Virus record (IMG/VR): IMGVR_UViG_3300032245_001746
Span: 255,858-319,857 of that record
DNA length: 64,000 bases
Reading direction: 5' to 3' (one strand)
Shown: positions 1 to 64,000 of the stretch, one piece after another
How the letters are laid out: each line of letters opens with the position of its first letter
How positions within the stretch are numbered: the first letter of the stretch is position 1
Position numbers and translations under genes: made by a program
The notes under the pieces: generated by a model
What the model was told of the DNA's origin: nothing
Seen by the model: the letters and a program-made list of their open reading frames with translations, nothing else
The model's database searches: none

Positions 1-6
1 TCAAAA

Positions 7-288
7 TTGTTAGATGAAATAGTAAATGATAATTCTAAAATTTTTACAGTTAAAAAAACATTCTCTGGAAAAAATCCAAATGTTGAAATAACATATAATG
101 GATTCGAACCATGTCACCTTTACTGGAATGTTATTTCAAAAGATAAATTCCAATTCTTCTACTTCGAACCAGATCAAACTATTATCTTTTCCTTCAAAGA
201 AATGATGCCAGATACACCTTGTATCCTTCTTAAAAAAGAATCAAAAGACTACATTCTCATCGAATTGTCAAACATCACTTTACCTTGA
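7..288 (+). CDS. Hypothetical protein (may be 5'-partial)
   Basis: ORF at window edge, no motif recognised. Confidence 0.6.
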   Translation: MLDEIVNDNSKIFTVKKTFSGKNPNVEITYNGFEPCHLYWNVISKDKFQFFYFEPDQTIIFSFKEMMPDTPCILLKKESKDYILIELSNITLP

Positions 289-298
289 TAAAAACTGA

Positions 299-307
299 TG
301 GTATAAT
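299..307 (+). promoter_or_regulatory. Canonical extended -10 promoter (TGGTATAAT)
   Basis: TGnTATAAT about 40 nt upstream of ORF 344. Confidence 0.5.
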
Positions 308-343
308 CTAAAATCAAAACAAACTATTTTAGAAAATATTAAC

Positions 344-769
344 ATGATAATAGGGTATAAAGGAACTTACAATTTCACTTGTCTTAGTCATAAATATGAA
401 ATTGGTAAATCTTATGAATTACCATACCATCCAATTCCTCGTCAATATGGATTTCATTATTGTAAAAATCCAAAACATGTTTTAGGTTATTATAATATCA
501 CACCTGATTTCAAATTAATTGAAATTGAAGATCTAAGTAAAGACACAAAAACAGAATACGATAAACGTGTAACAAATAAATTGCGTGTTATTAGAGAAGT
601 TTTAATAGAAGAATATTGTAAATTATTTAATCAACAAATTGAAATTAATGGAAATCAAGTTAAAATCACACGCCCAAATGGATCATGGAATATATGTGAA
701 TATCATAATAATATGATAATTAACTATGAAGATTCAAATAAAATAGTCCGTAAATATAAAAGAATATAA
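344..769 (+). CDS. Family B protein (GYKGTY..C..GFHYC..P..VL.YY..IEIEDL..TNKLRVIRE; DUF7666-like)
   Basis: Shares motifs with 8 minus-strand paralogs. Confidence 0.85.
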   Translation: MIIGYKGTYNFTCLSHKYEIGKSYELPYHPIPRQYGFHYCKNPKHVLGYYNITPDFKLIEIEDLSKDTKTEYDKRVTNKLRVIREVLIEEYCKLFNQQIEINGNQVKITRPNGSWNICEYHNNMIINYEDSNKIVRKYKRI

Positions 770-771
770 TT

Positions 772-1101
772 ATGCTATCAAATATGTCAACCTATATGGT
801 AATATGTATTTTTATTATCGGAATAATAAAAATTGTTTGTAAAAACAAATGCTATATGGATCTAGGTTTCTTCGAATTAGATGAAGAATTTAAAAAAGAA
901 CATGAACTTCAAGAAAATATTTACTTCTTCTCCTGTTTAACAATGTACATTCTAGCTTTAATGCAATTATTCATGGTAATTCTTACAAGTATATCTCAAT
1001 TGTTTTTAATAATAATAATCGTTACAATATTCTATGTGAGAAATCAAGAAAATTTTAAAAAGGAAACTACAAATGAACCACCCAGCAATAATAATACTTA
1101 A
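772..1101 (+). CDS. Hypothetical membrane protein
   Basis: Hydrophobic segments. Confidence 0.7.
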   Translation: MLSNMSTYMVICIFIIGIIKIVCKNKCYMDLGFFELDEEFKKEHELQENIYFFSCLTMYILALMQLFMVILTSISQLFLIIIIVTIFYVRNQENFKKETTNEPPSNNNT

Positions 1102-1333
1102 TGCATTACTAAATGGACAAGAAATCAAAACAAATAATATGACATACGTCATGAGTAATGATGATCAATTTGGAGTAAAAGTAATAGATGAATCTGGAGA
1201 AGAATGCGTAATGATCACAGATTACTCCATTAATTGGCTACTTAAATTCGCTAATTCACTAACTCCAGATGAAATCACACTCATTGCAGCAAACACAGCA
1301 TTTAATAAAGTAAAATTCAATGAGTCCAGATGA
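1073..1333 (+). CDS. Hypothetical protein
   Basis: RBS AAGGA, coupled ORF. Confidence 0.75.
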   Translation: MNHPAIIILNALLNGQEIKTNNMTYVMSNDDQFGVKVIDESGEECVMITDYSINWLLKFANSLTPDEITLIAANTAFNKVKFNESR

Positions 1334-1562
1334 TTTGTTAGCATATCTAGCCGCTAAACCTAAAAAAGAAAAACCAACTCTCGCAAAATCAGATAAATCC
1401 ATGTTAAAAGCATGGATCTATCTAAGAAATAATAAATACTTTATTAATGATGTTTTATGCAGACATGGTCTTTCAAGTTGCTATCAAATTGATGAAATCG
1501 AACATGAACACGCTATCGCAAATGCATGGAGCCATATATCAGATTATCTAGCTAATATTTGA
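1320..1562 (+). CDS. Hypothetical protein; last + strand gene, converges on glf
   Basis: Overlaps upstream stop. Confidence 0.7.
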   Translation: MSPDDLLAYLAAKPKKEKPTLAKSDKSMLKAWIYLRNNKYFINDVLCRHGLSSCYQIDEIEHEHAIANAWSHISDYLANI

Positions 1563-2641
1563 CTTAAATCTTTTAACGCCATTCCAAATACAGCATCCAT
1601 ATCTAAATACTTATAACTACCTAATCTGCCTCCAAATAATACATTGTCAGATTTACTCTTTTCATAATACTTTTTATATAATTCCTGATTTCTAACACTA
1701 TTTACAGGATAATATCTCTCTCCACCTAATTTATACTCAATAGGATATTCCTCAGTTATTATCGTATGTTTTAAATTTAAATTATTAACAAAATGCTTAT
1801 GCTCAATCACACGTGTATAAGGAATGTTTATGTCTGTATAATTAACCTGAGCTATCCCCTGATAATCACTAATTTCATGACGATACTCTTTAAAATTTAA
1901 ACTTCTATATTCTAAAAAACCATAACAATAATTATAATATTCGTCTATACTTCCACTGTATATCAAATTCTTAGCTATTGATTTCCAGTTTAAATCAAAC
2001 TCTTCACCTAATTTAACCTCAATACCATCCAACAATCTACTAAATATATTGGTATAACTTCCATTCATTGGTATTCCACTATACTTTGAATTATGATAAT
2101 GATCATTATCGTTATATCTAATTGGTAATCTTTTACCTATAGAACAAGGAATATTACTGCAACTCGTTCCCCACTGCTTCTCAGAATATCCCTTGTAAAA
2201 TTTTAAATATATCTCCTCACCTAATTCATTTAATACATGTTTCTCTAAATTATCCACTTTATCAAAATGTTTTTTTCTTAATTTTAATTCATTTAATACT
2301 TCTTCTTCATTATTACAACCCCATAATTGATTAAATGTTTTTAAATTTATAGGAAAACTGTAAATCTCGCCCTTATAATTTACTTTCACTTTGTGATTAT
2401 AATTATTTATAGGATATATTGAATTCACATATTCCCAAATTTTATCAGAATTAGTATTAAATATATGAGGTCCATATTTATGAACCTCTATTCCATCTAC
2501 ACTCTCAGTATAACAATTACCACCTATATGACACCTTCTATCAATTACCAAACAACTCTTACCAACTTTAGTTAACTCATATGCAAGTACACTTCCATAT
2601 ATTCCACTGCCCACAATCATATAATCATACATGCTTACCAC
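1544..2641 (-). CDS. glf: UDP-galactopyranose mutase
   Basis: N-terminal GxGxxG FAD motif, HIGGNCY, HKYGPHIF, YTRVIEHKHF, RYYPVN, GRLGSYKYLDMD; 365 aa. Confidence 0.95.
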   Translation of the reverse strand: MVSMYDYMIVGSGIYGSVLAYELTKVGKSCLVIDRRCHIGGNCYTESVDGIEVHKYGPHIFNTNSDKIWEYVNSIYPINNYNHKVKVNYKGEIYSFPINLKTFNQLWGCNNEEEVLNELKLRKKHFDKVDNLEKHVLNELGEEIYLKFYKGYSEKQWGTSCSNIPCSIGKRLPIRYNDNDHYHNSKYSGIPMNGSYTNIFSRLLDGIEVKLGEEFDLNWKSIAKNLIYSGSIDEYYNYCYGFLEYRSLNFKEYRHEISDYQGIAQVNYTDINIPYTRVIEHKHFVNNLNLKHTIITEEYPIEYKLGGERYYPVNSVRNQELYKKYYEKSKSDNVLFGGRLGSYKYLDMDAVFGMALKDLSQILAR

Positions 2642-3302
2642 CTAATAAATTAATTAATCTTAATTTTATATTATCAAAATTGTCCTCTTTATTTAATACA
2701 ATATACTCATCATTATAGTCTATTGATAAAAAATTAAACATTTTATTGATATTTTTCTTATTAATTAATTCATCATAATCGAGAATTATAAAATATCGCT
2801 CTCCTATGCCATATAAATAATTCTTCCATAAATTATCAAAATAACATACTTGATGATAACACTGTATCAACGAATAATCTCCATTTAATCTTTTATTAAT
2901 GTACATAGATACACTTTGATCTATAATGTTTCTTTTCATTACAATGTATTTTTCAACATCATAATTATTATAATCAAAACAACTTATCATTAACGTTATA
3001 TTGTTGTAATTATATTCACATAATTCATTACTTGTTAATCTGGATAAAAAAGGCACACCAGATATTAATTCATAATATTGAATAAAATTCAATTGTAAAT
3101 TATTGGGCGAATTTGATTTAAAATCATTTATATTCTTGTAAAGATAACACCATTTGCCAAAAGCAATATTGTTGATGTTATTATAGCCGCTTACAACTTC
3201 CTTGTTCTTATGAATAAAATTATTGTATTTATTTGTACTATTTAACAAATTACTGACTTCATTGCCACCATCATAATCATTTGATAATATCCAACAACTC
3301 AT
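2625..3302 (-). CDS. Putative sulfotransferase-like (Stf0-type) protein, divergent
   Basis: KYIVMKRNIIDQSVS and LDYDEL resemble the R..L.QAVS / YEDL motifs; the 5' PAPS loop is not clear. Confidence 0.4.
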   Translation of the reverse strand: MSCWILSNDYDGGNEVSNLLNSTNKYNNFIHKNKEVVSGYNNINNIAFGKWCYLYKNINDFKSNSPNNLQLNFIQYYELISGVPFLSRLTSNELCEYNYNNITLMISCFDYNNYDVEKYIVMKRNIIDQSVSMYINKRLNGDYSLIQCYHQVCYFDNLWKNYLYGIGERYFIILDYDELINKKNINKMFNFLSIDYNDEYIVLNKEDNFDNIKLRLINLLGGKHV

Positions 3303-3317
3303 AATAATTATATAGTA

Positions 3318-3509
3318 CTATTTGCTCCAAAAATCAGGATCTGCTCGCCTCGCAACCCTTAATCCTATTAATCTTTGACAATTATTAATTGATGAAAAAA
3401 AATCATTTATATTAGATTCTTTAGTCTCTAACAAAAGATACTTATCCCATGCATCAACCAATAAACTTAAAATTTCTTTTTCTTTATCCGTTAAACGCAC
3501 ATCACTCAT
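3318..3509 (-). CDS. Hypothetical protein
   Basis: Coupled ORF in operon. Confidence 0.7.
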   Translation of the reverse strand: MSDVRLTDKEKEILSLLVDAWDKYLLLETKESNINDFFSSINNCQRLIGLRVARRADPDFWSK

Positions 3510-4144
3510 TCAGAATATCTCCTAACTGTACTAATAAATGCTTCTAAAGCCGTTAAATCAATGTTTTCATCATTCTTGCAAATAGAACTGGATAACATAA
3601 AAATATCTGCATCATATATGTAATCAACAACATTAACAAAATCTAATCCACTAGCAATTGCTAATATATGAGAACCCAAGTATTCTCTCATTTCCCTTAT
3701 CTTCTTAATCTCAGGAGCAAAACCAGTAGATGGTCCACTTGTAGTTACTACATTCATACTTGTAATTGCCGCTTCACACGCACCCTTTAAATCTTTCTCA
3801 ATCGGCTGATACTTAAATGCTACTCCACCAAAATATAAACCATCATATTTAAAACTATCAAATAAATTAAATGCCTGATCTGTCCATAATCCATCCAAAA
3901 ATAACAAATCACCTAAATCATCAACCGCTCTCACACTCAAATCATTAATTCCTAACCAATAATCAGGAAATAATCTTCTACACTCTTTAGCAATTGTTAT
4001 TAACTCTTCTCTGGAAATTACATGATTAATTAAAAAACATCCATCTGCACCCGCAGATATACACGTATTAATGTTTCTAATCGCTTGATCCAAACTCTCA
4101 ACATGAATTACTGGCAACACAGCTTTTATATTAAATTCTTTCAT
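3506..4144 (-). CDS. BtpA/SgcQ-like TIM-barrel protein
   Basis: LPVIHV, AGADGCFLIN, VAFKYQ, VVTTSGPSTG, AIASG motifs. Confidence 0.7.
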   Translation of the reverse strand: MKEFNIKAVLPVIHVESLDQAIRNINTCISAGADGCFLINHVISREELITIAKECRRLFPDYWLGINDLSVRAVDDLGDLLFLDGLWTDQAFNLFDSFKYDGLYFGGVAFKYQPIEKDLKGACEAAITSMNVVTTSGPSTGFAPEIKKIREMREYLGSHILAIASGLDFVNVVDYIYDADIFMLSSSICKNDENIDLTALEAFISTVRRYSE

Positions 4145-4154
4145 AATATTCTTT

Positions 4155-4472
4155 CTAAAATTTGTCCCAAACTTTTAACGCAACATCATCAGAATCATAA
4201 TCTCCATAATGCATAACTATTTCATAACGCAAACCACATTTATTACAACAATGATTACTTGCTCTAATCCAATTCTTACATCTAGGACAAAATTCCCTCA
4301 CCCATAATGGTATACTTATTACAAATAATGCATATATCCCAAATAATACTAAAAATATAGTTGTAATTATATTTATCGCATTTTTAAGTGTTAATAATGC
4401 AATTATAGTTAATGGCAAATGAATTATAAAAACAACTATTAATGCAAATAAAAATGATTTTTTCCAACTCAT
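4155..4472 (-). CDS. Membrane protein with C-terminal zinc ribbon
   Basis: Two TM segments then CPRC..CCNKC. Confidence 0.7.
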   Translation of the reverse strand: MSWKKSFLFALIVVFIIHLPLTIIALLTLKNAINIITTIFLVLFGIYALFVISIPLWVREFCPRCKNWIRASNHCCNKCGLRYEIVMHYGDYDSDDVALKVWDKF

Positions 4473-4544
4473 ACTCTACCTTTTATAATTTGTTTAAAAC
4501 AATAATAACAAATACATAACATTAATATAATTGCAATTATATCC

Positions 4545-4889
4545 TTAATTATATTCATCTTCTTTGTCTTCCTCTACTTGTTTAAAAGTCATTGTATTAA
4601 AATCTAATTCAAAAAATTTAATAGGCTCCCAATTATTGCCATAATTTAACCTCTCCAACAAATTCTCCTTTATCTCACTATCACGCTGAATAGTAGAACC
4701 TAATAACTCAATACAAACATTATTCTTAGAAACTCCAAATCTAACCTTGCGATTATATAATGATTTATTTAATACACTCTTATCAGATGGTTTAAATACA
4801 AAGTTATCTAAAATAACACCAAGAATAAATCCCAAAATTAAAAATATAATGAATATTACAAATAAATTAAATTGAAAATTAGCAAACAT
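4545..4889 (-). CDS. Hypothetical membrane protein
   Basis: N-terminal TM helix. Confidence 0.7.
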   Translation of the reverse strand: MFANFQFNLFVIFIIFLILGFILGVILDNFVFKPSDKSVLNKSLYNRKVRFGVSKNNVCIELLGSTIQRDSEIKENLLERLNYGNNWEPIKFFELDFNTMTFKQVEEDKEDEYN

Positions 4890-4892
4890 AAA

Positions 4893-5171
4893 TTAATAAT
4901 ACCTCTTAATCTCTTTCAAAGTGACTAAATTATCTAAATATTCAATTTTAATTTTAATAAAACCTTGACATAACTCTTTTTTAACAAAATTAATTACATC
5001 AAACAAATTATAAAAAATTCTAGTAGTTATAATCTTATATGGATCAACCTCTTTAAGAGTTTCCCAAATTGGAAAAAACAATAAATACCAAGGATTAATC
5101 CTTTTATATATTATATAATAAGGCTCAAACTCTTCATCTCTAAATTGTATTATACTATATGTTGGAAACAC
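4893..5171 (-). CDS. Hypothetical protein
   Basis: First ORF after the TGGTATAAT promoter. Confidence 0.65.
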   Translation of the reverse strand: MFPTYSIIQFRDEEFEPYYIIYKRINPWYLLFFPIWETLKEVDPYKIITTRIFYNLFDVINFVKKELCQGFIKIKIEYLDNLVTLKEIKRYY

Positions 5172-5197
5172 AGTATTGCTCCTTTTAAAAAAACATT

Positions 5198-5206
5198 CTA
5201 TTATAC
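5198..5206 (-). promoter_or_regulatory. Canonical extended -10 promoter (TGGTATAAT) for the leftward AT-rich operon
   Basis: + strand attatacca upstream of ORF 4893-5171. Confidence 0.5.
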
Positions 5207-5551
5207 CAGCATGGAACCAAAAGTGTAATGAAATTACTGCAAATTACTTAATAAAAAATTTTGTAACAATTTTTTTGTAATACCCCCATGTTAATTTTAA
5301 CTCATTTACCTATTACAGATTATGTTATAATTAATCATTAAACAATTTTGTAACAATTAATAATTAAATTTGAGTTGAAAACCCTACAAAATAAAAAACA
5401 ATTTTTAATTGAAAATAAAATGACCGGGTGATAGCTGGTAAGAGGGGTATGCCCTACCAAACTTTTTTAAAGTTTTTTCAAATTAATTTCTTTATTTTTA
5501 ATTTTGCAACAATTTATTGTACAATCAAACTTCCTGTTAAGAAAATGTTAA

Positions 5552-5581
5552 GAAAGGACTGGCACCATTTCCAGTCCTTTC
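5552..5581 (-). terminator. Hairpin ending the cassette array
   Basis: GAAAGGACTGG/CCAGTCCTTTC 11-bp stem. Confidence 0.7.
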
Positions 5582-5602
5582 AAACTTCGTCAACCACCTA
5601 GA

Positions 5603-5878
5603 TCAACAACGTTTGGCAAGTTTGATGTCGACCTCGTTCGTTCGAACCCAATGATCGTAGATCTCATTACCAGCCAGTTCGATGATCAGGTCTCGCGTCT
5701 TGCCATACAATCCCTGAGAGCTTGCATCGTATGACACGAGCCATTCTTCTGCGGGTTCAGGAGAGTCGGCAGTGTTGCATACTGCAATCAATCCGAAAAG
5801 TTGAATGATTCTTCTTGCATAATCATTCAATTCGGTCTCACCATCACGATAAACAACGAGAACAGAAGGCTTTGACAT
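5603..5878 (-). CDS. Hypothetical protein
   Basis: AAGGA RBS, start trimmed to MSKPSV. Confidence 0.8.
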   Translation of the reverse strand: MSKPSVLVVYRDGETELNDYARRIIQLFGLIAVCNTADSPEPAEEWLVSYDASSQGLYGKTRDLIIELAGNEIYDHWVRTNEVDIKLAKRC

Positions 5879-5928
5879 TGTTATTCCTTTGACAAGAAGT
5901 GTTTGACTTACAACAGGATATTGTACAA

Positions 5929-6174
5929 TCAAACTAGGATGTCCCAGGTCTCACAAAGCGAATCAATTGCTTCGTTAATGGTCAGAACCATTGTCAACCA
6001 GTCATCGAAATCGAGAAGTCTTCCGACCAGAGTCTCAGCCTCCGAATAAAGCTGAGACTCTGCGAATTTCAACTGATCCACTAACTGAACAGCCGTATCG
6101 TATTCAGTACAGCGTTCTGCTTCGAACAGAACAGAGATCAGATGTGTTATCTCGTTTTTGATTGATGCTATCAT
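5929..6174 (-). CDS. Hypothetical protein
   Basis: AGGAG RBS; TGA stop lies inside the repeat. Confidence 0.8.
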   Translation of the reverse strand: MIASIKNEITHLISVLFEAERCTEYDTAVQLVDQLKFAESQLYSEAETLVGRLLDFDDWLTMVLTINEAIDSLCETWDILV

Positions 6175-6206
6175 TTGTTTTCTCCTGATAGCATCAGATT
6201 GTACAA

Positions 6207-6446
6207 TCAAACTGGAATGCTGTTGTACTCTTCAACGGCAAGTGAAAACGACGTGAATCGTTTTGGTTCCTCGTCATTGTGTTGCACCACATAATTGACG
6301 TGATCAAGTCGAGACTTATCGCAATAGTAGGGCTTCACAACAACAACCAGGGATTTTTTCCCAATTCCAGAAACCGCACAGGATGCGATTGTTGTTGAGA
6401 CTTCTTGATCCTTCGTGCTTTCCAGATCGATTTCGTGTTTTCTCAT
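6207..6446 (-). CDS. Hypothetical protein
   Basis: GGAG RBS; stop inside the repeat. Confidence 0.8.
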   Translation of the reverse strand: MRKHEIDLESTKDQEVSTTIASCAVSGIGKKSLVVVVKPYYCDKSRLDHVNYVVQHNDEEPKRFTSFSLAVEEYNSIPV

Positions 6447-6503
6447 TGTTTTCTCCAAGTTTGTGGCTGACAACGAGATATTGTACAATCAAACTTGATG
6501 GTT

Positions 6504-6686
6504 CTACTTGGAAAAATAGAACCCAAACAAGCACACAACCGCAATTCCAAATGAAATGATCATTGCAGATCGAATCAGGAAAATCATTCCTTCGCCGCCA
6601 AAATGATTTGGGTTGGTTTCTTTATGCATTTTGACAGCGAGAGCCATCAAAAACAAGTTAAAGATGAAAATGAAGACGTAGATCAC
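6504..6686 (-). CDS. Small two-TM membrane protein
   Basis: AGGAG RBS, GTG start. Confidence 0.75.
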   Translation of the reverse strand: MIYVFIFIFNLFLMALAVKMHKETNPNHFGGEGMIFLIRSAMIISFGIAVVCLFGFYFSK

Positions 6687-6756
6687 TTGTTTTCTCCTGT
6701 TGTTTGTTTCTCGTATCGTTGTATTGTACAATCAAACTTGTTGATTTGTGAATAAA

Positions 6757-6787
6757 AAAACGGGGATAATTTAATTATCCCCGTTTT
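6757..6787 (-). terminator. Intrinsic terminator
   Basis: AAAACGGGGATAAT/ATTATCCCCGTTTT stem with U-tract. Confidence 0.85.
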
Positions 6788-6869
6788 ACAACACGACTAC
6801 GTATGGAACATTTATGTCAGCTTAAAGCTGCGTTTTGTTTTTGGGTCCAATCGAGTCGGGTGTTGTATC
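6787..6869 (-). ncRNA. Candidate small structured RNA, copy A
   Basis: ORF-free promoter-to-terminator unit, near-identical to 10359-10441, ends base-pair. Confidence 0.65.
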
Positions 6870-6890
6870 GTTGAATTGTACAATCAAACT

Positions 6891-7148
6891 TCAATCGATT
6901 TTGAATTCTGATCCGTCTGGAAGTTCAACTTTTGTGACATTTGGAATAAGTCCTTGTTCGCGACTGTCAAACAGTGCGGAACGCAGATCTTGTTCGTTTG
7001 GATTTGGCCAATGAATTGAGTTTGCTCCCTCAGTATGAGAGATCAAAATACAAACTCCATCGTCTTCGTAATGAGCCTTCATCAATTCGTCGACGATATC
7101 GTCTTCAGAAGTGTAAAGTGTTCCGTCGATTGCAATTAATCGCACCAT
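6891..7148 (-). CDS. Acidic hypothetical protein
   Basis: AAGGA RBS. Confidence 0.8.
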   Translation of the reverse strand: MVRLIAIDGTLYTSEDDIVDELMKAHYEDDGVCILISHTEGANSIHWPNPNEQDLRSALFDSREQGLIPNVTKVELPDGSEFKID

Positions 7149-7204
7149 TGATCGTTTCCTTTGAGGTTGACGTGTTTTGTATCAATGGATTGTACAATCA
7201 AACT

Positions 7205-7402
7205 TCAGTCAACAATCCAGACAATTTTGCCAGTGCCTTTAACAAAAGCAACCTCTTTGCCATCCTGTTTCACACATACGGGGCATCCGTCCATGCTATT
7301 TTCGGCGGTTCGAAGTCCGTCCTGAACGCATTTTTCAACAGCTTTACGATCAGGCAGATTATTCGTTGGATGTGTGGTTCCGTTGTAATGCACTGAATAC
7401 AT
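7205..7402 (-). CDS. Hypothetical protein
   Basis: Start trimmed to MYSVH. Confidence 0.75.
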   Translation of the reverse strand: MYSVHYNGTTHPTNNLPDRKAVEKCVQDGLRTAENSMDGCPVCVKQDGKEVAFVKGTGKIVWIVD

Positions 7403-7459
7403 TGCGTTTTCCCCTGGATTACCTGTGATTGTTCTGAGAGGGGATTGTACAATCAAACT

Positions 7460-7783
7460 TCAATCCCAACTTACAAGGTCCCAGCGAACCTCACCTGTAT
7501 CTCGCAGGATTTCGAGCATTTGAATTGCTTGCAATGGAGTGGCTTGTTCTACTTTTCCACACATGTATCCATTAAATTCTGGATAAACGACACGTTCAGA
7601 TTGTCTTACAGGCACACCCGTGAAGTCGGCAAACAAATCAGGACTTATGAAATGTTCGTATTGCGGTTTGCAGACGGTTCGAATATGTCCAGCAATACAA
7701 CGTTCAAGACTCCACATGTCAAATGAGTCTTCATTAACATTCTTCAAAATGTCAATGGCTTTTTGCACATTTGGATAGATCAT
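7460..7783 (-). CDS. Hypothetical protein
   Basis: Start trimmed to MIYPNV. Confidence 0.8.
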   Translation of the reverse strand: MIYPNVQKAIDILKNVNEDSFDMWSLERCIAGHIRTVCKPQYEHFISPDLFADFTGVPVRQSERVVYPEFNGYMCGKVEQATPLQAIQMLEILRDTGEVRWDLVSWD

Positions 7784-7861
7784 TTGCTCATTCCGTTTTG
7801 TTTGGGGCTGATATCGATATCGGTTCATTGTACAATCAAAATTCATTGATTAAGTACAAGA

Positions 7862-7899
7862 GAAAACGGCAAAGATGGCGTACATCCCTACCGTTTTTC
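7862..7899 (-). terminator. Intrinsic terminator
   Basis: AAAACGG...CCGTTTT imperfect stem. Confidence 0.65.
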
Positions 7900-7922
7900 A
7901 GTTCTAAAGTTTGGGAGCTTGA

Positions 7923-7994
7923 TCAAACTGAAGAACGATTTCGATTTCGAATTTTTCGCAGGACGATTCCTGTCAGCAGGAACAATGAAATCAT
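7923..7994 (-). CDS. 23-aa hydrophobic/basic peptide MISLFLLTGIVLRKIRNRNRSSV
   Basis: GGAG RBS, own promoter at 8033; below ORF-track cutoff. Confidence 0.55.
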   Translation of the reverse strand: MISLFLLTGIVLRKIRNRNRSSV

Positions 7995-8065
7995 TTGTTT
8001 ACTCCGTTCGGGTGAAGGGCTGATACGGTTACATTGTACAATCAAACTTAATTAATTAAGTATAA

Positions 8066-8104
8066 GAAAAAACGAATGAGGTTCTTACTCTCATTCGTTT
8101 TTTC
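8066..8104 (-). terminator. Intrinsic terminator
   Basis: GAAAAAACGAATGAG/CTCATTCGTTTTTTC. Confidence 0.85.
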
Positions 8105-8266
8105 TTTTTTTCATAGAGGAGACTATGCGGCGTAGATTAGTCTCTCAGCACTCTTATTTCCCTGCAACATTTGGGTTGACCATCACCAAAATTAGGTCTT
8201 GTTGTTTAAGTACAACAAGCAAAACTAATTATTTTGTAGTACATCAACTCATTGTACAATCAAACT

Positions 8267-8458
8267 TCAACCGCCAATACTCCAATGAGATGGCTTTGTT
8301 GGTTTTTGAATGGTCACATATCGTCTTCCATCAACAATTCTGATGGTTTTGACACTTCCATCTGGCAATCTCACCGTTCCAGATCCATTCGAACAACGAG
8401 TTTGTGTGTCATGTCTGTCATGTGTGTCGTAATAGCCACCATATAGGTTTTTGCTCAT
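8267..8458 (-). CDS. Hypothetical protein
   Basis: AAGGA RBS. Confidence 0.75.
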   Translation of the reverse strand: MSKNLYGGYYDTHDRHDTQTRCSNGSGTVRLPDGSVKTIRIVDGRRYVTIQKPTKPSHWSIGG

Positions 8459-8517
8459 GTTTGTTTCCTTCTGACATCGTCATATTGTACAATCAAACTT
8501 CATTGATTAAGTATAAG

Positions 8518-8547
8518 AAAAAACAGGAATGTTTCATTCCTGTTTTT
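8518..8547 (-). terminator. Intrinsic terminator
   Basis: AAAAACAGGAATG/CATTCCTGTTTTT. Confidence 0.85.
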
Positions 8548-8652
8548 AGCGATTTTTGGATAAAATTAGTGTTTTACTCGTTACTTATACAGTAGTATAT
8601 ACTAACGTGGTATACCTTTGTATAAGAACATCGCCAAACGCTCTACACTAAT
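8548..8652 (-). ncRNA. Candidate pseudoknotted RNA motif, copy 1 of 3
   Basis: Conserved with 24954-25039 and 25529-25606, with covarying stems. Confidence 0.7.
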
Positions 8653-8696
8653 CCAGCTTTATCAATACCCTAAAGCTGGAAATCGGGATAAATTAG

Positions 8697-8769
8697 TGGT
8701 GCCGGTGGGAATCGAACCCACGACCATCGGATTAAAAGTCCGGTGCTCTACCAACTGAGCTACGACACC
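8697..8769 (-). tRNA. tRNA-Lys(UUU), no encoded CCA
   Basis: GGTGTCG/CGGCACC acceptor, CTTTTAA anticodon loop, GTTCGATTC T-loop. Confidence 0.95.
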
Positions 8770-8795
8770 AATACTGTCAGATTGTACAATCAAAC

Positions 8796-9035
8796 TTACC
8801 AGCCGTAATCGGATGGATCGAAACAAGACATGTCTGGATCTGTATCTAGTTCCAGATCTAAATCCTCATCCAGATATTCATCCAAATAGCTGTCATTACA
8901 GCAACCACATGGACAATACTGATCATATTCCAGATAGGAAAAATACAGATCTTCCAATTCGAGTTCTTCACGAACTTGTTCTTCTCTTTCGAGACGTTGT
9001 TCTTCGTTGAATTTTGCTACCAGGTTTTTTGACAT
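8796..9035 (-). CDS. Very acidic small protein with CPCGCC motif
   Basis: AGGAG RBS; about 25 D/E in 79 aa. Confidence 0.8.
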   Translation of the reverse strand: MSKNLVAKFNEEQRLEREEQVREELELEDLYFSYLEYDQYCPCGCCNDSYLDEYLDEDLDLELDTDPDMSCFDPSDYGW

Positions 9036-9069
9036 TGTTGTTCTCCTGAAGCAGGATTGTACAATCAAA

Positions 9070-9363
9070 CTAAATCATAGCAGCATTTCGAGCCGCACAT
9101 TTTCGTGCATAGTGCAATGATGGAGAATCACGTTTCAGTACAATTAAACCCTTTTTCTGAGTTTCATACATCCAGGTAACGCAGATTGCCTGGTTGACTT
9201 CTCCATTCTGATTTTCAATTTCCACTTCAGTTTCGCCAACAGGAATTTCTTCCTGTTCTTTCATGGTGGGAATGTCGTATCCCATGAAATCATTGGCTAA
9301 CGCATGGAAATAAATCCATGATACTGTGTTTTTTGGAAACGCATCGTAATGAAACAATCGCAT
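9070..9363 (-). CDS. Hypothetical protein
   Basis: TAG stop overlaps the repeat. Confidence 0.8.
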   Translation of the reverse strand: MRLFHYDAFPKNTVSWIYFHALANDFMGYDIPTMKEQEEIPVGETEVEIENQNGEVNQAICVTWMYETQKKGLIVLKRDSPSLHYARKCAARNAAMI

Positions 9364-9376
9364 TTGATTTGATCCT

Positions 9377-9440
9377 ATAGGTGGATATTACAGCAAGGTG
9401 TTTCACCTTTGTGTCTTATTTTGCTGTAATATCCACCTAT
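9377..9440. repeat. Perfect 20-bp inverted repeat in a 5' leader
   Basis: ATAGGTGGATATTACAGCAA / TTGCTGTAATATCCACCTAT, 24-nt loop. Confidence 0.9.
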
Positions 9441-9460
9441 CATCAGATTGTACAATCAAA

Positions 9461-9772
9461 CTAAGTGGTATCCCAATTTTCTTTCCAGAAAAGTGGCCAG
9501 GATTCTTCTGAATACCACGCTTCCCCCCACGATGGAGAGTCGTTTTCGTTGACTTCTTTCACTTTATCAGGATATTTTTCACATGCCTGATCAAATGAAA
9601 TTGATGTTTCATAAACGGCATCGTGCCATTTCATGGTTTGATGATCGATTTTGTTTCCAGGCAGAACCTTAGAACCGTTCGGAAAATAATATCCTCCCGG
9701 CTTGACTTCTGTCATTGCATCAGTCAATTCCTTTTCAGGATAACTACCTTGAGGCACAAGCAGAATTTTCAT
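9461..9772 (-). CDS. Hypothetical protein
   Basis: AAGGA RBS; stop overlaps the repeat. Confidence 0.8.
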   Translation of the reverse strand: MKILLVPQGSYPEKELTDAMTEVKPGGYYFPNGSKVLPGNKIDHQTMKWHDAVYETSISFDQACEKYPDKVKEVNENDSPSWGEAWYSEESWPLFWKENWDTT

Positions 9773-9818
9773 TGTGTATTCCTTGTGAAGTGATAAATCT
9801 CAATTGTACAATCAAACT

Positions 9819-9983
9819 TCATCGATCGGACTGATCTGGACCGTTTCCATATGGACCAACATATTTTGTTGATTCTGGTTTAGAAACGGGATCTGTCAAA
9901 GCTACACCGTTGCCGTATGGACCAACGTAATCAGATTTTTTCTTTTCGTCAACCTGAACGTCGATTTTAATTGTGATTGTCAT
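9819..9983 (-). CDS. Small protein with duplicated YVGPYGNG octapeptide
   Basis: Start trimmed to MTITIK. Confidence 0.7.
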   Translation of the reverse strand: MTITIKIDVQVDEKKKSDYVGPYGNGVALTDPVSKPESTKYVGPYGNGPDQSDR

Positions 9984-10048
9984 GATTGTTCTCTTTGAGA
10001 TTGTGATATCACTACATTGTACAATCAAACTTCATTGATTAAGTACGA

Positions 10049-10084
10049 CAAAAAATGCATGGATTTATTTCCATGCATTTTTTG
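10049..10084 (-). terminator. Intrinsic terminator
   Basis: CAAAAAATGCATGGA/TCCATGCATTTTTTG. Confidence 0.85.
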
Positions 10085-10326
10085 TTTTTCAATATAGGAG
10101 AAGAAATCAGATTTCAGGGGGAGCACGATTATTAATCATGGATGTGTCCAATATTGGATCGGGCTGCGGCGAATATTAGAGATGAAAAGAAAGAAATTTA
10201 TGTTTTAGGTCATGTCCTCATGGTAGTTTCTCCTTGACTAGTGGTTTTTGTTTTAGTTAAGTTTAACTTTTCTAACGTTCGTTGCATCGCAACATTGTAC
10301 AATCAAACTTCATTGATTAAGTACAT

Positions 10327-10359
10327 AAAAAAACAGAGATAAATTAATATCTCTGTTTT
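10327..10359 (-). terminator. Intrinsic terminator
   Basis: AAAACAGAGAT/ATCTCTGTTTT. Confidence 0.85.
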
Positions 10360-10441
10360 ACAACACGACTACGTATGGAACATTTATGTCAGCTTATTTG
10401 CTGGTATTGTTTTTGGGTCCAATCGAGTCGGGTGTTGTATC
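10359..10441 (-). ncRNA. Candidate small structured RNA, copy B
   Basis: Duplicate of 6787-6869 with its own promoter and terminator. Confidence 0.65.
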
Positions 10442-10461
10442 AATGGATTGTACAATCAAAC

Positions 10462-10638
10462 TCACTTCGTGAAGCTCAAAAGTGAAGCTACAAATCCAAC
10501 AAAACACCACAAAATCAACCAAATATGAGCCAATTTGATTGAAATTGGCAGTTTTTCTTTTTCTACCCAATGACCAATTGAGATGAAAATCACGAGAGAA
10601 GTCACCAACATTGCAAAAATAGCTTGGAATGTTGTCAT
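10462..10638 (-). CDS. Small two-TM membrane protein
   Basis: AAGGA RBS, MTTFQ start. Confidence 0.75.
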   Translation of the reverse strand: MTTFQAIFAMLVTSLVIFISIGHWVEKEKLPISIKLAHIWLILWCFVGFVASLLSFTK

Positions 10639-10713
10639 GTTTGTTTCCTTGTTTGATTTTTGATTCACTTCGATATCGGTTCATTGTACAATCAAACTTT
10701 TTATTGTTTTAAC

Positions 10714-10744
10714 AAAAAAAACAGGGATATTTCTATCCCTGTTT
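10714..10744 (-). terminator. Intrinsic terminator
   Basis: AAACAGGGATA/TATCCCTGTTT. Confidence 0.85.
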
Positions 10745-10769
10745 AATCGATTCTCTGAGATTTCTCAGA

Positions 10770-11180
10770 TTATGCAGCTTCTGCCGTTGTCGTCGGTTCC
10801 AGAACAACAGTTTCGACGGTTTCTTCTGCCGTTTCCGTTGTTTCGAGGACAACAGTTTCAGTTTCTTCGTCCGTTGGCAGTTCGACGTTCAGGTGTTCGC
10901 AGATCAGTTCGAGCATATCTGCGTTCTTGTCCGTCTTCGCGTCAACAATCGTGTCGATCAGAGAGGTAACAATTGTTCCCTTGAGGAACTGGAGAAGATA
11001 GTAACAGGCGAGTTCTGCGTCAGAACCCTGTTCCAGTGTCGCCATGAACTTGGCAAATACTTTTGCCATTGTCTTGTCGATTGTGCCGCCCTGTGAGTTC
11101 TTATTCTTAGAACCCTTCGGGCGTCCACGTCCACGCTTAGGAGCTTCGACGTTTACAGTTGTTTCGGCTGAATTTCCCAC
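10770..11180 (-). CDS. AT-hook protein with acidic C-terminal tail
   Basis: PKRGRGRPKGSKNKNS motif; E/T-rich tail. Confidence 0.8.
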   Translation of the reverse strand: MGNSAETTVNVEAPKRGRGRPKGSKNKNSQGGTIDKTMAKVFAKFMATLEQGSDAELACYYLLQFLKGTIVTSLIDTIVDAKTDKNADMLELICEHLNVELPTDEETETVVLETTETAEETVETVVLEPTTTAEAA

Positions 11181-11366
11181 GGCAGTAACCCTTTCAGAAT
11201 TGTTTTTGACTTGTCAACACCGTTGTTGACATCGTCATATTGTACAATCAAACTTCAAAGCCCTTCTCAACTTAGAGAAGGAAGTTTGACCTGACTCTTC
11301 CGAGTCATCTTTGAGTCATCCTTATGAGGAATCATTGTACAATCAAACTTAATTGATTTAAGGAAT

Positions 11367-11397
11367 AAAAAAAGCAGAGATGTATTATCTCTGCTTT
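11367..11397 (-). terminator. Intrinsic terminator after tRNA-Arg
   Basis: AAAGCAGAGAT/ATCTCTGCTTT. Confidence 0.85.
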
Positions 11398-11405
11398 ATA
11401 ATAAA

Positions 11406-11479
11406 TGTCCCCATCAGGGATCGAACCTGAAACCTACTGCTTAGAAGGCAGTTGCTCTATCCAATTGAGCTACGAGGAC
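11406..11479 (-). tRNA. tRNA-Arg(UCU), no CCA
   Basis: ACTGC-CTTCTAA-GCAGT anticodon arm; GTCCTCG/TGGGGAC acceptor. Confidence 0.92.
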
Positions 11480-11483
11480 AAAA

Positions 11484-11623
11484 GAAACAGACCGATTCAG
11501 CATTTCACTATCAATCAGGTGATACGCCCTTACTGGAACTGATATCCAATATTGAATATCAAAAGACGTTTTAAAGTGAAATTTTTTATTAATCCAGTTT
11601 ATCAGAATTGCTCAGTCTGTTTC
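11484..11623 (-). ncRNA. Candidate multi-stem RNA co-transcribed ahead of tRNA-Arg
   Basis: Nested stems plus a 7-bp pseudoknot, no ORF. Confidence 0.55.
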
Positions 11624-11646
11624 TAACTTCAAATTGTACAATCAAA

Positions 11647-11895
11647 CTATGCTGCGAGTCCAATTCGTTGATTCAATGAATTGAAGACACTTTCAACAAG
11701 TTGCTGTCCTGGAATCGGAAGATATTGCAACGTGAGAAGTCCATCGGTTTCAAGATCAAAAACAGACCCTACGTCTTCCATTTTGAATTCATAGGATTTC
11801 TGATTTGTGCATCTGACATAAAGTTCAACTCCTTTTTCAAAGGAAAGAAGTTTTGAACTTGTAGAATCATTTGTCAACAGAACGAAAAAAAACAT
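11647..11895 (-). CDS. Hypothetical protein
   Basis: AAGGA RBS; stop overlaps the repeat. Confidence 0.75.
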   Translation of the reverse strand: MFFFVLLTNDSTSSKLLSFEKGVELYVRCTNQKSYEFKMEDVGSVFDLETDGLLTLQYLPIPGQQLVESVFNSLNQRIGLAA

Positions 11896-11948
11896 GTTTG
11901 TTTCCTTGTGTTGTTTGAACCGACATCAACACATTGTACAATCAAACA

Positions 11949-12296
11949 TCACCAGCCGAATTCGATTTTTGACCGAACTTCATCAGACAATCCAGCTACA
12001 AAAACGGTCAAAGAAAAATCTTTGATCAATTTTCTGTAAACTTTGACACAATCAACAAAAGTTTTACAATCAATGTGAAAATCACGGAAATTGTCATTGT
12101 AGCCAAAAACATAGAATTCTGTTTTTGGTTTTGGTCTGGATTCGACACAGCCGCATTTTTCGCCATCAACACACAATGCGTCCAAAAATCCTTTTTTTGC
12201 ACGCCGATGTGCTTGCCACCATAGTGGACTTTTGTACTTTGGTGAAAAAACATCACCACAACTTTCACAAACAACATTGTACAGTGGAAGGTTCAT
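11949..12296 (-). CDS. Cys-rich putative zinc-binding protein
   Basis: CESC and further Cys; AAGGAG RBS. Confidence 0.75.
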   Translation of the reverse strand: MNLPLYNVVCESCGDVFSPKYKSPLWWQAHRRAKKGFLDALCVDGEKCGCVESRPKPKTEFYVFGYNDNFRDFHIDCKTFVDCVKVYRKLIKDFSLTVFVAGLSDEVRSKIEFGW

Positions 12297-12353
12297 CAGT
12301 GTTCTCCTTGATGACGAATCATTGTACAATCAAACTTTTTTGATTTAATCAAT

Positions 12354-12376
12354 AAAAAAGGAGGGTTTCCCCTCCT
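12354..12376 (-). terminator. Intrinsic terminator
   Basis: AGGAGGG/CCCTCCT with U-tract. Confidence 0.7.
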
Positions 12377-12405
12377 AGTAGTTTTAAATTGTAGAACGCT
12401 GTTTG

Positions 12406-12510
12406 CTAGAGTCCGAATTGATCCAGCAATTCTTCCAGACGACGCAATTCTCGTCGGTTCAAGCGATATCCAACAGACTTCAATCCGATAAGTCGGTCGA
12501 GTTCTTCCAT
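12406..12510 (-). CDS. 34-aa protein MEELDRLIGLKSVGYRLNRRELRRLEELLDQFGL
   Basis: Fills a promoter-terminator unit; below track cutoff. Confidence 0.6.
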   Translation of the reverse strand: MEELDRLIGLKSVGYRLNRRELRRLEELLDQFGL

Positions 12511-12564
12511 TTTTCTTTTTTCCAGAAGGGAGTGAAACAAATTGAACAACGTCACATTGTACAA

Positions 12565-12732
12565 TCAAACTTCTTCAGTTGAAACAACTGTAAATGAGTT
12601 GTCAACATATTGATTGTCTGAATTGTCTGGAATTTCAATGTCTTCAATGAGATCTTCTACAGTCTCACCGTCCTGGACAGTCAATTCGGTTTCAAATTTC
12701 ACCGAATATGTGACACGAATTTTCTTTGGCAT
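12565..12732 (-). CDS. Small acidic protein
   Basis: Start MPKKIR; ends EEV-TGA in the repeat. Confidence 0.75.
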   Translation of the reverse strand: MPKKIRVTYSVKFETELTVQDGETVEDLIEDIEIPDNSDNQYVDNSFTVVSTEEV

Positions 12733-12782
12733 TTTTGTTTTCCTGAGATTCACTAGATCAGAGATATGAGTACATTGTACAA

Positions 12783-13052
12783 TCAAAAACCAGAAAACGC
12801 ATCGTAGTATTTACTGAATGGTTGAGTTGTAGCAATTTCTTCAAGATTTTCGTTGGAAATCCAGCGAGAAAACGTTGAGTCGATATCGGTTGTGAATCTG
12901 ATTAAACTGCGATCTTCATCGCGATAAATCAAAACTCCCACATGATTTAACAAAGTTTCCTGATCTTCCACTTCTTCTTTTTTCATATTGTCATCAAAAT
13001 CAAAAACTGGTGCTTTTTTGATTTTGACATAAACAACATTATTTTTTGGCAT
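12783..13052 (-). CDS. Hypothetical protein
   Basis: Stop inside the repeat. Confidence 0.8.
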   Translation of the reverse strand: MPKNNVVYVKIKKAPVFDFDDNMKKEEVEDQETLLNHVGVLIYRDEDRSLIRFTTDIDSTFSRWISNENLEEIATTQPFSKYYDAFSGF

Positions 13053-13195
13053 GAAAGATCTCCGATAAGTAGAGATAGATATTAAGACACAAAGCCCGCA
13101 TTTTGTTTTGTTATTAGGTACATTACATGTGTCTTAACACTTATCCCTCGATATGAGTACATTGTACAATCAAACTTTATTGATTAAGTATAAAT

Positions 13196-13231
13196 AAAAA
13201 ACGTGAATCGTCTGGTAACGATTCACGTTTT
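13196..13231 (-). terminator. Intrinsic terminator
   Basis: AAAACGTGAATCGT/ACGATTCACGTTTT. Confidence 0.85.
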
Positions 13232-13338
13232 AATTTTAATTTTATTTAAAAATCTGAATACGCTCACATAATTCATTTTTGGTTGATTAGTCCAAAAATT
13301 GCTTTAGGAAGTCCAACCCTACTTAGACTCCTGCTAAA

Positions 13339-13506
13339 TTATGTGAGCCACCTGGGCAGTGATATAGAACACCAACGGTACTTGGCGAATTCCCGTTGGG
13401 TCTTGCTGTATTTTTCAACAGCTTCTTGAGATTCAAAATTAAGAAAGGGTTTTTCTTCAATGAATCCTACAACCACTGCCAGGATGATGAAAACCATCCT
13501 GAACAT
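13339..13506 (-). CDS. 55-aa membrane-anchored protein, paralog of 31157-31327
   Basis: AAGGAG RBS; EKYS..QR.FA..RW....WL motif. Confidence 0.75.
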   Translation of the reverse strand: MFRMVFIILAVVVGFIEEKPFLNFESQEAVEKYSKTQREFAKYRWCSISLPRWLT

Positions 13507-13546
13507 TTCTTTTTCTCCTTGATTGAGATATCAGAGAATTGTACAA

Positions 13547-13768
13547 TCAATCTTCGATAACGCCCGTACTGAATGTGTAAACGTTATCGGCATCTTCGTC
13601 ATTGTAGATCTCAAATTCATTTTCAAGAGATTCAATCTCTTCAGTATTCAACGGACGTTGAAATTGATTTTCAGCCAATTCTTTCAAGCGAATTTTTGCT
13701 TCATCCCAAGATGAAACCGCTGTACAAGCACCCAATGAATTGTTGTGAATTACACAAACAAACAACAT
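13547..13768 (-). CDS. Small acidic protein
   Basis: AAGGAG RBS; stop inside the repeat. Confidence 0.8.
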   Translation of the reverse strand: MLFVCVIHNNSLGACTAVSSWDEAKIRLKELAENQFQRPLNTEEIESLENEFEIYNDEDADNVYTFSTGVIED

Positions 13769-13814
13769 TTCTTTTTCTCCTTGATTGAGATATCAGAGAA
13801 TTGTACAATCAAAC

Positions 13815-14078
13815 TCAGAGTTCTTCCAATCCAAGACAATCAACAAAAGCCTTGACCAAATCACCATGAACACCACAATGAAGAACCTTGCCATCTGGAT
13901 TGGTAAGATCAAATCCGTCACCATCGAGACATGGAAGAATGGAAAGAACGTGATTTTCCTGTCGATCGTAAATCCGAACAACATTGTTCTGAGGAATAAC
14001 CTCAGTTGCGATATCAAATCGCTCATTAGAATCAGCAGCAGATTCCAGACGGTCCTGAACAGAATTGGAATTACACAT
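13815..14078 (-). CDS. Acidic hypothetical protein
   Basis: Start MCNSNS. Confidence 0.75.
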   Translation of the reverse strand: MCNSNSVQDRLESAADSNERFDIATEVIPQNNVVRIYDRQENHVLSILPCLDGDGFDLTNPDGKVLHCGVHGDLVKAFVDCLGLEEL

Positions 14079-14129
14079 TTTTTTGTTCCTTTGAGTTGTG
14101 TGTTGTTCCGATATCGGAAGATTGTACAA

Positions 14130-14399
14130 TCAAACTTCTTCAAGTGGCATTTCTCGTCCATATTGTTTAACATAATTAAACATATGAACATTAAAAATCA
14201 TAGATGGATCAAATGGTGTTTCATTCCATTTTATGATTTTGTAGTTTGATCTAACAGGACGATAAATACCAAGATCAATCCAACGTGATGTATCTCGATT
14301 TTCGATATTTGCTGAAATCCAATTTCCAACCACAACTCCATCCACCGCTACGAAAAAGCAATTTGGATTTATTGTGCTTTCAAGATATTGAATTTTCAT
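14130..14399 (-). CDS. Hypothetical protein
   Basis: Start MKIQYL; ends EEV-TGA in the repeat. Confidence 0.75.
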   Translation of the reverse strand: MKIQYLESTINPNCFFVAVDGVVVGNWISANIENRDTSRWIDLGIYRPVRSNYKIIKWNETPFDPSMIFNVHMFNYVKQYGREMPLEEV

Positions 14400-14634
14400 T
14401 TCGTCTCGGTAATAGAGTTTCTGCCACTGGCATTGAAACAGAATCAATTCCTTCGCCCAATGTTCCAATAGTAAACAATTTGATTCCAGTTGGAGACATT
14501 ACATCCCAATCACGACGATTGTCTGAGTTTTTCAGACAAATCAGCCCGCTGCGTTTTTCAAAACGCCGAATTGAATCTGGTTTTTGTATTGGTTTTTTCC
14601 CGGAAAATTTAGATAGCAAGTAAGTTCGGATCAT
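14380..14634 (-). CDS. Hypothetical protein
   Basis: GGAG RBS, MIRTY start. Confidence 0.75.
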   Translation of the reverse strand: MIRTYLLSKFSGKKPIQKPDSIRRFEKRSGLICLKNSDNRRDWDVMSPTGIKLFTIGTLGEGIDSVSMPVAETLLPRRNENSIS

Positions 14635-14684
14635 TGTCTCTCCAGTGTTGTTCCGATATCGAAGGATTGTACAATCAAACTTTA

Positions 14685-14873
14685 TCAATTGATTTTGAAG
14701 AACGCAATACGATACGTTTCAATCAAAATCAAAGATACAAATCCAGAAAGCACAACCATTGAAAGAGATTTAAAGTTGACTTCTGGATTCATTACCATGT
14801 TGTTAAAGAAAACTACAATCATGCCAATGAAAAAACTCATCAGAATTTGAAGAAATCGCAAAAATCGACTCAT
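14685..14873 (-). CDS. Small two-TM membrane protein
   Basis: Hydrophobic helices. Confidence 0.75.
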   Translation of the reverse strand: MSRFLRFLQILMSFFIGMIVVFFNNMVMNPEVNFKSLSMVVLSGFVSLILIETYRIAFFKIN

Positions 14874-14909
14874 GATTTTTTATGTTCCTGCATTGAAGGA
14901 ATTGTACAA

Positions 14910-15248
14910 TCAAACTTCCCAAGAGCACTCTGTTTCATGAAATTGATTCAGGCATTCTCTTGAACAAAAAGATGGATCATCAGCAAATTCTGATTTAATC
15001 CTACCATCAAGAATATGTTTTCCACAAATATGACAACAAAACATTTCTTTCAAATGATCAAGAATTGCTTGTTCAAGATTAGCAAAATGAGAAATCAGAT
15101 TGCAAGTTTCAATTCCGCCACCAGAAAAGCAACTGGAAGCTATTTCTTCAGCTTGTTTTTCAAGAGTATTGTGTCTTTTTACTTTTGACAAAGTCAATTG
15201 AAATTGTACAAAAGTATCAAGCAAAGCTCTAGCTTGAATATCGTTCAT
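14910..15248 (-). CDS. Protein with C-terminal CxxC...FCSxxC zinc finger
   Basis: CHIC and FCSREC; stop in the repeat. Confidence 0.8.
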   Translation of the reverse strand: MNDIQARALLDTFVQFQLTLSKVKRHNTLEKQAEEIASSCFSGGGIETCNLISHFANLEQAILDHLKEMFCCHICGKHILDGRIKSEFADDPSFCSRECLNQFHETECSWEV

Positions 15249-15287
15249 GTTGTTCTCCTAAGAGGAGATTGTACAATCAAACTTCAA

Positions 15288-15431
15288 TTAACTGAAATCC
15301 ATTTTCTCCAACCAATCAATGAAAACAACCAGAGCCAAGCTGAAAGCAAGAATGATTGGAAATCCAAGACAAATCAGATAATATGCAAATCCAACCCATA
15401 CTGTGGAATATGCCAAAAGAGCTTTTTTCAT
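15288..15431 (-). CDS. Small membrane protein
   Basis: AGGAG RBS, MKKALL. Confidence 0.7.
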   Translation of the reverse strand: MKKALLAYSTVWVGFAYYLICLGFPIILAFSLALVVFIDWLEKMDFS

Positions 15432-15459
15432 TGTTTTCTCCTGAAACAGGATTGTACAA

Positions 15460-15834
15460 TCAAACTTCATCAATTGATTTCAAATGATCATTAAATTGTT
15501 GCATGAGTGAACGAATGTTCTCTCTTCCAACTGTATTTGCTGAATGAACATAGAAATCAAAAGGTTTTGTGATATTTTTAACAATCCAATTGGCAACATC
15601 TTTGCCGGTTTTTGAGTTTTCACCAAGATCATGATCAAAAAAGATAAGATCATATACATTTGACGAAAGATATGCAATTGCTTCGTCATAATTGCGAGCA
15701 ATATGAACGTTTCGTCGATTTGCAGCAATGTATCTTCTTTGATCTTCATTGAAATTGGGAAGCATTGCCTTTTCGCGATATCGAAAAGAACAAACATAAC
15801 TAAAATCACGTTCATCATCAATGAAAAGAATCAT
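15460..15834 (-). CDS. Stand-alone receiver-like protein of the cyclic-phosphate-processing (cREC) type
   Basis: LFIDDER..ARNYDEA..DLIFFDHDLG..TGKDVA..HSANTVG. Confidence 0.8.
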   Translation of the reverse strand: MILFIDDERDFSYVCSFRYREKAMLPNFNEDQRRYIAANRRNVHIARNYDEAIAYLSSNVYDLIFFDHDLGENSKTGKDVANWIVKNITKPFDFYVHSANTVGRENIRSLMQQFNDHLKSIDEV

Positions 15835-15858
15835 TGTTAGCTTCCAAATTTAAGAAGA

Positions 15859-16044
15859 TTAAGTAGAAATTGATTCAATGAATTCTTGTTCGAATTCTTT
15901 GAATGACAATTCATGAACAAAAACAATTGTGCCTTTATCGATAGGCACAATTTCATATTTAGTTTTTATTCTTTGAATCAAATTCACATAATCTTCTTCG
16001 TGATCATAAATCGCAACAACGACAACATTGCTTCGAATTAACAT
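15859..16044 (-). CDS. Hypothetical protein
   Basis: Between tRNA-Leu and the cREC gene. Confidence 0.7.
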   Translation of the reverse strand: MLIRSNVVVVAIYDHEEDYVNLIQRIKTKYEIVPIDKGTIVFVHELSFKEFEQEFIESIST

Positions 16045-16063
16045 GGTTTTTATCCAAAAATAA

Positions 16064-16149
16064 TGTCGGAGACGGGAATCGAACCCGTACGCCCCTTCCA
16101 GGACCCAGGATTTTAAGTCCTGTGCGTCTGCCTATTTCGCCACTCCGAC
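16064..16149 (-). tRNA. tRNA-Leu(UAA), long variable arm, no CCA
   Basis: CAGGA-CTTAAAA-TCCTG anticodon arm; GTCGGAG/CTCCGAC acceptor. Confidence 0.95.
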
Positions 16150-16168
16150 GCATTTAATCATTGTACAA

Positions 16169-16357
16169 TCAAACTTCAGGGTTTGTTAATGGCCAAACAG
16201 AATATAACCATCTCAAACCCATTACATCAAATGCATCATCAAGTGATTTTCGAATTTTGTCAACATGCATAAAGGCTTCAGCCTCATTGAAAAATGGACC
16301 GTAAATTTGATGCACTCCATAGGGCTTTTCGACATAAATGATAAGAGTGTATTGCAT
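16169..16357 (-). CDS. Hypothetical protein
   Basis: Start MQYTL; stop in the repeat. Confidence 0.7.
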   Translation of the reverse strand: MQYTLIIYVEKPYGVHQIYGPFFNEAEAFMHVDKIRKSLDDAFDVMGLRWLYSVWPLTNPEV

Positions 16358-16430
16358 GATCAGTCCATTTTGTTTGTTGACTTCTGACATCGTCACATTG
16401 TACAATCAAACTTCATTGATTAAGTGTAAT

Positions 16431-16459
16431 AAAAAACAGGGATGTTTCCACCCCTGTTT
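16431..16459 (-). terminator. Intrinsic terminator
   Basis: AAACAGGG/CCCTGTTT. Confidence 0.8.
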
Positions 16460-16475
16460 CTCAGATCAATTGCCC

Positions 16476-16679
16476 TTAACCATTATGATCAAAATCGAAC
16501 TCAAATTCGTATTCGTCTTCAGACAAAAAGCAATCGAATTCTTCTTGAAGAATTTCATCAAAAAGAAGAATTTCTTCAATGTAATCATCAAGAAGAAGTT
16601 CGTCAAACAATTCGATTTCTTCTTCTCGATCTTCTTCAGTTGCTTCGAAGAAGTCGGGCAATGTGCTGGTACGAATCAT
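16476..16679 (-). CDS. Extremely acidic 67-aa protein (DNA-mimic candidate)
   Basis: 27 D/E versus 2 R; AAGGA RBS. Confidence 0.75.
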   Translation of the reverse strand: MIRTSTLPDFFEATEEDREEEIELFDELLLDDYIEEILLFDEILQEEFDCFLSEDEYEFEFDFDHNG

Positions 16680-16733
16680 TGGAAATTCCTTGAAGTTTTG
16701 ATTGAATTGAACCAACATCAGTCAATTGTACAA

Positions 16734-17015
16734 TCAAACTAATGTGGCACCTTCCGGAATTTGCCATTTTTCATTTTCTGATGGTTTTGGCTTAAACCAT
16801 GTTGATTCAATAGCATCAGAAGATGATTTTGCCATTGAACAAATGGCATTTAATTGCCACATTGCTTCTTTCAAATCATTCCGAGCAGACAAAAATAATC
16901 GAATCAATGTCTCAACATTATCTCGATTCGATACAATTTCATCAATAATGTGTTCAGGTACTTCATCACATTTCTCTGCTTCATCAAGCAGAGATAAAAT
17001 GTTTTGATTTGACAC
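16734..17015 (-). CDS. Hypothetical protein
   Basis: GGAG RBS, GTG start; stop in the repeat. Confidence 0.75.
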   Translation of the reverse strand: MSNQNILSLLDEAEKCDEVPEHIIDEIVSNRDNVETLIRLFLSARNDLKEAMWQLNAICSMAKSSSDAIESTWFKPKPSENEKWQIPEGATLV

Positions 17016-17017
17016 TT

Positions 17018-17302
17018 TTACTCTCCAGGTGGATACTTAGGATCAGGGGCGGGTAAATGTTCTGATGATTTTTCTTTTTTTGGCCAATCATTTTTGGCAT
17101 ATCCGATATGTTGAGCCTGACCGCTTTGAATATCGGTAATGTCAATGATGTTTGACCATGTTCCTGAAATGTGTTTTCTTTCAAAACCAAATTCTTCAGC
17201 GTAATGATCAAGAATCTGGTTTAATGAAAGAAACTCGATTCTATGGACAACAAGGACTGTAAATACCTGATTGTCATAAAATACTACAATGCCATTTTCC
17301 AT
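17018..17302 (-). CDS. Hypothetical protein
   Basis: First ORF after promoter 17325. Confidence 0.75.
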   Translation of the reverse strand: MENGIVVFYDNQVFTVLVVHRIEFLSLNQILDHYAEEFGFERKHISGTWSNIIDITDIQSGQAQHIGYAKNDWPKKEKSSEHLPAPDPKYPPGE

Positions 17303-17341
17303 TGAATTCTCTCATTGGAGACAGATTGTACAATCAAACTC

Positions 17342-17641
17342 TTACCACCAGAAAACGATTTTGTGTGGAATCTTTTTTGTGGGAAGAATGATTTCAAATT
17401 TATCGTATCGAACACGAAACAATTCAACCTCAAAATCCATACTTACAGGATTTACAGGCAAATTTAATGGAGATTCCGTGTTTTTAGCTTTGTATCTTAC
17501 TAATACTCCACGGGGTCCACTGGAGACAGATTCGACTTGATCAATACAATTTTGATCAAATGATCTTCTGAAAGCATCAAGTTTGTCAAAATCTTCTGAT
17601 GTTTTTGCAATAATGCTGATTTTTTCAAAACTCATGTGCAA
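17342..17641 (-). CDS. Hypothetical protein
   Basis: ORF in cassette. Confidence 0.75.
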   Translation of the reverse strand: MHMSFEKISIIAKTSEDFDKLDAFRRSFDQNCIDQVESVSSGPRGVLVRYKAKNTESPLNLPVNPVSMDFEVELFRVRYDKFEIILPTKKIPHKIVFWW

Positions 17642-17674
17642 CTCAGCCTTTTAATTGAGAATCGCCAATTACTG

Positions 17675-17971
17675 TCAATCCATTTTGATTTTTTGAGGGT
17701 TTCCATTTCGGATTGAAAAACGCCATTTTGCGCCAGCCCAAGAAACCACCCAACCTGATTCTGAAATCACTTTACGATTTTCATCGTAAATTTTACCTCC
17801 AATCAAATGTTGTTCCACATAAAGAAAACCCTCTGGATCACATTTTTCATGAAAATTTTCAAGTTGCTTTGCGATTTTTGATAATTGAGATGAAATCTCA
17901 AGTTTTAGTTCAGCAAGTTTTCTTGCTTCAACCAAAGTGGTATAATCATTTGCTTGTGGAAATTTGTTCAT
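17675..17971 (-). CDS. Hypothetical protein
   Basis: ORF in cassette. Confidence 0.75.
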   Translation of the reverse strand: MNKFPQANDYTTLVEARKLAELKLEISSQLSKIAKQLENFHEKCDPEGFLYVEQHLIGGKIYDENRKVISESGWVVSWAGAKWRFSIRNGNPQKIKMD

Positions 17972-18004
17972 TTGTTAGGCTTTCGACAACAAGAGATTGT
18001 ACAA

Positions 18005-18376
18005 TCAAACATTCTTTTCGTCTTGAGGCAAACCCCATGCTCTTTCAATATCAAATTCGTCAAATTGCCAGAGTTCTTCTGGAGAATGTTGCTTTAACAA
18101 TTGATGATTAGCAAAATGACGGTTTTTGATACTAATTGCTGCTCTCAAACCATTTTTCAAGCCTTGCAAATAGGCTTTTTGCCGTTCTTCTTCAATCAAT
18201 TCAAGAATTGTTTTGTTTTGATTGACAGATTCTTCAAATGGTGGTGAAAATCTTGCATCATTCAAATCGAAAAGTCGTGCATTTACAATACTTCCATCAT
18301 GATTTGCAACATGAAATCCATTTTGCTTTTCGAAAGTATCAACAATACGACCCGAACTAATCAGTTTTCTGAACAT
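18005..18376 (-). CDS. Hypothetical protein
   Basis: Start MFRKL; stop in the repeat. Confidence 0.75.
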   Translation of the reverse strand: MFRKLISSGRIVDTFEKQNGFHVANHDGSIVNARLFDLNDARFSPPFEESVNQNKTILELIEEERQKAYLQGLKNGLRAAISIKNRHFANHQLLKQHSPEELWQFDEFDIERAWGLPQDEKNV

Positions 18377-18428
18377 CGTTTTCCCCTTACCAGTTTGAGT
18401 TTGATCCGAACACTGATCAATTGTACAA

Positions 18429-18731
18429 TCAAACTGTAAATCCTGCAAATCTCATCAGATAGATAAATTTACGTTTGATTTTAATCCATAAATAATTCAG
18501 ATTAGATCTGAAATTATTTCTTTGGACCACAGAGAAAGGACTTAATTGAGTTAACACATTTGTTCTCAAGTTAACAGCCCAAAATCGTCCTAGATTTTGA
18601 AATGCATCTCTTGATGATGGAATGTAAAACACTTCACCAACAGAAAGTTGGTTAAGCGTGAAATCAAATCCATGCTTTTTACTGTTTTTTGTGAAAACTT
18701 CATTCAATTTTTGAAGGCTGTTTGATTTCAT
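18429..18731 (-). CDS. Hypothetical protein
   Basis: Start MKSNSL; stop in the repeat. Confidence 0.7.
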   Translation of the reverse strand: MKSNSLQKLNEVFTKNSKKHGFDFTLNQLSVGEVFYIPSSRDAFQNLGRFWAVNLRTNVLTQLSPFSVVQRNNFRSNLNYLWIKIKRKFIYLMRFAGFTV

Positions 18732-18786
18732 CTTGAAATTCCATGAATTGGAAGGTGTTTGTACACAAACATTGTACAATCAAACT

Positions 18787-19104
18787 TTATTTTCGTTCGA
18801 TTTCTACACAATAAATTATCGAACTTCCAGAAGATCCTTGTTCAGAAAACAACCAACCTGCTTTTTCCAACTTTACTTCATTAGCCACATGAAGTTTTTC
18901 TTTCAAATAGATCGTCATTCTTGCATTTTCATCTGCTTTGATATAAAAATCTTTCAAATGAAGAGCAATTTCAGCCAATTGTTCTTCTTCATTTTTCCTT
19001 GTCCGGTTCATGAACCAATTGAATTGTTCATTCGATGACGGAATATTCACCGATTTTTTCATTGTTCGTTGCTCAGAAGTTGTAGAACTTGTTTTCCTGA
19101 CCAT
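18787..19104 (-). CDS. Hypothetical protein
   Basis: AAGGA RBS, MVRKT. Confidence 0.75.
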   Translation of the reverse strand: MVRKTSSTTSEQRTMKKSVNIPSSNEQFNWFMNRTRKNEEEQLAEIALHLKDFYIKADENARMTIYLKEKLHVANEVKLEKAGWLFSEQGSSGSSIIYCVEIERK

Positions 19105-19115
19105 TTTGTTTTCCT

Positions 19116-19328
19116 TCAAACAGAAACCGCAGTTTCTGTAGCATGTGCAACATAAATTGTTGAATTTGGATCTTTTGGATCTTTTGGAAACTGGAAACTC
19201 ATGCCAACTTTAGTGGTTTTTGGATAAAAACCAAACTTGGTCTGAAACTTTTCCGGAGAAAGAGCACAAACTGGAATTCCATTTTCCAATACAACGATAG
19301 CAACTTCGCCTGACATCGTAAGAACCAT
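19116..19328 (-). CDS. Hypothetical protein
   Basis: AAGGA RBS. Confidence 0.75.
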   Translation of the reverse strand: MVLTMSGEVAIVVLENGIPVCALSPEKFQTKFGFYPKTTKVGMSFQFPKDPKDPNSTIYVAHATETAVSV

Positions 19329-19534
19329 GACGATTTTCCTTTGATTTTTTTTGGAAGCTAACCGATGTTGATCAATTGTACAATCAAACTAAAAAAGACA
19401 GATTTCCACGTTGCCCTTCGAAAGATAATTATCTTGATTAGTTACCAATCAAAATAATTATCTTTTCTTCTCACAGCTTCCGTTTCTTTTTAAAGTCGGT
19501 CGCATCTCTGCTTCTATCCAACTTCTGTCTTTTT

Positions 19535-20023
19535 TTAGATCATATTTGCACCAAATTCAGGATATTCAGTACCTCTCATTTCTGAAGGACCGCCATCATA
19601 TTTTGTGTGATGTGGATTTTTCAACAAATGAAATGCAAAATTCCACAACCAATTTCGTTGAAGTTTTGACATTCTTTCATGAAAAGAATGGAATCTTGCA
19701 TAAATGATTCTTTGTGCTTTTTCTTTCAATTCAGCACATTGAACCAACTGAATGTCAAAATGCGTTTTGCCAACAAATTTTCTTAACACACAAACAACTT
19801 GTTGGTCAACATATGTTGCTGGTGCAGCAATGGTTGAATAACCATTTGACAGTAAATCCGAATGTGTTTTTTCTGTGAATTCGACAAAAAAGTCGTAATC
19901 ATTTGGGTTTTTACTTCCAAAGTATCTTGACCCAGTCAGATAAAACAAGACGTTCATCTTATCCAATTCAGCTAATTCAGCTTTAATTGGATCGCACTCA
20001 GCAATTGAGCTTCCACGAATCAT
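19535..20023 (-). CDS. Pol-beta-superfamily nucleotidyltransferase
   Basis: YLTGSRYFG....DYDF (GS-x-DxD) motif. Confidence 0.75.
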   Translation of the reverse strand: MIRGSSIAECDPIKAELAELDKMNVLFYLTGSRYFGSKNPNDYDFFVEFTEKTHSDLLSNGYSTIAAPATYVDQQVVCVLRKFVGKTHFDIQLVQCAELKEKAQRIIYARFHSFHERMSKLQRNWLWNFAFHLLKNPHHTKYDGGPSEMRGTEYPEFGANMI

Positions 20024-20078
20024 CTGAAATTTCCTTGTTTTTTCGCTTTGAATCTCTCGACATCAACACATTGTACAA

Positions 20079-20195
20079 TCAAACTCTGTGAAACCAATCT
20101 TTGATTTTCCAATAACCCGAATGTAAACAAACAAACGGAACGAAAATCAAGAAGAAATAAAAAACCCAACCAGCATGTTTCAAACTTTTAATCAT
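20079..20195 (-). CDS. 38-aa membrane peptide
   Basis: MIKSLKHAGWVFYFFLIFVPF...HRV, TGA in the repeat; below cutoff. Confidence 0.55.
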   Translation of the reverse strand: MIKSLKHAGWVFYFFLIFVPFVCLHSGYWKIKDWFHRV

Positions 20196-20202
20196 AAACC
20201 CT

Positions 20203-20778
20203 CTATTCATAGATTGAAAAGATTGCATTATATGCCTTCATTTCATAGGCAAGTGCATCACTTTCCACCAGAGAATCATTTCCTTCGTTGTAGATCAGAA
20301 AAGAAAGTGTATATTTAATGAATTTTGTGTAATTCTGTCTGCTATGACGATATTCATGTGCTAATGTAACAGCAATGATACCATCAGATTCAGAAAAAAC
20401 AGATTTGTTAACATACAACTTTTTGCTGATAAAGTCGTATTTTGCAAAATACCCCTTATCGTCATTGGTAAATACCAATTCCTTGTTTTCAATCTTTTCC
20501 TTAATCCAAATTGCAATTTTTGGATTAACCTCTTCCAAAATTTGGATAGCATTTTGGAGAGATTCCAGTCTTACCGAATCTGGAGTATTGGTGAAAATAC
20601 TGTATTTGTTTGAAACAATGTGTGGATCAATGTTAATCAAACTTTTGAAGTCATCAATTTCTGAGTCTTTTTTGCAATCAAAAAGAATGAAAGCCAAAAG
20701 ACTCAGACAAATTGTTGCCAACACACTTTTCTTGCAAAAAAATTCAAACATGATTGTTCTCTTCATAAGAGTTTTCAC
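20203..20778 (-). CDS. Putative exported HExxH zinc metallopeptidase
   Basis: N-terminal hydrophobic segment; LAHEYRH ... ESDA. Confidence 0.65.
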   Translation of the reverse strand: MKTLMKRTIMFEFFCKKSVLATICLSLLAFILFDCKKDSEIDDFKSLINIDPHIVSNKYSIFTNTPDSVRLESLQNAIQILEEVNPKIAIWIKEKIENKELVFTNDDKGYFAKYDFISKKLYVNKSVFSESDGIIAVTLAHEYRHSRQNYTKFIKYTLSFLIYNEGNDSLVESDALAYEMKAYNAIFSIYE

Positions 20779-20812
20779 CTTGATTCATATGAAGAGATTG
20801 TACAATCAAACT

Positions 20813-21283
20813 TTAGTTTGTCAAAATTGACTGAATTTCAGGTGCAAACAAATTGGCATTAGTTTCTGGCAAAGTCTCAACAATATGTTTGACAAGCATT
20901 GTTTTTGCTTCTGTCAACATAAGAGACAAATATTCTTGTGTAGCCAGAAAAGAAAAATCGTCTGCAAATCTGTTGAGAAATGCCTGTTTCAGAATTAACG
21001 ATGGAAGCTGATCAGCAATAATGTGTGCAATATTAATCACCAAAATAGGTGAAATAAGCGTGAATTTTGATGATCTTGACCAACTCCAAGTAGCAACACG
21101 ACTGTTCATTCTTGGATTTTTAGTATCCAACATTTCAGTGAATTGATCACATTTTTCATCTCTTGAAATGACAATATATTCAGTTTTCAGAGTGTTTTCT
21201 CCATTATCATGTTGTAAACGCTGTGTTGGAAAAAAATACTTTGAAGTAATTGGTTTCAATGTAAGAAACTCTGAAAGCGTCAT
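20813..21283 (-). CDS. Hypothetical protein
   Basis: Start MTLSEF. Confidence 0.75.
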   Translation of the reverse strand: MTLSEFLTLKPITSKYFFPTQRLQHDNGENTLKTEYIVISRDEKCDQFTEMLDTKNPRMNSRVATWSWSRSSKFTLISPILVINIAHIIADQLPSLILKQAFLNRFADDFSFLATQEYLSLMLTEAKTMLVKHIVETLPETNANLFAPEIQSILTN

Positions 21284-21481
21284 GTTTTTATTCCTAAAAG
21301 AGTTAGTAAAGACACATTGTACAATCAAACTGAATCAAATTCTAAGATTTGTTTGACTCAATAATATCCTGCATTTTTTTGTTGTAAATATCAACTAATT
21401 GTTGATATTCTGTGTTGAAACAATGTTGATTAATTGCGGACGGCATGTTGACCAACACAACCGCCAAACAAATAATAACAA

Positions 21482-21760
21482 TTATTCCATAGATGTGTGT
21501 GAACATGGTTGGTGATCCAAATCAATCGCAGTCAAAATTTTATTCAAGTGAATCCCACAAGAATTGACATATGGTAACACAAAAACTGTGCCAGATTCAC
21601 AATTCAATAACTCTTCTTGCAATTGACTATACCAATTCAGAGTTCTGAATTTATGATCTTCTTTAGAAGCTGATTCCAATTCATCCAAAGCTTCCAACAA
21701 ATTCAGTTCTTTTGAAATTGAAAGATTTTCATCTATCAAAATGAAAAAACGCTTTGTCAT
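21482..21760 (-). CDS. Hypothetical protein
   Basis: ORF on coding strand. Confidence 0.7.
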   Translation of the reverse strand: MTKRFFILIDENLSISKELNLLEALDELESASKEDHKFRTLNWYSQLQEELLNCESGTVFVLPYVNSCGIHLNKILTAIDLDHQPCSHTSME

Positions 21761-21877
21761 GTGAAATCATTTCTTGAAAAAAAAGAATAAAAAACAGTGG
21801 TTCGGAATCGTTTTGTTTTTTACCTAATGTCAATATTATTTTAGACTCAGGTGATTCGTTCCACTGTTTTTAGTTTT

Positions 21878-22183
21878 TCAACGAATAGTTCTCTGAAGAA
21901 AAGTCAAATCAAGTTGATTTCTTTCATTCAATCCAACTGCACGAATCAAATCAATTGTTTGAAAACACAACTTGACCGCTTTGAACACTTCCCAAGGATT
22001 CATACAATTATTCAAAATTTCAACCAACGCATCAGTACGTGGAAGAATCATTCCCATACACACAACAGTTTCACCTGTTTCATCAATAACCATTTTGATC
22101 GCATGATTTCCTGGAAGCTTTTCAATTCCAATCATCGTTCCAAAAATGACATTGTTGTCAGAATCAATGTGAATAATCTGCAC
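21878..22183 (-). CDS. Hypothetical protein
   Basis: AAAGG RBS, GTG start. Confidence 0.7.
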   Translation of the reverse strand: MQIIHIDSDNNVIFGTMIGIEKLPGNHAIKMVIDETGETVVCMGMILPRTDALVEILNNCMNPWEVFKAVKLCFQTIDLIRAVGLNERNQLDLTFLQRTIR

Positions 22184-22243
22184 TTGAATTACCTTTTGTT
22201 GAAAGAATTGTTAGTTCGATGTGAAGGAATTGTACAAGCAAAC

Positions 22244-22477
22244 TCAAAACAAGTTTGTGTAAAAATACTTTGCCAAATTTACACCAGCATATCCCAACAC
22301 TGAACAAAGGAACACAATTACAATCGTTGCAATTACGAAAGCAATTCGATCTTGAATCCAATAATTCTTTGGTTTTTCAAGAAAGATTCTTACCTTATCA
22401 GTTAAAGTAAAAAATGAAGCTGCAATTAACATTCCAATTACAGCATAAAAGAAAATTGAAGTAATCGTGGTCAACAT
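22244..22477 (-). CDS. Two-TM membrane protein
   Basis: AGGAG RBS, MLTTIT. Confidence 0.75.
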   Translation of the reverse strand: MLTTITSIFFYAVIGMLIAASFFTLTDKVRIFLEKPKNYWIQDRIAFVIATIVIVFLCSVLGYAGVNLAKYFYTNLF

Positions 22478-22529
22478 GAAAATCTCCTGAGTTTTGTAAA
22501 CTAACATACACTCATTGTACAATCAAACT

Positions 22530-22808
22530 TCAATCCAGTCTAATTGTATTTCCTTTTAAAAATCCACTTGTTACCGCACCAGTAACAATATGTCCACTTG
22601 GTGATTTTGCCTTGAAACCAGTAGAAAATGTATCGCTTTTTGATTTCATCCAAGGACGCCAACCAGTAATTTCAATTTCAGTGTAACCCTGTTCAGATAA
22701 TACTCTTTTTGTATTATCAGGATCAATTGCACCACCATTTGCAATCAAAATAACAAAAAAGAGTATTATCCCACAAAAGATCATTTCAATCAAACTAATT
22801 CTTTTCAT
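22530..22808 (-). CDS. Membrane-anchored hypothetical protein
   Basis: TM helix then L..QGYT.I.ITGW domain. Confidence 0.75.
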   Translation of the reverse strand: MKRISLIEMIFCGIILFFVILIANGGAIDPDNTKRVLSEQGYTEIEITGWRPWMKSKSDTFSTGFKAKSPSGHIVTGAVTSGFLKGNTIRLD

Positions 22809-22841
22809 TTCACTTTTCCTTTTAAAAACAGACAATCAGAG

Positions 22842-23252
22842 TTAAATGAAAGTTTTCCGAATATTTCCCGTTGATACTTTCCAAGTATAACCCGAATCCT
22901 GACTGTTTTGAGTATCTGAAAATAACTCAAGAATTATTTCGCTCTCATCACATGATTTAATTAACTCTGTTTCAGTTAATAAATCACGAATGGAATTCGT
23001 CTTATTCATTTCATCTTCATCATCCCAACCCATATTTTGCAGGGCTTGACCAAAAATACAACCCTTACAATCTGGTCCAGCCAATTTATTACCATCTATT
23101 GCTGGTCCATTCCAGGAACAAAGAACAACATGGTCAGAAGTGTTATAACGAAAATCAGGGTTTTCGTCTGCCAAACGAACAACTTCTTTTCTCAATTTCT
23201 CAAAAAAATCAAGTTGAGTACCATTACTCAGAATCACTTCTGAAATCTTCAT
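22842..23252 (-). CDS. Family A protein (ENPDF.YN..C...GP..CKGCIFGQALQNMGW..Q..QD.G..W)
   Basis: Paralog motif. Confidence 0.9.
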   Translation of the reverse strand: MKISEVILSNGTQLDFFEKLRKEVVRLADENPDFRYNTSDHVVLCSWNGPAIDGNKLAGPDCKGCIFGQALQNMGWDDEDEMNKTNSIRDLLTETELIKSCDESEIILELFSDTQNSQDSGYTWKVSTGNIRKTFI

Positions 23253-23469
23253 GTTGTATCCTTGTTATTAAGAGTTGGAGTGGAATCAATTATTCCACAC
23301 GTTAATGCTATTTATTCTAAAGTGCGACTCAAAAATGAATGAATAACTACATTTCCACTTTTTCGTGTTTCATAGCAATTCAAACATTCAAATAATCCAA
23401 CACTACATGTTCGAATTAACGTACCAGCCCTTCCATTTCCTGCCTTGCAGGTTTCACACTGATTAAATG

Positions 23470-23916
23470 TCATGGATTTTTACTTGTTTCTTGAAGCAAT
23501 TTTGAAATTCTTTCAATTGCTTTACCCCAGGATGCTCCATTATCCTGATCAACTTGTGTATCCCTAAAAGATACAATCCATTTGTGAGTTCGAGGAGTTA
23601 AAATATCAGCATATTCTGTACACAGTATTTCTGATATATTGTGTCCACAATTCATTTCGTTTTCATCATCCCAACCCATATTTTGCAGGGCTTGACCAAA
23701 AATACAACCCTTACAATCTGGTCCAGCTTGAATTGGTGTCACAGATAAAGATGTTTTCAAAGTTGCTGGACCATTGTAATGGCAAGAAGCAAGCCTTTCA
23801 GAAGTATTATACTGAAAATCAGGATTTTCCGTTCCCAATTTAACTACTTCTACTGCCACTTGCTTTACAAACTCAAGTTCAGAATTGAACTTGGCAATAA
23901 TTTCTTTTAAATTCAT
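23470..23916 (-). CDS. Family A protein
   Basis: Paralog motif. Confidence 0.9.
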   Translation of the reverse strand: MNLKEIIAKFNSELEFVKQVAVEVVKLGTENPDFQYNTSERLASCHYNGPATLKTSLSVTPIQAGPDCKGCIFGQALQNMGWDDENEMNCGHNISEILCTEYADILTPRTHKWIVSFRDTQVDQDNGASWGKAIERISKLLQETSKNP

Positions 23917-23971
23917 GATGTTATCCTTGTGGTTGATGTCACTCTATTGTACAATCAAACTTGATTTGATT

Positions 23972-24151
23972 TTACCACCATTCAGGTATTTCTTGATTTT
24001 TTTGATCTTCTTGATTTACATCAGAAATAACAAAAACTGGTGTTAGATTACCGTTTTGTTTCAATTTGATGTACATGCCTTTTACGATATATTTAATTTC
24101 ACCTTGATACAACAAAACTGTATCACCTGTCTGAAGAATAACGTTTGACAT
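23972..24151 (-). CDS. 59-aa hypothetical protein
   Basis: MSNVILQTGDTV...PEWW; below cutoff. Confidence 0.6.
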   Translation of the reverse strand: MSNVILQTGDTVLLYQGEIKYIVKGMYIKLKQNGNLTPVFVISDVNQEDQKNQEIPEWW

Positions 24152-24242
24152 GATTTTTATCTCAAATGGACTATAACAGAATTGAACTGTTTCTAATCAC
24201 TATTATCGTGATCGTGCTCCGTACACTAATAATCCAGAGTTT

Positions 24243-24497
24243 TCAACCAACCAAATGAATTACCAGCGAAATGATACTGGAAATTGCACAAACAATTGTT
24301 GAAATCCAAAGACCAATAGTAACATAAAACTTCTCGAAACCAATCGAATGCAATTTGTGAGAATTCAACTTATTCAAATCCATCTTGGATACATTTCCAA
24401 AAATAGATCGCACAGCAAAAACATGCCATGCCACAGTTGCAACAAACAAAACCACAGCAGAAACAGCAAAAATAACAAACAAATTCATTGCCGTCAT
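24243..24497 (-). CDS. Two-TM membrane protein
   Basis: Hydrophobic helices. Confidence 0.75.
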   Translation of the reverse strand: MTAMNLFVIFAVSAVVLFVATVAWHVFAVRSIFGNVSKMDLNKLNSHKLHSIGFEKFYVTIGLWISTIVCAISSIISLVIHLVG

Positions 24498-24859
24498 TTT
24501 CTCAACTCCAAAAAGAAATTCAAAACATCAATCGTAAAATAAATGGGTTCATTTTTTTGATCAACACCCGTTGTGTGACCATGAATCCATTTTTCAAATT
24601 GATCAACAAGACCAAATCCATCCAAATAATCAAACAGAAATTTCTGTGTATATCCCAACGCAGTGTTGGGAAGAATATGAATTTGTGATTTGATCCGCTC
24701 AATTGCAGTATCAACAACCAAATATTTCAATTCTTCAAGAGAAATGTTGCCATGAACTGGATGGGTATATGGCTTGTTGTCTCGAAAACAAGCCAATGCA
24801 GCCTGAACTTCTTTCAAAGCTGAAAAGGAAATTGAAGACAATTGTTCTTTTTTGCTCAT
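24494..24859 (-). CDS. Hypothetical protein
   Basis: GGAG RBS, MSKKEQ. Confidence 0.75.
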   Translation of the reverse strand: MSKKEQLSSISFSALKEVQAALACFRDNKPYTHPVHGNISLEELKYLVVDTAIERIKSQIHILPNTALGYTQKFLFDYLDGFGLVDQFEKWIHGHTTGVDQKNEPIYFTIDVLNFFLELRK

Positions 24860-24922
24860 CTTATAACTCCAGAAAAGATTGATATTAACACATTGTACAA
24901 TCAAACTTCATTGTATTAAAAC

Positions 24923-24953
24923 AAAAAAAGAACAGGAAAATTTCCTGTTCTTT
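24923..24953 (-). terminator. Intrinsic terminator
   Basis: AAAGAACAGGAAA/TTTCCTGTTCTTT. Confidence 0.85.
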
Positions 24954-25039
24954 AGCGATTTTTTAATAATTAGTGTTTTACTCGTCATTAACTAGAAAGT
25001 TAATTCTAATTAATACACCGCCAAACGCTCCACACTAAT
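24954..25039 (-). ncRNA. Candidate pseudoknotted RNA motif, copy 2
   Basis: See 8548-8652. Confidence 0.7.
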
Positions 25040-25111
25040 GTTCTACTTTATACTATTGTGAGTATTAAATCCTAATCAATAAGTAGAAAAATGATTAGGT
25101 CAAAAATATGA

Positions 25112-25285
25112 TTAACAGAACAGTTGTTCCATTGCTTTGTCAAATTCTTTTTCTGACATAGAACTCAAAACACCAATTTCAGGTGCCTTAGAAACAAACT
25201 TATTCTGATTTGTCTGCAAATTCGTAATGGTAAATCCACCATTCTCAGATCGAATTCTGTATTTTTTACTTTGAACGTTCATCAT
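25112..25285 (-). CDS. 57-aa hypothetical protein
   Basis: MMNVQSKKYRIRSENGG...; follows promoter 25301. Confidence 0.6.
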   Translation of the reverse strand: MMNVQSKKYRIRSENGGFTITNLQTNQNKFVSKAPEIGVLSSMSEKEFDKAMEQLFC

Positions 25286-25320
25286 TTCTCACAATCCTTC
25301 ATTGTACAATCAAACTTCAT

Positions 25321-25445
25321 GAAGTTGAACAATTAACTAATTACCTAATAAAAGTGGCACAATTCTAATTAAATAAGTTGTACTAGGCAGATATTTTGTA
25401 CCTATTAGGTAATCCACCCTGATAATTAGTTAGTTGCTCAAACTC
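25321..25445 (-). ncRNA. Candidate rod-shaped small RNA
   Basis: ORF-free unit between two repeats; long irregular hairpin. Confidence 0.5.
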
Positions 25446-25491
25446 ACAATTCTCGTATTGTACAATCAAACTTCATTAGAAGTAAATAAAT

Positions 25492-25527
25492 AAAACAGGG
25501 AATAAGAATTCATCATTCCTATTCCCC
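25492..25527 (-). terminator. Probable intrinsic terminator
   Basis: GGGAATA/TATTCCC stem, short U-tract. Confidence 0.55.
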
Positions 25528-25528
25528 G

Positions 25529-25606
25529 AGCGATTTTTTAATACTTAACGTTTTACTCGTACGTTTGTAATAAATACAAACACATCGCTAAACGCTCCAC
25601 GTTAAG
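25529..25606 (-). ncRNA. Candidate pseudoknotted RNA motif, copy 3
   Basis: P1 changed to CTTAACGT/ACGTTAAG (compensatory). Confidence 0.7.
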
Positions 25607-25711
25607 ATAATTGACCCCCAACATCATGGTCAATTGGACTAATTTTATCTGTAATAATTACCTCAAAACAACAACAAAAATTAGTTAAAAACCATTGTTT
25701 TGAGTGATGTA

Positions 25712-26152
25712 TTAAGCCGCTACGGAAACCTCAACCGGCTCAGGAGTCAGCAAATCAATATATGTCTGACCCTTTGCGTCAACGTGCTCAGAAACCATTG
25801 CGAGCAATTTCGCAGTGATATCTACACCACGGGTGAGATCAGAATAAAGATCCACCAATTCCGGCTTTGTACAAGAAGCACGAAGCTTTTCCATAATAAC
25901 TCGGTGAGTCTTATCAACAACTGCCGTTGCTGAATTCTTATTCTTAGAACCCTTCGGACGACCACGACCAGGCTTTTCAGCCTTAATCGGAGTAAGATCC
26001 AAAACAATTCCGTACTCCACAATCTTATCAGCAATATAACTTGCTGACAAATTCGTAGAACGTGCAACCGCATTGATCAACTGCAATTCATCCTTGCAGT
26101 TTTCAAAAGATCGCACTGACAAAATTGCTGCTTCGAGACGTGTCTTTTCCAC
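25712..26152 (-). CDS. AT-hook protein, paralog of 10770-11180
   Basis: KPGRGRPKGSKNKNS; GTG start after GGAG (alternative upstream ATG at 26206). Confidence 0.8.
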   Translation of the reverse strand: MEKTRLEAAILSVRSFENCKDELQLINAVARSTNLSASYIADKIVEYGIVLDLTPIKAEKPGRGRPKGSKNKNSATAVVDKTHRVIMEKLRASCTKPELVDLYSDLTRGVDITAKLLAMVSEHVDAKGQTYIDLLTPEPVEVSVAA

Positions 26153-26337
26153 TGTACTAAACTCCAAAAAAAACTGTTTTTGACTTGTCAACACCGTTGT
26201 TGACATCGTCATATTGTACAACCAAACTTCAAAGCCCTTCTCAACTCTGAGAAGGAAGTCTGGTTTCGACTCTCCTGAGTCTTCTTCACATCACCTCATT
26301 GTACAATCAAACTTCCTGTTAAAGAAGTATGTTTCAA

Positions 26338-26553
26338 TTACAAATATGATTTTACCTTGTGAATTTGTCCAATGGTCTTTTGATCATTAAAATCCATAAT
26401 AATTAACTTATCAGCAGTAACATAAACAGATTTTGCTGATGAAAATGACGCCTTCATATCCTCAATATTGTGAAATACTCCATTGTCTTCTGGACCAATG
26501 AATGTTTCATTGTTTGTCTGGAAAATTACAACATATTTTGTTTGACGATTCAT
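26338..26553 (-). CDS. Hypothetical protein
   Basis: Coupled ORF. Confidence 0.7.
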   Translation of the reverse strand: MNRQTKYVVIFQTNNETFIGPEDNGVFHNIEDMKASFSSAKSVYVTADKLIIMDFNDQKTIGQIHKVKSYL

Positions 26554-26987
26554 GATATTTTTCCAATTGCATTAGAGATCATTTCTTTTACCGTTTTTCG
26601 TCCACTTTTCTCTCCAATATTGTAAAATGTATTAGCAAATATGGAAAGAAATGAAATCAATTGTCCTGATTCCACAATTTTCGTTAAAGCAACTTTGAAC
26701 AATCTCTCTTCCAAAACATTAGTCAATAATGTCTCTTCTGTTTCTGTTTTGTTGATAACTCCAATTACAGTTGGATCTGTAATTTCAATTCGAAGTTTCA
26801 ATCCCAAATTGGAAAAAACAATTGCACTATCCTTCGATTGATCAGAATCTCGAAAGAAAATTTCACTTTCATTAAAATCAACTGGTTTCCAAACAACAGA
26901 ACGAGTCAAAATCAAATCTGAATAATCTTCACCAATACAAATTGTGATTGAATCATTGTTGTCTTTTGTGATGTTAACTCGTGTCAT
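26550..26987 (-). CDS. Hypothetical protein
   Basis: Start MTRVN. Confidence 0.75.
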   Translation of the reverse strand: MTRVNITKDNNDSITICIGEDYSDLILTRSVVWKPVDFNESEIFFRDSDQSKDSAIVFSNLGLKLRIEITDPTVIGVINKTETEETLLTNVLEERLFKVALTKIVESGQLISFLSIFANTFYNIGEKSGRKTVKEMISNAIGKIS

Positions 26988-27031
26988 TTTAACCATCCAA
27001 AAAAATCTTTTACTTCAACACCATTGTACAA

Positions 27032-27439
27032 TCAAACTTCAAGAAGTGGTTTAATTGCTTCACCCCAAGAAGCACCAAAATCTTGTTTGCTTTGAATTTC
27101 CTGCAAAATATTAAGTTTTTGACGATCAATACCTCTGTTTTTCAGAACATAAATAATTGGACCAGCCATTTCCTCTTCAGAATTCCAACCCATATTCTGA
27201 AATGCCTGTCCAAAAATACAACCCTTGCATTCCGGTCCAATCTGGACTTTTTCAAATCCTAACTTGTCAGACCATGTTTCATTATATGATGGTCCAGAAT
27301 ATGAACAATAACGACCACCATTTTTAAGATTGTAAATAAAATCAGGATTTTCTGTTCCTAATTTAATTACTTCCGTCTTCAATACAGAAAGAAATTCATC
27401 TTCTGATGAATACTTTGCAATTAATTCACTCAGTTTCAT
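27032..27439 (-). CDS. Family A protein
   Basis: Paralog motif; ends LEV-TGA in the repeat. Confidence 0.9.
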   Translation of the reverse strand: MKLSELIAKYSSEDEFLSVLKTEVIKLGTENPDFIYNLKNGGRYCSYSGPSYNETWSDKLGFEKVQIGPECKGCIFGQAFQNMGWNSEEEMAGPIIYVLKNRGIDRQKLNILQEIQSKQDFGASWGEAIKPLLEV

Positions 27440-27482
27440 TTTATTATCCTTCAAAATTACTTGATATCATCGTATTGTACAA

Positions 27483-27893
27483 TCAAACTACTTTTCTAAA
27501 AAGTGGTTTAATTGCTTCACCCCAACTAAGCCCTTTATCTTGATCGTTTTGAATTTCCTGAAAAACATCAAGCTTTGTATAATGAAATTCATGATTTCTC
27601 AAAACTGTGGAAATTGAACCAATTAATTCCTCTTCAGGATTCCAACCCATATTTTGTAGGGCTTGACCGAAAATACAACCCTTACATTCCGGTCCAACTG
27701 TTTTCTTTATAGGATTTAACCAATCAGTATTGTTAGTACGATATGCTGGTCCATTGTAAGAACAAAGACCAAGATTTCCAGGATTGTAAATAAAATCAGG
27801 ATTTTCTGTTCCTAATTTAATTACTTCTGATTTCAATGCAGAAAGAAATTCATCTTGAGATGAATACTTTGCAATTATTTCACTCAGTTTCAT
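27483..27893 (-). CDS. Family A protein (tandem duplicate of 27032)
   Basis: Paralog motif; stop in the repeat. Confidence 0.9.
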   Translation of the reverse strand: MKLSEIIAKYSSQDEFLSALKSEVIKLGTENPDFIYNPGNLGLCSYNGPAYRTNNTDWLNPIKKTVGPECKGCIFGQALQNMGWNPEEELIGSISTVLRNHEFHYTKLDVFQEIQNDQDKGLSWGEAIKPLFRKVV

Positions 27894-28029
27894 TTTACTA
27901 TCCTTCAAAAGTGTTTTACGAACGCTTCGGATTTCCACCGAATTAACATGGAACTAATTTGTCACAGTAGTTAATCGGCAGGTCTTTAAGGTGACATTCC
28001 TCTACCCACCTAGTTTCATTCCATGATAC

Positions 28030-28344
28030 TCATTCGTTCTCATTAAATAACTTATTTTTGATCATTTCACGCAATTGTGCAAATTCAACATTTTCCAAAT
28101 TTACTGTAACCATCTTCAATATCTCGCCAGTAATTGTAAATAAATCAGCGAGTTCCTTTGTTGCTTTCAAAGATCCTTGATATGGAATTATAGCAATGCA
28201 AAGATCGTTATACTTATCTGCATTTGGTTTTTGTACAACCCAATTTCCATCAATACGACATTTGCTCTGTACATCTTGAAAAAATGTAGCAATTCGATTC
28301 ATTTCTTCTTCAAGCTTTGTTTCTGCCATTTGAATTGTCCTCAT
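28030..28344 (-). CDS. Hypothetical protein
   Basis: Coupled ORF. Confidence 0.7.
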   Translation of the reverse strand: MRTIQMAETKLEEEMNRIATFFQDVQSKCRIDGNWVVQKPNADKYNDLCIAIIPYQGSLKATKELADLFTITGEILKMVTVNLENVEFAQLREMIKNKLFNENE

Positions 28345-28598
28345 TCGTTCTCATTAAATAATTTAATTGTGGCTGGCTTATCAGTCTCAGGCTGAGAAAA
28401 AATAGGCTGAGAAAGAAATGAAAAGAAATGAAGAGATAACAATTCCCCCTCATTAATTTTAAGAACCAACCCATTATCCTCATTGGTAAAACCAACGTCA
28501 ATTCCAACCGTTTTTACATATAGGTTGTAGCCAGTAACAAAATCAAGAACTCTTGACTTTGTCAAATTGTCCGTTACATGTGTCCAAAATGCAAACAT
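28341..28598 (-). CDS. Hypothetical protein
   Basis: Coupled ORF; ends LFNENE like the next gene. Confidence 0.7.
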   Translation of the reverse strand: MFAFWTHVTDNLTKSRVLDFVTGYNLYVKTVGIDVGFTNEDNGLVLKINEGELLSLHFFSFLSQPIFSQPETDKPATIKLFNENE

Positions 28599-28807
28599 TA
28601 TTCCGTTTCCTTAACAGCATTTAATAACGCATCTTCAAGTTTGTTCAATGCTTCCATGATTTTCGCATGCTTTTCATCATACCAATTTTCATCAATTGGT
28701 TCTCTTTTAAAGAGAACTGTATTGTCCACAATACAAGAAACCCAAGCAGCATTGACATTAATTTTCAATTTACGATTTTTATCGTGAATTTCAATGTTTG
28801 CAAGCAT
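28598..28807 (-). CDS. Hypothetical protein
   Basis: Coupled ORF. Confidence 0.7.
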   Translation of the reverse strand: MLANIEIHDKNRKLKINVNAAWVSCIVDNTVLFKREPIDENWYDEKHAKIMEALNKLEDALLNAVKETE

Positions 28808-29078
28808 TATTCTGCTTTCTGAGAAAGAATTGCTTCAACTTTTCTGGATTGTTTGGAATGAAATAATAAACCTTGTAATCTATCTTTCCGTCAAATTCAA
28901 ACTCAAAATCCAATCTTCCAGAAATTAAAACCCTTTTCTTGCCAAGTTTCAAACTCAAAGTCAACTTGACAGTATTCGGAATTCTCTTATTAGAAAATCC
29001 CCAGGAACTAATATTATAACCATTTGAACTAAATGTCAAATGATCACATAAGTATTTTGAATCAAACTTTAAAATCAT
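28791..29078 (-). CDS. Hypothetical protein
   Basis: AAGGA RBS, MILKF. Confidence 0.75.
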   Translation of the reverse strand: MILKFDSKYLCDHLTFSSNGYNISSWGFSNKRIPNTVKLTLSLKLGKKRVLISGRLDFEFEFDGKIDYKVYYFIPNNPEKLKQFFLRKQNNACKH

Positions 29079-29127
29079 TGTTGTTTCCTTGATTGTATAG
29101 CCATTGTTGTTTCCTTGATTGTATAGC
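29076..29127. repeat. Exact 26-bp tandem duplication of an RBS+ATG segment
   Basis: (cattgttgtttccttgattgtatagc)x2. Confidence 0.95.
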
Positions 29128-29148
29128 CATTGTACAATCAAACTTCAA

Positions 29149-29544
29149 TTACCATTCTTGATGGTATAAAGCATCTTCAATTTTAAGCTCTTCATTTAGC
29201 ATTAACCACAAAATGATTGTAGTTAAACTAATTTCAACATATTTAAACTCACCTTGGTGAATTCTTTCTGTTGTAAACAATTTGAGCGAATCAACATATA
29301 TGCTCATGTTCTTGTAACGTCCAAAACTCAAATACTCTTCTGGATTTTTAAGAAGATAAGCATATTTGGATTCACCTGACAATACATGACCATCTGCATT
29401 TGTTGGATATGTCACGTCAAAAACAGGTTTGGTAAATTTAACATTGTAAATCCCATCTTTTGTGGATTCCCAACCTGTTAATTCACAAAATACACTTATC
29501 ACCTCATTAATGTCAATGTATTTCAATGTTTCAGCAATAATCAT
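29149..29544 (-). CDS. Hypothetical protein
   Basis: AAGGA RBS, MIIAE. Confidence 0.75.
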   Translation of the reverse strand: MIIAETLKYIDINEVISVFCELTGWESTKDGIYNVKFTKPVFDVTYPTNADGHVLSGESKYAYLLKNPEEYLSFGRYKNMSIYVDSLKLFTTERIHQGEFKYVEISLTTIILWLMLNEELKIEDALYHQEW

Positions 29545-29573
29545 TGTTGTTTCCTTGATTATACATTGTACAA

Positions 29574-29888
29574 TCAAATTTCAAGACCACTAAATAATCC
29601 CTCTTCAATTGAACCTTCATCACGAATTACTCGTGCTTTAGTAAGTTCAATGAATTTAGGTCTGTTCTTTAACCTGTTCCTAATAGGATTTGTAGCAACA
29701 ATTAATCCTAACATCATTTCAATGCAAATTGTATCAATTTCAAACAAAGTTAATAACTGATCAATTTCATCAAACTTTCTTTCACACATCATGTTATTAA
29801 TCAAGATATACATCTTGTCAATTCCACGATCCCTGCTCTCCAAACAAATATTGTTTGATGAAATTATTTCATCATAATATTGATTCAT
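29574..29888 (-). CDS. Hypothetical protein
   Basis: Ends LEI-TGA in the repeat. Confidence 0.75.
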   Translation of the reverse strand: MNQYYDEIISSNNICLESRDRGIDKMYILINNMMCERKFDEIDQLLTLFEIDTICIEMMLGLIVATNPIRNRLKNRPKFIELTKARVIRDEGSIEEGLFSGLEI

Positions 29889-30091
29889 TTTGATTGCTCA
29901 GAATACTCTTGTGTTACTTGCTTCTCAACAGGCATTGAATCAAATGCCCACATAAACAAAATAAGGGCAGCAAAAAACAAATCCTGAAATCGAATTCGAA
30001 AAGTGTAGTAATCTCGCTCGAAAACAAAAATCAAAAATCCAACCACAATCAATGAAATCGATGCCGTCTGAAAAAGATAACTCATTTTCAA
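29885..30091 (-). CDS. Small membrane protein
   Basis: Two TM helices. Confidence 0.7.
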   Translation of the reverse strand: MKMSYLFQTASISLIVVGFLIFVFERDYYTFRIRFQDLFFAALILFMWAFDSMPVEKQVTQEYSEQSK

Positions 30092-30094
30092 ATC

Positions 30095-30331
30095 CTAATC
30101 TTTTTTAAAGATTCCCTTAATAAACCCCTTCGCAAAATTCTTACTCTGCTTTCCAGTAAATTCACCCACATCCTCAGTTGTAGGTAAATTAATTCTTTTT
30201 GGTTCCTTATATGGCTTTTCAGAACTGGTGAGAATTAAACTGGTAAGCCACCAAGTTACAACTCCAAAAAGAATTAAACAAATTCCACTAAGAATGATTT
30301 TACAAATCTCTACAACTTCATTCTTTTTCAT
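30095..30331 (-). CDS. Membrane protein
   Basis: Start trimmed to MKKNEVV, coupled to the upstream stop. Confidence 0.7.
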   Translation of the reverse strand: MKKNEVVEICKIILSGICLILFGVVTWWLTSLILTSSEKPYKEPKRINLPTTEDVGEFTGKQSKNFAKGFIKGIFKKD

Positions 30332-30983
30332 AAACCAATTCCCCATTACACATATTAATTGTTTTTGTTTCCAATTCAGCCAAACAAATAAATTCACATG
30401 ATCGATATACAAATGATCTGGAAACGTGATGATGACCAAATACCCATAAATCCGGAACATGATCTCCTAACATCCACTGAAGCATATTTCTTGTAGATGT
30501 ATTGTCATATACCATTTCTCGCTTCAAAAAACGAAGAATTTCTGTAGGACAATCATGAGATATAACTACTTTCGGTTTCGTTTTTTGATATAAATCAAAT
30601 GCAGCAAATTGCTGTAATGTACTTAATTCCTCTTCCTGAAACCAATCTATTCGATCAATTAATCCAGGCTTATTAATCGAATATGCTCCACGTACATAAT
30701 AAATACCATCCTCTGTTACTCCATAATCACCTAGAGAATATGGAGAATTTGGGTAGATATTATAATCATCATGATTGCCACCAAGAATTTTGTGATTATT
30801 GGAATCAACATTTGATTCATCTAATCTTAACCAAGCATTGGTTTCAGTTTTAAATGAATAATGTCCAAAATCACCTAATTGAATTGTTTTCGCAGCTTTT
30901 GTTGGTGAAGAGGATTCGTAATTAACAATTGATCGCCAAGCATCAAAATTGTTATGAGAATCACCAATTAATGTGATATACAT
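30318..30983 (-). CDS. Calcineurin-like metallophosphoesterase
   Basis: GDSH, GDFG, GNHD, SHDCP, FGHHH motifs. Confidence 0.9.
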   Translation of the reverse strand: MYITLIGDSHNNFDAWRSIVNYESSSPTKAAKTIQLGDFGHYSFKTETNAWLRLDESNVDSNNHKILGGNHDDYNIYPNSPYSLGDYGVTEDGIYYVRGAYSINKPGLIDRIDWFQEEELSTLQQFAAFDLYQKTKPKVVISHDCPTEILRFLKREMVYDNTSTRNMLQWMLGDHVPDLWVFGHHHVSRSFVYRSCEFICLAELETKTINMCNGELVYEKE

Positions 30984-31042
30984 GTTTTTTCCTTTGGTAA
31001 CATCATCACATTGTACAATCAAACTTATATAAGTGTTTATGT

Positions 31043-31080
31043 AAAAAAAAGAGCGTGATTGTTATTATCACGCTCTTTTT
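31043..31080 (-). terminator. Intrinsic terminator
   Basis: AAAAAGAGCGTGAT/ATCACGCTCTTTTT. Confidence 0.85.
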
Positions 31081-31156
31081 ATTTATTTATTTAGAAATTC
31101 ATAAGTAGCTACTGGTTCACACATTTAATTAGTCAGGGCTTTAGCTAACTAATCTT

Positions 31157-31327
31157 TTAAAAATGTGCGAGCCAACTAGATCGTGAACTCTTAGACCAAC
31201 GAAAAATTGCGAATTTTCGTTGTACTAGACTATATTTTTCAATAGCCGTCCAGATTTTATTAAAAACAAAAGAGGGTTTTTCAACAAAACAGAGAATTAC
31301 AATCAACATAATGAATATATTGAACAT
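31157..31327 (-). CDS. 56-aa membrane-anchored protein, paralog of 13339-13506
   Basis: AAGGAG RBS; shared motif. Confidence 0.75.
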   Translation of the reverse strand: MFNIFIMLIVILCFVEKPSFVFNKIWTAIEKYSLVQRKFAIFRWSKSSRSSWLAHF

Positions 31328-31492
31328 GATTTTCTCCTTACATAAGAAATTTCTTATTCTTATGTGTAAAAATTATGTAAGACTAAATCGGGATGGATCA
31401 GGACATGTCCTTCTTATTTTTTATTAATCAAATAATTATTAATTATTAATTAAAAAATTAATAATTAATAATTTGGCGCACATGGATTTGAT

Positions 31493-31597
31493 TTAAAATC
31501 CTGATGAAATGAGATCAGAGTTTGGTTTATTTGGTTTAAGTACAATATCTGAGTCGATATCGTTAATAACTGTTGAATTTTTTGGATTTAGTTTCAT
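31493..31597 (-). CDS. 34-aa hypothetical peptide
   Basis: ATGA overlap with the upstream stop. Confidence 0.4.
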   Translation of the reverse strand: MKLNPKNSTVINDIDSDIVLKPNKPNSDLISSGF

Positions 31598-32208
31598 TTT
31601 TCACATTTTTCTTTATTCAGTTGATTTTTTACTGTGAAGATTTGTTGTACAACAAGAATCATTGCTTCGTGAGCATCTTCTTGAAAATCAAAAACTATTG
31701 AAGAGAACGAGACATTTTTGAATTTCAGAGTGAATCTGAATTTAGATGAATCTTTATACAGATATGATTGATTAAGTTCAATCATATCTGTAACTTGCAT
31801 AATATGATTTGTGTATGGAATTCTGACCATACTTTCCATTGGATTTTTTTCATCATGAAGAAACTTCAGTGTTTCAACACTTTTTGGTTTTTCAGCAATT
31901 GAAATAACATCATCATGAAGAGAATAGGTTCCATTTTCAAGAGATTTGAGTGTATTTTGAGAAATATTGTTTAAATTCATTAGAAGTTGAATTAGGCTAA
32001 GAGCCTGATCCAGTTCAATTGGTTCTGAGTAGAAATCAGCCAGATTATTTCCTGTATAAACATGTACATTATATTTTCCGGGTTCAACAAGACTTGATGA
32101 GTAGTCAATTTTGGTAATTTCTTGTAATTTAGAAATTACGATTGAGGTATTAACCTTTGGAAAGGTTAGAAAGTTTCCAGTTTTGGCAAAAGTGGCGATA
32201 GTTGTCAT
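31594..32208 (-). CDS. Hypothetical protein
   Basis: Start MTTIA. Confidence 0.75.
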   Translation of the reverse strand: MTTIATFAKTGNFLTFPKVNTSIVISKLQEITKIDYSSSLVEPGKYNVHVYTGNNLADFYSEPIELDQALSLIQLLMNLNNISQNTLKSLENGTYSLHDDVISIAEKPKSVETLKFLHDEKNPMESMVRIPYTNHIMQVTDMIELNQSYLYKDSSKFRFTLKFKNVSFSSIVFDFQEDAHEAMILVVQQIFTVKNQLNKEKCEK

Positions 32209-32271
32209 TGTTAATAATTTCTTGAAATTGAAAGGAGTTGATATCGTTGTATTGTACAATCAAACTTGGTT

Positions 32272-32433
32272 TTACTTTTTCATTTGATTGAGATCATCAA
32301 TAAAGCTTTGTATCATAGCGTATACAACCCAGATTGGACCGAGAAGTGTAGGAATGATATCTTTTCCAAGAAAAGCGAGAGCCATTGAAAATGCGAGCCA
32401 GAACAATCCGATGAAATACAGTATATCGATCAT
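32272..32433 (-). CDS. 53-aa membrane protein
   Basis: MIDILYFIGLFWLAF...; coupled, below cutoff. Confidence 0.6.
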   Translation of the reverse strand: MIDILYFIGLFWLAFSMALAFLGKDIIPTLLGPIWVVYAMIQSFIDDLNQMKK

Positions 32434-32849
32434 GAAATGATACCTCCGTTATTAATTCCCAGTTCATTTTGAATTTTTCTCAATTTACTTTTTTCACCTT
32501 CTTGAAAGGAAAGAAGGTGTCTCATTTCTTGAAAATCGGATAAGAAATTTCGAATTTGTTGTCCATTCATATTTTTGAATGTAGATTCTAAAATAAGATC
32601 TGGTGTATTTCTTTTTTCTGACAATCCAAGAATTTCAATTACGAGATTTTGGTTTGTTACCATAAAAACGCAATTTGTTGCTCTTTCGTTCATGGAAAAG
32701 AGTTTAATTTTTTGGTTATCAACATGAGTTTGTCCAAAAAAGATGGATGTTGTATCTGATTCGAAATATGGATTTCCGGACCAATTTTTGACTTTTGGAC
32801 CGAGCCACACAGTAATGGAGGTTGCATTATTTTGAATTGTTATTTCCAC
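32430..32849 (-). CDS. Hypothetical protein
   Basis: GGAG RBS, GTG start. Confidence 0.75.
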   Translation of the reverse strand: MEITIQNNATSITVWLGPKVKNWSGNPYFESDTTSIFFGQTHVDNQKIKLFSMNERATNCVFMVTNQNLVIEILGLSEKRNTPDLILESTFKNMNGQQIRNFLSDFQEMRHLLSFQEGEKSKLRKIQNELGINNGGIIS

Positions 32850-32901
32850 AGTAAAACTCCAGAATTTAGTTTATTTGGATTAACATGTTTACATTGTACA
32901 A

Positions 32902-33462
32902 TCAAACTTTGTGATCATTTTGAATAATTTCGTCATATTGTATTAAGCAACCATTTGAATCTTCAATAAAGATCAGGTTATTATTTTGATCATATTTGCG
33001 TTTTTCCCACCAACCATTTGAATCTTCAATAAAGATCAGATTATTATTTTGATCATAATCATATTTTACTGAATAATCATTTGAATTTTTATAAAGAATT
33101 AGATTATTATTTTGATCATATTTGTGTTTCATGTGAAACGAGTATGATCGTTTAATCGTCAGTTCGTTATTAACAATTCCAAATAGTTGATAATATTCTT
33201 CTTTTGGAATTTCTCTGATGACACGTAGTTTATTTGTTACAGATTTATCACAAGAATGGATACATTCGCCTAAATCTTCAATTTCGAGTAATTTGAAATT
33301 ATGTTGAATTGAATAATGGTTCAATACGTTAATTGGATTTTTACAATAGTGGAATCCATATTTGCACATAACTGGAGTTCTTGGTAATTCGTAGGTTTTT
33401 CCGATTTCGAATTTATGATTTAGACAAATGAAATCATAGGTTGCTTTGAATCCGGTTTTCAT
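32902..33462 (-). CDS. Family B protein with YD-like C-terminal repeats
   Basis: Motifs plus YDQNNNLI..EDSNG repeats; stop in the repeat. Confidence 0.9.
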   Translation of the reverse strand: MKTGFKATYDFICLNHKFEIGKTYELPRTPVMCKYGFHYCKNPINVLNHYSIQHNFKLLEIEDLGECIHSCDKSVTNKLRVIREIPKEEYYQLFGIVNNELTIKRSYSFHMKHKYDQNNNLILYKNSNDYSVKYDYDQNNNLIFIEDSNGWWEKRKYDQNNNLIFIEDSNGCLIQYDEIIQNDHKV

Positions 33463-33489
33463 TTGTTACTTTCCTTTATTTGTTAATAA

Positions 33490-34005
33490 CTATTTTTGAC
33501 CAAATTTGGCATCGATTAACTTATTATTTTGATCATATTCATATTTTGACCACAAGCCATTTGCGGATTCACAATAAGTTTCATTATTATTTTCATTAAA
33601 TTCGTATTTGGTCCAATCACCAAATGAATCTTCATAACGAATACGATTATTATTTTCATCAAATGTTTGTTTTGTCCAATAACCAGCTTCATAATTAGTT
33701 GTCAATTGATTGTTAATAATTCCAAATAGTTGATAATATTCTTCTTTTGGAATTTCTCTGATGACACGTAGTTTATTTGTTACAGATTTATCGTATTTGG
33801 TGATTGATATGCCAAGATCTTCAATTTCGAGCAAACGAAAAGTGTGTTTAATTGGATAATAACCAAGAACATCGATTGGATTTTTACAATAATGAAATCC
33901 ATATTTACAAGGAATTGGAGTTCCTGATAATTCGTAGGTTTTTCCGATTTCGAATTTATGATTTCTGCAAGAGAAATCGTAGGTTGCTTTGAGTCCAGTT
34001 TTCAT
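33490..34005 (-). CDS. Family B protein
   Basis: Paralog motifs and repeats. Confidence 0.9.
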   Translation of the reverse strand: MKTGLKATYDFSCRNHKFEIGKTYELSGTPIPCKYGFHYCKNPIDVLGYYPIKHTFRLLEIEDLGISITKYDKSVTNKLRVIREIPKEEYYQLFGIINNQLTTNYEAGYWTKQTFDENNNRIRYEDSFGDWTKYEFNENNNETYCESANGLWSKYEYDQNNKLIDAKFGQK

Positions 34006-34008
34006 TTG

Positions 34009-34539
34009 TTACTTTCTATCTTTTTGTTTGTGATAAGAGAAATAACTAGTTACATTGTTATTTTGATCATATGTACGAATTGAATGATAACCAGATGAAT
34101 CTTCAATATATGTTAGATTATTTCTTTCATCATATTCATATTTTAGCCAAGCACCATATGAGTTTTCAAGATAAATCAGATTATTATTTTGATCATATTT
34201 GTGTTTTACCCAAATACCATTTAGTCCATTAATAGTCAGTTCATTATTAATCATACCAAATAATTCATAATATTCTTCTTTTGGAATTTCTCTTACAACA
34301 CGTAATTTATTTGTTGCAATTTTATCTTCATGATAGATTGATATGCCAATATCTTCAATTTCCAATAGATGGAAATCATTTTGAATTGGATAATATCCAA
34401 GAACATCAATTGGTTTGACGCAATAATGAAAACCATATTCGCAAGGAATTGGAGTTCCTGGTAATTCATAGGTTTTTCCGATTTCGAATTTGTGATCTCT
34501 GCAATAGAAATCGCGTGTAGCTTTGAATCCGATTTTCAT
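34009..34539 (-). CDS. Family B protein
   Basis: Paralog motifs and repeats. Confidence 0.9.
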   Translation of the reverse strand: MKIGFKATRDFYCRDHKFEIGKTYELPGTPIPCEYGFHYCVKPIDVLGYYPIQNDFHLLEIEDIGISIYHEDKIATNKLRVVREIPKEEYYELFGMINNELTINGLNGIWVKHKYDQNNNLIYLENSYGAWLKYEYDERNNLTYIEDSSGYHSIRTYDQNNNVTSYFSYHKQKDRK

Positions 34540-34928
34540 GATTTTTTCTTTACTGCATTTAGACAATGGTGGAAATTATTTGCATCACAGCGTTTATTTG
34601 GATTCGGATAATATTTTTCGAACCAATTTTCAATCATTTTATGATCAATGAGTTCTGATGTTGGATTCCAAAAACAAACGACACAACCGTCTAAAATGCA
34701 CCAATTAAGGGAGATACAAACTGATCTATCGTCATATTTTCCTACAGTTATTAGGAATCCATTAATTTGGTCCCAATTTTCAATTTCTGGATATTGGCAA
34801 TAACTGCTTTTTTTGCAAAATTTTGACCATAATTCATGGTAAGCAAAATCATCTGCTTCAACAAGAAATTGTGTAACAGCAATACGACTTTCTGGGTTAT
34901 TATATTTTTCAAAAAATTCGCGATTCAT
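34536..34928 (-). CDS. Hypothetical protein
   Basis: Coupled ORF. Confidence 0.75.
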   Translation of the reverse strand: MNREFFEKYNNPESRIAVTQFLVEADDFAYHELWSKFCKKSSYCQYPEIENWDQINGFLITVGKYDDRSVCISLNWCILDGCVVCFWNPTSELIDHKMIENWFEKYYPNPNKRCDANNFHHCLNAVKKKS

Positions 34929-34949
34929 AATTTTCCCTTTAAATCGAAT

Positions 34950-35189
34950 TTAGTTGCAAGATTGAATTTCGAAATATGAAGAGCAGCAATCGCAACCTGG
35001 TTCAATTCTTACAACTTGTACTTTTCTGAGTTTAGATCTTTTTGATCCATGAGGTTTATAGGATTGGACGAATTTTTTTCTTCCGAATTTTTCCAGAGCA
35101 TCCCAGGGATGATCAATTTTAGAAATTGGAAGATTTTTTGGATTTACAGCACCTGGAATTCCGTAGTCGATAAGTTTTACCAATTTCAA
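34950..35189 (-). CDS. Basic hypothetical protein with CDCC
   Basis: TTG start. Confidence 0.65.
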   Translation of the reverse strand: MKLVKLIDYGIPGAVNPKNLPISKIDHPWDALEKFGRKKFVQSYKPHGSKRSKLRKVQVVRIEPGCDCCSSYFEIQSCN

Positions 35190-35258
35190 ACTTATAACCT
35201 CGGCACACGAAATTATAAGTGGCTTTAAATCCTGTTTTCATTTGAAATGCTTTCATGT

Positions 35259-35657
35259 TTAGGCAGCTTTTTGCTCATAAGAGCAAGTTAGACAATATTT
35301 ATTGTCATTAATAGATATTGTCCAGTCAACACCAACTTTGTTATTTCTTGGAGAAAAGAAACAAACTGAATCTGTCAAATGGTTGTCATTAATTCCAGCG
35401 TGAATTAATAATCCTTTTAGAGTTCTTGGACCTTGACCAAAATAACCCCAACAAACGCCATCGAAAATGCAAAATCCATTTTCTCCAACGAATTTAACTC
35501 TTTCATGAAAGTTAGAATAAGTTACACCATTAGATGTTCTTTTGCTATACCATCGGTATCCAATAATTTCATGAATTTTTCCGAGACGATCAATATGTTT
35601 TGGAGCATTTTCTTCAACTTTTGAAGAAGATCCATATTCGTAGCGATATTTAACCAT
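35259..35657 (-). CDS. Hypothetical protein
   Basis: GGAG RBS, MVKYR. Confidence 0.75.
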   Translation of the reverse strand: MVKYRYEYGSSSKVEENAPKHIDRLGKIHEIIGYRWYSKRTSNGVTYSNFHERVKFVGENGFCIFDGVCWGYFGQGPRTLKGLLIHAGINDNHLTDSVCFFSPRNNKVGVDWTISINDNKYCLTCSYEQKAA

Positions 35658-35710
35658 TATTAAATACTCCAAAAACACAATAAAAGTGAAGACGTATTTA
35701 TATTGTACAA

Positions 35711-35734
35711 TCAAACTTTGAATCCAGTTTTCAT
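35711..35734 (-). pseudogene. 7-codon remnant MKTGFKV* of a family B gene truncated at the repeat
   Basis: ATGAAAACTGGATTCAAA fused to GTTTGA of the repeat; intact paralogs start MKTGFKA. Confidence 0.7.
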
Positions 35735-35759
35735 GATGTATTTTCTTTGTTTGATTATA

Positions 35760-36332
35760 CTATAGATCAGTAAAAACTATTCCATCAGGATTAATTTTCA
35801 AGTTTGCCAGATTTGATGATGGATGTTTGAAATAAAACATTTCCCACAAATTATTGTTAAACACTAATTTCATGATTAGTTCTTTATTTTCATTATAGAA
35901 ATATTCTTGGCATGGTTTTCCTTCGTAAAAAACTTTACGATTTAAGATATTTCCGTTTTCAAAATAAATTGAGATTTCCATTATCTCAATTTCATTTCGA
36001 ATAATAAGTGTTCGATTTGATGAATCATAAGAAAAATTTCTTCCCAATAGATTCATGATTTCATCAGGATTAGTTATTTCTCTTACAATTCGAATGTGAT
36101 TAGAAAAAGAATAAGATTGATAATGTTCAGTAACTTTGGATAAGTCTTCGATTTGTAACAATTTAAATGTTGGACAAATCGAGACATAATTAAACATATC
36201 TTTTGGATTACGAAAATAAAGTAATCCATTTTTAAATCGTTCAATTTTACCTGATACTTGATATTCTTTTCCAATTGACCATTTTGATTCAAAACATTCT
36301 TCATTTACTGTTGCTAAATAACCTTTTGACAT
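35760..36332 (-). CDS. Divergent family B protein
   Basis: GY...W.IGKEY..GLLYF.NP.D..LLQIEDL..IRIVREI. Confidence 0.75.
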   Translation of the reverse strand: MSKGYLATVNEECFESKWSIGKEYQVSGKIERFKNGLLYFRNPKDMFNYVSICPTFKLLQIEDLSKVTEHYQSYSFSNHIRIVREITNPDEIMNLLGRNFSYDSSNRTLIIRNEIEIMEISIYFENGNILNRKVFYEGKPCQEYFYNENKELIMKLVFNNNLWEMFYFKHPSSNLANLKINPDGIVFTDL

Positions 36333-36361
36333 AATTTTCTCAGTTTGAAAAATTTTGTTGA

Positions 36362-36895
36362 TTACATTTTCCTATTAATGCCATTTAAAGCATCTTGCCA
36401 ATAAGAAAGTGAGGTGGTTAATCTTTTGTTTTCTGTAGAACAGATTAATTTGTTTAGAAAATCAAACAATTTTTGAGCAAGTTTTTCTTGACCAAGAATT
36501 GTAGCAGAAGCTAAAAATCTTGTAATTCTTAGTGAATTGTGATTAAATTCTGCCCATGTGTATAATTGTTTATCCAAATTTGGAAGAATTTGAATGTTGT
36601 CATTTTCAAATGAAAGACCAAGAAATTTCAAAAATCTTTTTGATGCTTTTTCGAAATTTCGAATTAATTCAAGATCTGTTCGAAATAGTTCGATAGTTTC
36701 TCGATCTAACAATGGAGCATCTTTATTAAAAGCGCTTGCTTTTTCTAAAGGAAAAATAACTTGAATGAAGTTATGGCATTCTTCGAACCAATCATCATTT
36801 TGATTCAAAACTTGATCAAAAGTTAAGTTGTAAACTTGTTCATTTTTATAAAATGAAATCAATCTTTTATTCAAGCTATTCTCCTTTTTCTTCAA
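36362..36895 (-). CDS. Opioid-growth-factor-receptor (OGFr_N)-like protein
   Basis: E.CHNFIQVIFPL...N..AP.L ... NHNSLRITR ... SLSYW. Confidence 0.8.
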   Translation of the reverse strand: MKKKENSLNKRLISFYKNEQVYNLTFDQVLNQNDDWFEECHNFIQVIFPLEKASAFNKDAPLLDRETIELFRTDLELIRNFEKASKRFLKFLGLSFENDNIQILPNLDKQLYTWAEFNHNSLRITRFLASATILGQEKLAQKLFDFLNKLICSTENKRLTTSLSYWQDALNGINRKM

Positions 36896-37131
36896 TACAT
36901 GAGTTCTTCATTTTTTTCTTCTTCTGCAAATTTAGATAAGCATCTAGGGCAATCTGCATGTGCTTTAATATGCAAAGAATCAATAATTGAACAAATTTGT
37001 TCAATTATTGATTCTTCAACGCCTTCTTTTTCCAATATTGCCCAAGCTTTTTCTGCATCGGGACTCATTACATTATCTTCTGGTGGACCAGAGCAACCGG
37101 GAGGATATGACCAGCCAAACATTCCTGACAT
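36892..37131 (-). CDS. Hypothetical protein (FGWSYPPGCSGPP)
   Basis: Coupled ORF. Confidence 0.75.
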   Translation of the reverse strand: MSGMFGWSYPPGCSGPPEDNVMSPDAEKAWAILEKEGVEESIIEQICSIIDSLHIKAHADCPRCLSKFAEEEKNEELMY

Positions 37132-37149
37132 TTTTAATATTCCTGTTTT

Positions 37150-37356
37150 TTAGTAAAGTTTTTCAATTTCTCTGTATACTCCAGTAATAATGTTATTGTT
37201 TTTCAATTTCAAACTGTCATGAACTAGATCAGCAAGTTCTTTTGTTTCAAACTTCAAAACAATTGAATGAATTGCATTGCCAGATTTATGAGTCGTTGTT
37301 ACGAAAATTTGATACATTGTTTGACTTTCTGAAAAGAGAGAATACTTGTATATCAT
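37150..37356 (-). CDS. Hypothetical protein
   Basis: ORF on coding strand. Confidence 0.65.
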   Translation of the reverse strand: MIYKYSLFSESQTMYQIFVTTTHKSGNAIHSIVLKFETKELADLVHDSLKLKNNNIITGVYREIEKLY

Positions 37357-37484
37357 TGGTAATTACTGTTGTAATGACCAACCATTCACTATAACAGCAT
37401 AGTTACTTTACAAGTGTTGATTTTCGTGTCGTTTAATTTAGACACTGCTTTCTCAACACTAATAAGTGTGTTGAGTTTTGCCTG

Positions 37485-37679
37485 TTAGTTCACATTGTTA
37501 GTAGCATGTGGCTTTGATCGCCATGAAGGAATTTTCTTCATAGCAATTCCTTCATTCATTGCTTGGCGATCAAATTCATCCAGTACAATTGTTGCATTTG
37601 CTGGAATCGTTCCATATCCGCCACCAGAAGTTCTTGCAATTGGTTTACGTCTTACTGTATTACGATTGCGAGGCATCAT
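37485..37679 (-). CDS. Basic hypothetical protein
   Basis: GGAG RBS. Confidence 0.7.
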   Translation of the reverse strand: MMPRNRNTVRRKPIARTSGGGYGTIPANATIVLDEFDRQAMNEGIAMKKIPSWRSKPHATNNVN

Positions 37680-37728
37680 TAATCTCCAAAGAATTATTGT
37701 TTAGAACCAACACTCACAGATTGTACAA

Positions 37729-38016
37729 TCAAACTTCTGGACGGATTGTTGAAAACGATACTGGTATAATTTCCTGAAAACAAAGTATCCAATTTTCACT
37801 TATAGCTTGTTCAAGCACATCATAATGAACAAGTGCTTGTTCAGCTTCCGAAACCGTATTAAAAATAAAATCAAACGCAAATTCGTAAACTTCAGGATCG
37901 GAGTTTGGAACAATCAGTCTTTTATTTTTGCTTTCATCTTCAACAAGAATTCGCCACACATAATTCTTTTCTGAACTTAATTCCATTATGTGGAATTCAT
38001 TAATTTTTTTAAGCAT
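37729..38016 (-). CDS. Hypothetical protein
   Basis: Stop in the repeat. Confidence 0.75.
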   Translation of the reverse strand: MLKKINEFHIMELSSEKNYVWRILVEDESKNKRLIVPNSDPEVYEFAFDFIFNTVSEAEQALVHYDVLEQAISENWILCFQEIIPVSFSTIRPEV

Positions 38017-38081
38017 GTTGTTTTTCTTAAAAAGTTGGAAGAAAAAAAAGACATAACACTTATGTCATCAATGATCAATTG

Positions 38082-38402
38082 TTAAGGAATGTTTTTCATA
38101 AGCTTCCAGACTTGTAATTCTACAAATCCAGATGCAATTCGTTTTTGTGTATCACGAAAAACATCAGGAAGCAAATTCAGCAATTGGAGAACCCATTCAT
38201 TTTCTGAATGAACTTTTACAATAATTTCATTCTCTTCGAGAGGAATTTCTGGCACATTAACTGTAACCTTTCCCCAAGATTCAATTAATTGATTATCTTC
38301 AACAACATAAGCGATAATACACAATCGTTTAGATTGATGATAAAGATCGGTCTTCAACTCAATTTCAACATTTTCATTAAATGCTTTAATTGTTGTTCTC
38401 AT
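38082..38402 (-). CDS. DUF4313-like phage protein
   Basis: Y...RLCI..E.WG.VTVN.P...L...N..SEN...TG..SGF pattern. Confidence 0.55.
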   Translation of the reverse strand: MRTTIKAFNENVEIELKTDLYHQSKRLCIIAYVVEDNQLIESWGKVTVNVPEIPLEENEIIVKVHSENEWVLQLLNLLPDVFRDTQKRIASGFVELQVWKLMKNIP

Positions 38403-38458
38403 TTTATGATCCAAAAAAGAAAGTTTTGTTTCAACATCAACACATTGTACAATCAAAC

Positions 38459-39103
38459 TTAAAAAGCTTGAATGTTTTCAGAGTTATTATTTCTCCAATG
38501 AGCCAAGCAAAAATGTTGTTTTAATTCTGCATTATAACCAATTACGGCACAAGGAGAATTTTCTTGAATATTGTTGGGATACAAAATCGCAACATATTCA
38601 AATGGATTATCTGTAGTGTGGAAATTAACAATTTCTCGTACAGTTTTTGGTAAAAGAACAAATGTTGTTGGAATATATTTTTCATCTTCTTCAATATGAA
38701 AGATAACTCCAGATCTGAAGTTTGAATACGTATTTTTGTAACATGGAATTTTATAAACTCCAAATTCATTAATTGAGTGTTCTGTTAGAACAAAGTGTGG
38801 ATTTACCAATGACCATTTTGGTAAACCATCATTATTCTTCATTGAGAGCAACAATTGCAAATTAATTAATTTGCCATTAAATTTTAGAACGCCACCACTA
38901 CTTGCTTTTAACAAAGCAGCATATTGCATTTCAGCAATAGTTCCAGATTCAAGTTGATCAATTAATTTTTGATTAATTGATGCTTTGGTTTCTTCTGAAA
39001 CCAAAGCATCAACAATTGGATTTTCTGAATTTTGCAGTGGATGTACAGATTTAGTATGACGCTTAAAGAGATTAAACATAAATTGCTTTACTTTCTTTAT
39101 CAA
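38459..39103 (-). CDS. Hypothetical protein
   Basis: 214-aa ORF. Confidence 0.8.
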   Translation of the reverse strand: MIKKVKQFMFNLFKRHTKSVHPLQNSENPIVDALVSEETKASINQKLIDQLESGTIAEMQYAALLKASSGGVLKFNGKLINLQLLLSMKNNDGLPKWSLVNPHFVLTEHSINEFGVYKIPCYKNTYSNFRSGVIFHIEEDEKYIPTTFVLLPKTVREIVNFHTTDNPFEYVAILYPNNIQENSPCAVIGYNAELKQHFCLAHWRNNNSENIQAF

Positions 39104-39117
39104 AATTTATTTTAAGG

Positions 39118-39429
39118 TCAGTGAGACATTTGTACAAATTTTACAACATTTTGTTGTGCAATATACAGAGAATACAAAAGTGTGAAATTGTGATCTCCAT
39201 AACGGCAACGTGCAATAATTCTGTTTTCAGGAACTGTCAAAACGGCTTCATTTAGTGCTTGTGGATGACGATATTTAACTTGTTCTACAACAGAAAGAAC
39301 AAGTTCAACTTCACCAAATCCAACTACTTCTTTTTCATTTGATGAAATGTGAAATCCAAGAATATTTCCATATCCAACAGGATTTTCCATTGAATTAACA
39401 AAGGCACATGGAATGAAATTTTCAGTCAT
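39118..39429 (-). CDS. Hypothetical protein
   Basis: Leader shared with 38082 gene. Confidence 0.75.
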   Translation of the reverse strand: MTENFIPCAFVNSMENPVGYGNILGFHISSNEKEVVGFGEVELVLSVVEQVKYRHPQALNEAVLTVPENRIIARCRYGDHNFTLLYSLYIAQQNVVKFVQMSH

Positions 39430-39486
39430 TTTGTGATCCAAAAAAGAAAGTTTTGTTTTACATCATTACATCAACACATTGTACAA

Positions 39487-39999
39487 TCAAACTTTACTTA
39501 CATATTTGCGGTCAATTTCATTATTGTTTTCATCAAATTTTTGCCAATAGCCATTCGAGTTTTCAAAATAAATTTCATTATTATTTTCATCATATTCGTA
39601 TTTCATCCAATAATTATCTGAATCTTCATAACGAATACGATTATTTCTTTCATCAAATGTTCGTTTTGCCCAATAACCAAATTCATCAGTAGTTGTTAAT
39701 TGATTATTAACAATTCCAAACAAAGAATAATATTCTTCTTTTGGTACTTCTCTTACAATTCGGATTTTATTTGTTACTGTTTTATTTCCTTCGGTGATTG
39801 ATTCACCCAAATCTTCAATTTCCAATAATCGAAAATTATGTTTAATTGGGTAATAACCAATAACATCAATTGGTTTGATGCAATAATGAAAACCATAATT
39901 GCAAGGAATTGGAGTTCCTGGTAATTCGTAAGTTTGACCAATTTCAAACTTATGATCTATACACATAAAATCGTAGGTAGCTTTAAATCCGGTTTTCAT
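39487..39999 (-). CDS. Family B protein
   Basis: Paralog motifs; stop in the repeat. Confidence 0.9.
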   Translation of the reverse strand: MKTGFKATYDFMCIDHKFEIGQTYELPGTPIPCNYGFHYCIKPIDVIGYYPIKHNFRLLEIEDLGESITEGNKTVTNKIRIVREVPKEEYYSLFGIVNNQLTTTDEFGYWAKRTFDERNNRIRYEDSDNYWMKYEYDENNNEIYFENSNGYWQKFDENNNEIDRKYVSKV

Positions 40000-40250
40000 T
40001 CTCTTTTAAGAGTTAAGTTCACAAGATAAAATCCATCTAGATTTTCATCAAAATTAGACGTATCCATTGGAATTGCATAAAATGTTGGAATATCGTTAAT
40101 AACTTCGCCAATGCAAGCGAATGCAACTTTTCCATTAAAAATGGAAGGAATTGTTGCAGAAAAACCATTTCCACCATCTTTATCAGATCTTACATACAAA
40201 TGATTTTTGTATGAAATCAATTTATTACATGGAACGTCTTTGCACAACAT
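39996..40250 (-). CDS. Hypothetical protein
   Basis: Coupled ORF. Confidence 0.7.
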   Translation of the reverse strand: MLCKDVPCNKLISYKNHLYVRSDKDGGNGFSATIPSIFNGKVAFACIGEVINDIPTFYAIPMDTSNFDENLDGFYLVNLTLKRE

Positions 40251-40453
40251 TATTGTAATTTACCTTTAAAGAATCTTGAAAAGATAATTTTGGTTACTTT
40301 TTTAGAACCAGAATTATAAGAATCACCAAAAATGGATTTTCCCCAAAATTTGTTTTCTTTAATGCTACTTGGACAGACAGTGAGCATTTCTCCATTATGC
40401 TCAACTGTATCTCCAATTACAATTTCATTAATGTTAACTTGTTTTTTAATCAT
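40250..40453 (-). CDS. Hypothetical protein
   Basis: Coupled ORF. Confidence 0.7.
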   Translation of the reverse strand: MIKKQVNINEIVIGDTVEHNGEMLTVCPSSIKENKFWGKSIFGDSYNSGSKKVTKIIFSRFFKGKLQ

Positions 40454-40474
40454 TTTTGATCTTATCAGTAATTT

Positions 40475-41071
40475 TCAATTAACCCAAATTTGGTTATTTA
40501 CTACATGAACAACACAAGGAACTTTGCCTTTTACGCCTGTTTCTGTTTCTGTAACAAATGATCTTTCGCCCACAGAAAATTTTACTTCAAAGCTTGACCA
40601 AACTCCAGGATATTTTCCGTCTGGAATAGGATTTGGATTGGTTTCTACAAATTCTCTTGTGTTTACGCATTTTTTCATTTGTTTATTTCCTTTATGGAGA
40701 TTGACAATCAAACTAAAACTTGGATAAATTTTAAGTAATCTTTCTTTCCGCCAATCAGGTTTTTCATTATACCAAATACAAATGTATTCTTTTGTAGCGT
40801 TATCAATTTCAATATTTCTGTGATACGGACGTTCAATTCCTGTATCGCCATTGCAATAATTAATAAGCTTGTACCCGCATTTTTTCAATTGATTAGCAAT
40901 TGAATCCCAGTAAATTCCATTAATTACTCGAACGGATCTGTAATCTGAATAACGGCATAATTCAAGTTCCATAATGAAATTAGGCAGTTCGGCAATTTGC
41001 CATTTTTCTTCTCGACCCCAATAAACATTACAACTTTCTAGTAGAAACGAATCACTATCAATTTTGAACAT
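40475..41071 (-). CDS. Probable fusion of two cassettes across a 1-nt-deleted repeat
   Basis: Degenerate repeat at 40700-40714; internal AAAGGA RBS + ATG at 40678. Confidence 0.6.
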   Translation of the reverse strand: MFKIDSDSFLLESCNVYWGREEKWQIAELPNFIMELELCRYSDYRSVRVINGIYWDSIANQLKKCGYKLINYCNGDTGIERPYHRNIEIDNATKEYICIWYNEKPDWRKERLLKIYPSFSLIVNLHKGNKQMKKCVNTREFVETNPNPIPDGKYPGVWSSFEVKFSVGERSFVTETETGVKGKVPCVVHVVNNQIWVN

Positions 41072-41090
41072 TTTTAATATTCCTAAAAAG

Positions 41091-41163
41091 TGGTGCGGGT
41101 GGGAATTGAACCCACGACCAATAGATTAAAAGTCTAGTGCTCTACCAACTGAGCTACCACACC
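41091..41163 (-). tRNA. tRNA-Lys(UUU), second copy, no CCA
   Basis: GGTGTGG/CCGCACC acceptor, CTTTTAA loop. Confidence 0.95.
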
Positions 41164-41169
41164 ATTTAT

Positions 41170-41421
41170 TTACTTAATATTAGCAATTGCTTTCAATTCT
41201 TTTTTCAATCGTTTAGCTGAATCACCACGAAATGATGATGCGTTACTCAAAAAATACAAAATAATAGATTTTGCACTATCCATTAGATAGTTATCATTAA
41301 TTGAATTCAGTGAAAACATTGCCGAAAGATATGGTGCGGCAGCGAAATTGACATTTTTCCATTCTTTTTGAATTTCGCGTGCAACTTCACAAATTGGACG
41401 TGTTGAAATTACTTCAGCCAT
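41170..41421 (-). CDS. Hypothetical phage protein (AREI..EW..V.FAA.PYL.AM..L)
   Basis: AAGGA RBS, MAEVI. Confidence 0.75.
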   Translation of the reverse strand: MAEVISTRPICEVAREIQKEWKNVNFAAAPYLSAMFSLNSINDNYLMDSAKSIILYFLSNASSFRGDSAKRLKKELKAIANIK

Positions 41422-41491
41422 TGCGGAAATCCTTTTTAATTTTTTTAAGTTATCACTAACTAACATTGTACAATCAAACTTAAACAAGTAA

Positions 41492-42001
41492 TTATTTATT
41501 GTTTAATACTGTTTGAATATATCTTTTTGCATCGTCATAAGACCAAGCATGAATAAGATGTTTTTCTTTTGTAACATCTTCATTTGGGAATATCTGTCTG
41601 GCATCTGGTGGATTAGATATATTTTCCCATTCAATTGAAATAACTCTTTTTCTCCATCCAATAACAAAATATCCTCTTGGTGTTTTTACTTTAATCCAAG
41701 GCGAACTTAGATAAACTGGATGGTTTGAATATTGGTTTGGCATTTCTTGAAAAGAAATGTATTCAGAAAAACATTCCAGTAAGTTTTGAATTACTTGTTT
41801 TTTCTGAATTTCTACATTTGGATCTTTTGCTTTTTCTGATCTCAATAATTCTTCTACAATTTGAGAACAATGTTGTGAAATACGATTTTGTTGTTCGTCA
41901 TTAAATTCTTCAATCCCTGCCACATCAATTTTAACAGAGATATTCATTCCCATAGTACATACTGAATGAATAGCAACATTTTTAAAATTTTTATTAAACA
42001 T
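41492..42001 (-). CDS. Hypothetical protein (GWRKRVISIEW)
   Basis: 169-aa ORF. Confidence 0.8.
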   Translation of the reverse strand: MFNKNFKNVAIHSVCTMGMNISVKIDVAGIEEFNDEQQNRISQHCSQIVEELLRSEKAKDPNVEIQKKQVIQNLLECFSEYISFQEMPNQYSNHPVYLSSPWIKVKTPRGYFVIGWRKRVISIEWENISNPPDARQIFPNEDVTKEKHLIHAWSYDDAKRYIQTVLNNK

Positions 42002-42031
42002 TTAATTTTCTTTGTTAAATTTTAGAATTGT

Positions 42032-42832
42032 TTATTGAGCTTTTGGAATTGGACCTTTTCCTTCGATCCATTGTTCTAATTCTTCGACAGTAAACCATCC
42101 GTAATTATTTTTATTTTGATTAATTGGATTTAGCCAGAATACAACATCATATTTTGATGTTTGATTTTTCTTCCATGCTGGTGATAGAGCATAGTATGGT
42201 TTAAAAAAATCAGTTTTGATATTTTCACAAATTTTCTTTTCAATACCTGTTTCTTCGGCAGTTTTAACAAGTTTAAGACAATCTTCGTCTGCTTCTTTCA
42301 TTTCTGTTGCACTTTTTTCTGGAAAAGTATCAAGAAGTGCAACGATTAATCCTGAATTGCGATAGGATCTTTTTCCTTCGGTTGAGCAATTACCTAGAAA
42401 TACAGCGACATTATTTGACTTAATTGCTTCATGAATCATGCTCAATTTATTGATGTTTTCTTGACCTTTAACAAGGATACCGAAATCTTTTTCGGACCAA
42501 GCAGATGTGATAAAATCATTATCATTATTTTTTTTAGAATAATATTTCAGTTCGCTCGGAATAGAGTCAAACAATCCTTTATCACTATAATAAATTCGGT
42601 ATCCTATCGTTAGGATAGCCATATTGTCTTTTTGTTCATAACGAAGAGAAGTTGGAACATTTCTTGCTGTTCTTGCTTCAATTCCAACAAGATTTTCGTG
42701 TTGAATTCCAAATGAATTTGTTAGAGTTTTAATGCCCCATTCATGTTCTGCACAAAAATCAGCAGCCATGAAAATTCCATAGAAAACATTATTATCATCA
42801 ACAACAAATTGTGTTTCACTACTACGTCGCAT
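42032..42832 (-). CDS. Hypothetical protein (ADFCAEHEWG)
   Basis: 266-aa ORF, AAGGA RBS. Confidence 0.85.
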   Translation of the reverse strand: MRRSSETQFVVDDNNVFYGIFMAADFCAEHEWGIKTLTNSFGIQHENLVGIEARTARNVPTSLRYEQKDNMAILTIGYRIYYSDKGLFDSIPSELKYYSKKNNDNDFITSAWSEKDFGILVKGQENINKLSMIHEAIKSNNVAVFLGNCSTEGKRSYRNSGLIVALLDTFPEKSATEMKEADEDCLKLVKTAEETGIEKKICENIKTDFFKPYYALSPAWKKNQTSKYDVVFWLNPINQNKNNYGWFTVEELEQWIEGKGPIPKAQ

Positions 42833-42884
42833 TGTATTTTTCCTTTGTTTGAACCTTATTGTACAATCAAACTACTTTTTTTCA

Positions 42885-43274
42885 TTATTCATTATCAAAA
42901 ATATTTCTTAGTGTTTCAATATCGAAAGGAACTACGCGATTTTCAACGTGAATTCCATATTCTGGACCCCAGCCCATATCTCTTTCTTCATTTGAGCACA
43001 TGATATTTGCTACTTTGATTGCATCATCTTTATTATCTGCAACAATTGGATCAAATGCACACATACTGGAATCTTCCAGAAATGTTTCCATTGAGATTGG
43101 ACTATAATTACGAATAAAGTATCTGTAAATTGCATTTAAGTTGTAATAACATTCAGATCCATTTACTGGAACAACATTTGGCTCAAATGTTAGATTTTCT
43201 GCCGCTTGAACGTTTTTAACATAGAATTTTCCATTTACACATGGAATTACAATGACCGTATTATCTTTTGACAT
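42885..43274 (-). CDS. Hypothetical protein
   Basis: AAGGA RBS. Confidence 0.75.
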   Translation of the reverse strand: MSKDNTVIVIPCVNGKFYVKNVQAAENLTFEPNVVPVNGSECYYNLNAIYRYFIRNYSPISMETFLEDSSMCAFDPIVADNKDDAIKVANIMCSNEERDMGWGPEYGIHVENRVVPFDIETLRNIFDNE

Positions 43275-43277
43275 ATT

Positions 43278-43460
43278 TTATCCTTTAGTAATCATAGAAA
43301 TGAATAATACCAACCAAAACACAAATGTTGAAATAGCAACAGCTAATGTTTCAAATATTTGTCGATTTTTGCTAATTCGAACACTTGGTATATCACAAGT
43401 GATGCAAATTGCACAAAATGAAAAGATATACATCATGATAAATATAGCGATTTCTTCCAT
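43278..43460 (-). CDS. Small two-TM protein
   Basis: Hydrophobic. Confidence 0.7.
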   Translation of the reverse strand: MEEIAIFIMMYIFSFCAICITCDIPSVRISKNRQIFETLAVAISTFVFWLVLFISMITKG

Positions 43461-43473
43461 GATTTGTTATCTT

Positions 43474-43683
43474 TTAGAATAATTCTGATTGTTTGGATGC
43501 GTGAATATGGGTTTTGATTTTTGGATTTTTTGCTGAGTTCAATATAGTTTCAGCAATATTTTTAGCATGTTCGTGATTTGTAATTCCTTGAATATCTTCA
43601 TTTAGAATGAATGTTGGAATTTGTCGAGTGATAGATCCATCTTCTGTTTCTTCGGTAACAGAAGCAGTAATTACATAAAACAT
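43474..43683 (-). CDS. Hypothetical protein
   Basis: After promoter 43733. Confidence 0.7.
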   Translation of the reverse strand: MFYVITASVTEETEDGSITRQIPTFILNEDIQGITNHEHAKNIAETILNSAKNPKIKTHIHASKQSELF

Positions 43684-43756
43684 TTTTTTTGTTTTCCGTT
43701 AAATTTTAGTTTAATTGATTCAGTTTAATACTATTGTACAATCAAACTTTGTAATA

Positions 43757-43939
43757 TTATTGGTGTGCAAGAAACCAAATAATAATTCCGAAAAAGACAA
43801 ACATTGCGATAAAATAAACAGCACAACCAGCAGCTTGCTGTGCATTAATTGGTTCTTTTTCGCATTTTTCGCACAAAATGCCTAATGGACCATAATCGTT
43901 TGTTGCGAATTTACCACATCTTGTGCATGAATTTTTCAT
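43757..43939 (-). CDS. Zinc-finger plus TM small protein
   Basis: CTRC..CEKC then TM helix. Confidence 0.75.
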   Translation of the reverse strand: MKNSCTRCGKFATNDYGPLGILCEKCEKEPINAQQAAGCAVYFIAMFVFFGIIIWFLAHQ

Positions 43940-44052
43940 AAATTATTTATTCCTTTTCATTAAAGAGGTGTCAGTCATGATCCCTGTAAATTTATCTCCA
44001 AAAGCATTACATTTTCGACAAACAAATGTAATTTGCAAACTAATTCCAACTT

Positions 44053-44484
44053 TCACCAATTTGGATTATACTCATTTTCGCCTTCTCTTTCAACTATTTT
44101 AAGGTATCCAGCTTCTTTCAATCTTTGTGCCGATTTTCTTTCTGAGATATTTAAACTTGAAATACTTATGAAACATAAATTGTATGCTAGTTGTCTAAGT
44201 AACACTTTCATATTATGAATAATATCATTTGAAGAAGCAGCAGCAAATCCTTGCCACGCTGAAACAAATGATTTCCAATCCCACGTTGCATCATCGCCTT
44301 GACGAATAATCTCCAATACTTGGTCTCTATTGACTTTTTCTACTTCATCAGTCAATAAATTTTTAAGAATCATTCCATCGGCAATTTTCAATTCATATTT
44401 TTGGTGCGTAAAATTCGTTTCAAAAACGATTGAACCAGTCATGAGACATGAAGTGGCACTATGAATTTTAATGTTACCAGTCAT
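44053..44484 (-). CDS. Hypothetical protein
   Basis: AAGGA RBS. Confidence 0.75.
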   Translation of the reverse strand: MTGNIKIHSATSCLMTGSIVFETNFTHQKYELKIADGMILKNLLTDEVEKVNRDQVLEIIRQGDDATWDWKSFVSAWQGFAAASSNDIIHNMKVLLRQLAYNLCFISISSLNISERKSAQRLKEAGYLKIVEREGENEYNPNW

Positions 44485-44596
44485 ATTTGAATCCTTTTTG
44501 GATCATTGTACAATCAAACACTGACTATTATCTTGAGAACTTTGAACTTCTCTTAATAAGAAAAAATATTCATTGTCTTTATTGGAATCTTTATTT

Positions 44597-44926
44597 TTAA
44601 GAAACTTGTTGATTCCAAATATTTTTATTTTGTTTTTCTTTTTTAATTGAATTAAATTTTCGATAGTAATTTACCACTTCATCTCCGATACATACTGGAA
44701 TTATGTAGAAAATTAAAGTGAGTAAAAAAAATATAATAGCACAAACCAAAACAACAAGTACACAAGAAGTAACTAGGTAAAATCCAATAATGGGATATTC
44801 AATTAAATCTGGAATTGAATCAAACTCTGGCATAATTGCCGAGTAATAATTCATTAACATTCCTAGCAAACCAAGAAAAACAATGAACACTGTCAGAATA
44901 ATTGCTCCAATAGACCATGATTTCAT
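44597..44926 (-). CDS. Membrane protein
   Basis: TM helices. Confidence 0.75.
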   Translation of the reverse strand: MKSWSIGAIILTVFIVFLGLLGMLMNYYSAIMPEFDSIPDLIEYPIIGFYLVTSCVLVVLVCAIIFFLLTLIFYIIPVCIGDEVVNYYRKFNSIKKEKQNKNIWNQQVS

Positions 44927-45309
44927 TTTAATTTTCCTGACAAAAGTGTTTTAATTGCTTCACCCCAAGAATGACCTTCATCTTGTAGTTGCTGAACAAC
45001 CAAAAAATGACTATCATATGTAATGATGTTATCAGATATGAGGTTTGTAAATAATCGAACCAAATTCATTTCAATGAATAATTCGTATTTATCATCCCAA
45101 CCCATATTTTGGAGTGCTTGACCAAAGATACATCCTTTGCATCCTGGTCCTGTATCTGATCCGCGATTATAATAACACCGCCCAACACCACTGGTGTTAT
45201 ACACAAAATCAGGATTTTCCGTTCCTAATTTAATTACTTCTTGCTTTAGTGCATCAAAAAACGCATCAGCATTTTCGTTGTATTTTTTATAAACATCAAT
45301 TAATTTCAT
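44923..45309 (-). CDS. Family A protein
   Basis: Paralog motif. Confidence 0.9.
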   Translation of the reverse strand: MKLIDVYKKYNENADAFFDALKQEVIKLGTENPDFVYNTSGVGRCYYNRGSDTGPGCKGCIFGQALQNMGWDDKYELFIEMNLVRLFTNLISDNIITYDSHFLVVQQLQDEGHSWGEAIKTLLSGKLK

Positions 45310-45311
45310 GA

Positions 45312-45713
45312 TTAATTGCTCCATCTATTTAGTGGTTCAATTGCTTCTTGCCATGATTTTCCATGATCTTGATTAGTTTGAACTTCGCTCAAAATATTTA
45401 AGTATATACTGTTTTCTGTTTTTGAAACACAACCTTTTACGTTAGCATCTACGTCAAGAATGTAAGCGATAGAATCGCGACTTTCTAATTCATCTGAATC
45501 ATTCCAACCCATATTTTGGAGTGCTTGACCAAAAATGCATCCTTTACTTTCTTTGCCACCTTCTGGACCTCGATTATAATAGCACTGACCAATGCTATTT
45601 GAATTGTAAATAAAATCGGGATTTTCAACAGCAAGTGTTTGAACTTTTTCTTTAATCTTTGTAAGAAAAGAAAGATCAGATTCAAATTGACTACGAATTT
45701 CAGCAAGTTTCAT
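45312..45713 (-). CDS. Family A protein (first Cys of CKGC replaced, SKGC)
   Basis: Paralog motif. Confidence 0.9.
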   Translation of the reverse strand: MKLAEIRSQFESDLSFLTKIKEKVQTLAVENPDFIYNSNSIGQCYYNRGPEGGKESKGCIFGQALQNMGWNDSDELESRDSIAYILDVDANVKGCVSKTENSIYLNILSEVQTNQDHGKSWQEAIEPLNRWSN

Positions 45714-45765
45714 ATTTGTTTTTCCTTTATTGTATCATTGTGCAATCAAACTTAGATTTCTTACT

Positions 45766-45981
45766 TCAAGTTAAGGCATTTTCGAAAAATGGAGTATTAA
45801 TCCATTTTAAATATTCAGCACAGCCGAAAAGTTCTTGAGATACCATGCCAATTCCAGATTGCCAAACTTGAAATTTTACAACAGATTTACTGTCTTCAAA
45901 AAAGCTTGACCAAAAATCAATATCAGAAACAACTACTTCTTGAACTTTTTGTCTATCACACAGCAATCGAATTGTGTACAT
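45766..45981 (-). CDS. Hypothetical protein
   Basis: ORF on coding strand. Confidence 0.7.
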   Translation of the reverse strand: MYTIRLLCDRQKVQEVVVSDIDFWSSFFEDSKSVVKFQVWQSGIGMVSQELFGCAEYLKWINTPFFENALT

Positions 45982-46046
45982 TTTTATACCTAATAAAAAA
46001 AATTGTCACACCTGATAGCTCCATGCTACCTATGCTTTTTACACCA

Positions 46047-46084
46047 AACTTAAATTAAAGTCCCACTCAACTTTAATTTAAGTT
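46047..46084. terminator. Perfect 15-bp inverted repeat, terminator-like
   Basis: AACTTAAATTAAAGT/ACTTTAATTTAAGTT directly after a family A stop. Confidence 0.55.
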
Positions 46085-46088
46085 GTGA

Positions 46089-46463
46089 CTAAGTGGTTTC
46101 GAATAATGGCTGAATTGCTTTTCCCCAAGTAAATCCACTATCTTGATAAGCTTGAACAGTAATAAACGCACTATCTTCAGACATAAAGTCTGATCTAATC
46201 AGACTATTAAACAAATCATCAACAGTTGATTTATTTGCCAATTCATCTGGATCATTCCACCCCATATTTTGGAGGGCTTGACCAATAATACATCCTTTAC
46301 ATTCTGGACCATTTTCTACACCAGAATTGTAATGACACATTTGTTGATTAGGATTGTAAACAAAATCGGGATTTTCCGCTCCCAATTTAACTAGTTGATA
46401 TCTGAATGAATCAAAAAATTCAACTTCATTTTTGTATTTTTTTACAACATCATTTAATTTCAT
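46089..46463 (-). CDS. Family A protein
   Basis: Paralog motif (CKGCIIGQAL). Confidence 0.9.
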   Translation of the reverse strand: MKLNDVVKKYKNEVEFFDSFRYQLVKLGAENPDFVYNPNQQMCHYNSGVENGPECKGCIIGQALQNMGWNDPDELANKSTVDDLFNSLIRSDFMSEDSAFITVQAYQDSGFTWGKAIQPLFETT

Positions 46464-46505
46464 GTTTAAATCCCATTTAGAGGTTGATGACTCATCATTG
46501 TACAA

Positions 46506-46664
46506 TCAAACTTGATTTAGGTGTTTAATTGCATTTCCCCAAGAATGACCTGAATCTTGACTATTTTGAACTCTTGACAAAGACTGAATTATTTCGCTAT
46601 AAATGCCATAATTGTGAAACATAGTTGTTACTCCAATTTGTTTTTTAAGTTCAATTAAATTCAT
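46506..46664 (-). pseudogene. Internally deleted family A copy (52 aa)
   Basis: MNLIELKKQ N-terminus and QNSQDSGHSWGNAI C-terminus, core missing; stop in the repeat. Confidence 0.65.
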
Positions 46665-46679
46665 GATTTAATCCTTTGA

Positions 46680-47225
46680 TTAGACTGGCAATTCAATACC
46701 CAGAAATTTAATTATTTCTGATAATTCAATAACGGCAGATGATTTGAAATTATGTTTCAAAATCTGATTAATTCCCATATCATTTTTAAAATGAGCTAAT
46801 TGTAATGCAAATAATCCTTGTGTTTCAGATAAAAAGTGTGGTGAATCAACAGAATCAGAAATAATATTTCTGATTTCTTGTTCGGAACTTTCGATTCTAT
46901 ATGAGTGAATATTTCTGGAATTTCCATCCGTTAAAGATACTAGATGTTCAAATCTATGTTTTTGACAATGAAAATTAATTTCTTCAATTAATTCTCTTTG
47001 CAATGCATCAACGAGATTTTCGCCAGGATCAACATTTCCTCCTGGAAATCCCAAACAACCATCCCATCTTGTTAACATTAAAACCAGAGGAATATTAATT
47101 CCTCTTTGTTCTTTTTCAACATGAGTATAACTAACATATGGTTTTGCGTTTGGTGTGTAAATTACACCAAAAACCATTTGTCTCATATTTGGTTGAATTT
47201 CACATGGTTCTATTTTAGAGTACAT
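46680..47225 (-). CDS. Nudix hydrolase, NUDT16-like
   Basis: MLTRWDGCLGFPGGNVDPGE..ALQRELIEE Nudix box. Confidence 0.85.
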   Translation of the reverse strand: MYSKIEPCEIQPNMRQMVFGVIYTPNAKPYVSYTHVEKEQRGINIPLVLMLTRWDGCLGFPGGNVDPGENLVDALQRELIEEINFHCQKHRFEHLVSLTDGNSRNIHSYRIESSEQEIRNIISDSVDSPHFLSETQGLFALQLAHFKNDMGINQILKHNFKSSAVIELSEIIKFLGIELPV

Positions 47226-47234
47226 AAAAAACTT

Positions 47235-47885
47235 TCAATTATTTTTGACAAAAGATTCAGCAAATTCTTTTACTTTTTGATGTGTTGTTTGTAAAATTGG
47301 GTTAATTATTTGATATAAAGCTTCCAATTTTGGTGGACGTGTCCAAAGTTTATCTTCATGAAACATGATAATATAATCATTCTCATAAAATGCAATTTCA
47401 AATATTGCGTTTTCTTTTTCATATGGAAATCGATTGATTGGCAATTCTACATTGCCATAAACAATTTTACCATCAATTAATTTAGCAATTACACAATACG
47501 CAATTCCGCTTTCTATGTTGGATATTCTTCCTGGATTCCATTGAGTTATTTTGGAGTTATTCCATTGTTTTGGAAAAGATAAATGTGGACCATTCCACCA
47601 ATTTCTGTATGGTACAATTAATGGAAAAATTCCATAGAAATTATTTGCTTCCATTACTGCTTGATAAAAATCATTTAGACACAGATAAGTTTCATCATTT
47701 TTATTATCGCACATATTCATTAGTTGTTCTGCTTTTTCAAGCATTACAAAATGAATATGATAGCATATTAATGGATAATGAATTTCTGGATCAAATTTGA
47801 TTTGAATCAATTTATGAAAAAGTTCATTTATATCTTTTCCAGATTGATTTTTGCAGTAAATATTAATTATTTCTTCGATTTTCAT
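47235..47885 (-). CDS. Hypothetical protein
   Basis: Long ORF. Confidence 0.75.
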   Translation of the reverse strand: MKIEEIINIYCKNQSGKDINELFHKLIQIKFDPEIHYPLICYHIHFVMLEKAEQLMNMCDNKNDETYLCLNDFYQAVMEANNFYGIFPLIVPYRNWWNGPHLSFPKQWNNSKITQWNPGRISNIESGIAYCVIAKLIDGKIVYGNVELPINRFPYEKENAIFEIAFYENDYIIMFHEDKLWTRPPKLEALYQIINPILQTTHQKVKEFAESFVKNN

Positions 47886-48475
47886 CACAAATACCATGAA
47901 GCATTGAATGGTTGAGTAAGTTTCTCAGATTTAAACTTTTCAATTCTTCTCAAGGTTTCAATATCTTTTAAAACAGATTCTACGTGGTTGTGAATTTGCA
48001 GATAGGCTTTTGTACTTAATGTGATATGACCATCTACAAATAAAGAACTATTTCCATTCAAAGAATGGTATAGAATTCTTTCTCCACCGTATTTTTGATT
48101 ATCATTTTTGTAAAGATTAGAAGTTTGAACATCAAAATATTCTGAATGTGTTTTATCGTTTACTACGATTGTTTCATAATAAATAAATATTGCAGAACCT
48201 GCATCCATTCTGGAATGAGTCGACCATTCTTCGTATTCATGAAGATTTTCTCTATCAATTGGAATGCAACATAGAAATTTATGTTTAGTTCCTGGTTTTT
48301 TATCAAATGTTTCATAAGGTTCAAATTTGTAGTATGTTTGCACATAGAATTTGTTTAAAACAAACTCATCTTTAAACGCTTCAGACAAATAAAACATTAC
48401 TTCTGCACACGTTCGAGTAAAATTACTTAATCGAACATCAATAATTGGTTCAAGTTTTGCCTCTGTGATATTCAT
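47885..48475 (-). CDS. Hypothetical protein
   Basis: GGAG RBS. Confidence 0.75.
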   Translation of the reverse strand: MNITEAKLEPIIDVRLSNFTRTCAEVMFYLSEAFKDEFVLNKFYVQTYYKFEPYETFDKKPGTKHKFLCCIPIDRENLHEYEEWSTHSRMDAGSAIFIYYETIVVNDKTHSEYFDVQTSNLYKNDNQKYGGERILYHSLNGNSSLFVDGHITLSTKAYLQIHNHVESVLKDIETLRRIEKFKSEKLTQPFNASWYL

Positions 48476-48526
48476 TTTTATCTCCAGTTGTTTTTAACAA
48501 CATTGTACAATCAAACTTAATATTGT

Positions 48527-48706
48527 TTATTCTTGTTTTTCTACAACAAAGAATTTATGATGTCCATTTGGATTTTCCTCAAGATATTGTTGTTCACAAA
48601 AATCTTTCCAATCATCACATTGTTGTTTTTCCTTTATTCCTCTGGACATTACTTTCCACAATTGTTGTTTATCTGTATGACTGTGCGTTCGAATTACATA
48701 AAACAT
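48527..48706 (-). CDS. 59-aa hypothetical protein
   Basis: MFYVIRTHSH...; below cutoff. Confidence 0.55.
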   Translation of the reverse strand: MFYVIRTHSHTDKQQLWKVMSRGIKEKQQCDDWKDFCEQQYLEENPNGHHKFFVVEKQE

Positions 48707-48721
48707 TTTTACACCTGATTA

Positions 48722-49189
48722 TTAACAAGCATATTTAACAACACCATAAATAATTTGAATATCAAACCATTGTTTCATGTATTCAATTTCATCTTTGAAT
48801 AAAGTTTCAAATTGATCTAAAGATTTTTGAATCTTTTCTGGAGTAATTTCAAATTTAAGATAATCATCACAAGAATCTATGAATGAAATTTCATTTTGAA
48901 ATTTGTTTGGAAAGTAGAATTGTAATGATTTTTCTTTTGAAGCATATTCAATGTGATGATTAGGTAACAAAAAATCATCTAAATGACCTTTTGGATAATC
49001 TTCTTCCCAAAAATCTGGAGTGTCAGATACGGTTTGTTTCACATATCTTTGACTTTTACTTCTTCCACATTTTGGGCAAAAATTCGCATCTTTTGGAAAA
49101 TTATGCTTTTCACACAAATCAGTTTCAACTTCTTTGATATTTACTGTTGCGATAATATATGGACCAATATAAGTATATTTATCACTCAT
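48722..49189 (-). CDS. Zinc-ribbon protein
   Basis: C..H and FCPKCG. Confidence 0.75.
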   Translation of the reverse strand: MSDKYTYIGPYIIATVNIKEVETDLCEKHNFPKDANFCPKCGRSKSQRYVKQTVSDTPDFWEEDYPKGHLDDFLLPNHHIEYASKEKSLQFYFPNKFQNEISFIDSCDDYLKFEITPEKIQKSLDQFETLFKDEIEYMKQWFDIQIIYGVVKYAC

Positions 49190-49191
49190 TT

Positions 49192-49650
49192 TCAAACACT
49201 TTCTAATAGATTTTCTACGCAATTACTCCAGGAGTTTCCAGAATCTTGTAAATTTTGTGTTTCTCGAAAAGAAGATAATAAAACATCAATTTGGTCATCA
49301 ACAAATTCTAGTTGAAAAACTCCAGCAAAATTTCTTAAAATAGTCTTAATATTGTAAGTCACATTCATTTGTTGTGAATCAGTCCAGCCCATATTTTGGA
49401 GTGCTTGACCAAAAATGCAGCCTTTACAATCTGGACCTACAACTTCTTGAATTTTATTTTCTTTATCAACTGAAACAACTGGACCATTATATTTACATTT
49501 TGTTCTTATTTTTAACGCTTTATTTTGTTCATAGTTTGGATTATAAACAAAATTTGGATTTTCACTTGCTAGTTTCAAAACTTGTTTTTTAAGTTCAATT
49601 AAAAAATCTTGATGTGATTCGAATTTATTAACAATTTGTTTTAAGTTCAT
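49192..49650 (-). CDS. Family A protein
   Basis: Paralog motif. Confidence 0.9.
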   Translation of the reverse strand: MNLKQIVNKFESHQDFLIELKKQVLKLASENPNFVYNPNYEQNKALKIRTKCKYNGPVVSVDKENKIQEVVGPDCKGCIFGQALQNMGWTDSQQMNVTYNIKTILRNFAGVFQLEFVDDQIDVLLSSFRETQNLQDSGNSWSNCVENLLESV

Positions 49651-50042
49651 GAATGTTCCTCTAATTTTCCAATACAAAATCTTACAAATGACTGTTCTGT
49701 TTCATAGTCTAGAACCAATCCAGTAGTTTTATCAAATATCTTACGATATTCTGGCGTTCCGTAGAAATCATCATAATATAGATTGTGAGAAGTTATTAGG
49801 TTCAGTTCAATTAGTGGCAATAAATGTTTTTCAAAAGAATATTCTTCTCCAACAAATTTTTCGAATTTTTCTTTTTCAATGTGAAATGGACGAACATATT
49901 CCACGAAACATTTTAGAGAAATTTTGTCTTCACCACTGATAAAATCATTTGCGGCTTTTTCAATTTCTCCATCAGTAGTTTCTGATTCATAATAGAAACA
50001 GTTTCTTACCATCCAATTAAATAATTCATCTGGATTAACCAT
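49647..50042 (-). CDS. Acidic hypothetical protein
   Basis: Coupled ORF. Confidence 0.75.
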   Translation of the reverse strand: MVNPDELFNWMVRNCFYYESETTDGEIEKAANDFISGEDKISLKCFVEYVRPFHIEKEKFEKFVGEEYSFEKHLLPLIELNLITSHNLYYDDFYGTPEYRKIFDKTTGLVLDYETEQSFVRFCIGKLEEHS

Positions 50043-50445
50043 TGTTTACTCTCAAAAGTTTAATGCAATCACCCCAAGATGGTCCAACATCTTGTGTTCT
50101 TTGAACTAAAAGAAGTTGTTCAGGCACTTTTAATTCTTCGCTAACACAAGAATATAACAAATCTTCTATATCTACTCTTAACTTCATTTCTTTTTCATCA
50201 TCCCACCCCATATTTTGTAGGGCTTGACCAAAAATACAACCCTTACATTCTGGACCTGTGATTTCATATTCTTGAGTTGAATTATTATAAACCTTTGCAG
50301 GACCGTTATAAAAGCATACTGATGCTGCTGAATTTGTATATTTAAAATCAGGTTTTTCTTTTCCAAGTTTAATGACTTCTTGAATTAAAGCTTTTACAAA
50401 ATCATCACAAGATGGAAATTGACTGGCTATTTGTTGCAAATTCAT
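50035..50445 (-). CDS. Family A protein
   Basis: Paralog motif. Confidence 0.9.
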   Translation of the reverse strand: MNLQQIASQFPSCDDFVKALIQEVIKLGKEKPDFKYTNSAASVCFYNGPAKVYNNSTQEYEITGPECKGCIFGQALQNMGWDDEKEMKLRVDIEDLLYSCVSEELKVPEQLLLVQRTQDVGPSWGDCIKLLRVNNG

Positions 50446-50475
50446 TTTTTAATTCTTTATAAGTTTTTTAGTAAA

Positions 50476-50549
50476 TGGGACTTCTCGGACTTGAACCGAG
50501 AACCAACGAATTATGAGTTCGCTGCTCTAACCTATTGAGCTAAAGTCCC
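50476..50549 (-). tRNA. tRNA with CAU anticodon, probably Ile2 (lysidine) type, no CCA
   Basis: GGTTAGAGCAG..CTCATAA pattern like bacterial tRNA-Ile2; GGGACTT/AAGTCCC acceptor. Confidence 0.85.
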
Positions 50550-50559
50550 TTAAAATTAT

Positions 50560-51117
50560 TCATCTTACAGACATTACTGTTCCGTCGCTGTTTAAATATT
50601 CTGTTGTTTTGCTTGTAAGACAACCACTCGAACAATATTCCATTGTGGTGCGAAATCCAGAAGAACATTCTTCATAAGTCATGTCGTTATTTTCATTAAA
50701 CTTGCGTTTAACCCATCTTCCTGTTGAAGATTCAAAGTAAATTCTATTTCTTTGTTTATCAAATTGATGTTTTTCCCAGTGACCATCTGGGTCTGTAATT
50801 TTAACTTCATTTTCAAAAATTTCAATTTGTTTATTAAATATTTTTTCGCATTCTTCTATTGGAACTTCTCGAATAACTCTCAATTTGTTTGTTACTGACT
50901 TATTCCATCTTGAATAAGATTCACCTAGATCTTCAATTTCCAATAACTTGAAGTCAGGCATAATTGGATAATAAGTTAAAACATTAATTGCATTAGTGCA
51001 ATAATGAAATCCATAATGGCACATAATTGGTATGCCTGGTAATTCATAAGTTTCTCCAATTTCGAATTTATGATTAATACAAGTAAAATTGTAAGTGCCT
51101 TTATATCCAATAATCAT
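50560..51117 (-). CDS. Family B protein
   Basis: Paralog motifs and repeats. Confidence 0.9.
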   Translation of the reverse strand: MIIGYKGTYNFTCINHKFEIGETYELPGIPIMCHYGFHYCTNAINVLTYYPIMPDFKLLEIEDLGESYSRWNKSVTNKLRVIREVPIEECEKIFNKQIEIFENEVKITDPDGHWEKHQFDKQRNRIYFESSTGRWVKRKFNENNDMTYEECSSGFRTTMEYCSSGCLTSKTTEYLNSDGTVMSVR

Positions 51118-51132
51118 TTTTATTCCTTAAAA

Positions 51133-51504
51133 TTACATCATTGTACATTGTTTTTGTGTTCCTTTAAAGAACACAAGTGATTTTAAGTTGTTGAAAGGAA
51201 ACTTATCATCTGCTTTCATTTTTATTTCATTTATTTCAACATGACCGTCATTCAATGTTCTTCTTCTTTCTGAATTAGAAGAAAACATTCCTTTTACACA
51301 AAGATTTTCGATCATCCACTCTAACACTGAATCTTCTTTAATGGAAAGATCATCTTTCAAAAATACTGGCTTTTCTCCAGTATTTTTGAAATGTTCAATT
51401 TGTTCTTGACTCCATGTTTTGGAGTTTTTCAAAATTTCTCCAACTTTTTTGCCAGAGAAACCGTGTTTCATTACATCTTGTGCTGAAAGCATTTTACACC
51501 ACAT
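51133..51504 (-). CDS. Hypothetical protein with possible CCA-enzyme-tail-like and S4-like segments
   Basis: LSAQDVMKHGFSGKKVGEIL and SNSERRRTLNDGHVEIN. Confidence 0.5.
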   Translation of the reverse strand: MWCKMLSAQDVMKHGFSGKKVGEILKNSKTWSQEQIEHFKNTGEKPVFLKDDLSIKEDSVLEWMIENLCVKGMFSSNSERRRTLNDGHVEINEIKMKADDKFPFNNLKSLVFFKGTQKQCTMM

Positions 51505-51539
51505 TGTTGAAATAAGTTTGTTTTCAACAAATTGTACAA

Positions 51540-51758
51540 TCAAACTTGTTGAAGTTTTGTGCAAATATCTTTCATAGATGATCTTTCCATCAAAGAATCA
51601 TTTAGTTCATATGAATGAACTTCAAGTTTTGAATCATAAGTACACATATAACTGTGTAATATGATTTTTTTTCCAAAAATTTCAACCAAACTCCACGATT
51701 CATAAATCCAGCAATCATTTCCTTCTCTGGATTCATCAATTTGATTAATAATTTTCAT
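51540..51758 (-). CDS. Hypothetical protein
   Basis: Stop in the repeat. Confidence 0.7.
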   Translation of the reverse strand: MKIINQIDESREGNDCWIYESWSLVEIFGKKIILHSYMCTYDSKLEVHSYELNDSLMERSSMKDICTKLQQV

Positions 51759-52005
51759 TTGATTCCTTAATCATTCCGTAAAAAGTTCGAACAATTTCAG
51801 TAATTGTCAAATTACTAATTGGTAACTCGCCAAGATAAATTTTAAACTTATTAAGAACTTCATTTTCTCTCAAAGAATCATCTGCGATAACAATAAATTT
51901 TGGAATTCCATTTTCAGAAATAACAAATCGATTTTGTCGAGAATAATCAATATCCTTAAAGCAGATGCCAATAACAATACCATCAATATTCATTACGAAT
52001 TCCAC
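51745..52005 (-). CDS. Hypothetical protein
   Basis: AGGAG RBS, GTG start. Confidence 0.7.
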   Translation of the reverse strand: MEFVMNIDGIVIGICFKDIDYSRQNRFVISENGIPKFIVIADDSLRENEVLNKFKIYLGELPISNLTITEIVRTFYGMIKESNENY

Positions 52006-52014
52006 TTGTTTCTC

Positions 52015-52518
52015 CTAAATTACTTCTCGGTAAATAATAAAGTGATCAACAAGTTGCAATAATTCCTCATCGTTTGATGTTGTATTGCTGGAAATAAGCA
52101 GATCAGTTAATTGTTGACGATTTACATTGCACAATTTAATAAATTTTTTAATTGTTACAATGTTAGTTTGTTCATCTGACCAATCAATTTTAACCATGCT
52201 TGATTTGGGAAACTTAATTTGCCAAGCATTTTCAAAAATATGAAGAGTAACATCAATTTCAAATTCAGACAAATCGCCATCGTTTTCTTTGTTAAACGAA
52301 GTGTATACAGCATTTGGAAGTTTTGCAACCAATCGAAGATTGACTTTTTTTGATCTTGTATATTTTCCGGTTGAAAGAATATCTTCTTCTGAAATTACAT
52401 GATTTTTTCCAGAAACAAAATAAAGTTCTTTTGTTACTATTTTTGTGATAGTATGTTCAACAAGCATCAGGTTATCGTCAATTGTGAATACTTTTTGACC
52501 AACTTTGAATTTTGACAT
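52015..52518 (-). CDS. Hypothetical protein
   Basis: AAGGA RBS, MSKFKVG. Confidence 0.75.
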   Translation of the reverse strand: MSKFKVGQKVFTIDDNLMLVEHTITKIVTKELYFVSGKNHVISEEDILSTGKYTRSKKVNLRLVAKLPNAVYTSFNKENDGDLSEFEIDVTLHIFENAWQIKFPKSSMVKIDWSDEQTNIVTIKKFIKLCNVNRQQLTDLLISSNTTSNDEELLQLVDHFIIYREVI

Positions 52519-52591
52519 TTCAAAAATCCTTTTTGAGTTTAAAAAACCAGATACAATCACACTGTACAATCAAACTTGGTTGTAATGTCTT

Positions 52592-53086
52592 TTAAACCAA
52601 AAATTCTTTAATATCTTTTAATTCAGGAAAAAATTCTATGATTTTATCTAAATTATTAGATTCTAATGCGGAAATTCGAGCCAACTTTGTTTCTTCCACT
52701 GAATAATCTGCTCTTGGAATATAAATTGCAATTGATCCAACATTATCAGATTTTAATGTTGGATCAAATTTATAACTAAATAAACCATAGCATTTTACTC
52801 CAATTGCATAAGCGGTACGTTGTTCTATAAGATCATTAAAATCATGAAGGATTCTAGATTTTGTTTGAATAGAATTCAAAGTACAAGAATGAACCAAGCC
52901 TTGACCTACAATTTGTCCATAATAGAACGATCTTTTTTTAAGATTTTTTGCAACAATAAGACCGTTTGATTTTATATCTGCATAATAATATGGAGTAAGC
53001 AATCTGCCACTAACATATTTAAGATATTTTTTTACTTTAAGAGTAATGTTGTTTTCAGTTGGTACATGAGTTACAAACATACACAT
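52592..53086 (-). CDS. Hypothetical protein
   Basis: 164-aa ORF. Confidence 0.75.
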   Translation of the reverse strand: MCMFVTHVPTENNITLKVKKYLKYVSGRLLTPYYYADIKSNGLIVAKNLKKRSFYYGQIVGQGLVHSCTLNSIQTKSRILHDFNDLIEQRTAYAIGVKCYGLFSYKFDPTLKSDNVGSIAIYIPRADYSVEETKLARISALESNNLDKIIEFFPELKDIKEFLV

Positions 53087-53246
53087 AACATAAGCCTTTC
53101 AATTTTCTCGCACATATGGCATTTTATAAGTGCGATAAGGAAGCAAATCTTGAATTTTCAATATCAAACAAAGTGAAAAAATAAAAATTCCAAAACAAAA
53201 AACCAATATTATAATTGCAATTTCAAATAAATTTTCGAAAATCTTT

Positions 53247-53624
53247 TCAAGATAATACAACATTTCTATCTCCTGTTGGAATTTGAATTTCTGTTGAATC
53301 TACTTCGAATTTTTTATTTTCTTGGATACATTTAAGTCCAGCACTAATCATCATTTCTTCGATTTGTAATTTATACATTGGAATAAATGAGCGATTCATA
53401 CTAATTGCATTTTTTATTCTTGGAATATGCTCCTCAACAACCACCTTTATTCTTTCCTTCATCGTTGGAGATTTCCATTCCCAACGTTTGAATAAGAATA
53501 ATATATAATCAATTCTCCACGAACAACACATCATTCCACTTTTATCAGAATAATGTTTTTCTATTTTAGGAATTATTTCATAAGCTTGCATGTTTGTTTT
53601 CTTTATTTTACAAAAATGACGCAT
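53247..53624 (-). CDS. Hypothetical protein
   Basis: Coupled ORF. Confidence 0.7.
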   Translation of the reverse strand: MRHFCKIKKTNMQAYEIIPKIEKHYSDKSGMMCCSWRIDYILFLFKRWEWKSPTMKERIKVVVEEHIPRIKNAISMNRSFIPMYKLQIEEMMISAGLKCIQENKKFEVDSTEIQIPTGDRNVVLS

Positions 53625-53986
53625 TAAACTTTAATTAATTTTGAATAATTTTCAAGTGCTATGCTCGCTTCATAGCTTGATTTATATTTTTCTTTTTCGT
53701 TAATAATCAAAACTTTTGATTTTTTGTTAACATCATAATTAAGAATTATAAAACTATCCTCGGTTTTAATTATTTTTGATGTATTCCTAATAGACATTGA
53801 TCTACCAATAAGTTTGTCATTCCTTCCAAATGCGAAATATTGGTATTCTACATAATGGTTGTTACCATCTGTCCATTTATCTGGACCTCTTTGATTTATT
53901 GGCGTCCAAATATTGATTCCAGATATTGATGTGTATCCATCAATATAGCCGTTAATCATTTTGTCATAAAAATCATCTGAGTTCAT
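53624..53986 (-). CDS. Hypothetical protein
   Basis: Coupled ORF. Confidence 0.7.
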   Translation of the reverse strand: MNSDDFYDKMINGYIDGYTSISGINIWTPINQRGPDKWTDGNNHYVEYQYFAFGRNDKLIGRSMSIRNTSKIIKTEDSFIILNYDVNKKSKVLIINEKEKYKSSYEASIALENYSKLIKV

Positions 53987-54000
53987 ATGATCGCTTTATA

Positions 54001-54438
54001 TCAGAGACCGGAAATGTGTTTTGCCATTAATTCAAGGTCGGAATAATTATTTCTTCTTTTGATGAAATCAGGAAGTGTTCCAAATTCTGTTATTGGATCA
54101 ATTGAGACAATCTCTCGCCACCATGTTTCTTTTTCAACTAAAGAAATAGATTCTGTTTCTTTTCTTGTAACTGGTTCTAGATTTCGTCTTATTAGTTTAA
54201 AGTAAAGTGAATTATATTCACCTCCAAATATTCTTGTGTTAAATCCGTTTCCACCATGTCCAGCAAAAAAGGCAATAACTGTCGAATTAACAGGAGGACC
54301 ATTTTCTCCAAATTGTTCGAAAGAAGCTTTTGCTAATTGATAATAAGCTAACCAAGAAGTAGCTTTCATCAATTTAATTGTGAATTTATCTTGATTTTCT
54401 TGAATCAAGAATTGTTCTAAAGATGGAAATTTTTTCAT
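54001..54438 (-). CDS. Hypothetical protein
   Basis: 145-aa ORF. Confidence 0.75.
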   Translation of the reverse strand: MKKFPSLEQFLIQENQDKFTIKLMKATSWLAYYQLAKASFEQFGENGPPVNSTVIAFFAGHGGNGFNTRIFGGEYNSLYFKLIRRNLEPVTRKETESISLVEKETWWREIVSIDPITEFGTLPDFIKRRNNYSDLELMAKHISGL

Positions 54439-54440
54439 TA

Positions 54441-54623
54441 TTAGTTCTTTTTAAATAAGTCAATTAATACAGCGCCATATTTTTTTGCTGCTTCTTGTGC
54501 TTTTAATTTTTCTCTTTCTGTGAAATATAATGGAGTGTGACTAACCCATGCTGGTAAATGTTCTGGTTTTGGCGTATTTACCACATATCTCATATATACC
54601 GAATTACTTTTTGTCATGACCAC
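54441..54623 (-). CDS. Hypothetical protein
   Basis: GGAG RBS. Confidence 0.65.
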   Translation of the reverse strand: MVMTKSNSVYMRYVVNTPKPEHLPAWVSHTPLYFTEREKLKAQEAAKKYGAVLIDLFKKN

Positions 54624-54760
54624 TCCAGTTTAAAAAAATCGTTTCCGTGCTTTTTACGTTCCCACCAAACGATAAAAGTAAACGTCTGGCACCGAATTAA
54701 TTGCAGGGTTAATTCCTGTGGCAGATAACTTTTACATTGTACAATCAAACTAAAAGTATT

Positions 54761-55543
54761 TTAAATGAGAAGTCCATGATCATTATAATCTGTATCATCT
54801 TTTGATGATGATTTAATCAAACGATTGTTTTCGTCATATATGTTCTTTTGCCAATAACCGTCTGAACTCTTATAATAGGTCACATTTCCAAACATGTTAT
54901 ATTCAACATAAAATCCAATAAGATTCAACAATTCATTTTGATCAGTAATTTCTCTTACAATACGAATTTTATTTGTTACTGTTTTATCATATTCTGTTTC
55001 TGAATCGCCCAAATCTTCAATTTCAAGCAATTTAAAGTTATATTGATGAGGGTAATATTTCAACACATCTTTAGCATTTTTGCAATAATGAAAGCCATAA
55101 AAACATGGAAGTGGCTTTCCTGATAATTCATAAGTTTCCCCGATTTTAAACTCATGTCCACGACAAACATAGTTATATGTACCTTTATATCCTTTTTTTT
55201 CTTCTTTATAATTTGTCACTTGATTATCTAGCAATTTTTGCATTTTATTTGTTGTTTCGATTGCATCTTGTTTTGCTAAATTCATAGCTTTTTCATCGGT
55301 TCCATAAAACACTTCTGTATTTGACATAGAACCAGATGAAAGTTTAAATCTCACACAACCCATAAAACCTTTGCCGTGAAATGCACGAACATGTGCAATA
55401 AAAGCATAATAATATTCTGTTTCGTAAAAAACAGAACCTTTGTGATGATAAACCACTGTGTTAATTGTTGGATGTTCATTCATTTTTTCAGGATGAAGAG
55501 TGTTTTGCCACAAATTTTCATTATCATAGAAGTTGTCAGACAT
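54761..55543 (-). CDS. Family B domain fused to an unrelated N-terminal domain
   Basis: KGYKGTYNYVC motif starts at about residue 117. Confidence 0.85.
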   Translation of the reverse strand: MSDNFYDNENLWQNTLHPEKMNEHPTINTVVYHHKGSVFYETEYYYAFIAHVRAFHGKGFMGCVRFKLSSGSMSNTEVFYGTDEKAMNLAKQDAIETTNKMQKLLDNQVTNYKEEKKGYKGTYNYVCRGHEFKIGETYELSGKPLPCFYGFHYCKNAKDVLKYYPHQYNFKLLEIEDLGDSETEYDKTVTNKIRIVREITDQNELLNLIGFYVEYNMFGNVTYYKSSDGYWQKNIYDENNRLIKSSSKDDTDYNDHGLLI

Positions 55544-55591
55544 TTTATTTTACCTTCATGTTAAACAGCCAGTTTCTACTTGCTTATTTTT

Positions 55592-55789
55592 TCAACTCAA
55601 CAAATAATTAATATTGTAAAGAATACATGAAACTATAATAAGACTAGTAATTAAAAATGACCAAGCGGTTATTTTACCGATGTTTTTACTTGTTCCAGTA
55701 AACATAATAATTAATACATTAAAAGCAAGATATGCAAAAACAAATGAGAAATAATTTGAAACCGAGTTCCAGAATAGATTCCAATTCAT
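55592..55789 (-). CDS. Two-TM membrane protein
   Basis: Hydrophobic. Confidence 0.75.
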   Translation of the reverse strand: MNWNLFWNSVSNYFSFVFAYLAFNVLIIMFTGTSKNIGKITAWSFLITSLIIVSCILYNINYLLS

Positions 55790-55836
55790 GATTGTGCTTT
55801 CTACAAAAATTTTAGAAAATTGTATTTTGTCTGTTT

Positions 55837-56082
55837 TCAGATAATAGAAATTGCCAACACTTCATTTGCTTGTGGAGAATAATCATCTGCTTTATCTCCA
55901 ACGATTGTGCCACACATATCAATGTAAACCACATTTAACATATTTACTTCATCAATAAACTGAACATCTTTTGAATCATTATCATTTTGATGAAGACCAA
56001 TATATGTGTTTTCGCCATATTTTTCAATTAACAAATTGACTGCATCTCTTAGAGTTCTAAGAGTGTTGAAATTATAGTGCAT
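55837..56082 (-). CDS. Hypothetical protein
   Basis: ORF on coding strand. Confidence 0.7.
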   Translation of the reverse strand: MHYNFNTLRTLRDAVNLLIEKYGENTYIGLHQNDNDSKDVQFIDEVNMLNVVYIDMCGTIVGDKADDYSPQANEVLAISII

Positions 56083-56223
56083 GTTTTTGATCTTTCAATT
56101 TTTGAAGAATAGTCAATTCGCTATATGTGAATAAAAAATATAAATGATGACCGTTTTCGGTAAACAAAATGGCATCAGCAGGAGAAACATGTTTATCTAA
56201 TGTTTGAATTAAATCTCTAATTT

Positions 56224-56772
56224 TCATGATGCAATTTTTTCTAATTCTTGAATTCTTAAATTAAAATCATCTAACAATTTTTGAAAATTAAAAGTTTTAG
56301 ATAATCTTTCAACATGTTTGGCAAGATAATATAAAGCTTTTTTATCTGAATGATTATTAAATGAATATTTGTAATAACAAAATGCTGGAAGCCACACGGC
56401 AGATTTAACTAATTCCTGAGCAGAATCGTTCAAATTAAAATGTTTTTCAGCAGATAGTTGAAATGCCCAAACTCTAGCTTCTCGTTTTACCTGATCTGAT
56501 GTTTGTGGTTCATATCCCCAACTTGTTCCAACTTGCCAGAATTTACCATAATAAAATCCCCAATTTCTTGATGGGAATTTTTTCAATCGTCTGATATCTA
56601 ATTCAGCAAAATGGCATATTTCGTGAAATAAATTAGATAAATTTAAACTTGGACCAGCAGCCGCACCAACAAAATAAGACTTTTCTTCACAAATTTGTCC
56701 TTCCATTTTACTTCTTAGTTGAAAAATGGGGCTTTGAAAGAATGTCTTTTTTATTTCATGTGCAATCGACAT
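56224..56772 (-). CDS. HExxH protein (loose resemblance to EF-P hydroxylase EpmC family)
   Basis: LFHEICHF...RR...GY.P...Q...E...WAFQ. Confidence 0.45.
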   Translation of the reverse strand: MSIAHEIKKTFFQSPIFQLRSKMEGQICEEKSYFVGAAAGPSLNLSNLFHEICHFAELDIRRLKKFPSRNWGFYYGKFWQVGTSWGYEPQTSDQVKREARVWAFQLSAEKHFNLNDSAQELVKSAVWLPAFCYYKYSFNNHSDKKALYYLAKHVERLSKTFNFQKLLDDFNLRIQELEKIAS

Positions 56773-56912
56773 TGTTTTCTTTCAATTTCTAAGTTAACAT
56801 AAAATTCTTTTCCATTAATCATGGAAATACATGTTTTAGTTATGTAAATGCCATCATGGGGATCAAGAGTTTAGTTATTGAAGAAATGTGATAGATATTA
56901 ATAACACCAGAT

Positions 56913-57362
56913 TCAACATGAATGAACAGAGGTTTTTGATTTGTCATAATCATTTTGGTTTTTTCTTTCCTTTAAAGGAAAAATTGCTTCACCCCAAGAT
57001 TGACCTGCATCTTGATTCATTTGAACTGGATTTAAATAGTAAAAATTAAAAGAAGTTTCTCCAAAATCAGCAAGCAATGCCGAAATTGTTTTATCGCTTT
57101 TCATTTCATAATCATCATCCCAACCCATATTTTGTAAAGCCTGACCAAAAATGCATCCTTTGCATTCTGGACCAAGAATTATATTTACATTTGATTTGGA
57201 TTTTGCTGATCCATTATAATAACATTGAGCATCTAGTTTTCGATAGGCTGTATTGTAAATAAAATCGGGATTTTCTGTTCCCAACTTAATTACTTCTGCA
57301 TTTAATGAATCAGCAAATTCATTAACAGATGAATGTTTCCCAATAACTTCTTTTAAATTCAT
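56913..57362 (-). CDS. Family A protein
   Basis: Paralog motif. Confidence 0.9.
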   Translation of the reverse strand: MNLKEVIGKHSSVNEFADSLNAEVIKLGTENPDFIYNTAYRKLDAQCYYNGSAKSKSNVNIILGPECKGCIFGQALQNMGWDDDYEMKSDKTISALLADFGETSFNFYYLNPVQMNQDAGQSWGEAIFPLKERKNQNDYDKSKTSVHSC

Positions 57363-57388
57363 TTTTTTCTCCAATTAATATTATGTAA

Positions 57389-57730
57389 TTACCAATTATA
57401 TTTTTGAAATGAATCAACTTTGTATGCATCTGCATCGAATTCAATTATAACGGCAGATACTGAATTTGCGTATTCAATAATTGGTTTAAACCAATCAGGA
57501 GTGTCTTCTGTCATATCTGTTACCCAAACGATCCAGCCATATTCAGATTCAACAACGCGATATGATCCAAATTTTGGTGCCGGTCCTGGAACGTGGACTG
57601 TTGATAATTGCAACATATTATTCACAATACGTTCTTGGTGTCCACAATTGTTGCAATATCCGTTAGCATCACAACTCATTAAATGAGTTCCAAACATCGT
57701 ACATTGTTCAATATTTGAATGGTTAGGCAT
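57389..57730 (-). CDS. Hypothetical protein with N-terminal Cys/His cluster
   Basis: HLMSCD..GYCNNCGH. Confidence 0.7.
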   Translation of the reverse strand: MPNHSNIEQCTMFGTHLMSCDANGYCNNCGHQERIVNNMLQLSTVHVPGPAPKFGSYRVVESEYGWIVWVTDMTEDTPDWFKPIIEYANSVSAVIIEFDADAYKVDSFQKYNW

Positions 57731-57796
57731 TTGAGTTCCTTAAATTAAACAAATAAATTTTAATTTTTTTGATTCTTATGTAAGTTCATTGTACAA

Positions 57797-58405
57797 TCAA
57801 ACTTTTGAATATGTTTCACGTTTTGTTATTTCATATCCATTTTCATCATATGTTGATTCAGAAAAATATCCACTTGAATTTTTGTGTGTCAACCGACATC
57901 CATTGTGATCATATGTTGATTCAGAAAAATATCCATTTGAATCCTTATAGTTAAGAAGAGAACCATTTTCATTGTGTGTTTGTTCATACGAAAATCCTCT
58001 GGAATGTTTGTATGTCGACACATTGCCATTTTTGTCATATGTATATTCATACCAATATCCATAAGAATCTTTACATCTAAACAATTTACCATTTTCATTA
58101 TAAATTCTATGACATCCAATTAATTGAATTAATTCATCTGGATCATTAATTTCTCGAATAATTCTTATCTTGTCTGTACAAGATTTATCATTTTCTTCAA
58201 TTGTGAATAAACCTAAATCTTCAATTTCCAATAATTTGAATCGCCTTGTATATGAATAATGTTTCAATGTATTTCTAGCATTTTTGCAATAATGAAATCC
58301 ACGTGAACACATAATTGGCTTTTCTGACAATTCATAAGTTTGACCAATTTCAAATTTAAAATCGCGACAAACAAAATCGTAGGTAGCTTTATATCCAATT
58401 TTCAT
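57797..58405 (-). CDS. Family B protein with 24-aa tandem repeats
   Basis: Paralog motifs; SSGYFSESTYD repeats 72 bp apart; stop in the repeat. Confidence 0.9.
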   Translation of the reverse strand: MKIGYKATYDFVCRDFKFEIGQTYELSEKPIMCSRGFHYCKNARNTLKHYSYTRRFKLLEIEDLGLFTIEENDKSCTDKIRIIREINDPDELIQLIGCHRIYNENGKLFRCKDSYGYWYEYTYDKNGNVSTYKHSRGFSYEQTHNENGSLLNYKDSNGYFSESTYDHNGCRLTHKNSSGYFSESTYDENGYEITKRETYSKV

Positions 58406-58444
58406 TTTATTATTTTCTATTTTAAATGTAAAAAGTTATTTAAC

Positions 58445-58633
58445 TTATGATGCTAAAAAATAGCAAATTGCAAAATAAACAGCCCAGATGAAACCAATGG
58501 GTATAAGCCAAAAAAACCTATAAATTGATCCAAAATCATAATGACTTGTTCTATGATAAGGTCTAAACAACATAATTAAACAGAACAATGTTGCAGCGAT
58601 TGGAATAAAGATTGCATTAATTGTAATTGACAT
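58445..58633 (-). CDS. Two-TM membrane protein
   Basis: Hydrophobic. Confidence 0.75.
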   Translation of the reverse strand: MSITINAIFIPIAATLFCLIMLFRPYHRTSHYDFGSIYRFFWLIPIGFIWAVYFAICYFLAS

Positions 58634-58643
58634 AAATTTTTTT

Positions 58644-59042
58644 CTAAGAAATTAGTTCACTAATAGATTTTTTCCAAGATCCACCTAAATCCTGGCAAGC
58701 CTGAGTTCGTCTGAACTTTTCAAGCAAATCCTGATATTTTATTTCATAATTAAGAATTAAAGTATTTAAATACGTGTCAATTCTAAGTGACATTCCTAAT
58801 TCATCATAATTATTGCATCCCATATTTTGTAGGGCTTGACCGAAAATACAACCATTACATTTTGGACCTACAATAGATCCTATTTTGTTTTTTGCTGGAC
58901 CGTAGTATGTACAAAATCCTTCTCTATTAGGATTATAAACAAAATCAGGATTGCTTGTTCCTAATTTAATTACTTCTTGCTTTAAAGCTTCAAGAAATTC
59001 AAGTTTTGAATTAAACTTATTGCAAATATCAATTAACTTCAT
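58644..59042 (-). CDS. Family A protein
   Basis: Paralog motif (CNGCIFGQAL); start trimmed to MKLID. Confidence 0.9.
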   Translation of the reverse strand: MKLIDICNKFNSKLEFLEALKQEVIKLGTSNPDFVYNPNREGFCTYYGPAKNKIGSIVGPKCNGCIFGQALQNMGCNNYDELGMSLRIDTYLNTLILNYEIKYQDLLEKFRRTQACQDLGGSWKKSISELIS

Positions 59043-59076
59043 CGTTATTAATCTTTTCTTGAATAGGACATTATAA

Positions 59077-59376
59077 CTAGAAATTTGTAACACACAAATT
59101 GTGTCGTTCAATCTTTTTTGATAAAAGCAAACAGATTTTGTCCAATAAGACAAAATCTGTTTTTTCTTTTGAATTTAAAGAGGCACATTCAATATTAAAT
59201 GCACAGTTTGAATTCATAACACAATTAATACGAAATAATTGTTTTCCATATCTGAATTGATAATAAAAATTCTTAGAACGCAAATTTAATATTCCAAAAA
59301 TTTTAGGATTGGAATATCCACTTATCAATAAAGTATCTTTTTCTCGTATCCAATTGTACAATGTTATTAAATTCAT
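59077..59376 (-). CDS. Hypothetical protein
   Basis: Coupled to the 576-aa gene. Confidence 0.65.
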   Translation of the reverse strand: MNLITLYNWIREKDTLLISGYSNPKIFGILNLRSKNFYYQFRYGKQLFRINCVMNSNCAFNIECASLNSKEKTDFVLLDKICLLLSKKIERHNLCVTNF

Positions 59377-61106
59377 TATTGCTCCTTGAATAAATTAACA
59401 AATGTATCCTTGTTTACTTTATTCACAGATAAATCAATATCTGCTTCGGCTACATCAGAAACAATTTCTGCTCCAGCATCTGATAAAATTGTTTTCAAAC
59501 CGACTTGAAACAATGAGTTTTCAACTAATGCAGTTAATCCATTAGCCTTAGATGAAACTCTAGCATTTCCACTTCCGCCATTTACTACTACAAAATAATT
59601 AGATCCCAATATTCCCAGCGTTGTTTGTTTCTGAGAAGAAACTACATATTCATCAATAATAACATTATTTGGGTCCATTAAATATTGTTTTGAAATATCT
59701 TCTCCATCTCCAACAATTAACTTAAATTTAGTGTTTTCTTGACCATAGAATATATTTGCTGTAACTAAACTAAATTGATCACCACGATTATTATCGCAAT
59801 GAATGTATTCTACAGCACCATTAACTGCATTCGTAATATCTCCACTGTATGTTAATCCATTTCTCGTCCATGATGAATTCCATCCCACCTTAGAATTATT
59901 AATATCCATTGATGACAAATCAATATCATGAGCACCCCAACTATTTTCCCAATAAATCCCAACTACAAGTCGTTTGCCATAAATTTTAGTGCCCACAGGT
60001 ATATTGCCAACAAACATTTTTTCCGAAGTTGGCAACGCATAATCTACATTAGATGGAATATAGATTCGCTTACCAGAAAGATTAAATCTCTTGCGTAGAT
60101 ATTGTGTTAAAAATGAATAATTATTCAGACACACATCTGTATTTGGATTGGTATTGTTTTCAACAAATGTTTTTCCATTTCTTACTCTATAACTAAAGCT
60201 TTTTTGACCATTAACACGTGTAGCAACAGCGTTAATAGCTTTAAATAAAGAAAAAATTGTTGCATTATCAAGCCAATGAATATCATTTTCAGTAAGTTTA
60301 GTTGTTGTTACACAATTTAAAGCATTTACTGGAATAGGTTTGTGATACTTCTTAGATAGTTTTGACAACTTGTTGATTAATGCTGGACAAAAAGATTTCA
60401 TTGCCAAAAACAATGGTTTATATCGATTGAAAATCGATGATACTTTGTCCAATCCAAATCGTTCAAACAATTCGGTTGGATCATAATATGATTTCTTCAT
60501 TAATTCAATTGATGATTGATTAACAATAAGAAGTGTAGAACCAGTTTTCTTAAAAAACACATAACGAAATAAATCCATCACATTACTTGGAACAATTCCG
60601 TATCGGTCCATAATACGAATTGTTGCTTCTTTATTTTTGACGGAAAAACCATCATTAAACTTAACATTTAACTCTTGCAATAAATCAAGAATTAAATTAA
60701 TTGTTTCTTCTTTGAGTGCCAATCCAGAATTGAGCATGTTCATACATTTATTTTTCAATTCTTCAGAGGTACACGCTTTAATCACACGTACTTTTAATTT
60801 TTGATCAGGAATATTATGAACTTCTTCTGGAATATACATTTCTCCCTCGAACATATTTCCATATGTCGAAATGTAATGCAAAACTTGATCCATCAATCGC
60901 TTTAGTGTATCACCAGAACTTGCAAATGATTTGTAAAATCCTGCATTCAATTGCTTTGGTGTCAAATTTTTAGAATTGAAATATGTTTCAACTGCTCTTT
61001 GTGCATAAAGAGTATTTGGCATAAATACATAGCCATCGTTATTTACGATAATATCTTTGTTTGATTCTTTTGCCAAAACAACACCAAATAATTCAAGGCT
61101 TTTCAT
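59376..61106 (-). CDS. 576-aa protein with helical N-terminal region and TerD-like C-terminal domain
   Basis: GIYW...DIDLS...VGWN...YSGDIT.A..GA.EYI resembles TerD-type beta-sandwich motifs. Confidence 0.6.
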   Translation of the reverse strand: MKSLELFGVVLAKESNKDIIVNNDGYVFMPNTLYAQRAVETYFNSKNLTPKQLNAGFYKSFASSGDTLKRLMDQVLHYISTYGNMFEGEMYIPEEVHNIPDQKLKVRVIKACTSEELKNKCMNMLNSGLALKEETINLILDLLQELNVKFNDGFSVKNKEATIRIMDRYGIVPSNVMDLFRYVFFKKTGSTLLIVNQSSIELMKKSYYDPTELFERFGLDKVSSIFNRYKPLFLAMKSFCPALINKLSKLSKKYHKPIPVNALNCVTTTKLTENDIHWLDNATIFSLFKAINAVATRVNGQKSFSYRVRNGKTFVENNTNPNTDVCLNNYSFLTQYLRKRFNLSGKRIYIPSNVDYALPTSEKMFVGNIPVGTKIYGKRLVVGIYWENSWGAHDIDLSSMDINNSKVGWNSSWTRNGLTYSGDITNAVNGAVEYIHCDNNRGDQFSLVTANIFYGQENTKFKLIVGDGEDISKQYLMDPNNVIIDEYVVSSQKQTTLGILGSNYFVVVNGGSGNARVSSKANGLTALVENSLFQVGLKTILSDAGAEIVSDVAEADIDLSVNKVNKDTFVNLFKEQ

Positions 61107-61131
61107 GATTTTTCTTTTCTTTTTAAAAAAT

Positions 61132-61297
61132 GGGCGAGAAGTAATTGAATTTAGAAAATTTTTTTATAGGAACTTCTTTTGCCCTAAAACTAAAAGAGAC
61201 GAAGAGTAAATTGCATAGTCGTTTAATAGGAACTCTTTTTGTCTCAAATTAAGATGAAGAGTAATTTACCAAAAAAATAGGAACTCTTTTTATCTTA
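61132..61297 (-). ncRNA. Three tandem covarying hairpins in the 5' leader of the 576-aa gene
   Basis: Units 61132-61184, 61196-61245, 61250-61297. Confidence 0.75.
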
Positions 61298-61352
61298 ATC
61301 ATCTATCCATTGTACAACCAAACTTGATAAATGGTAACACTTTTTTTAGAAC

Positions 61353-61682
61353 TTACATGTTATCATTATTTTTTTTAATGAAATTTGATTCATCTAACAC
61401 GTGAATCATAATTACTACTAAATCATCAATTTTAAATTCATTTAATGGTGACGTACATAAACCACCACTCCAACTATCTGTTGATGCCCAATTTTCTCCA
61501 ATTATATCACACTTTTCATCACAAGATGAAAGTTTGACAGGTTTAATTTTTGCAAGTTTTAATAATTCTCCACTTTTATTATCATCGACATAACCAGAAC
61601 GATAAAGATGAGGAATCACACATTTGTTTATGTGTGCAATTATTTTCTTGCGTGCTTTTCTAATTGAAGAAATTTCGCTCAT
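61353..61682 (-). CDS. Hypothetical protein
   Basis: After tRNA-Lys. Confidence 0.75.
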   Translation of the reverse strand: MSEISSIRKARKKIIAHINKCVIPHLYRSGYVDDNKSGELLKLAKIKPVKLSSCDEKCDIIGENWASTDSWSGGLCTSPLNEFKIDDLVVIMIHVLDESNFIKKNNDNM

Positions 61683-61710
61683 AATTACTTTCTAAATCAA
61701 GTTAATGAAG

Positions 61711-61783
61711 TGGTGCCGGTGGGAATCGAACCCACGACCATTGGATTAAAAGTCCAGTGCTCTACCAACTGAGCTACAACACC
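61711..61783 (-). tRNA. tRNA-Lys(UUU), third copy, no CCA
   Basis: GGTGTTG/CGGCACC acceptor, CTTTTAA loop. Confidence 0.95.
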
Positions 61784-61802
61784 ATATTTAAACATTGTAC
61801 AA

Positions 61803-62162
61803 TCAAACTTCAAATTTACATAAATGTCTATATAATTCAATATTTATTAAAATTTGATGTACGTGAATATCATTTGCTACAATTTCTAATTTTTTAATTT
61901 CTTTAAGATAATAATTACATCTATATTCTGCCCATTTTTTGGGAGATAAATCAAAATTTTCTGGTTTGCGTTCCCACAGTTCTTTTGCTTTTTCTAAAGT
62001 AATTATTTCTCCAAATAGCCATCCAGTTTTTTTACCAACATTATTTTCAATAAATTTCTCAAATTCTTTTTGAATTTCTTTAGGTGTTGATTCATAATAT
62101 TTTTCAATACACGAAAGAATTCTTTGCTTTGTTACTTGTACATAACCTATTGGATTATTCAT
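61803..62162 (-). CDS. Hypothetical protein
   Basis: Ends FEV-TGA in the repeat. Confidence 0.75.
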   Translation of the reverse strand: MNNPIGYVQVTKQRILSCIEKYYESTPKEIQKEFEKFIENNVGKKTGWLFGEIITLEKAKELWERKPENFDLSPKKWAEYRCNYYLKEIKKLEIVANDIHVHQILINIELYRHLCKFEV

Positions 62163-62703
62163 TTTCTTCTTTCAATTGTTTTCTAACATTTATTAAGGAA
62201 AAACCTAAAAGATTTTTTCCTTTCCAATTTTTGGGATTTTTTACCAAATTGTTTTCTTCTTTTAATCCAATTCCCCAAATTTTATCGTATGGACTTGCTT
62301 CAACAAGGATTAAATCATTTGTTGAAATTAAAAATTCTTTTAAAGAAGAGTTTTGTTTGAATTTTTCCAAATTACCTTTAGTTACAATTTTTACGCATTC
62401 TTGCTCCCAAATTGTTTCATTAAAATTTTCAACTTTTCTTCCAAATGATTTTGCTTCTTTTGGATCGGTTGAGTTAATAATTTTTTCAAATGATTTTTGA
62501 TCATTAAACAATTTAGCCTTTGATGCCATCATCCAATGTTCTGCTGTTGCATATGAAACATTATCTACTACAAATTTTGAAGGATACCATTGACTTAAAC
62601 ATGCTTTTGTAATAGACAAGCCTGATTCAAAATGCATCCAGAAATATAAATAATCAAATTTAGTTCCACTTTCACATTCATTAATAAGTGTGTGTAAATC
62701 CAT
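62155..62703 (-). CDS. NADAR family (YbiA-like) protein
   Basis: LSQWY..F......TAEH.MMA.KA.LF.D; EASPYD.IWGIG; G.NLLG..L..VR. Confidence 0.92.
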   Translation of the reverse strand: MDLHTLINECESGTKFDYLYFWMHFESGLSITKACLSQWYPSKFVVDNVSYATAEHWMMASKAKLFNDQKSFEKIINSTDPKEAKSFGRKVENFNETIWEQECVKIVTKGNLEKFKQNSSLKEFLISTNDLILVEASPYDKIWGIGLKEENNLVKNPKNWKGKNLLGFSLINVRKQLKEENE

Positions 62704-63203
62704 TAAATTGACCACCAATCTTTATGAAGAAAATCAACATTGTTTTTTGAATACAACATTTCCCATTCTGGACTTGTTTCTGCATCATCATACAAATATT
62801 TGATTTTTGCTTTCAATCCACGATGTTTATTTGCGTGCGACCTGAAATATTGATCTTTATCTTTCATTTCCAGTAGTAATTTAACATATGGATTATTCAT
62901 CCCATAATTCTTGGAAATTTCATCAAGTGCTTTTTTAGCTGCAATTTTAATTGCAATATGAGTATTTGACACTCTTTCTTCAGGAGTTATTCGCACCAAT
63001 ACTGGATTAATTTGATATTCATAATATTTGTTTTCCAATGGCATCAAGCTTTCGAAATATACAGCGAATAAATCATTGCAAAAATGTTCTTGTTGTGGTT
63101 TATGATTCACTTTAATTTCAGATGGTTGATGTTTTTTGTTGTAAAAGTGATTAATTAATGCAACAGAAATTAATAGTGCAAAAACAGAAAGTGCTACCAA
63201 CAT
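62703..63203 (-). CDS. Membrane-anchored hypothetical protein
   Basis: N-terminal TM. Confidence 0.75.
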   Translation of the reverse strand: MLVALSVFALLISVALINHFYNKKHQPSEIKVNHKPQQEHFCNDLFAVYFESLMPLENKYYEYQINPVLVRITPEERVSNTHIAIKIAAKKALDEISKNYGMNNPYVKLLLEMKDKDQYFRSHANKHRGLKAKIKYLYDDAETSPEWEMLYSKNNVDFLHKDWWSI

Positions 63204-63238
63204 AAAATTTCCTTTAATAAATTTGTTTCAAAATAATA

Positions 63239-63424
63239 TTATCTTTTTAAAAATTCCCTTGCAGATGTGACTGCATATTCAAATCTTCTGAGATTTTCAA
63301 GTTCTTTTAAGTAATACAAAAGCATGTGAATGTCATTAACATCTGGAGCTACTCTGGCTTGGAGAGATTTAATTGTTTCATTTAAACTCAGATTTTTGTA
63401 TGGCATTTTCTTTGAAAAATCCAT
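63239..63424 (-). CDS. Hypothetical protein
   Basis: AAGGA RBS. Confidence 0.7.
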   Translation of the reverse strand: MDFSKKMPYKNLSLNETIKSLQARVAPDVNDIHMLLYYLKELENLRRFEYAVTSAREFLKR

Positions 63425-63554
63425 TATTATTTCCTTTTTAATAAACCCTAGATATTTACAGGCTTTTGTACGTTTACCAAACGATTCTGAACCATCTGCT
63501 CTAGTCTTTTAGTTTTCAGACACTACTATCTTCAAGCAGTTTTTTATGCAAATA

Positions 63555-63830
63555 TCACTGACCAGCAGAAAATACCAACTTTTTATTCAAAGTGTATTTT
63601 CCATCTGTGCAGTTTAGGTTAATTTGACCTGTTCCAATATAACCGTTTGTGTATGGATCATACTCAAATAAAATTTGTTTTTTGAGTTTTTCAGATTTTT
63701 CAATATCTGAATTTTTAAATTTTGGATGATCTGCTATCAATTCTTCATTGTTATTATAAACATAAAGTGTATAACCGCCATCCCCATTATCTTGAAGACG
63801 TGTAACAACTGGAATTGTAATTTCACTCAT
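63555..63830 (-). CDS. Hypothetical protein
   Basis: ORF on coding strand. Confidence 0.75.
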   Translation of the reverse strand: MSEITIPVVTRLQDNGDGGYTLYVYNNNEELIADHPKFKNSDIEKSEKLKKQILFEYDPYTNGYIGTGQINLNCTDGKYTLNKKLVFSAGQ

Positions 63831-63860
63831 GTTTTATTTCTTTTTGAATTGTTTTTTCTC

Positions 63861-63897
63861 AAAAAACAAAATTAGCTAGTTTTCTAGCTAATTTTGT
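63861..63897 (-). terminator. Intrinsic terminator
   Basis: ACAAAATTAGCTAG/CTAGCTAATTTTGT with U-tract. Confidence 0.75.
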
Positions 63898-63900
63898 AAT

Positions 63901-64000
<100 letters not shown>

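What the first reader, a model, noticed from the sequence alone, without database searches (positions are those of the whole stretch)
22842..59042. Eleven-member expansion of an uncharacterised Cys-motif protein family (family A)
Seen: 22842, 23470, 27032, 27483, 44923, 45312, 46089, 49192, 50035, 56913 and 58644 share L(G/A)xENPDFxYN..C.(Y/W)..(variable loop)..CKGCI(F/I)GQA(L/F)QNMG(W/C)..Q..QDxGxxW. The loop between the first Cys and CKGC varies from about 5 to about 22 aa. Inference: invariant core plus hypervariable loop in many early-expressed copies suggests diversifying anti-defence or host-binding proteins. Three Cys may bind zinc.
Basis: partly seen in the sequence, partly recalled or inferred. 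Interest (0 to 1): 0.65.

Follow-up and report, generated by a model that had tools for sequence, protein, structure and literature searches.

The report
Expanded unknown-fold phage protein family
A roughly 530-kb uncultured phage carries at least twelve working copies and two wrecks of a small, phage-only protein of unknown function and apparently unsolved fold. The copies are old, kept by purifying selection, and differ mainly in one ordered surface hairpin.

Summary
All eleven ORFs exist on the minus strand and match one profile at E 1e-51 to 1e-60. I also found two decayed copies in the window and a twelfth intact copy about 2.2 kb past its end.

The family is PHROG 572, function unknown. 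It has no Pfam, NCBIfam or PADLOC match. A profile search finds 4,233 cluster representatives, nearly all standalone proteins of 110-160 aa. Cultured-phage matches were all actinophages, often with 2-4 copies.

Two AlphaFold models (pLDDT 94 and 95) have no PDB counterpart (best Z 3.5-4.0). The "variable loop" is modelled as an ordered beta-hairpin.

Across 204 relatives Tyr37, Tyr47, Cys60, Gly63, Gln106 and Asp110 are effectively invariant, and Cys45 is kept in 99%. The first Cys of CKGC is kept in only 74% and is Ser in copy 45312, so an obligate three-Cys zinc site is unlikely.

Orthologue dN/dS is 0.34 overall, against 0.32 for neighbours. It is 0.40 in the hairpin and 0.04 in the core. 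That is purifying selection, not diversifying selection.

Best reading: old, subfunctionalised accessory paralogues with a constant Cys-centred polar site and copy-specific surfaces. Their biochemical function remains unknown.

The parts
22842..23252 (-). Family copy 1, 136 aa. Its C-terminal half is unrelated to that of its positional orthologue in L001.
   Evidence: E 2.6e-53. Searches show the half-gene replacement.
23470..23916 (-). Family copy 2, 148 aa. The promoter-like 15-mer lies at 23946-23960.
   Evidence: E 7.7e-60. PHROG 572 at E 4.9e-14. Orthologue in L001 is 86% identical with dN/dS 0.25. Motif.
27032..27439 (-). Family copy 3, 135 aa, second gene of a tandem pair. The 15-mer lies at 27474-27488.
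27483..27893 (-). Family copy 4, 136 aa (P0001), first gene of the tandem pair. This is the copy that was modelled; its loop folds as a beta-hairpin.
   Evidence: AlphaFold model with pLDDT 95.4 and strands at residues 51-54 and 62-65.
44527..44616 (-). Remnant of the C-terminal end of a lost copy (approximate limits). It has no start of its own.
   Evidence: Six-frame profile hit at E 0.012. Aligns at 72% nucleotide identity to the 3' part of the intact copy P0025 in L009.
44923..45309 (-). Family copy 5, 128 aa (P0011), with the shortest loop. It starts 2 nt after the stop of copy 6.
   Evidence: AlphaFold model with pLDDT 94.4. Absent from related contigs L008 and L010.
45312..45713 (-). 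Family copy 6, 133 aa. It reads SKGC in place of CKGC. The 15-mer (one mismatch) lies at 45737-45751.
   Evidence: The L005 orthologue also has SKGC, with dN/dS 0.26.
46089..46463 (-). Family copy 7, 124 aa. The 15-mer lies at 46497-46511.
   Evidence: Orthologues in L008 (93% identical) and L005 (62% identical).
46506..46664 (-). Decayed copy: a 52-aa ORF with an in-frame internal deletion that removes the whole conserved middle.
   Evidence: (E 1.7e-9). A full-length copy lies at the same position in L005 (9527-9967).
49192..49650 (-). Family copy 8, 152 aa, with long insertions both before and after the first Cys.
   Evidence: L008 orthologue is 86% identical with dN/dS 0.26. Absent from L005.
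50035..50445 (-). Family copy 9, 136 aa. A tRNA-Met gene lies directly upstream at 50476-50549.
   Evidence: Orthologues in L008 and L005 keep the hairpin sequence.
56913..57362 (-). Family copy 10, 149 aa.
   Evidence: E 3.1e-57.
58644..59042 (-). Family copy 11, 132 aa, the most divergent: CNGC, MGC, and pI 8.2 against 4.4-5.4 for the others. It follows a terminator-like hairpin at 59129-59162.

Best explanation
**What is shown.**
- These genes are a lineage-specific expansion of a very widespread family. The phage holds at least 12 intact copies and 2 decayed ones.
- The family is apparently phage-restricted and single-domain, catalogued as PHROG 572 with no known function.
- It has a compact, mostly helical fold that is confidently predicted and has no detectable solved relative.

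**What is inferred (mechanism).**
- Every member keeps one constant polar site.
  - It is built around Cys60, which sits at the N-terminal cap of helix 3 in the motif GCI(F/I)GQAL.
  - Cys45 and Tyr47 (the C-x-Y motif), Tyr37 (of PDFxY) and the C-terminal Q-x-x-Q-D-x-G-x-x-W motif complete it.
  - This site probably does the common job: binding a small ligand or metal, or thiol chemistry.
- An ordered beta-hairpin of 11-25 residues lies between Cys45 and the CxxC motif. This hairpin and the helix 4-5 region differ between copies but are kept between orthologues.
- The paralogues are therefore old and subfunctionalised. Each probably directs the same core activity to a different partner or substrate during host takeover or counter-defence.
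- New combinations arise by gain, loss and exchange of gene halves around the conserved core, not by rapid point substitution in the loop.
For: **Family membership and spread.**
- PHROG 572 at E 1e-10 to 1e-14 over nearly the whole profile.
- 147 word-search relatives and 4,233 representatives at E<=1e-3.
- Nearly all of the best 150 are standalone proteins of 110-160 aa. About eight are tandem two-domain fusions. The ten longest listed hits, which include those fusions, showed no Pfam domain.

**Fold.**
- Two models with pLDDT 94.4 and 95.4, both pTM 0.89.
- Foldseek against PDB: best E 8 and 1.2.
- Exhaustive VIA-align against 48,161 chains: best Z 3.5 and 4.0.
- Only uncharacterised viral models match.

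**Constant site.** In 204 relatives Tyr37, Tyr47, Cys60, Gly63, Gln106 and Asp110 are effectively 100% conserved. Cys45 is 99%, and Gln109 and Trp115 are 98%. The core has dN/dS 0.04 with dS 0.66.

**Variable but ordered and maintained surfaces.** The hairpin is modelled at pLDDT 87-95. Its dN/dS is 0.40, and the mid region scores 0.56, both with confidence intervals below 1. Orthologous loops are nearly identical.

**Old paralogues.** They sit on deep branches, each with orthologues in related phages.

**Recurrent independent expansion.**
- A 7-copy tandem array in unrelated contig L013 forms its own clade.
- Rhodococcus phage Peregrin has 3-4 copies and mycobacteriophage Porky has 2.

**Turnover and mosaics.**

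**Accessory context.** A 58-kb block of about 150 small minus-strand genes carries its own 15-mer motif, together with NADAR, Nudix, metallophosphoesterase and nine DUF7666 genes.
Against: - No biochemical function is shown for any member. Every annotated cultured-phage homologue listed is labelled 'hypothetical protein'.
- I could not read model coordinates, so the claim that the invariant residues form one site is inferred from sequence order and secondary structure. It was not measured.
- Strict conservation of a few polar residues could be structural rather than functional.
- The anti-defence or takeover role rests on neighbourhood alone. No RNA data exist and PADLOC gives nothing.
- Two of the mosaic proteins come from contigs shorter than 1 kb and could be assembly chimeras. 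Only the locus 22842 against L001 case sits on a long contig.
- dN/dS comes from pooled pairwise Nei-Gojobori counts. A few positively selected sites would be missed.
Confidence: 0.45

Rival explanations
1. Arms-race effectors. The copies are anti-defence or host-binding proteins whose loop is under continuing diversifying selection.
For: - Loop length and sequence differ strongly between paralogues.
- Copy content differs between phages that are 76-92% identical.
- Decayed copies and mosaics exist.
- The genes lie beside NADAR and Nudix genes.
Against: - Hairpin dN/dS is 0.40 (CI 0.25-0.65).
- The family as a whole scores 0.34, the same as its neighbours at 0.32.
- Orthologous hairpins are conserved even at 76% protein identity.
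- The paralogues predate the split of the related phages.
- The family also occurs in actinophages, whose hosts are very different, so the core target is unlikely to be host-specific.
Confidence: 0.2
2. Structural zinc module. Cys45, Cys57 and Cys60 plus a fourth ligand hold a zinc ion, as in treble-clef fingers where a CxxC motif sits at a helix start after a hairpin. On this reading the protein is a binding scaffold, not a catalyst.
For: - The CxxC motif lies exactly at the N-terminus of helix 3 and follows a beta-hairpin.
- Three Cys are present in 10 of the 11 window copies.
- 133 of 204 relatives have three Cys in this segment and 36 have four or five.
- Asp110 is invariant and could be the fourth ligand.
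Against: - Cys57 is absent from 26% of relatives, and 52 of those 54 still keep both Cys45 and Cys60.
- Copy 45312 and its orthologue have Ser at this position yet evolve under purifying selection.
- No conserved His or fourth Cys exists.
- No zinc-finger family or fold is matched.
Confidence: 0.2
3. Replication accessory factor. The protein would act as a partner or loader of a DnaB-type helicase.
For: - In the cluster E mycobacteriophages that were matched (85 Mycobacterium phage records), nearly all listed hits lie directly upstream of the DnaB-like helicase gene. In Porky the member (gp79) overlaps that gene's start by 8 nt.
- The size and helical nature of the protein resemble small phage helicase loaders. 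This comparison comes from my own knowledge and was not tested.
Against: - This is one phage lineage, so it counts as one observation.
- Porky's second copy (gp72) and Peregrin's copies are not next to a helicase gene.
- No DnaB_C domain is found in the 320 kb held.
- Twelve paralogues and 7-copy arrays do not fit a single loader.
Confidence: 0.08
4. Cysteine hydrolase or thiol oxidoreductase. Cys60 at the helix start would be a nucleophile, as in papain-like NlpC/P60 enzymes or in CxxC oxidoreductases.
For: - Cys60 is invariant at a helix N-cap, with invariant Gln106 and Asp110.
- Three weak, independent structural echoes of NlpC/P60 appear: Foldseek 4jxb_B at E 9.6, VIA 8ev5_A at Z 2.8, and an Atlas NLPC_P60 cluster at TM 0.39.
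Against: - All three scores are at noise level.
- There is no conserved His.
- There is no beta-sheet core, only a hairpin.
- Pfam shows no NLPC_P60 or thioredoxin match even at E<=1.
- In CxxC redox enzymes the first Cys is the one that is kept; here the second is kept.
Confidence: 0.07

Closest known systems
PHROG 572 (phage orthologous group, function unknown)
   Same: All four window copies that were tested match it over nearly its whole length (profile positions 4-125 of 127) at E 1e-10 to 1e-14.
   Different: PHROG 572 carries no function. The window copies are longer than its 127-position profile in the hairpin, and they occur as 12 or more paralogues instead of one to a few.
Actinophage homologues: mycobacteriophage Porky gp79 and gp72, Rhodococcus phage Peregrin gp24, gp20 and gp19, plus Gordonia and Streptomyces phage proteins
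   Same: They share the motifs PD.xY, C-x-Y, (G/C)CI(V/F)G(Q/H)AL and Q-x-x-Q-D-x-x-x-W. They score profile E 1e-8 to 1e-22. BFVD structural matches have TM 0.58-0.61. They are often present in 2-4 copies.
   Different: They are about 28-30% identical, have short loops, and come from high-GC hosts. The cluster E copy is coupled to a DnaB-like helicase gene. Every one I saw annotated is labelled hypothetical.
Treble-clef or zinc-ribbon style small Cys proteins
   Same: A CxxC motif sits at the first turn of a helix and is preceded by a beta-hairpin, with a further upstream Cys.
   Different: One of the would-be ligands is dispensable in 26% of the family. No fourth Cys or His is conserved, and no fold or profile match exists.
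Small phage proteins that soak up defence signalling molecules (Tad1, Tad2, Acb2)
   Same: This is a functional analogy only, drawn from my own knowledge. Those are also small, soluble, acidic phage proteins, found across unrelated phages, with a strictly conserved ligand pocket.
   Different: No sequence or fold similarity was found. The homo-oligomer test gave no answer. Ligand binding was not tested.
DUF7666 (PF24703), the second expanded family in the same block
   Same: It has nine copies interleaved with family A on the same strand and in the same 58-kb block. It is also of unknown function and also varies in copy number between related phages.
   Different: Its sequences are unrelated, its proteins are longer (170-260 aa), and it is absent from the L013 array of family A.

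Membership tests
PHROG 572 | Significant match to the family profile over most of its length | tested here: met
   E 4.9e-14, 2.2e-10, 4.4e-10 and 2.1e-14 for four copies, covering profile positions 4-125 of 127.
PHROG 572 and its wider family | The conserved motif set: PDFxY, C-x-Y, GCIxGQAL and QxxQDxGxxW | tested here: met
   Present in all 11 copies. The key residues are 98-100% conserved in 204 relatives.
Zinc finger (treble-clef type) | Four conserved metal ligands (Cys or His) | tested here: not met
   Only Cys45 (99%) and Cys60 (100%) are conserved. Cys57 is at 74%. No conserved His or fourth Cys exists, and 34 of 204 relatives have just two Cys in this segment.
Zinc finger (treble-clef type) | Bound zinc ion | not testable with these tools
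   This needs metal analysis or a solved structure.
NlpC/P60 papain-like peptidases | Cys-His-polar catalytic triad and a match to PF00877 | tested here: not met
   No conserved His. No Pfam hit at E<=1. Structural scores are at noise level.
Thioredoxin-like CxxC oxidoreductases | Thioredoxin alpha/beta fold with the first Cys of CxxC conserved | tested here: not met
   The model is helical apart from one hairpin. The second Cys is the invariant one and the first is lost in 26% of relatives.
Known anti-phage defence proteins (PADLOC) | Profile match | tested here: not met
   No family at E<=1 for six members.
Any family with a solved structure | Sequence-profile or fold match to a PDB chain | tested here: not met
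   Best sequence E-values are 0.13-0.19, to designed proteins. Best Foldseek E-values are 1.2 and 8. Best VIA Z-scores are 3.5 and 4.0.

The most novel reading that the evidence does not exclude
The family is a new protein fold with a Cys-centred active or ligand-binding site. It would be one of the larger uncharacterised effector families of tailed phages, with thousands of clusters. Its repeated independent expansion into arrays of 7-12 paralogues would reflect one conserved activity being aimed at many different host or defence targets through a swappable hairpin and a swappable C-terminal half.
Probability: 0.3. Interest if true: 0.75.

Novelty: new member of a known kind. Interest (0 to 1): 0.5.

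Why it matters
- The family is large: 4,233 representatives at 50% identity in a 1.84-billion-protein library.
- It is found almost only in phages. It spans 47-kb actinophages to a 530-kb phage, and it has no function, no Pfam entry and no solved relative.
- Its conserved residues define clean mutants (Cys60, Asp110, Gln106). Culturable homologues exist in Mycobacterium smegmatis phages, so the function is directly testable.
- The expansion gives a natural experiment. Twelve old paralogues share one core but have different, maintained surfaces. Related genomes show gain, loss and half-gene exchange.
- If the core turns out to bind a signalling molecule or a metal, or to carry out thiol chemistry, this would add a new class of phage accessory protein and a new fold.

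Tried and rejected
- **Family and fold searches.** Pfam, NCBIfam and PADLOC scans gave nothing meaningful. PDB sequence-profile searches found only designed proteins at E>0.1. Foldseek PDB and exhaustive VIA-align on two models gave no match.
- **Atlas 'named' feature search.** No usable hit. The only named structural row is NLPC_P60 at TM 0.39, which I rejected as noise.
- **Homodimer test with complex prediction.** This was prompted by the tandem two-domain fusions. The verdict was 'no answer', score 0.00. It is not evidence either way.
- **Domain fusions as a route to function.** The ten longest listed hits carry no Pfam domain, and most are just two copies of this domain.
- **Gene conversion as the cause of core conservation.** Rejected, because core dS is 0.66, the highest of any region.
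- **Sigma-70 promoter scan of 44-60 kb.** At chance: 97 found against 96.6 expected.
- **RNA evidence.** No RNA run holds the phage.
- **Literature.** Searches for PHROG 572, cluster E phages and overexpression screens found nothing on this family.
- **Nucleotide search of cultured phages.** Only a 64-nt match of no consequence.

Full report
**1. Observation**

A profile built from them scores each copy at E 3.5e-51 to 3e-60 in a six-frame scan of the window. Apart from the two remnants described below, nothing else scores better than E 2.4. The copies are 40-51% identical to each other.

With ATG starts the genes encode 124-152 aa, and most have an AAGGA/GGAG-like ribosome-binding site 6-9 nt upstream. 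The exceptions are SKGC in copy 45312, CNGC and MGC in copy 58644, ENPNF in copy 49192 and EKPDFKYT in copy 50035. The spacing between the first Cys and the CxxC motif is 11-25 residues.

**2. More copies than eleven**

- ORF 46506-46664(-) is a 52-aa remnant. It keeps the first few residues and the C-terminal QxxQDxGxSW but has lost the whole middle by an in-frame deletion. A full-length copy sits at the same place in related contig L005.
- A second remnant lies at about 44527-44616(-). It aligns to the 3' end of a copy that is intact in L009, and L005 also has a full copy after the orthologous gene.
- The window is the last 64 kb of a 319,857-b IMG/VR record that CheckV rates 63% complete.
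- The same phage, 99.99% identical over 7.8 kb, lies on a 530,789-b scaffold. That scaffold carries one more intact copy (P0028) about 2.2 kb beyond the window end.
- The other 256 kb of the record hold no copy.

The phage therefore has at least 12 intact and 2 decayed copies, all within about 45 kb.

**3. What the family is**

Pfam, NCBIfam and PADLOC give nothing. PHROGs places four tested copies in PHROG 572, 'unknown function', at E 1e-10 to 1e-14 over nearly the full profile.

A word-indexed search with the 11-copy profile found 147 relatives. None had a Pfam domain or an informative name. An exhaustive HMMER search of 1.84 billion representatives with a 94-sequence profile found 4,233 proteins at E<=1e-3 and 1,232 at E<=1e-10. 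Nearly all of the best 150 are standalone proteins of 110-160 aa. About eight are tandem fusions of two copies of the domain. The ten longest listed hits, which include those fusions, have no Pfam domain.

Among 50,697 cultured-phage records, the tblastn queries matched only actinophages: Mycobacterium, Gordonia and Rhodococcus (177 records with one query). Every homologue I saw annotated is 'hypothetical protein'. BFVD adds Streptomyces phage proteins.

In the cluster E mycobacteriophage Porky, one member (gp79) overlaps the start of the DnaB-like helicase gene by 8 nt, and a second member is gp72. Rhodococcus phage Peregrin has at least three members (gp24, gp20, gp19).

**4. Structure**

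- AlphaFold2 with a 94-row alignment gave pLDDT 94.4 and pTM 0.89 for the short-loop copy 44923.
- With 150 rows it gave pLDDT 95.4 and pTM 0.89 for the long-loop copy 27483.
- The fold has two N-terminal helices, then a long ordered coil that carries PDFxY and C-x-Y, then five to six further helices.
- Helix 3 begins exactly at the second Cys of CxxC.
- In the long-loop copy the variable segment forms a beta-hairpin (strands 51-54 and 62-65) at pLDDT 87-95.
- Foldseek against the PDB gave best E 8 and 1.2.
- Exhaustive VIA-align against 48,161 chains gave best Z 3.5 and 4.0. That is well under the Z 7-8 the tool calls typical even for unmatched models.
- Only uncharacterised viral models match, at TM 0.6-0.8.

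I could not read coordinates, so residue proximities are not measured.

**5. Conservation**

| Residue(s) | Conservation in 204 single-domain relatives |
|---|---|
| Tyr37, Tyr47, Cys60, Gly63, Gln106, Asp110 | effectively 100% |
| Cys45 | 99% |
| Gln109, Trp115, Gly70 | 98% |
| Pro33, Gly59 | 96% |
| Gln64 | 93% |
| Cys57 (first Cys of CKGC) | 74% (Ser in 11%) |

Of the 54 relatives that lack Cys57, 52 keep both Cys45 and Cys60. Thirty-four relatives have only two Cys in the whole segment. Window copy 45312 and its orthologue both have Ser at position 57.

An obligate three-Cys zinc site is therefore not a family feature. A conserved Cys pair, together with Tyr, Gln, Asp and Trp, is.

**6. 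Selection**

Contigs from other samples (L001-L010) are syntenic with the window at 76-92% nucleotide identity. For reciprocal-best orthologue pairs, family A genes have dN/dS 0.25-0.54, like their neighbours.

| Region (eight clean pairs pooled) | dN/dS | 95% CI |
|---|---|---|
| N-terminal helices | 0.31 | 0.19-0.51 |
| PDFxY to C-x-Y | 0.24 | 0.11-0.44 |
| Hairpin loop | 0.40 | 0.25-0.65 |
| Core (dS 0.66) | 0.04 | 0.01-0.11 |
| Helix 4-5 region | 0.56 | 0.39-0.81 |
| C-terminal part | 0.41 | 0.25-0.69 |
| Family A overall | 0.34 | not computed |
| 7,821 neighbouring codons | 0.32 | 0.30-0.35 |

The loop is relaxed relative to the core but is under purifying selection. The core is conserved at the protein level, not by gene conversion.

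A maximum-likelihood tree puts each window paralogue on a deep branch with its own orthologues, mostly at 99-100% support. The 7-copy array of unrelated contig L013 forms a separate clade, which means an independent expansion.

**7. Turnover**

Related phages differ in which copies they hold.

- L008 and L010 lack copies 44923 and 45312.
- L005 lacks copy 49192 but has intact copies where the window has the 46506 remnant, and another full copy after the orthologue of 44597-44926.
- L009 has the copy whose C-terminal remnant survives near 44527-44616.

Halves are also exchanged. P0015 joins an N-part 89% identical to the 27483 type with a C-part 100% identical to that of P0023. P0018 joins a 23470-type N-part with a 56913-type C-part. 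These two come from contigs under 1 kb and may be assembly chimeras.

One case lies on a 31-kb contig. At locus 22842 the positional orthologue in L001 shares the N-terminal 237 nt at 81% identity, and its protein has an unrelated C-terminal half.

**8. Context**

- The genes lie in a block of about 150 small minus-strand genes.
- The 15-mer GTTTGATTGTACAAT occurs 69 times exactly in the 320-kb record, always on the minus strand and only inside the window. Allowing two mismatches gives 86 matches on both strands, against fewer than 1 expected.
- The motif contains the palindrome ATTGTACAAT and ends in a -10-like TACAAT.
- It lies 24-35 nt upstream of the ATG of copies 23470, 27032, 45312 and 46089, and about 10 nt upstream of a tRNA gene.
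- Ordinary sigma-70 promoter matches are at chance.
- Recognisable neighbours are a metallophosphoesterase (30318-31022), a Nudt16-like Nudix protein (46680-47225), a NADAR protein (62155-62718, by orthology) and nine DUF7666 genes.
- The phage and its relatives occur in wastewater and river metagenomes. No RNA run holds it.

**9. Interpretation**

*Shown.* This is a real, old, multi-copy expansion of a widespread phage-specific family. It has a confidently modelled fold with no solved relative, a strongly constrained core, paralogue-specific but maintained surfaces, and gene-level turnover.

*Inferred.* The invariant polar residues form one functional site (ligand or metal binding, or thiol chemistry), and the hairpin and helix 4-5 surfaces give each copy its own partner. 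A takeover or counter-defence role rests only on neighbourhood.

*Rivals.*
- Continuing diversifying selection is not supported by dN/dS.
- An obligate zinc finger is weakened by the dispensable Cys57.
- A helicase accessory role rests on one phage lineage only, and no DnaB_C domain is in the 320 kb held.
- A papain-like or redox enzyme has only noise-level fold echoes and no conserved His.

The homodimer prediction gave no verdict and is not used.

**10. Novelty**

The genes are new members of an already catalogued but uncharacterised family (PHROG 572). Three things are new here:
- the size of the expansion;
- the evidence that its paralogues are old and selectively maintained;
- the finding that the fold has no solved counterpart.

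Noticed in passing
window 5516-61808, minus strand (densest 5516-29579): The 15-mer GTTTGATTGTACAAT occurs 69 times exactly in the 320-kb record, always on the minus strand and only inside this window. It holds the palindrome ATTGTACAAT and ends in a -10-like TACAAT. It recurs about every 300 nt, and where checked it lies upstream of small genes and of at least one tRNA. It is probably a phage-specific promoter or operator for one temporal class.
   Followed up: partly
window 344-769(+), 32902-33462, 33490-34005, 34009-34566, 35760-36332, 39487-39999, 50560-51117, 54761-55543, 57797-58405 (all -): A second expanded family of nine copies, DUF7666 (PF24703), is interleaved with family A. It is confined to the window part of the record and varies in copy number among related contigs.
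   Followed up: partly
window 8696-8769, 11405-11480, 16064-16149, 24166-24236, 41090-41163, 50476-50549, 61710-61783 (all -): Seven tRNA genes are scattered among the small genes: three tRNA-Lys(ttt), two tRNA-Leu(taa), one Arg(tct) and one Met(cat). The duplicated tRNAs read A/T-ending codons, which fits the 30% GC genome.
   Followed up: no
window 30318-31022(-), 46680-47225(-), 62155-62718(-), 57389-57730(-): The few recognisable neighbours are a calcineurin-like metallophosphoesterase, a Nudt16-like Nudix hydrolase, a NADAR-domain protein (by orthology to L005 4488-5045) and a DUF5983 protein (by orthology to L005 14488-14826). Such enzymes are sometimes linked to nucleotide or ADP-ribose signalling and counter-defence.
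   Followed up: partly
window end (64000) = end of the 319,857-b record: The IMG/VR record is a fragment. The same phage (99.99% identical) is on a 530,789-b metagenome scaffold that continues past the window and carries another family A copy.
   Followed up: partly
window 1-6000 against 6000-20000: There is a composition step. GC is 27-29% in the first 6 kb, where GC skew falls to -0.44. GC is 34-41% in 6-20 kb, where the 15-mer motif and tRNAs are densest. It is about 30% from roughly 30 kb onward.
   Followed up: no
window 59129-59162: A 14-15-bp perfect hairpin followed by a T-rich tract can be read on both strands. It lies between gene 59077-59376 and family copy 58644, and is probably a bidirectional terminator. 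A similar hairpin lies at 51355-51391.
   Followed up: no
L013:9902-13195 (ENA ERZ27315821 contig): An unrelated phage contig carries seven family members in an almost uninterrupted tandem array. Several overlap their neighbours by 4-17 nt. They form their own clade in the tree.
   Followed up: partly
window 27032-27893 against L001:5388-6303: In the tandem pair, the downstream window copy (27032) is the closest relative of the upstream L001 copy, and the reverse also holds. So the order of the pair is swapped, or the two genes have exchanged sequence, between related phages.
   Followed up: no

What the first reader, a model, noticed from the sequence alone, without database searches (positions are those of the whole stretch)
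59376..61324. Triple covarying hairpin leader in front of a 576-aa TerD-like protein: candidate RNA-protein module
Seen: between the promoter (61309) and the ATG (61106) are three units. On the transcript each has an outer stem (UAAGAU/AUCUUA; GAGAC/GUCUC; GGGC/GCCC, all different), an AAA-versus-C bulge, an inner stem (AAGAGU/ACUCUU twice, AGAAGU/ACUUCU once) and a loop starting UCCUAU and ending AAUU(U). Structure and loop ends are conserved while the stems covary. Known: TerD-family domains occur in stress/anti-phage-associated systems, and tandem leader hairpins are typical of protein-binding sites. Inference: the protein, or a host factor, binds these hairpins, giving autoregulation or a ribonucleoprotein analogous to Ro60/Y RNA.
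Basis: partly seen in the sequence, partly recalled or inferred. Interest (0 to 1): 0.8.

Follow-up and report, generated by a model that had tools for sequence, protein, structure and literature searches.

The report
Hairpin RNAs partnered with TerD-domain protein
Three small bulged RNA hairpins in front of a phage gene belong to a widespread, apparently undescribed RNA family that always travels with one uncharacterised protein family, often beside RNA-repair and tRNA genes, so the pair probably forms an RNA-protein particle that works like the Ro60/Y RNA particle without being related to it.

Summary
Three hairpins with the same architecture lie between a promoter-like site and the 576-aa ORF. 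Each has an outer stem, an AAA bulge opposite a C bulge, a 6-bp inner stem, and a loop running UCCUAU...AWU. This is not a local oddity. A covariance model built from such units finds 254 copies in 94 homologous loci, all beside the gene and on its strand. It finds nothing else in this phage or in three whole bacterial genomes. In 151 Flavobacteriales genomes, the same 6 carry both RNA and protein and 145 carry neither. The stems covary and include G-U pairs. In relatives the loop is a cargo slot holding AU-rich filler, stable hairpins or tRNA-like modules, and the motif also replaces the anticodon loop of tRNA-like genes. Units lie upstream, downstream or divergent (a eukaryotic contig), or inside phage tRNA arrays far from the gene. 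The protein has a basic helical N-domain with no recognisable fold and an acidic TerD-fold C-domain. It is not TROVE/Ro60. Bacterial copies sit between RtcB, RlaP and Pnkp/Hen1 RNA-repair genes. Best reading: a Ro60/Y-RNA-like particle built from unrelated parts. Binding and function are inferred, not shown.

The parts
61309..61337 (-). Promoter-like site: -35 TTACCA, 17-nt spacer, -10 TACAAT. It would start transcription a few bases before unit 1.
   Evidence: Consensus scan. The site is retained with small changes in the two close relatives L001 and L002. It is a consensus match only; no transcript-end data exist.
61248..61299 (-). Hairpin unit 1: 8-bp outer stem, AAA bulge (61291-61289), inner stem AAGAGU (61288-61283) pairing with ACUCUU (61262-61257), C bulge (61256), and a 20-nt loop starting UCCUAU.
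   Evidence: Sequence. The minimum-energy fold equals this structure, z -2.66. Model R1 scores it 57.1 bits, E 2e-14.
61196..61245 (-). Hairpin unit 2: outer stem GAGAC/GUCUC, AAA bulge, inner stem AAGAGU/ACUCUU, C bulge (61201), 24-nt loop.
   Evidence: Sequence. Fold z -2.98. R1 50.8 bits.
61131..61185 (-). Hairpin unit 3: outer stem GGGC/GCCC, AAA bulge, inner stem AGAAGU/ACUUCU, C bulge (61136), 29-nt AU-rich loop. A U-run follows at 61130-61125, 19 nt before the ATG.
   Evidence: Sequence. Fold z -3.39. R1 54 bits.
59376..61106 (-). 576-aa ORF, the presumed protein partner. It belongs to a family of about 580-640-aa proteins with no Pfam, PHROG, NCBIfam or PADLOC assignment.
   Evidence: ORF list. 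No family hits. More than 1350 homologues. 1278 representatives of 50%-identity clusters.
60072..61106 (-). N-terminal domain (aa 1-345): mostly helical and basic, with invariant R181, R228, K230, K237 and R309. Proposed RNA-binding part.
   Evidence: AF2 models with pLDDT 79.7 and 80.8. No PDB fold match above noise. pI 9.4, family median 9.2. Invariant residues.
59526..59981 (-). C-terminal beta-sandwich (aa 376-527) with the TerD fold; acidic.
   Evidence: VIA-align Z 10.4 to 2qz7_B and Z 10.1 to 2kxt (both TerD); the next hit scores 5.8. AFDB and Atlas neighbours carry TerD annotations. The C-terminal part (aa 346-576) has pI 4.8.
61710..61783 (-). tRNA-Lys(UUU) gene about 410 nt upstream on the same strand. 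This is context: the module usually lies in or next to tRNA/tmRNA gene clusters in phages.
   Evidence: ARAGORN. The same kind of neighbourhood is seen in L006, L007, L009, L010, S-CRM01 and the giant-phage tRNA arrays.

Best explanation
The three hairpins are genes for, or transcript segments of, a conserved small structured RNA.

**RNA design (shown by comparison).** The invariant core is a 3-nt/1-nt bulge pair, a 6-bp helix ending in G-C and U-A, and UCCUA on the loop's 5' side. I infer that this core is the docking site for the protein encoded next to it. The outer stem and the terminal loop are free to vary. The loop serves as a cargo slot. In this phage it holds only AU-rich filler. In relatives it holds tRNA-like modules.

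**Protein (fold and charge shown, binding inferred).** I infer that the basic helical N-domain binds the core. The acidic TerD-fold C-domain would serve as a metal- or partner-binding adaptor.

**Function (inferred from gene neighbourhood).** Together they would form a particle that acts on or near tRNAs and broken RNAs, as a scaffold or gate for RNA repair and quality control. This is the role Ro60/Y RNA plays next to RtcB in other bacteria. In a phage it would protect or manage the tRNA pool during infection.

**Feedback (inferred).** The units are co-transcribed with the gene, and the last unit sits 10-26 nt before the start codon in most loci. Binding there probably also feeds back on the protein's own translation.
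For: **Structure**

- 95.1% of cells are paired against 76.3% in shuffles.
- 9 of 11 pairs show compensatory changes, and covariation is 0.658 against 0.284.
- Sliding the partner columns collapses pairing to 39-55%.
- G-U occurs 15 times at one pair, and all 254 hits lie on the gene's strand. This points to RNA, not duplex DNA.

**Specific partnership**

- R1 hits lie only beside the gene in 481 kb of loci, in this phage and in three whole bacterial genomes of 3.9-6.6 Mb.
- In 151 genomes of one order, the same 6 have both RNA and protein and 145 have neither.
- A DNA-pattern scan of viral contigs ran the test in reverse. 53 loci had the motif confirmed, and 28 of them had the protein adjacent on the same strand. 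None of the 27 chance pattern matches had the protein.

**Acting in trans**

- Units lie downstream of the gene in L105, S-CRM01 and Phass-1.
- A unit lies on the opposite strand in a eukaryotic contig.
- Units sit flush between tRNA genes in the arrays of giant phages. The two near-complete giant genomes checked (424 and 411 kb) carry a unit yet encode the protein outside the held stretch around it.

**Cargo**

- T-arm plus mini-acceptor modules, permuted tRNA-like units, and tRNA-model hits of 46-61 bits whose anticodon loop is replaced by the motif.

**Context**

- Chryseobacterium: RtcB - RNAs - gene - RlaP - R2K - RlaP.
- Marivirga: Hen1 - Pnkp - DUF5677 - RNAs - gene - DUF5677 - RlaP - DUF559 gene - RlaP.
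- RtcB lies within 1.5 kb in 54 of 80 genome loci from several genera.

**Protein**

- Basic N-domain, acidic TerD-fold domain.

**Purifying selection**

- The leader is 96% identical among relatives whose proteins are 90-93% identical.
- Inside the hairpins, every difference lies in a loop interior or the middle bulge base.
Against: - No experiment or read data show binding, processing or even stable accumulation of the RNAs. Metatranscriptome contigs were uninformative.
- The N-domain has no recognised RNA-binding fold.
- The window's own hairpins carry no tRNA-like cargo.
- The held 63% of this phage genome has no RtcB, no RlaP and no T4-type (Rnl1) RNA ligase.
- One locus (L008) has the protein but no unit within 3 kb.
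- One complete 35.5-kb phage has a good unit but no protein.
- Co-occurrence shows a functional link, not necessarily physical contact. A host factor could be the binder.
- Many genome loci are Chryseobacterium, so the RtcB count is phylogenetically inflated.
Confidence: 0.6

Rival explanations
1. The hairpins are only a cis-acting autoregulatory leader. The protein binds its own 5' UTR and represses translation or causes termination. There is no separate RNA function.
For: - In the window and most loci the array lies between promoter and ATG.
- The last unit ends 10-26 nt before the start codon across very distant relatives.
- A U-run follows unit 3.
Against: - Units lie downstream of the gene (L105; one in S-CRM01; five in Phass-1, 1.3 kb away).
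- A unit lies on the opposite strand in a eukaryotic contig.
- Units lie inside tRNA arrays in giant phages, and two near-complete giant genomes encode the protein outside the stretch that holds their unit.
- Units lie inside tRNA-like genes.
- Two to six copies with tRNA-like cargo are not needed for an operator.
Confidence: 0.12
2. The motif is a cut-and-join signal. The protein would be an endonuclease that cleaves at the bulges or internal loop. RtcB would then reseal the ends, removing the motif from intron-bearing tRNA-like genes and circularising the permuted ones. This would be a bacterial and phage counterpart of bulge-helix-bulge tRNA splicing.
For: - The motif sits exactly at the anticodon-loop position of genes scoring 46-61 bits with the tRNA model.
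- Permuted tRNA-like units are flanked by the motif (L013).
- RtcB, the splicing ligase of archaea and eukaryotes, is the commonest neighbour.
Against: - After notional removal of the motif, no consistent 7-nt anticodon loop with U33 and a purine at 37 is left, so the products would not decode. I checked this by hand on L079, L067 and L013.
- Most units, including all three in the window, have no tRNA part at all.
- The bulge geometry (3 nt/1 nt, 6-bp helix) is not the 3-4-3 bulge-helix-bulge.
- The protein shows no nuclease fold or motif.
Confidence: 0.1
3. The hairpins are protein-independent RNA elements. They would act as stabilisers, processing punctuation or leaky terminators, and they travel with the gene only because they belong to its transcript.
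For: - Hairpins followed by U-runs.
- Placement flush with tRNA genes, where RNase P and RNase Z cut.
Against: - Generic stabilisers or terminators do not keep an invariant internal-loop sequence and bulge geometry across cyanophages, Bacteroidota and a eukaryote.
- They would not co-occur one-to-one with a single protein family genome-wide.
- They would not persist when encoded away from the gene.
Confidence: 0.06
4. The repeats act as DNA: operators, recombination sites or iterons. The core GAAGTTCCTATA of unit 3 happens to resemble one arm of the yeast FRT site.
For: - The inner arms form an inverted repeat.
- The resemblance to an FRT arm is from my memory, not a test.
Against: - The outer arms keep complementarity but not sequence.
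- G-U pairs are frequent on the gene strand, which would be C-A on the other strand.
- Orientation always follows the gene or tRNA strand.
- Reversed-connectivity and permuted forms preserve the helix only as a folded single strand.
- No recombinase lies nearby.
Confidence: 0.02

Closest known systems
Ro60 (bacterial Rsr) with Y RNAs such as YrlA, including the Salmonella rsr-yrlBA-rtcBA operon
   Same: - A roughly 60-kDa protein sits next to one or several small RNAs.
- Each RNA has a bulged stem as the presumed protein site and a variable distal module.
- That module is often a tRNA mimic in which the anticodon arm is replaced by the protein-binding stem.
- The genes neighbour RtcB RNA-repair genes and also occur in phages (PMC4201824; PMC7790460).
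- A 1-nt C bulge facing a 3-nt bulge around a short conserved helix is also a feature of vertebrate Y RNA stems. That point is from my own knowledge of Green et al. 1998 and is a lead, not a test.
   Different: - The protein has no TROVE ring and no vWA domain. It has an unassigned helical domain plus a TerD sandwich.
- The RNA core sequence (A-N-A / NNNNGU-UCCUA) differs from the bacterial Ro60 motif GNCGAAN0-1G (PMC4201824).
- The Rfam Y RNA models do not reach threshold.
- Units come in tandem arrays of 2-6.
- The motif also occurs with reversed connectivity inside tRNA-like genes.
SPFH/Band-7 scaffold with a tRNA-like RNA in RNA-repair operons (Burroughs and Aravind 2016, NAR 44:8525)
   Same: A non-enzymatic scaffold protein is paired with a cognate tRNA-like non-coding RNA beside RNA ligase and RlaP genes.
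   Different: The protein family is different. I could not read that paper (not held), so I cannot exclude that the TerD-domain family is mentioned there. What I say about it rests on my memory of its abstract.
TerD family proteins (Klebsiella TerD 2kxt, Streptomyces SCO6318 2qz7)
   Same: - The C-terminal 150 residues share the fold (Z about 10).
- They keep DxDLS-like and SGD-like acidic motifs. The comparison with TerD calcium sites is from my own knowledge.
   Different: - The Pfam TerD model does not match.
- Classical TerD proteins are single-domain, sit in ter operons, and have no known RNA partner.
Bulge-helix-bulge introns and permuted tRNA genes of archaea and the red alga Cyanidioschyzon
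   Same: - A helix flanked by bulges sits at the anticodon loop of tRNA-like genes.
- There are permuted 3'-half/5'-half gene orders.
- An RtcB ligase is nearby.
   Different: - The geometry is not 3-4-3.
- No splicing endonuclease homologue is present.
- The products would lack a normal anticodon loop.
- Most units carry no tRNA part.
Protein-binding operator hairpins in leaders (ribosomal-protein leaders, MS2 coat-protein operator)
   Same: A small bulged hairpin lies close to the start codon of the gene for the protein that presumably binds it.
   Different: Here the hairpin also exists as free-standing copies far from any start codon and carries cargo modules.

Membership tests
Ro60/TROVE proteins | TROVE domain (helical-repeat ring, Pfam PF05731) detectable by sequence | tested here: not met
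   Pfam scan to E 1 gave no family. A family profile searched against all PDB sequences gave no Ro60.
Ro60/TROVE proteins | Ring-shaped helical-repeat fold plus C-terminal vWA domain | tested here: not met
   Fold searches with the full model and with the N-domain model returned no Ro60 entry; the best N-domain Z was 5.6. The C-domain is a TerD sandwich, not vWA.
Y RNA / YrlA (Rfam RF00019, RF02553) | Match to the family covariance model at or above the gathering score | tested here: not met
   The window leader gave no Y RNA hit even at E 10. The best hit in a relative was 28.4 bits against a gathering score of 69, and it spanned two neighbouring tRNA-like genes.
Y RNA / YrlA | Conserved Ro60-binding sequence in the stem (bacterial GNCGAAN0-1G) | tested here: not met
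   The consensus of 45 units is A-N-A, NNNNGU, UCCUAU ... AWU, ACNNNN, C. The motif definition is from PMC4201824.
Y RNA / YrlA | Modular build: protein-binding stem formed by the two ends, plus a tRNA-like distal domain | tested here: inconclusive
   Met in relatives (L013, L046 and others). Not met in the window's three units, whose loops are 20-29 nt of AU-rich sequence.
TerD domain family | Match to Pfam PF02342 | tested here: not met
   No Pfam hit at E up to 1.
TerD domain family | TerD beta-sandwich fold | tested here: met
   Z 10.4 (2qz7_B) and 10.1 (2kxt) over residues 376-527; the next unrelated hit scored 5.8.
Bulge-helix-bulge tRNA introns | Two 3-nt bulges separated by a 4-bp helix at the exon-intron borders, leaving a normal anticodon loop after excision | tested here: not met
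   The bulges are 3 nt and 1 nt and face each other, followed by a 6-bp helix. No consistent anticodon loop is left, by inspection of L079, L067 and L013.
tRNA genes | Cloverleaf recognised by ARAGORN or the Rfam tRNA model | tested here: not met
   None of the window's units is called. Only some relatives' units embed tRNA-like parts.
Any Rfam 15 family | Covariance-model match | tested here: not met
   Only chance-level hits with E of 0.8 or more in the window leader and in the Zobellia leader.

The most novel reading that the evidence does not exclude
The bulged helix is the recognition signal of a protein-dependent RNA cut-and-rejoin pathway in bacteria and phages. The TerD-domain protein, or a partner it recruits, would cleave at the motif and RtcB would reseal the ends. 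Motif-bearing tRNA-like precursors, including circularly permuted ones, would thus be matured or re-topologised. That would be a bacterial analogue of archaeal and eukaryotic tRNA splicing and permuted-tRNA maturation.
Probability: 0.08. Interest if true: 0.95.

Novelty: new variant of a known kind. Interest (0 to 1): 0.85.

Why it matters
If the pairing is real, this is an apparently independent invention of the Ro60/Y-RNA design. The design is a scaffold protein docked on a bulged RNA stem that presents exchangeable cargo, often a tRNA mimic, and is placed beside RNA-repair enzymes.

- **It names two unknowns at once.** The protein family has more than a thousand sequence clusters in phages, Bacteroidota and at least one eukaryote. 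The RNA family is absent from Rfam.
- **It gives a testable role to a TerD-fold domain outside tellurite-resistance operons.**
- **It explains unannotated gaps in phage tRNA arrays.**
- **It opens the RtcB/RlaP/Pnkp-Hen1 repair systems of Bacteroidota to experiment,** with a defined RNA handle and clear mutations to make.
- **It may be useful as a tool.** The cargo-slot design could serve as a small protein-recruiting RNA tag.

Tried and rejected
- **Protein family libraries.** Pfam, PHROGs, NCBIfam and PADLOC gave no family for the protein.
- **Rfam.** Scans of the leader and of relatives gave only noise, tRNA hits and one sub-threshold YrlA hit.
- **Fold searches.** Foldseek against the PDB found nothing for either the full model or the N-domain model. 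A family profile against PDB sequences also found nothing.
- **Loop-loop ('kissing') pairing between neighbouring units.** A few striking cases such as L028 suggested it. Across 100 unit pairs, however, the longest complementary run equals that of shuffled loops (3.66 against 3.66), so I rejected it as a general feature.
- **Whole-leader stability.** It is not significant (z -1.10). Only the single units stand out.
- **Rebuilding an anticodon loop after notional removal of the motif.** No consistent result, so the tRNA-like parts are mimics.
- **RNA evidence.** Three wastewater metatranscriptome runs hold a roughly 93% identical relative at low, even depth. This gives no information on transcript ends. 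The only peak is cross-mapping on the tRNA-Lys gene.
- **RNA-repair genes in this phage.** RtcB, RlaP and the T4-type (Rnl1) RNA ligase were not found in the held part of this genome, which is 63% complete.
- **Resemblance of the core to an FRT arm.** I judge it coincidental (see the DNA-site rival).
- **Literature.** Six searches found no description of this RNA or protein. Two key reviews could not be read.
Full report
**1. The observation**

On the - strand, between a promoter-like TTACCA-17-TACAAT (61337-61309) and the ATG at 61106, lie three hairpins of one design:

| Unit | Coordinates | Outer stem | Inner stem |
|---|---|---|---|
| U1 | 61299-61248 | AUUAAGAU/AUCUUAAU | AAGAGU/ACUCUU |
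| U2 | 61245-61196 | GAGAC/GUCUC | AAGAGU/ACUCUU |
| U3 | 61185-61131 | GGGC/GCCC | AGAAGU/ACUUCU |

Each has an outer stem, an AAA bulge, a 6-bp inner stem, a loop beginning UCCUAU and ending AUU/UUU, and a single C bulge on the return strand. Each unit adopts this shape as its minimum-energy fold, with z-scores of -2.7 to -3.4. The leader as a whole is not unusually stable. The sequence core is unique to this spot in the held genome.

The window is the last 64 kb of a 319,857-bp, 30% G+C viral record judged 63% complete. It carries dispersed tRNA genes, one of them about 410 nt upstream of the array.

**2. The motif is a conserved RNA tied to one protein family**

The 576-aa ORF has more than 1350 homologues of similar length and 1278 representatives of 50%-identity clusters. 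They occur in uncultured phages, in cyanophages S-CRM01 and S-CBWM1, in gut phage Phass-1, and in the chromosomes of many Bacteroidota. All are unannotated.

In Zobellia galactanivorans the protein is 48% identical. Two units of the same design precede the gene with entirely different stems, one including a G-U pair. A simple structural scan found one or more units upstream in 93 of 94 loci.

I aligned 45 non-redundant units. The stated structure gives:

- 95.1% paired cells against 76.3% in column shuffles;
- compensatory changes at 9 of 11 pairs;
- a covariation score of 0.658 against 0.284;
- a collapse to 39-55% pairing when partners are slid.

The two pairs that never vary (G-C and U-A at the top of the inner helix) adjoin the invariant UCCUA. 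One caveat applies. The units were collected with a filter that required some pairing, but observed pairing is far above that filter, and the slide control does not depend on it.

G-U is common on this strand (15 of 45 at one pair).

The covariance model R1 finds 254 hits in 94 loci (481 kb, both strands). All are on the gene's strand and next to the gene. It finds only the three leader units in this phage, and only the units at the locus in three whole bacterial genomes.

In 151 genomes sampled from one order, R1 and the protein profile hit the same six genomes and no others.

I also ran the test in reverse with a loose DNA pattern scanned over viral contigs. Of the 80 loci held from that scan:

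- R1 confirmed the motif in 53 loci;
- 28 of those had the protein adjacent on the same strand;
- 27 were chance pattern matches, and none of them had the protein.

**3. The RNA is modular and not bound to the 5' leader**

Most loops are 10-30 nt. Some loops hold stable UUCG-type hairpins.

About ten Flavobacteriia units hold a 51-nt module made of a T-arm with a canonical T-loop, a tetraloop-closed mini-helix and a GG-containing tail. This is the elbow of a tRNA.

L013 has two units whose loop is a circularly permuted tRNA-like body. The minimum-energy fold of the one I folded shows T-arm, closed acceptor stem, D-arm and an anticodon-like stem that continues into the motif.

In Chryseobacterium, Tenacibaculum, Winogradskyella and several phages the connectivity is reversed. 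A gene scoring 46-61 bits with the Rfam tRNA model has its anticodon loop replaced by the motif, and the outer stem is closed by a small loop.

Both connectivities give the same three-dimensional plan, which is that of the bacterial Y RNA YrlA (PMC4201824).

Position relative to the gene also varies:

- four units upstream plus one just downstream in S-CRM01, and five units 1.3 kb downstream in Phass-1;
- two units between the stop codon and a terminator in L105;
- a unit on the opposite strand about 420 nt upstream in a eukaryotic contig whose neighbours include an Arp1-like gene;
- units sitting flush between tRNA genes in giant-phage tRNA arrays. They recur between two tRNA-Asp genes or just before tRNA-Val. 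The two near-complete giant genomes I checked (424 and 411 kb) carry a unit yet encode the protein outside the held stretch around it.

Flanking tRNA processing would release such hairpins as free small RNAs. That is inference.

**4. The protein**

AlphaFold models (pLDDT about 80) show a mostly helical N-terminal 345 residues and a beta-sandwich at residues 376-527.

The sandwich matches TerD structures at Z 10.4 and 10.1, well above the next hit at 5.8. AlphaFold DB and ESM Atlas neighbours carry TerD labels. The Pfam TerD model does not fire.

The N-domain has no fold match above noise and none to Ro60. A family profile finds nothing in PDB sequences.

The N-domain is basic (pI 9.4; family median 9.2) and has invariant Arg and Lys residues. 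The TerD part is acidic (pI 4.8; family median 4.95).

**5. Neighbourhood**

- Chryseobacterium defluvii: RtcB, the RNAs, the gene, RlaP, an R2K ATP-grasp protein, RlaP. A WYL regulator lies nearby.
- Marivirga: Hen1, Pnkp, DUF5677, the RNAs, the gene, DUF5677, RlaP, a DUF559-family gene, RlaP.
- RtcB lies within 1.5 kb in 54 of 80 genome loci, including Fluviicola, Flavobacterium, Aquimarina and Winogradskyella. RlaP lies within reach in 21. Chryseobacterium is over-represented in these counts.
- RlaP is a nucleotidyltransferase that acts on cleaved tRNA ends (bioRxiv 10.64898/2025.12.29.696909).
- In phages the module sits in tRNA clusters and three times beside a tmRNA gene.
- In this window the neighbours are unknowns plus a NADAR-domain gene. 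The held part of the genome has no RtcB, no RlaP and no T4-type (Rnl1) RNA ligase.

**6. Interpretation**

*Shown:* a structured RNA motif under selection, strand-specific, with a one-to-one genomic partnership to one protein family across phages, bacteria and a eukaryote. It has exchangeable cargo that is often tRNA-like, and it is frequently placed in RNA-repair operons and tRNA arrays.

*Inferred:*

- The basic N-domain docks on the bulged helix core.
- The particle acts as a scaffold or gate in tRNA and RNA repair or surveillance, as Ro60/Y RNA does beside RtcB (PMC7790460).
- The start-proximal unit also gives feedback on translation.
- For the phage, a likely use is managing its own and the host's tRNAs when host defences attack them. 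This is speculative.

The rivals are ranked in their own section with evidence and refutation tests: leader-only autoregulation, a cut-and-rejoin signal with RtcB, protein-independent elements, and DNA sites.

**7. Comparison and novelty**

It works like Ro60/Y RNA but fails every membership test for TROVE proteins and for Y RNA models. It shares only a fold with TerD proteins. It is not in Rfam 15.

I found no paper describing it. I could not read Burroughs and Aravind 2016 or the 2020 Ro60 review, so prior mention cannot be excluded.

I rate it a new variant of a known kind: an analogous scaffold-RNA particle made from unrelated protein and RNA families.

**8. Limits**

- There is no binding, expression or phenotype data.
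- The metatranscriptome contigs were uninformative.
- The window's own units lack cargo.
- Two exceptions exist: L008 has the protein without a unit within 3 kb, and one complete 35.5-kb phage has a unit but no protein.

Noticed in passing
L106:2523-2584 (- strand) and L106:3001-4842; the same arrangement in L107: A 613-aa homologue (33% identical) lies in a eukaryotic contig. Its neighbours include C2, PH, clathrin-adaptor, Rpc31 and Arp1-like genes. One good hairpin unit lies on the opposite strand about 420 nt upstream. The module therefore seems to have entered a eukaryote with its RNA.
   Followed up: partly
L160:9193-9254 (- strand): A complete 35.5-kb phage with terminal repeats carries one well-formed unit about 50 nt before an ORF but has no homologue of the protein. 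It might use its host's protein.
   Followed up: partly
L121:3373-3433 and 12198-12260; L144:4315-4375; L169:5569-5631; L133:187-248; L178:1524-1586: In giant-phage tRNA arrays the hairpins fill gaps between tRNA genes at recurring places: between two tRNA-Asp genes, or just before tRNA-Val.
   Followed up: partly
L006:4732-4988; L004:3530-3806; L098:5961-6399: tmRNA genes lie directly beside the module in three unrelated phage contigs.
   Followed up: no
L097:2288-2434 (S-CRM01 ORF g173c, opposite strand): This annotated small ORF overlaps two of the hairpin units on the other strand and is probably not a gene.
   Followed up: no
window 62155-62718 (- strand): An ORF with a strong NADAR-domain match (E 5e-54) lies about 1 kb upstream of the module. 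This family includes ADP-ribose-removing enzymes.
   Followed up: no
window 8696-61783 (- strand): Seven dispersed tRNA genes, including three tRNA-Lys(UUU) and two tRNA-Leu(UAA).
   Followed up: no
window 54761-55543 and 57797-58405; 56913-57374 and 58644-59153: Two pairs of paralogous small ORFs (DUF7666 and phrog_572) alternate downstream of the module.
   Followed up: no
window 59129-59162: A near-perfect 15-bp palindromic, terminator-like hairpin reads the same on both strands. It lies about 215 nt downstream of the 576-aa ORF's stop, inside or after the next small ORFs.
   Followed up: no
own genome outside the window, + strand near G000:C1:91884-91965 and 122823-122905: Two near-identical copies of a roughly 60-nt sequence turned up by chance in a word search. 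Their nature is unknown.
   Followed up: no
window 4001-24000: G+C is 0.33-0.38 here against 0.27-0.31 in most of the rest of the window.
   Followed up: no
window 61346-61371: A relative seen in a wastewater metatranscriptome contig and in L002 carries about 125 extra bases at this point, between the upstream ORF and the promoter-like site.
   Followed up: no
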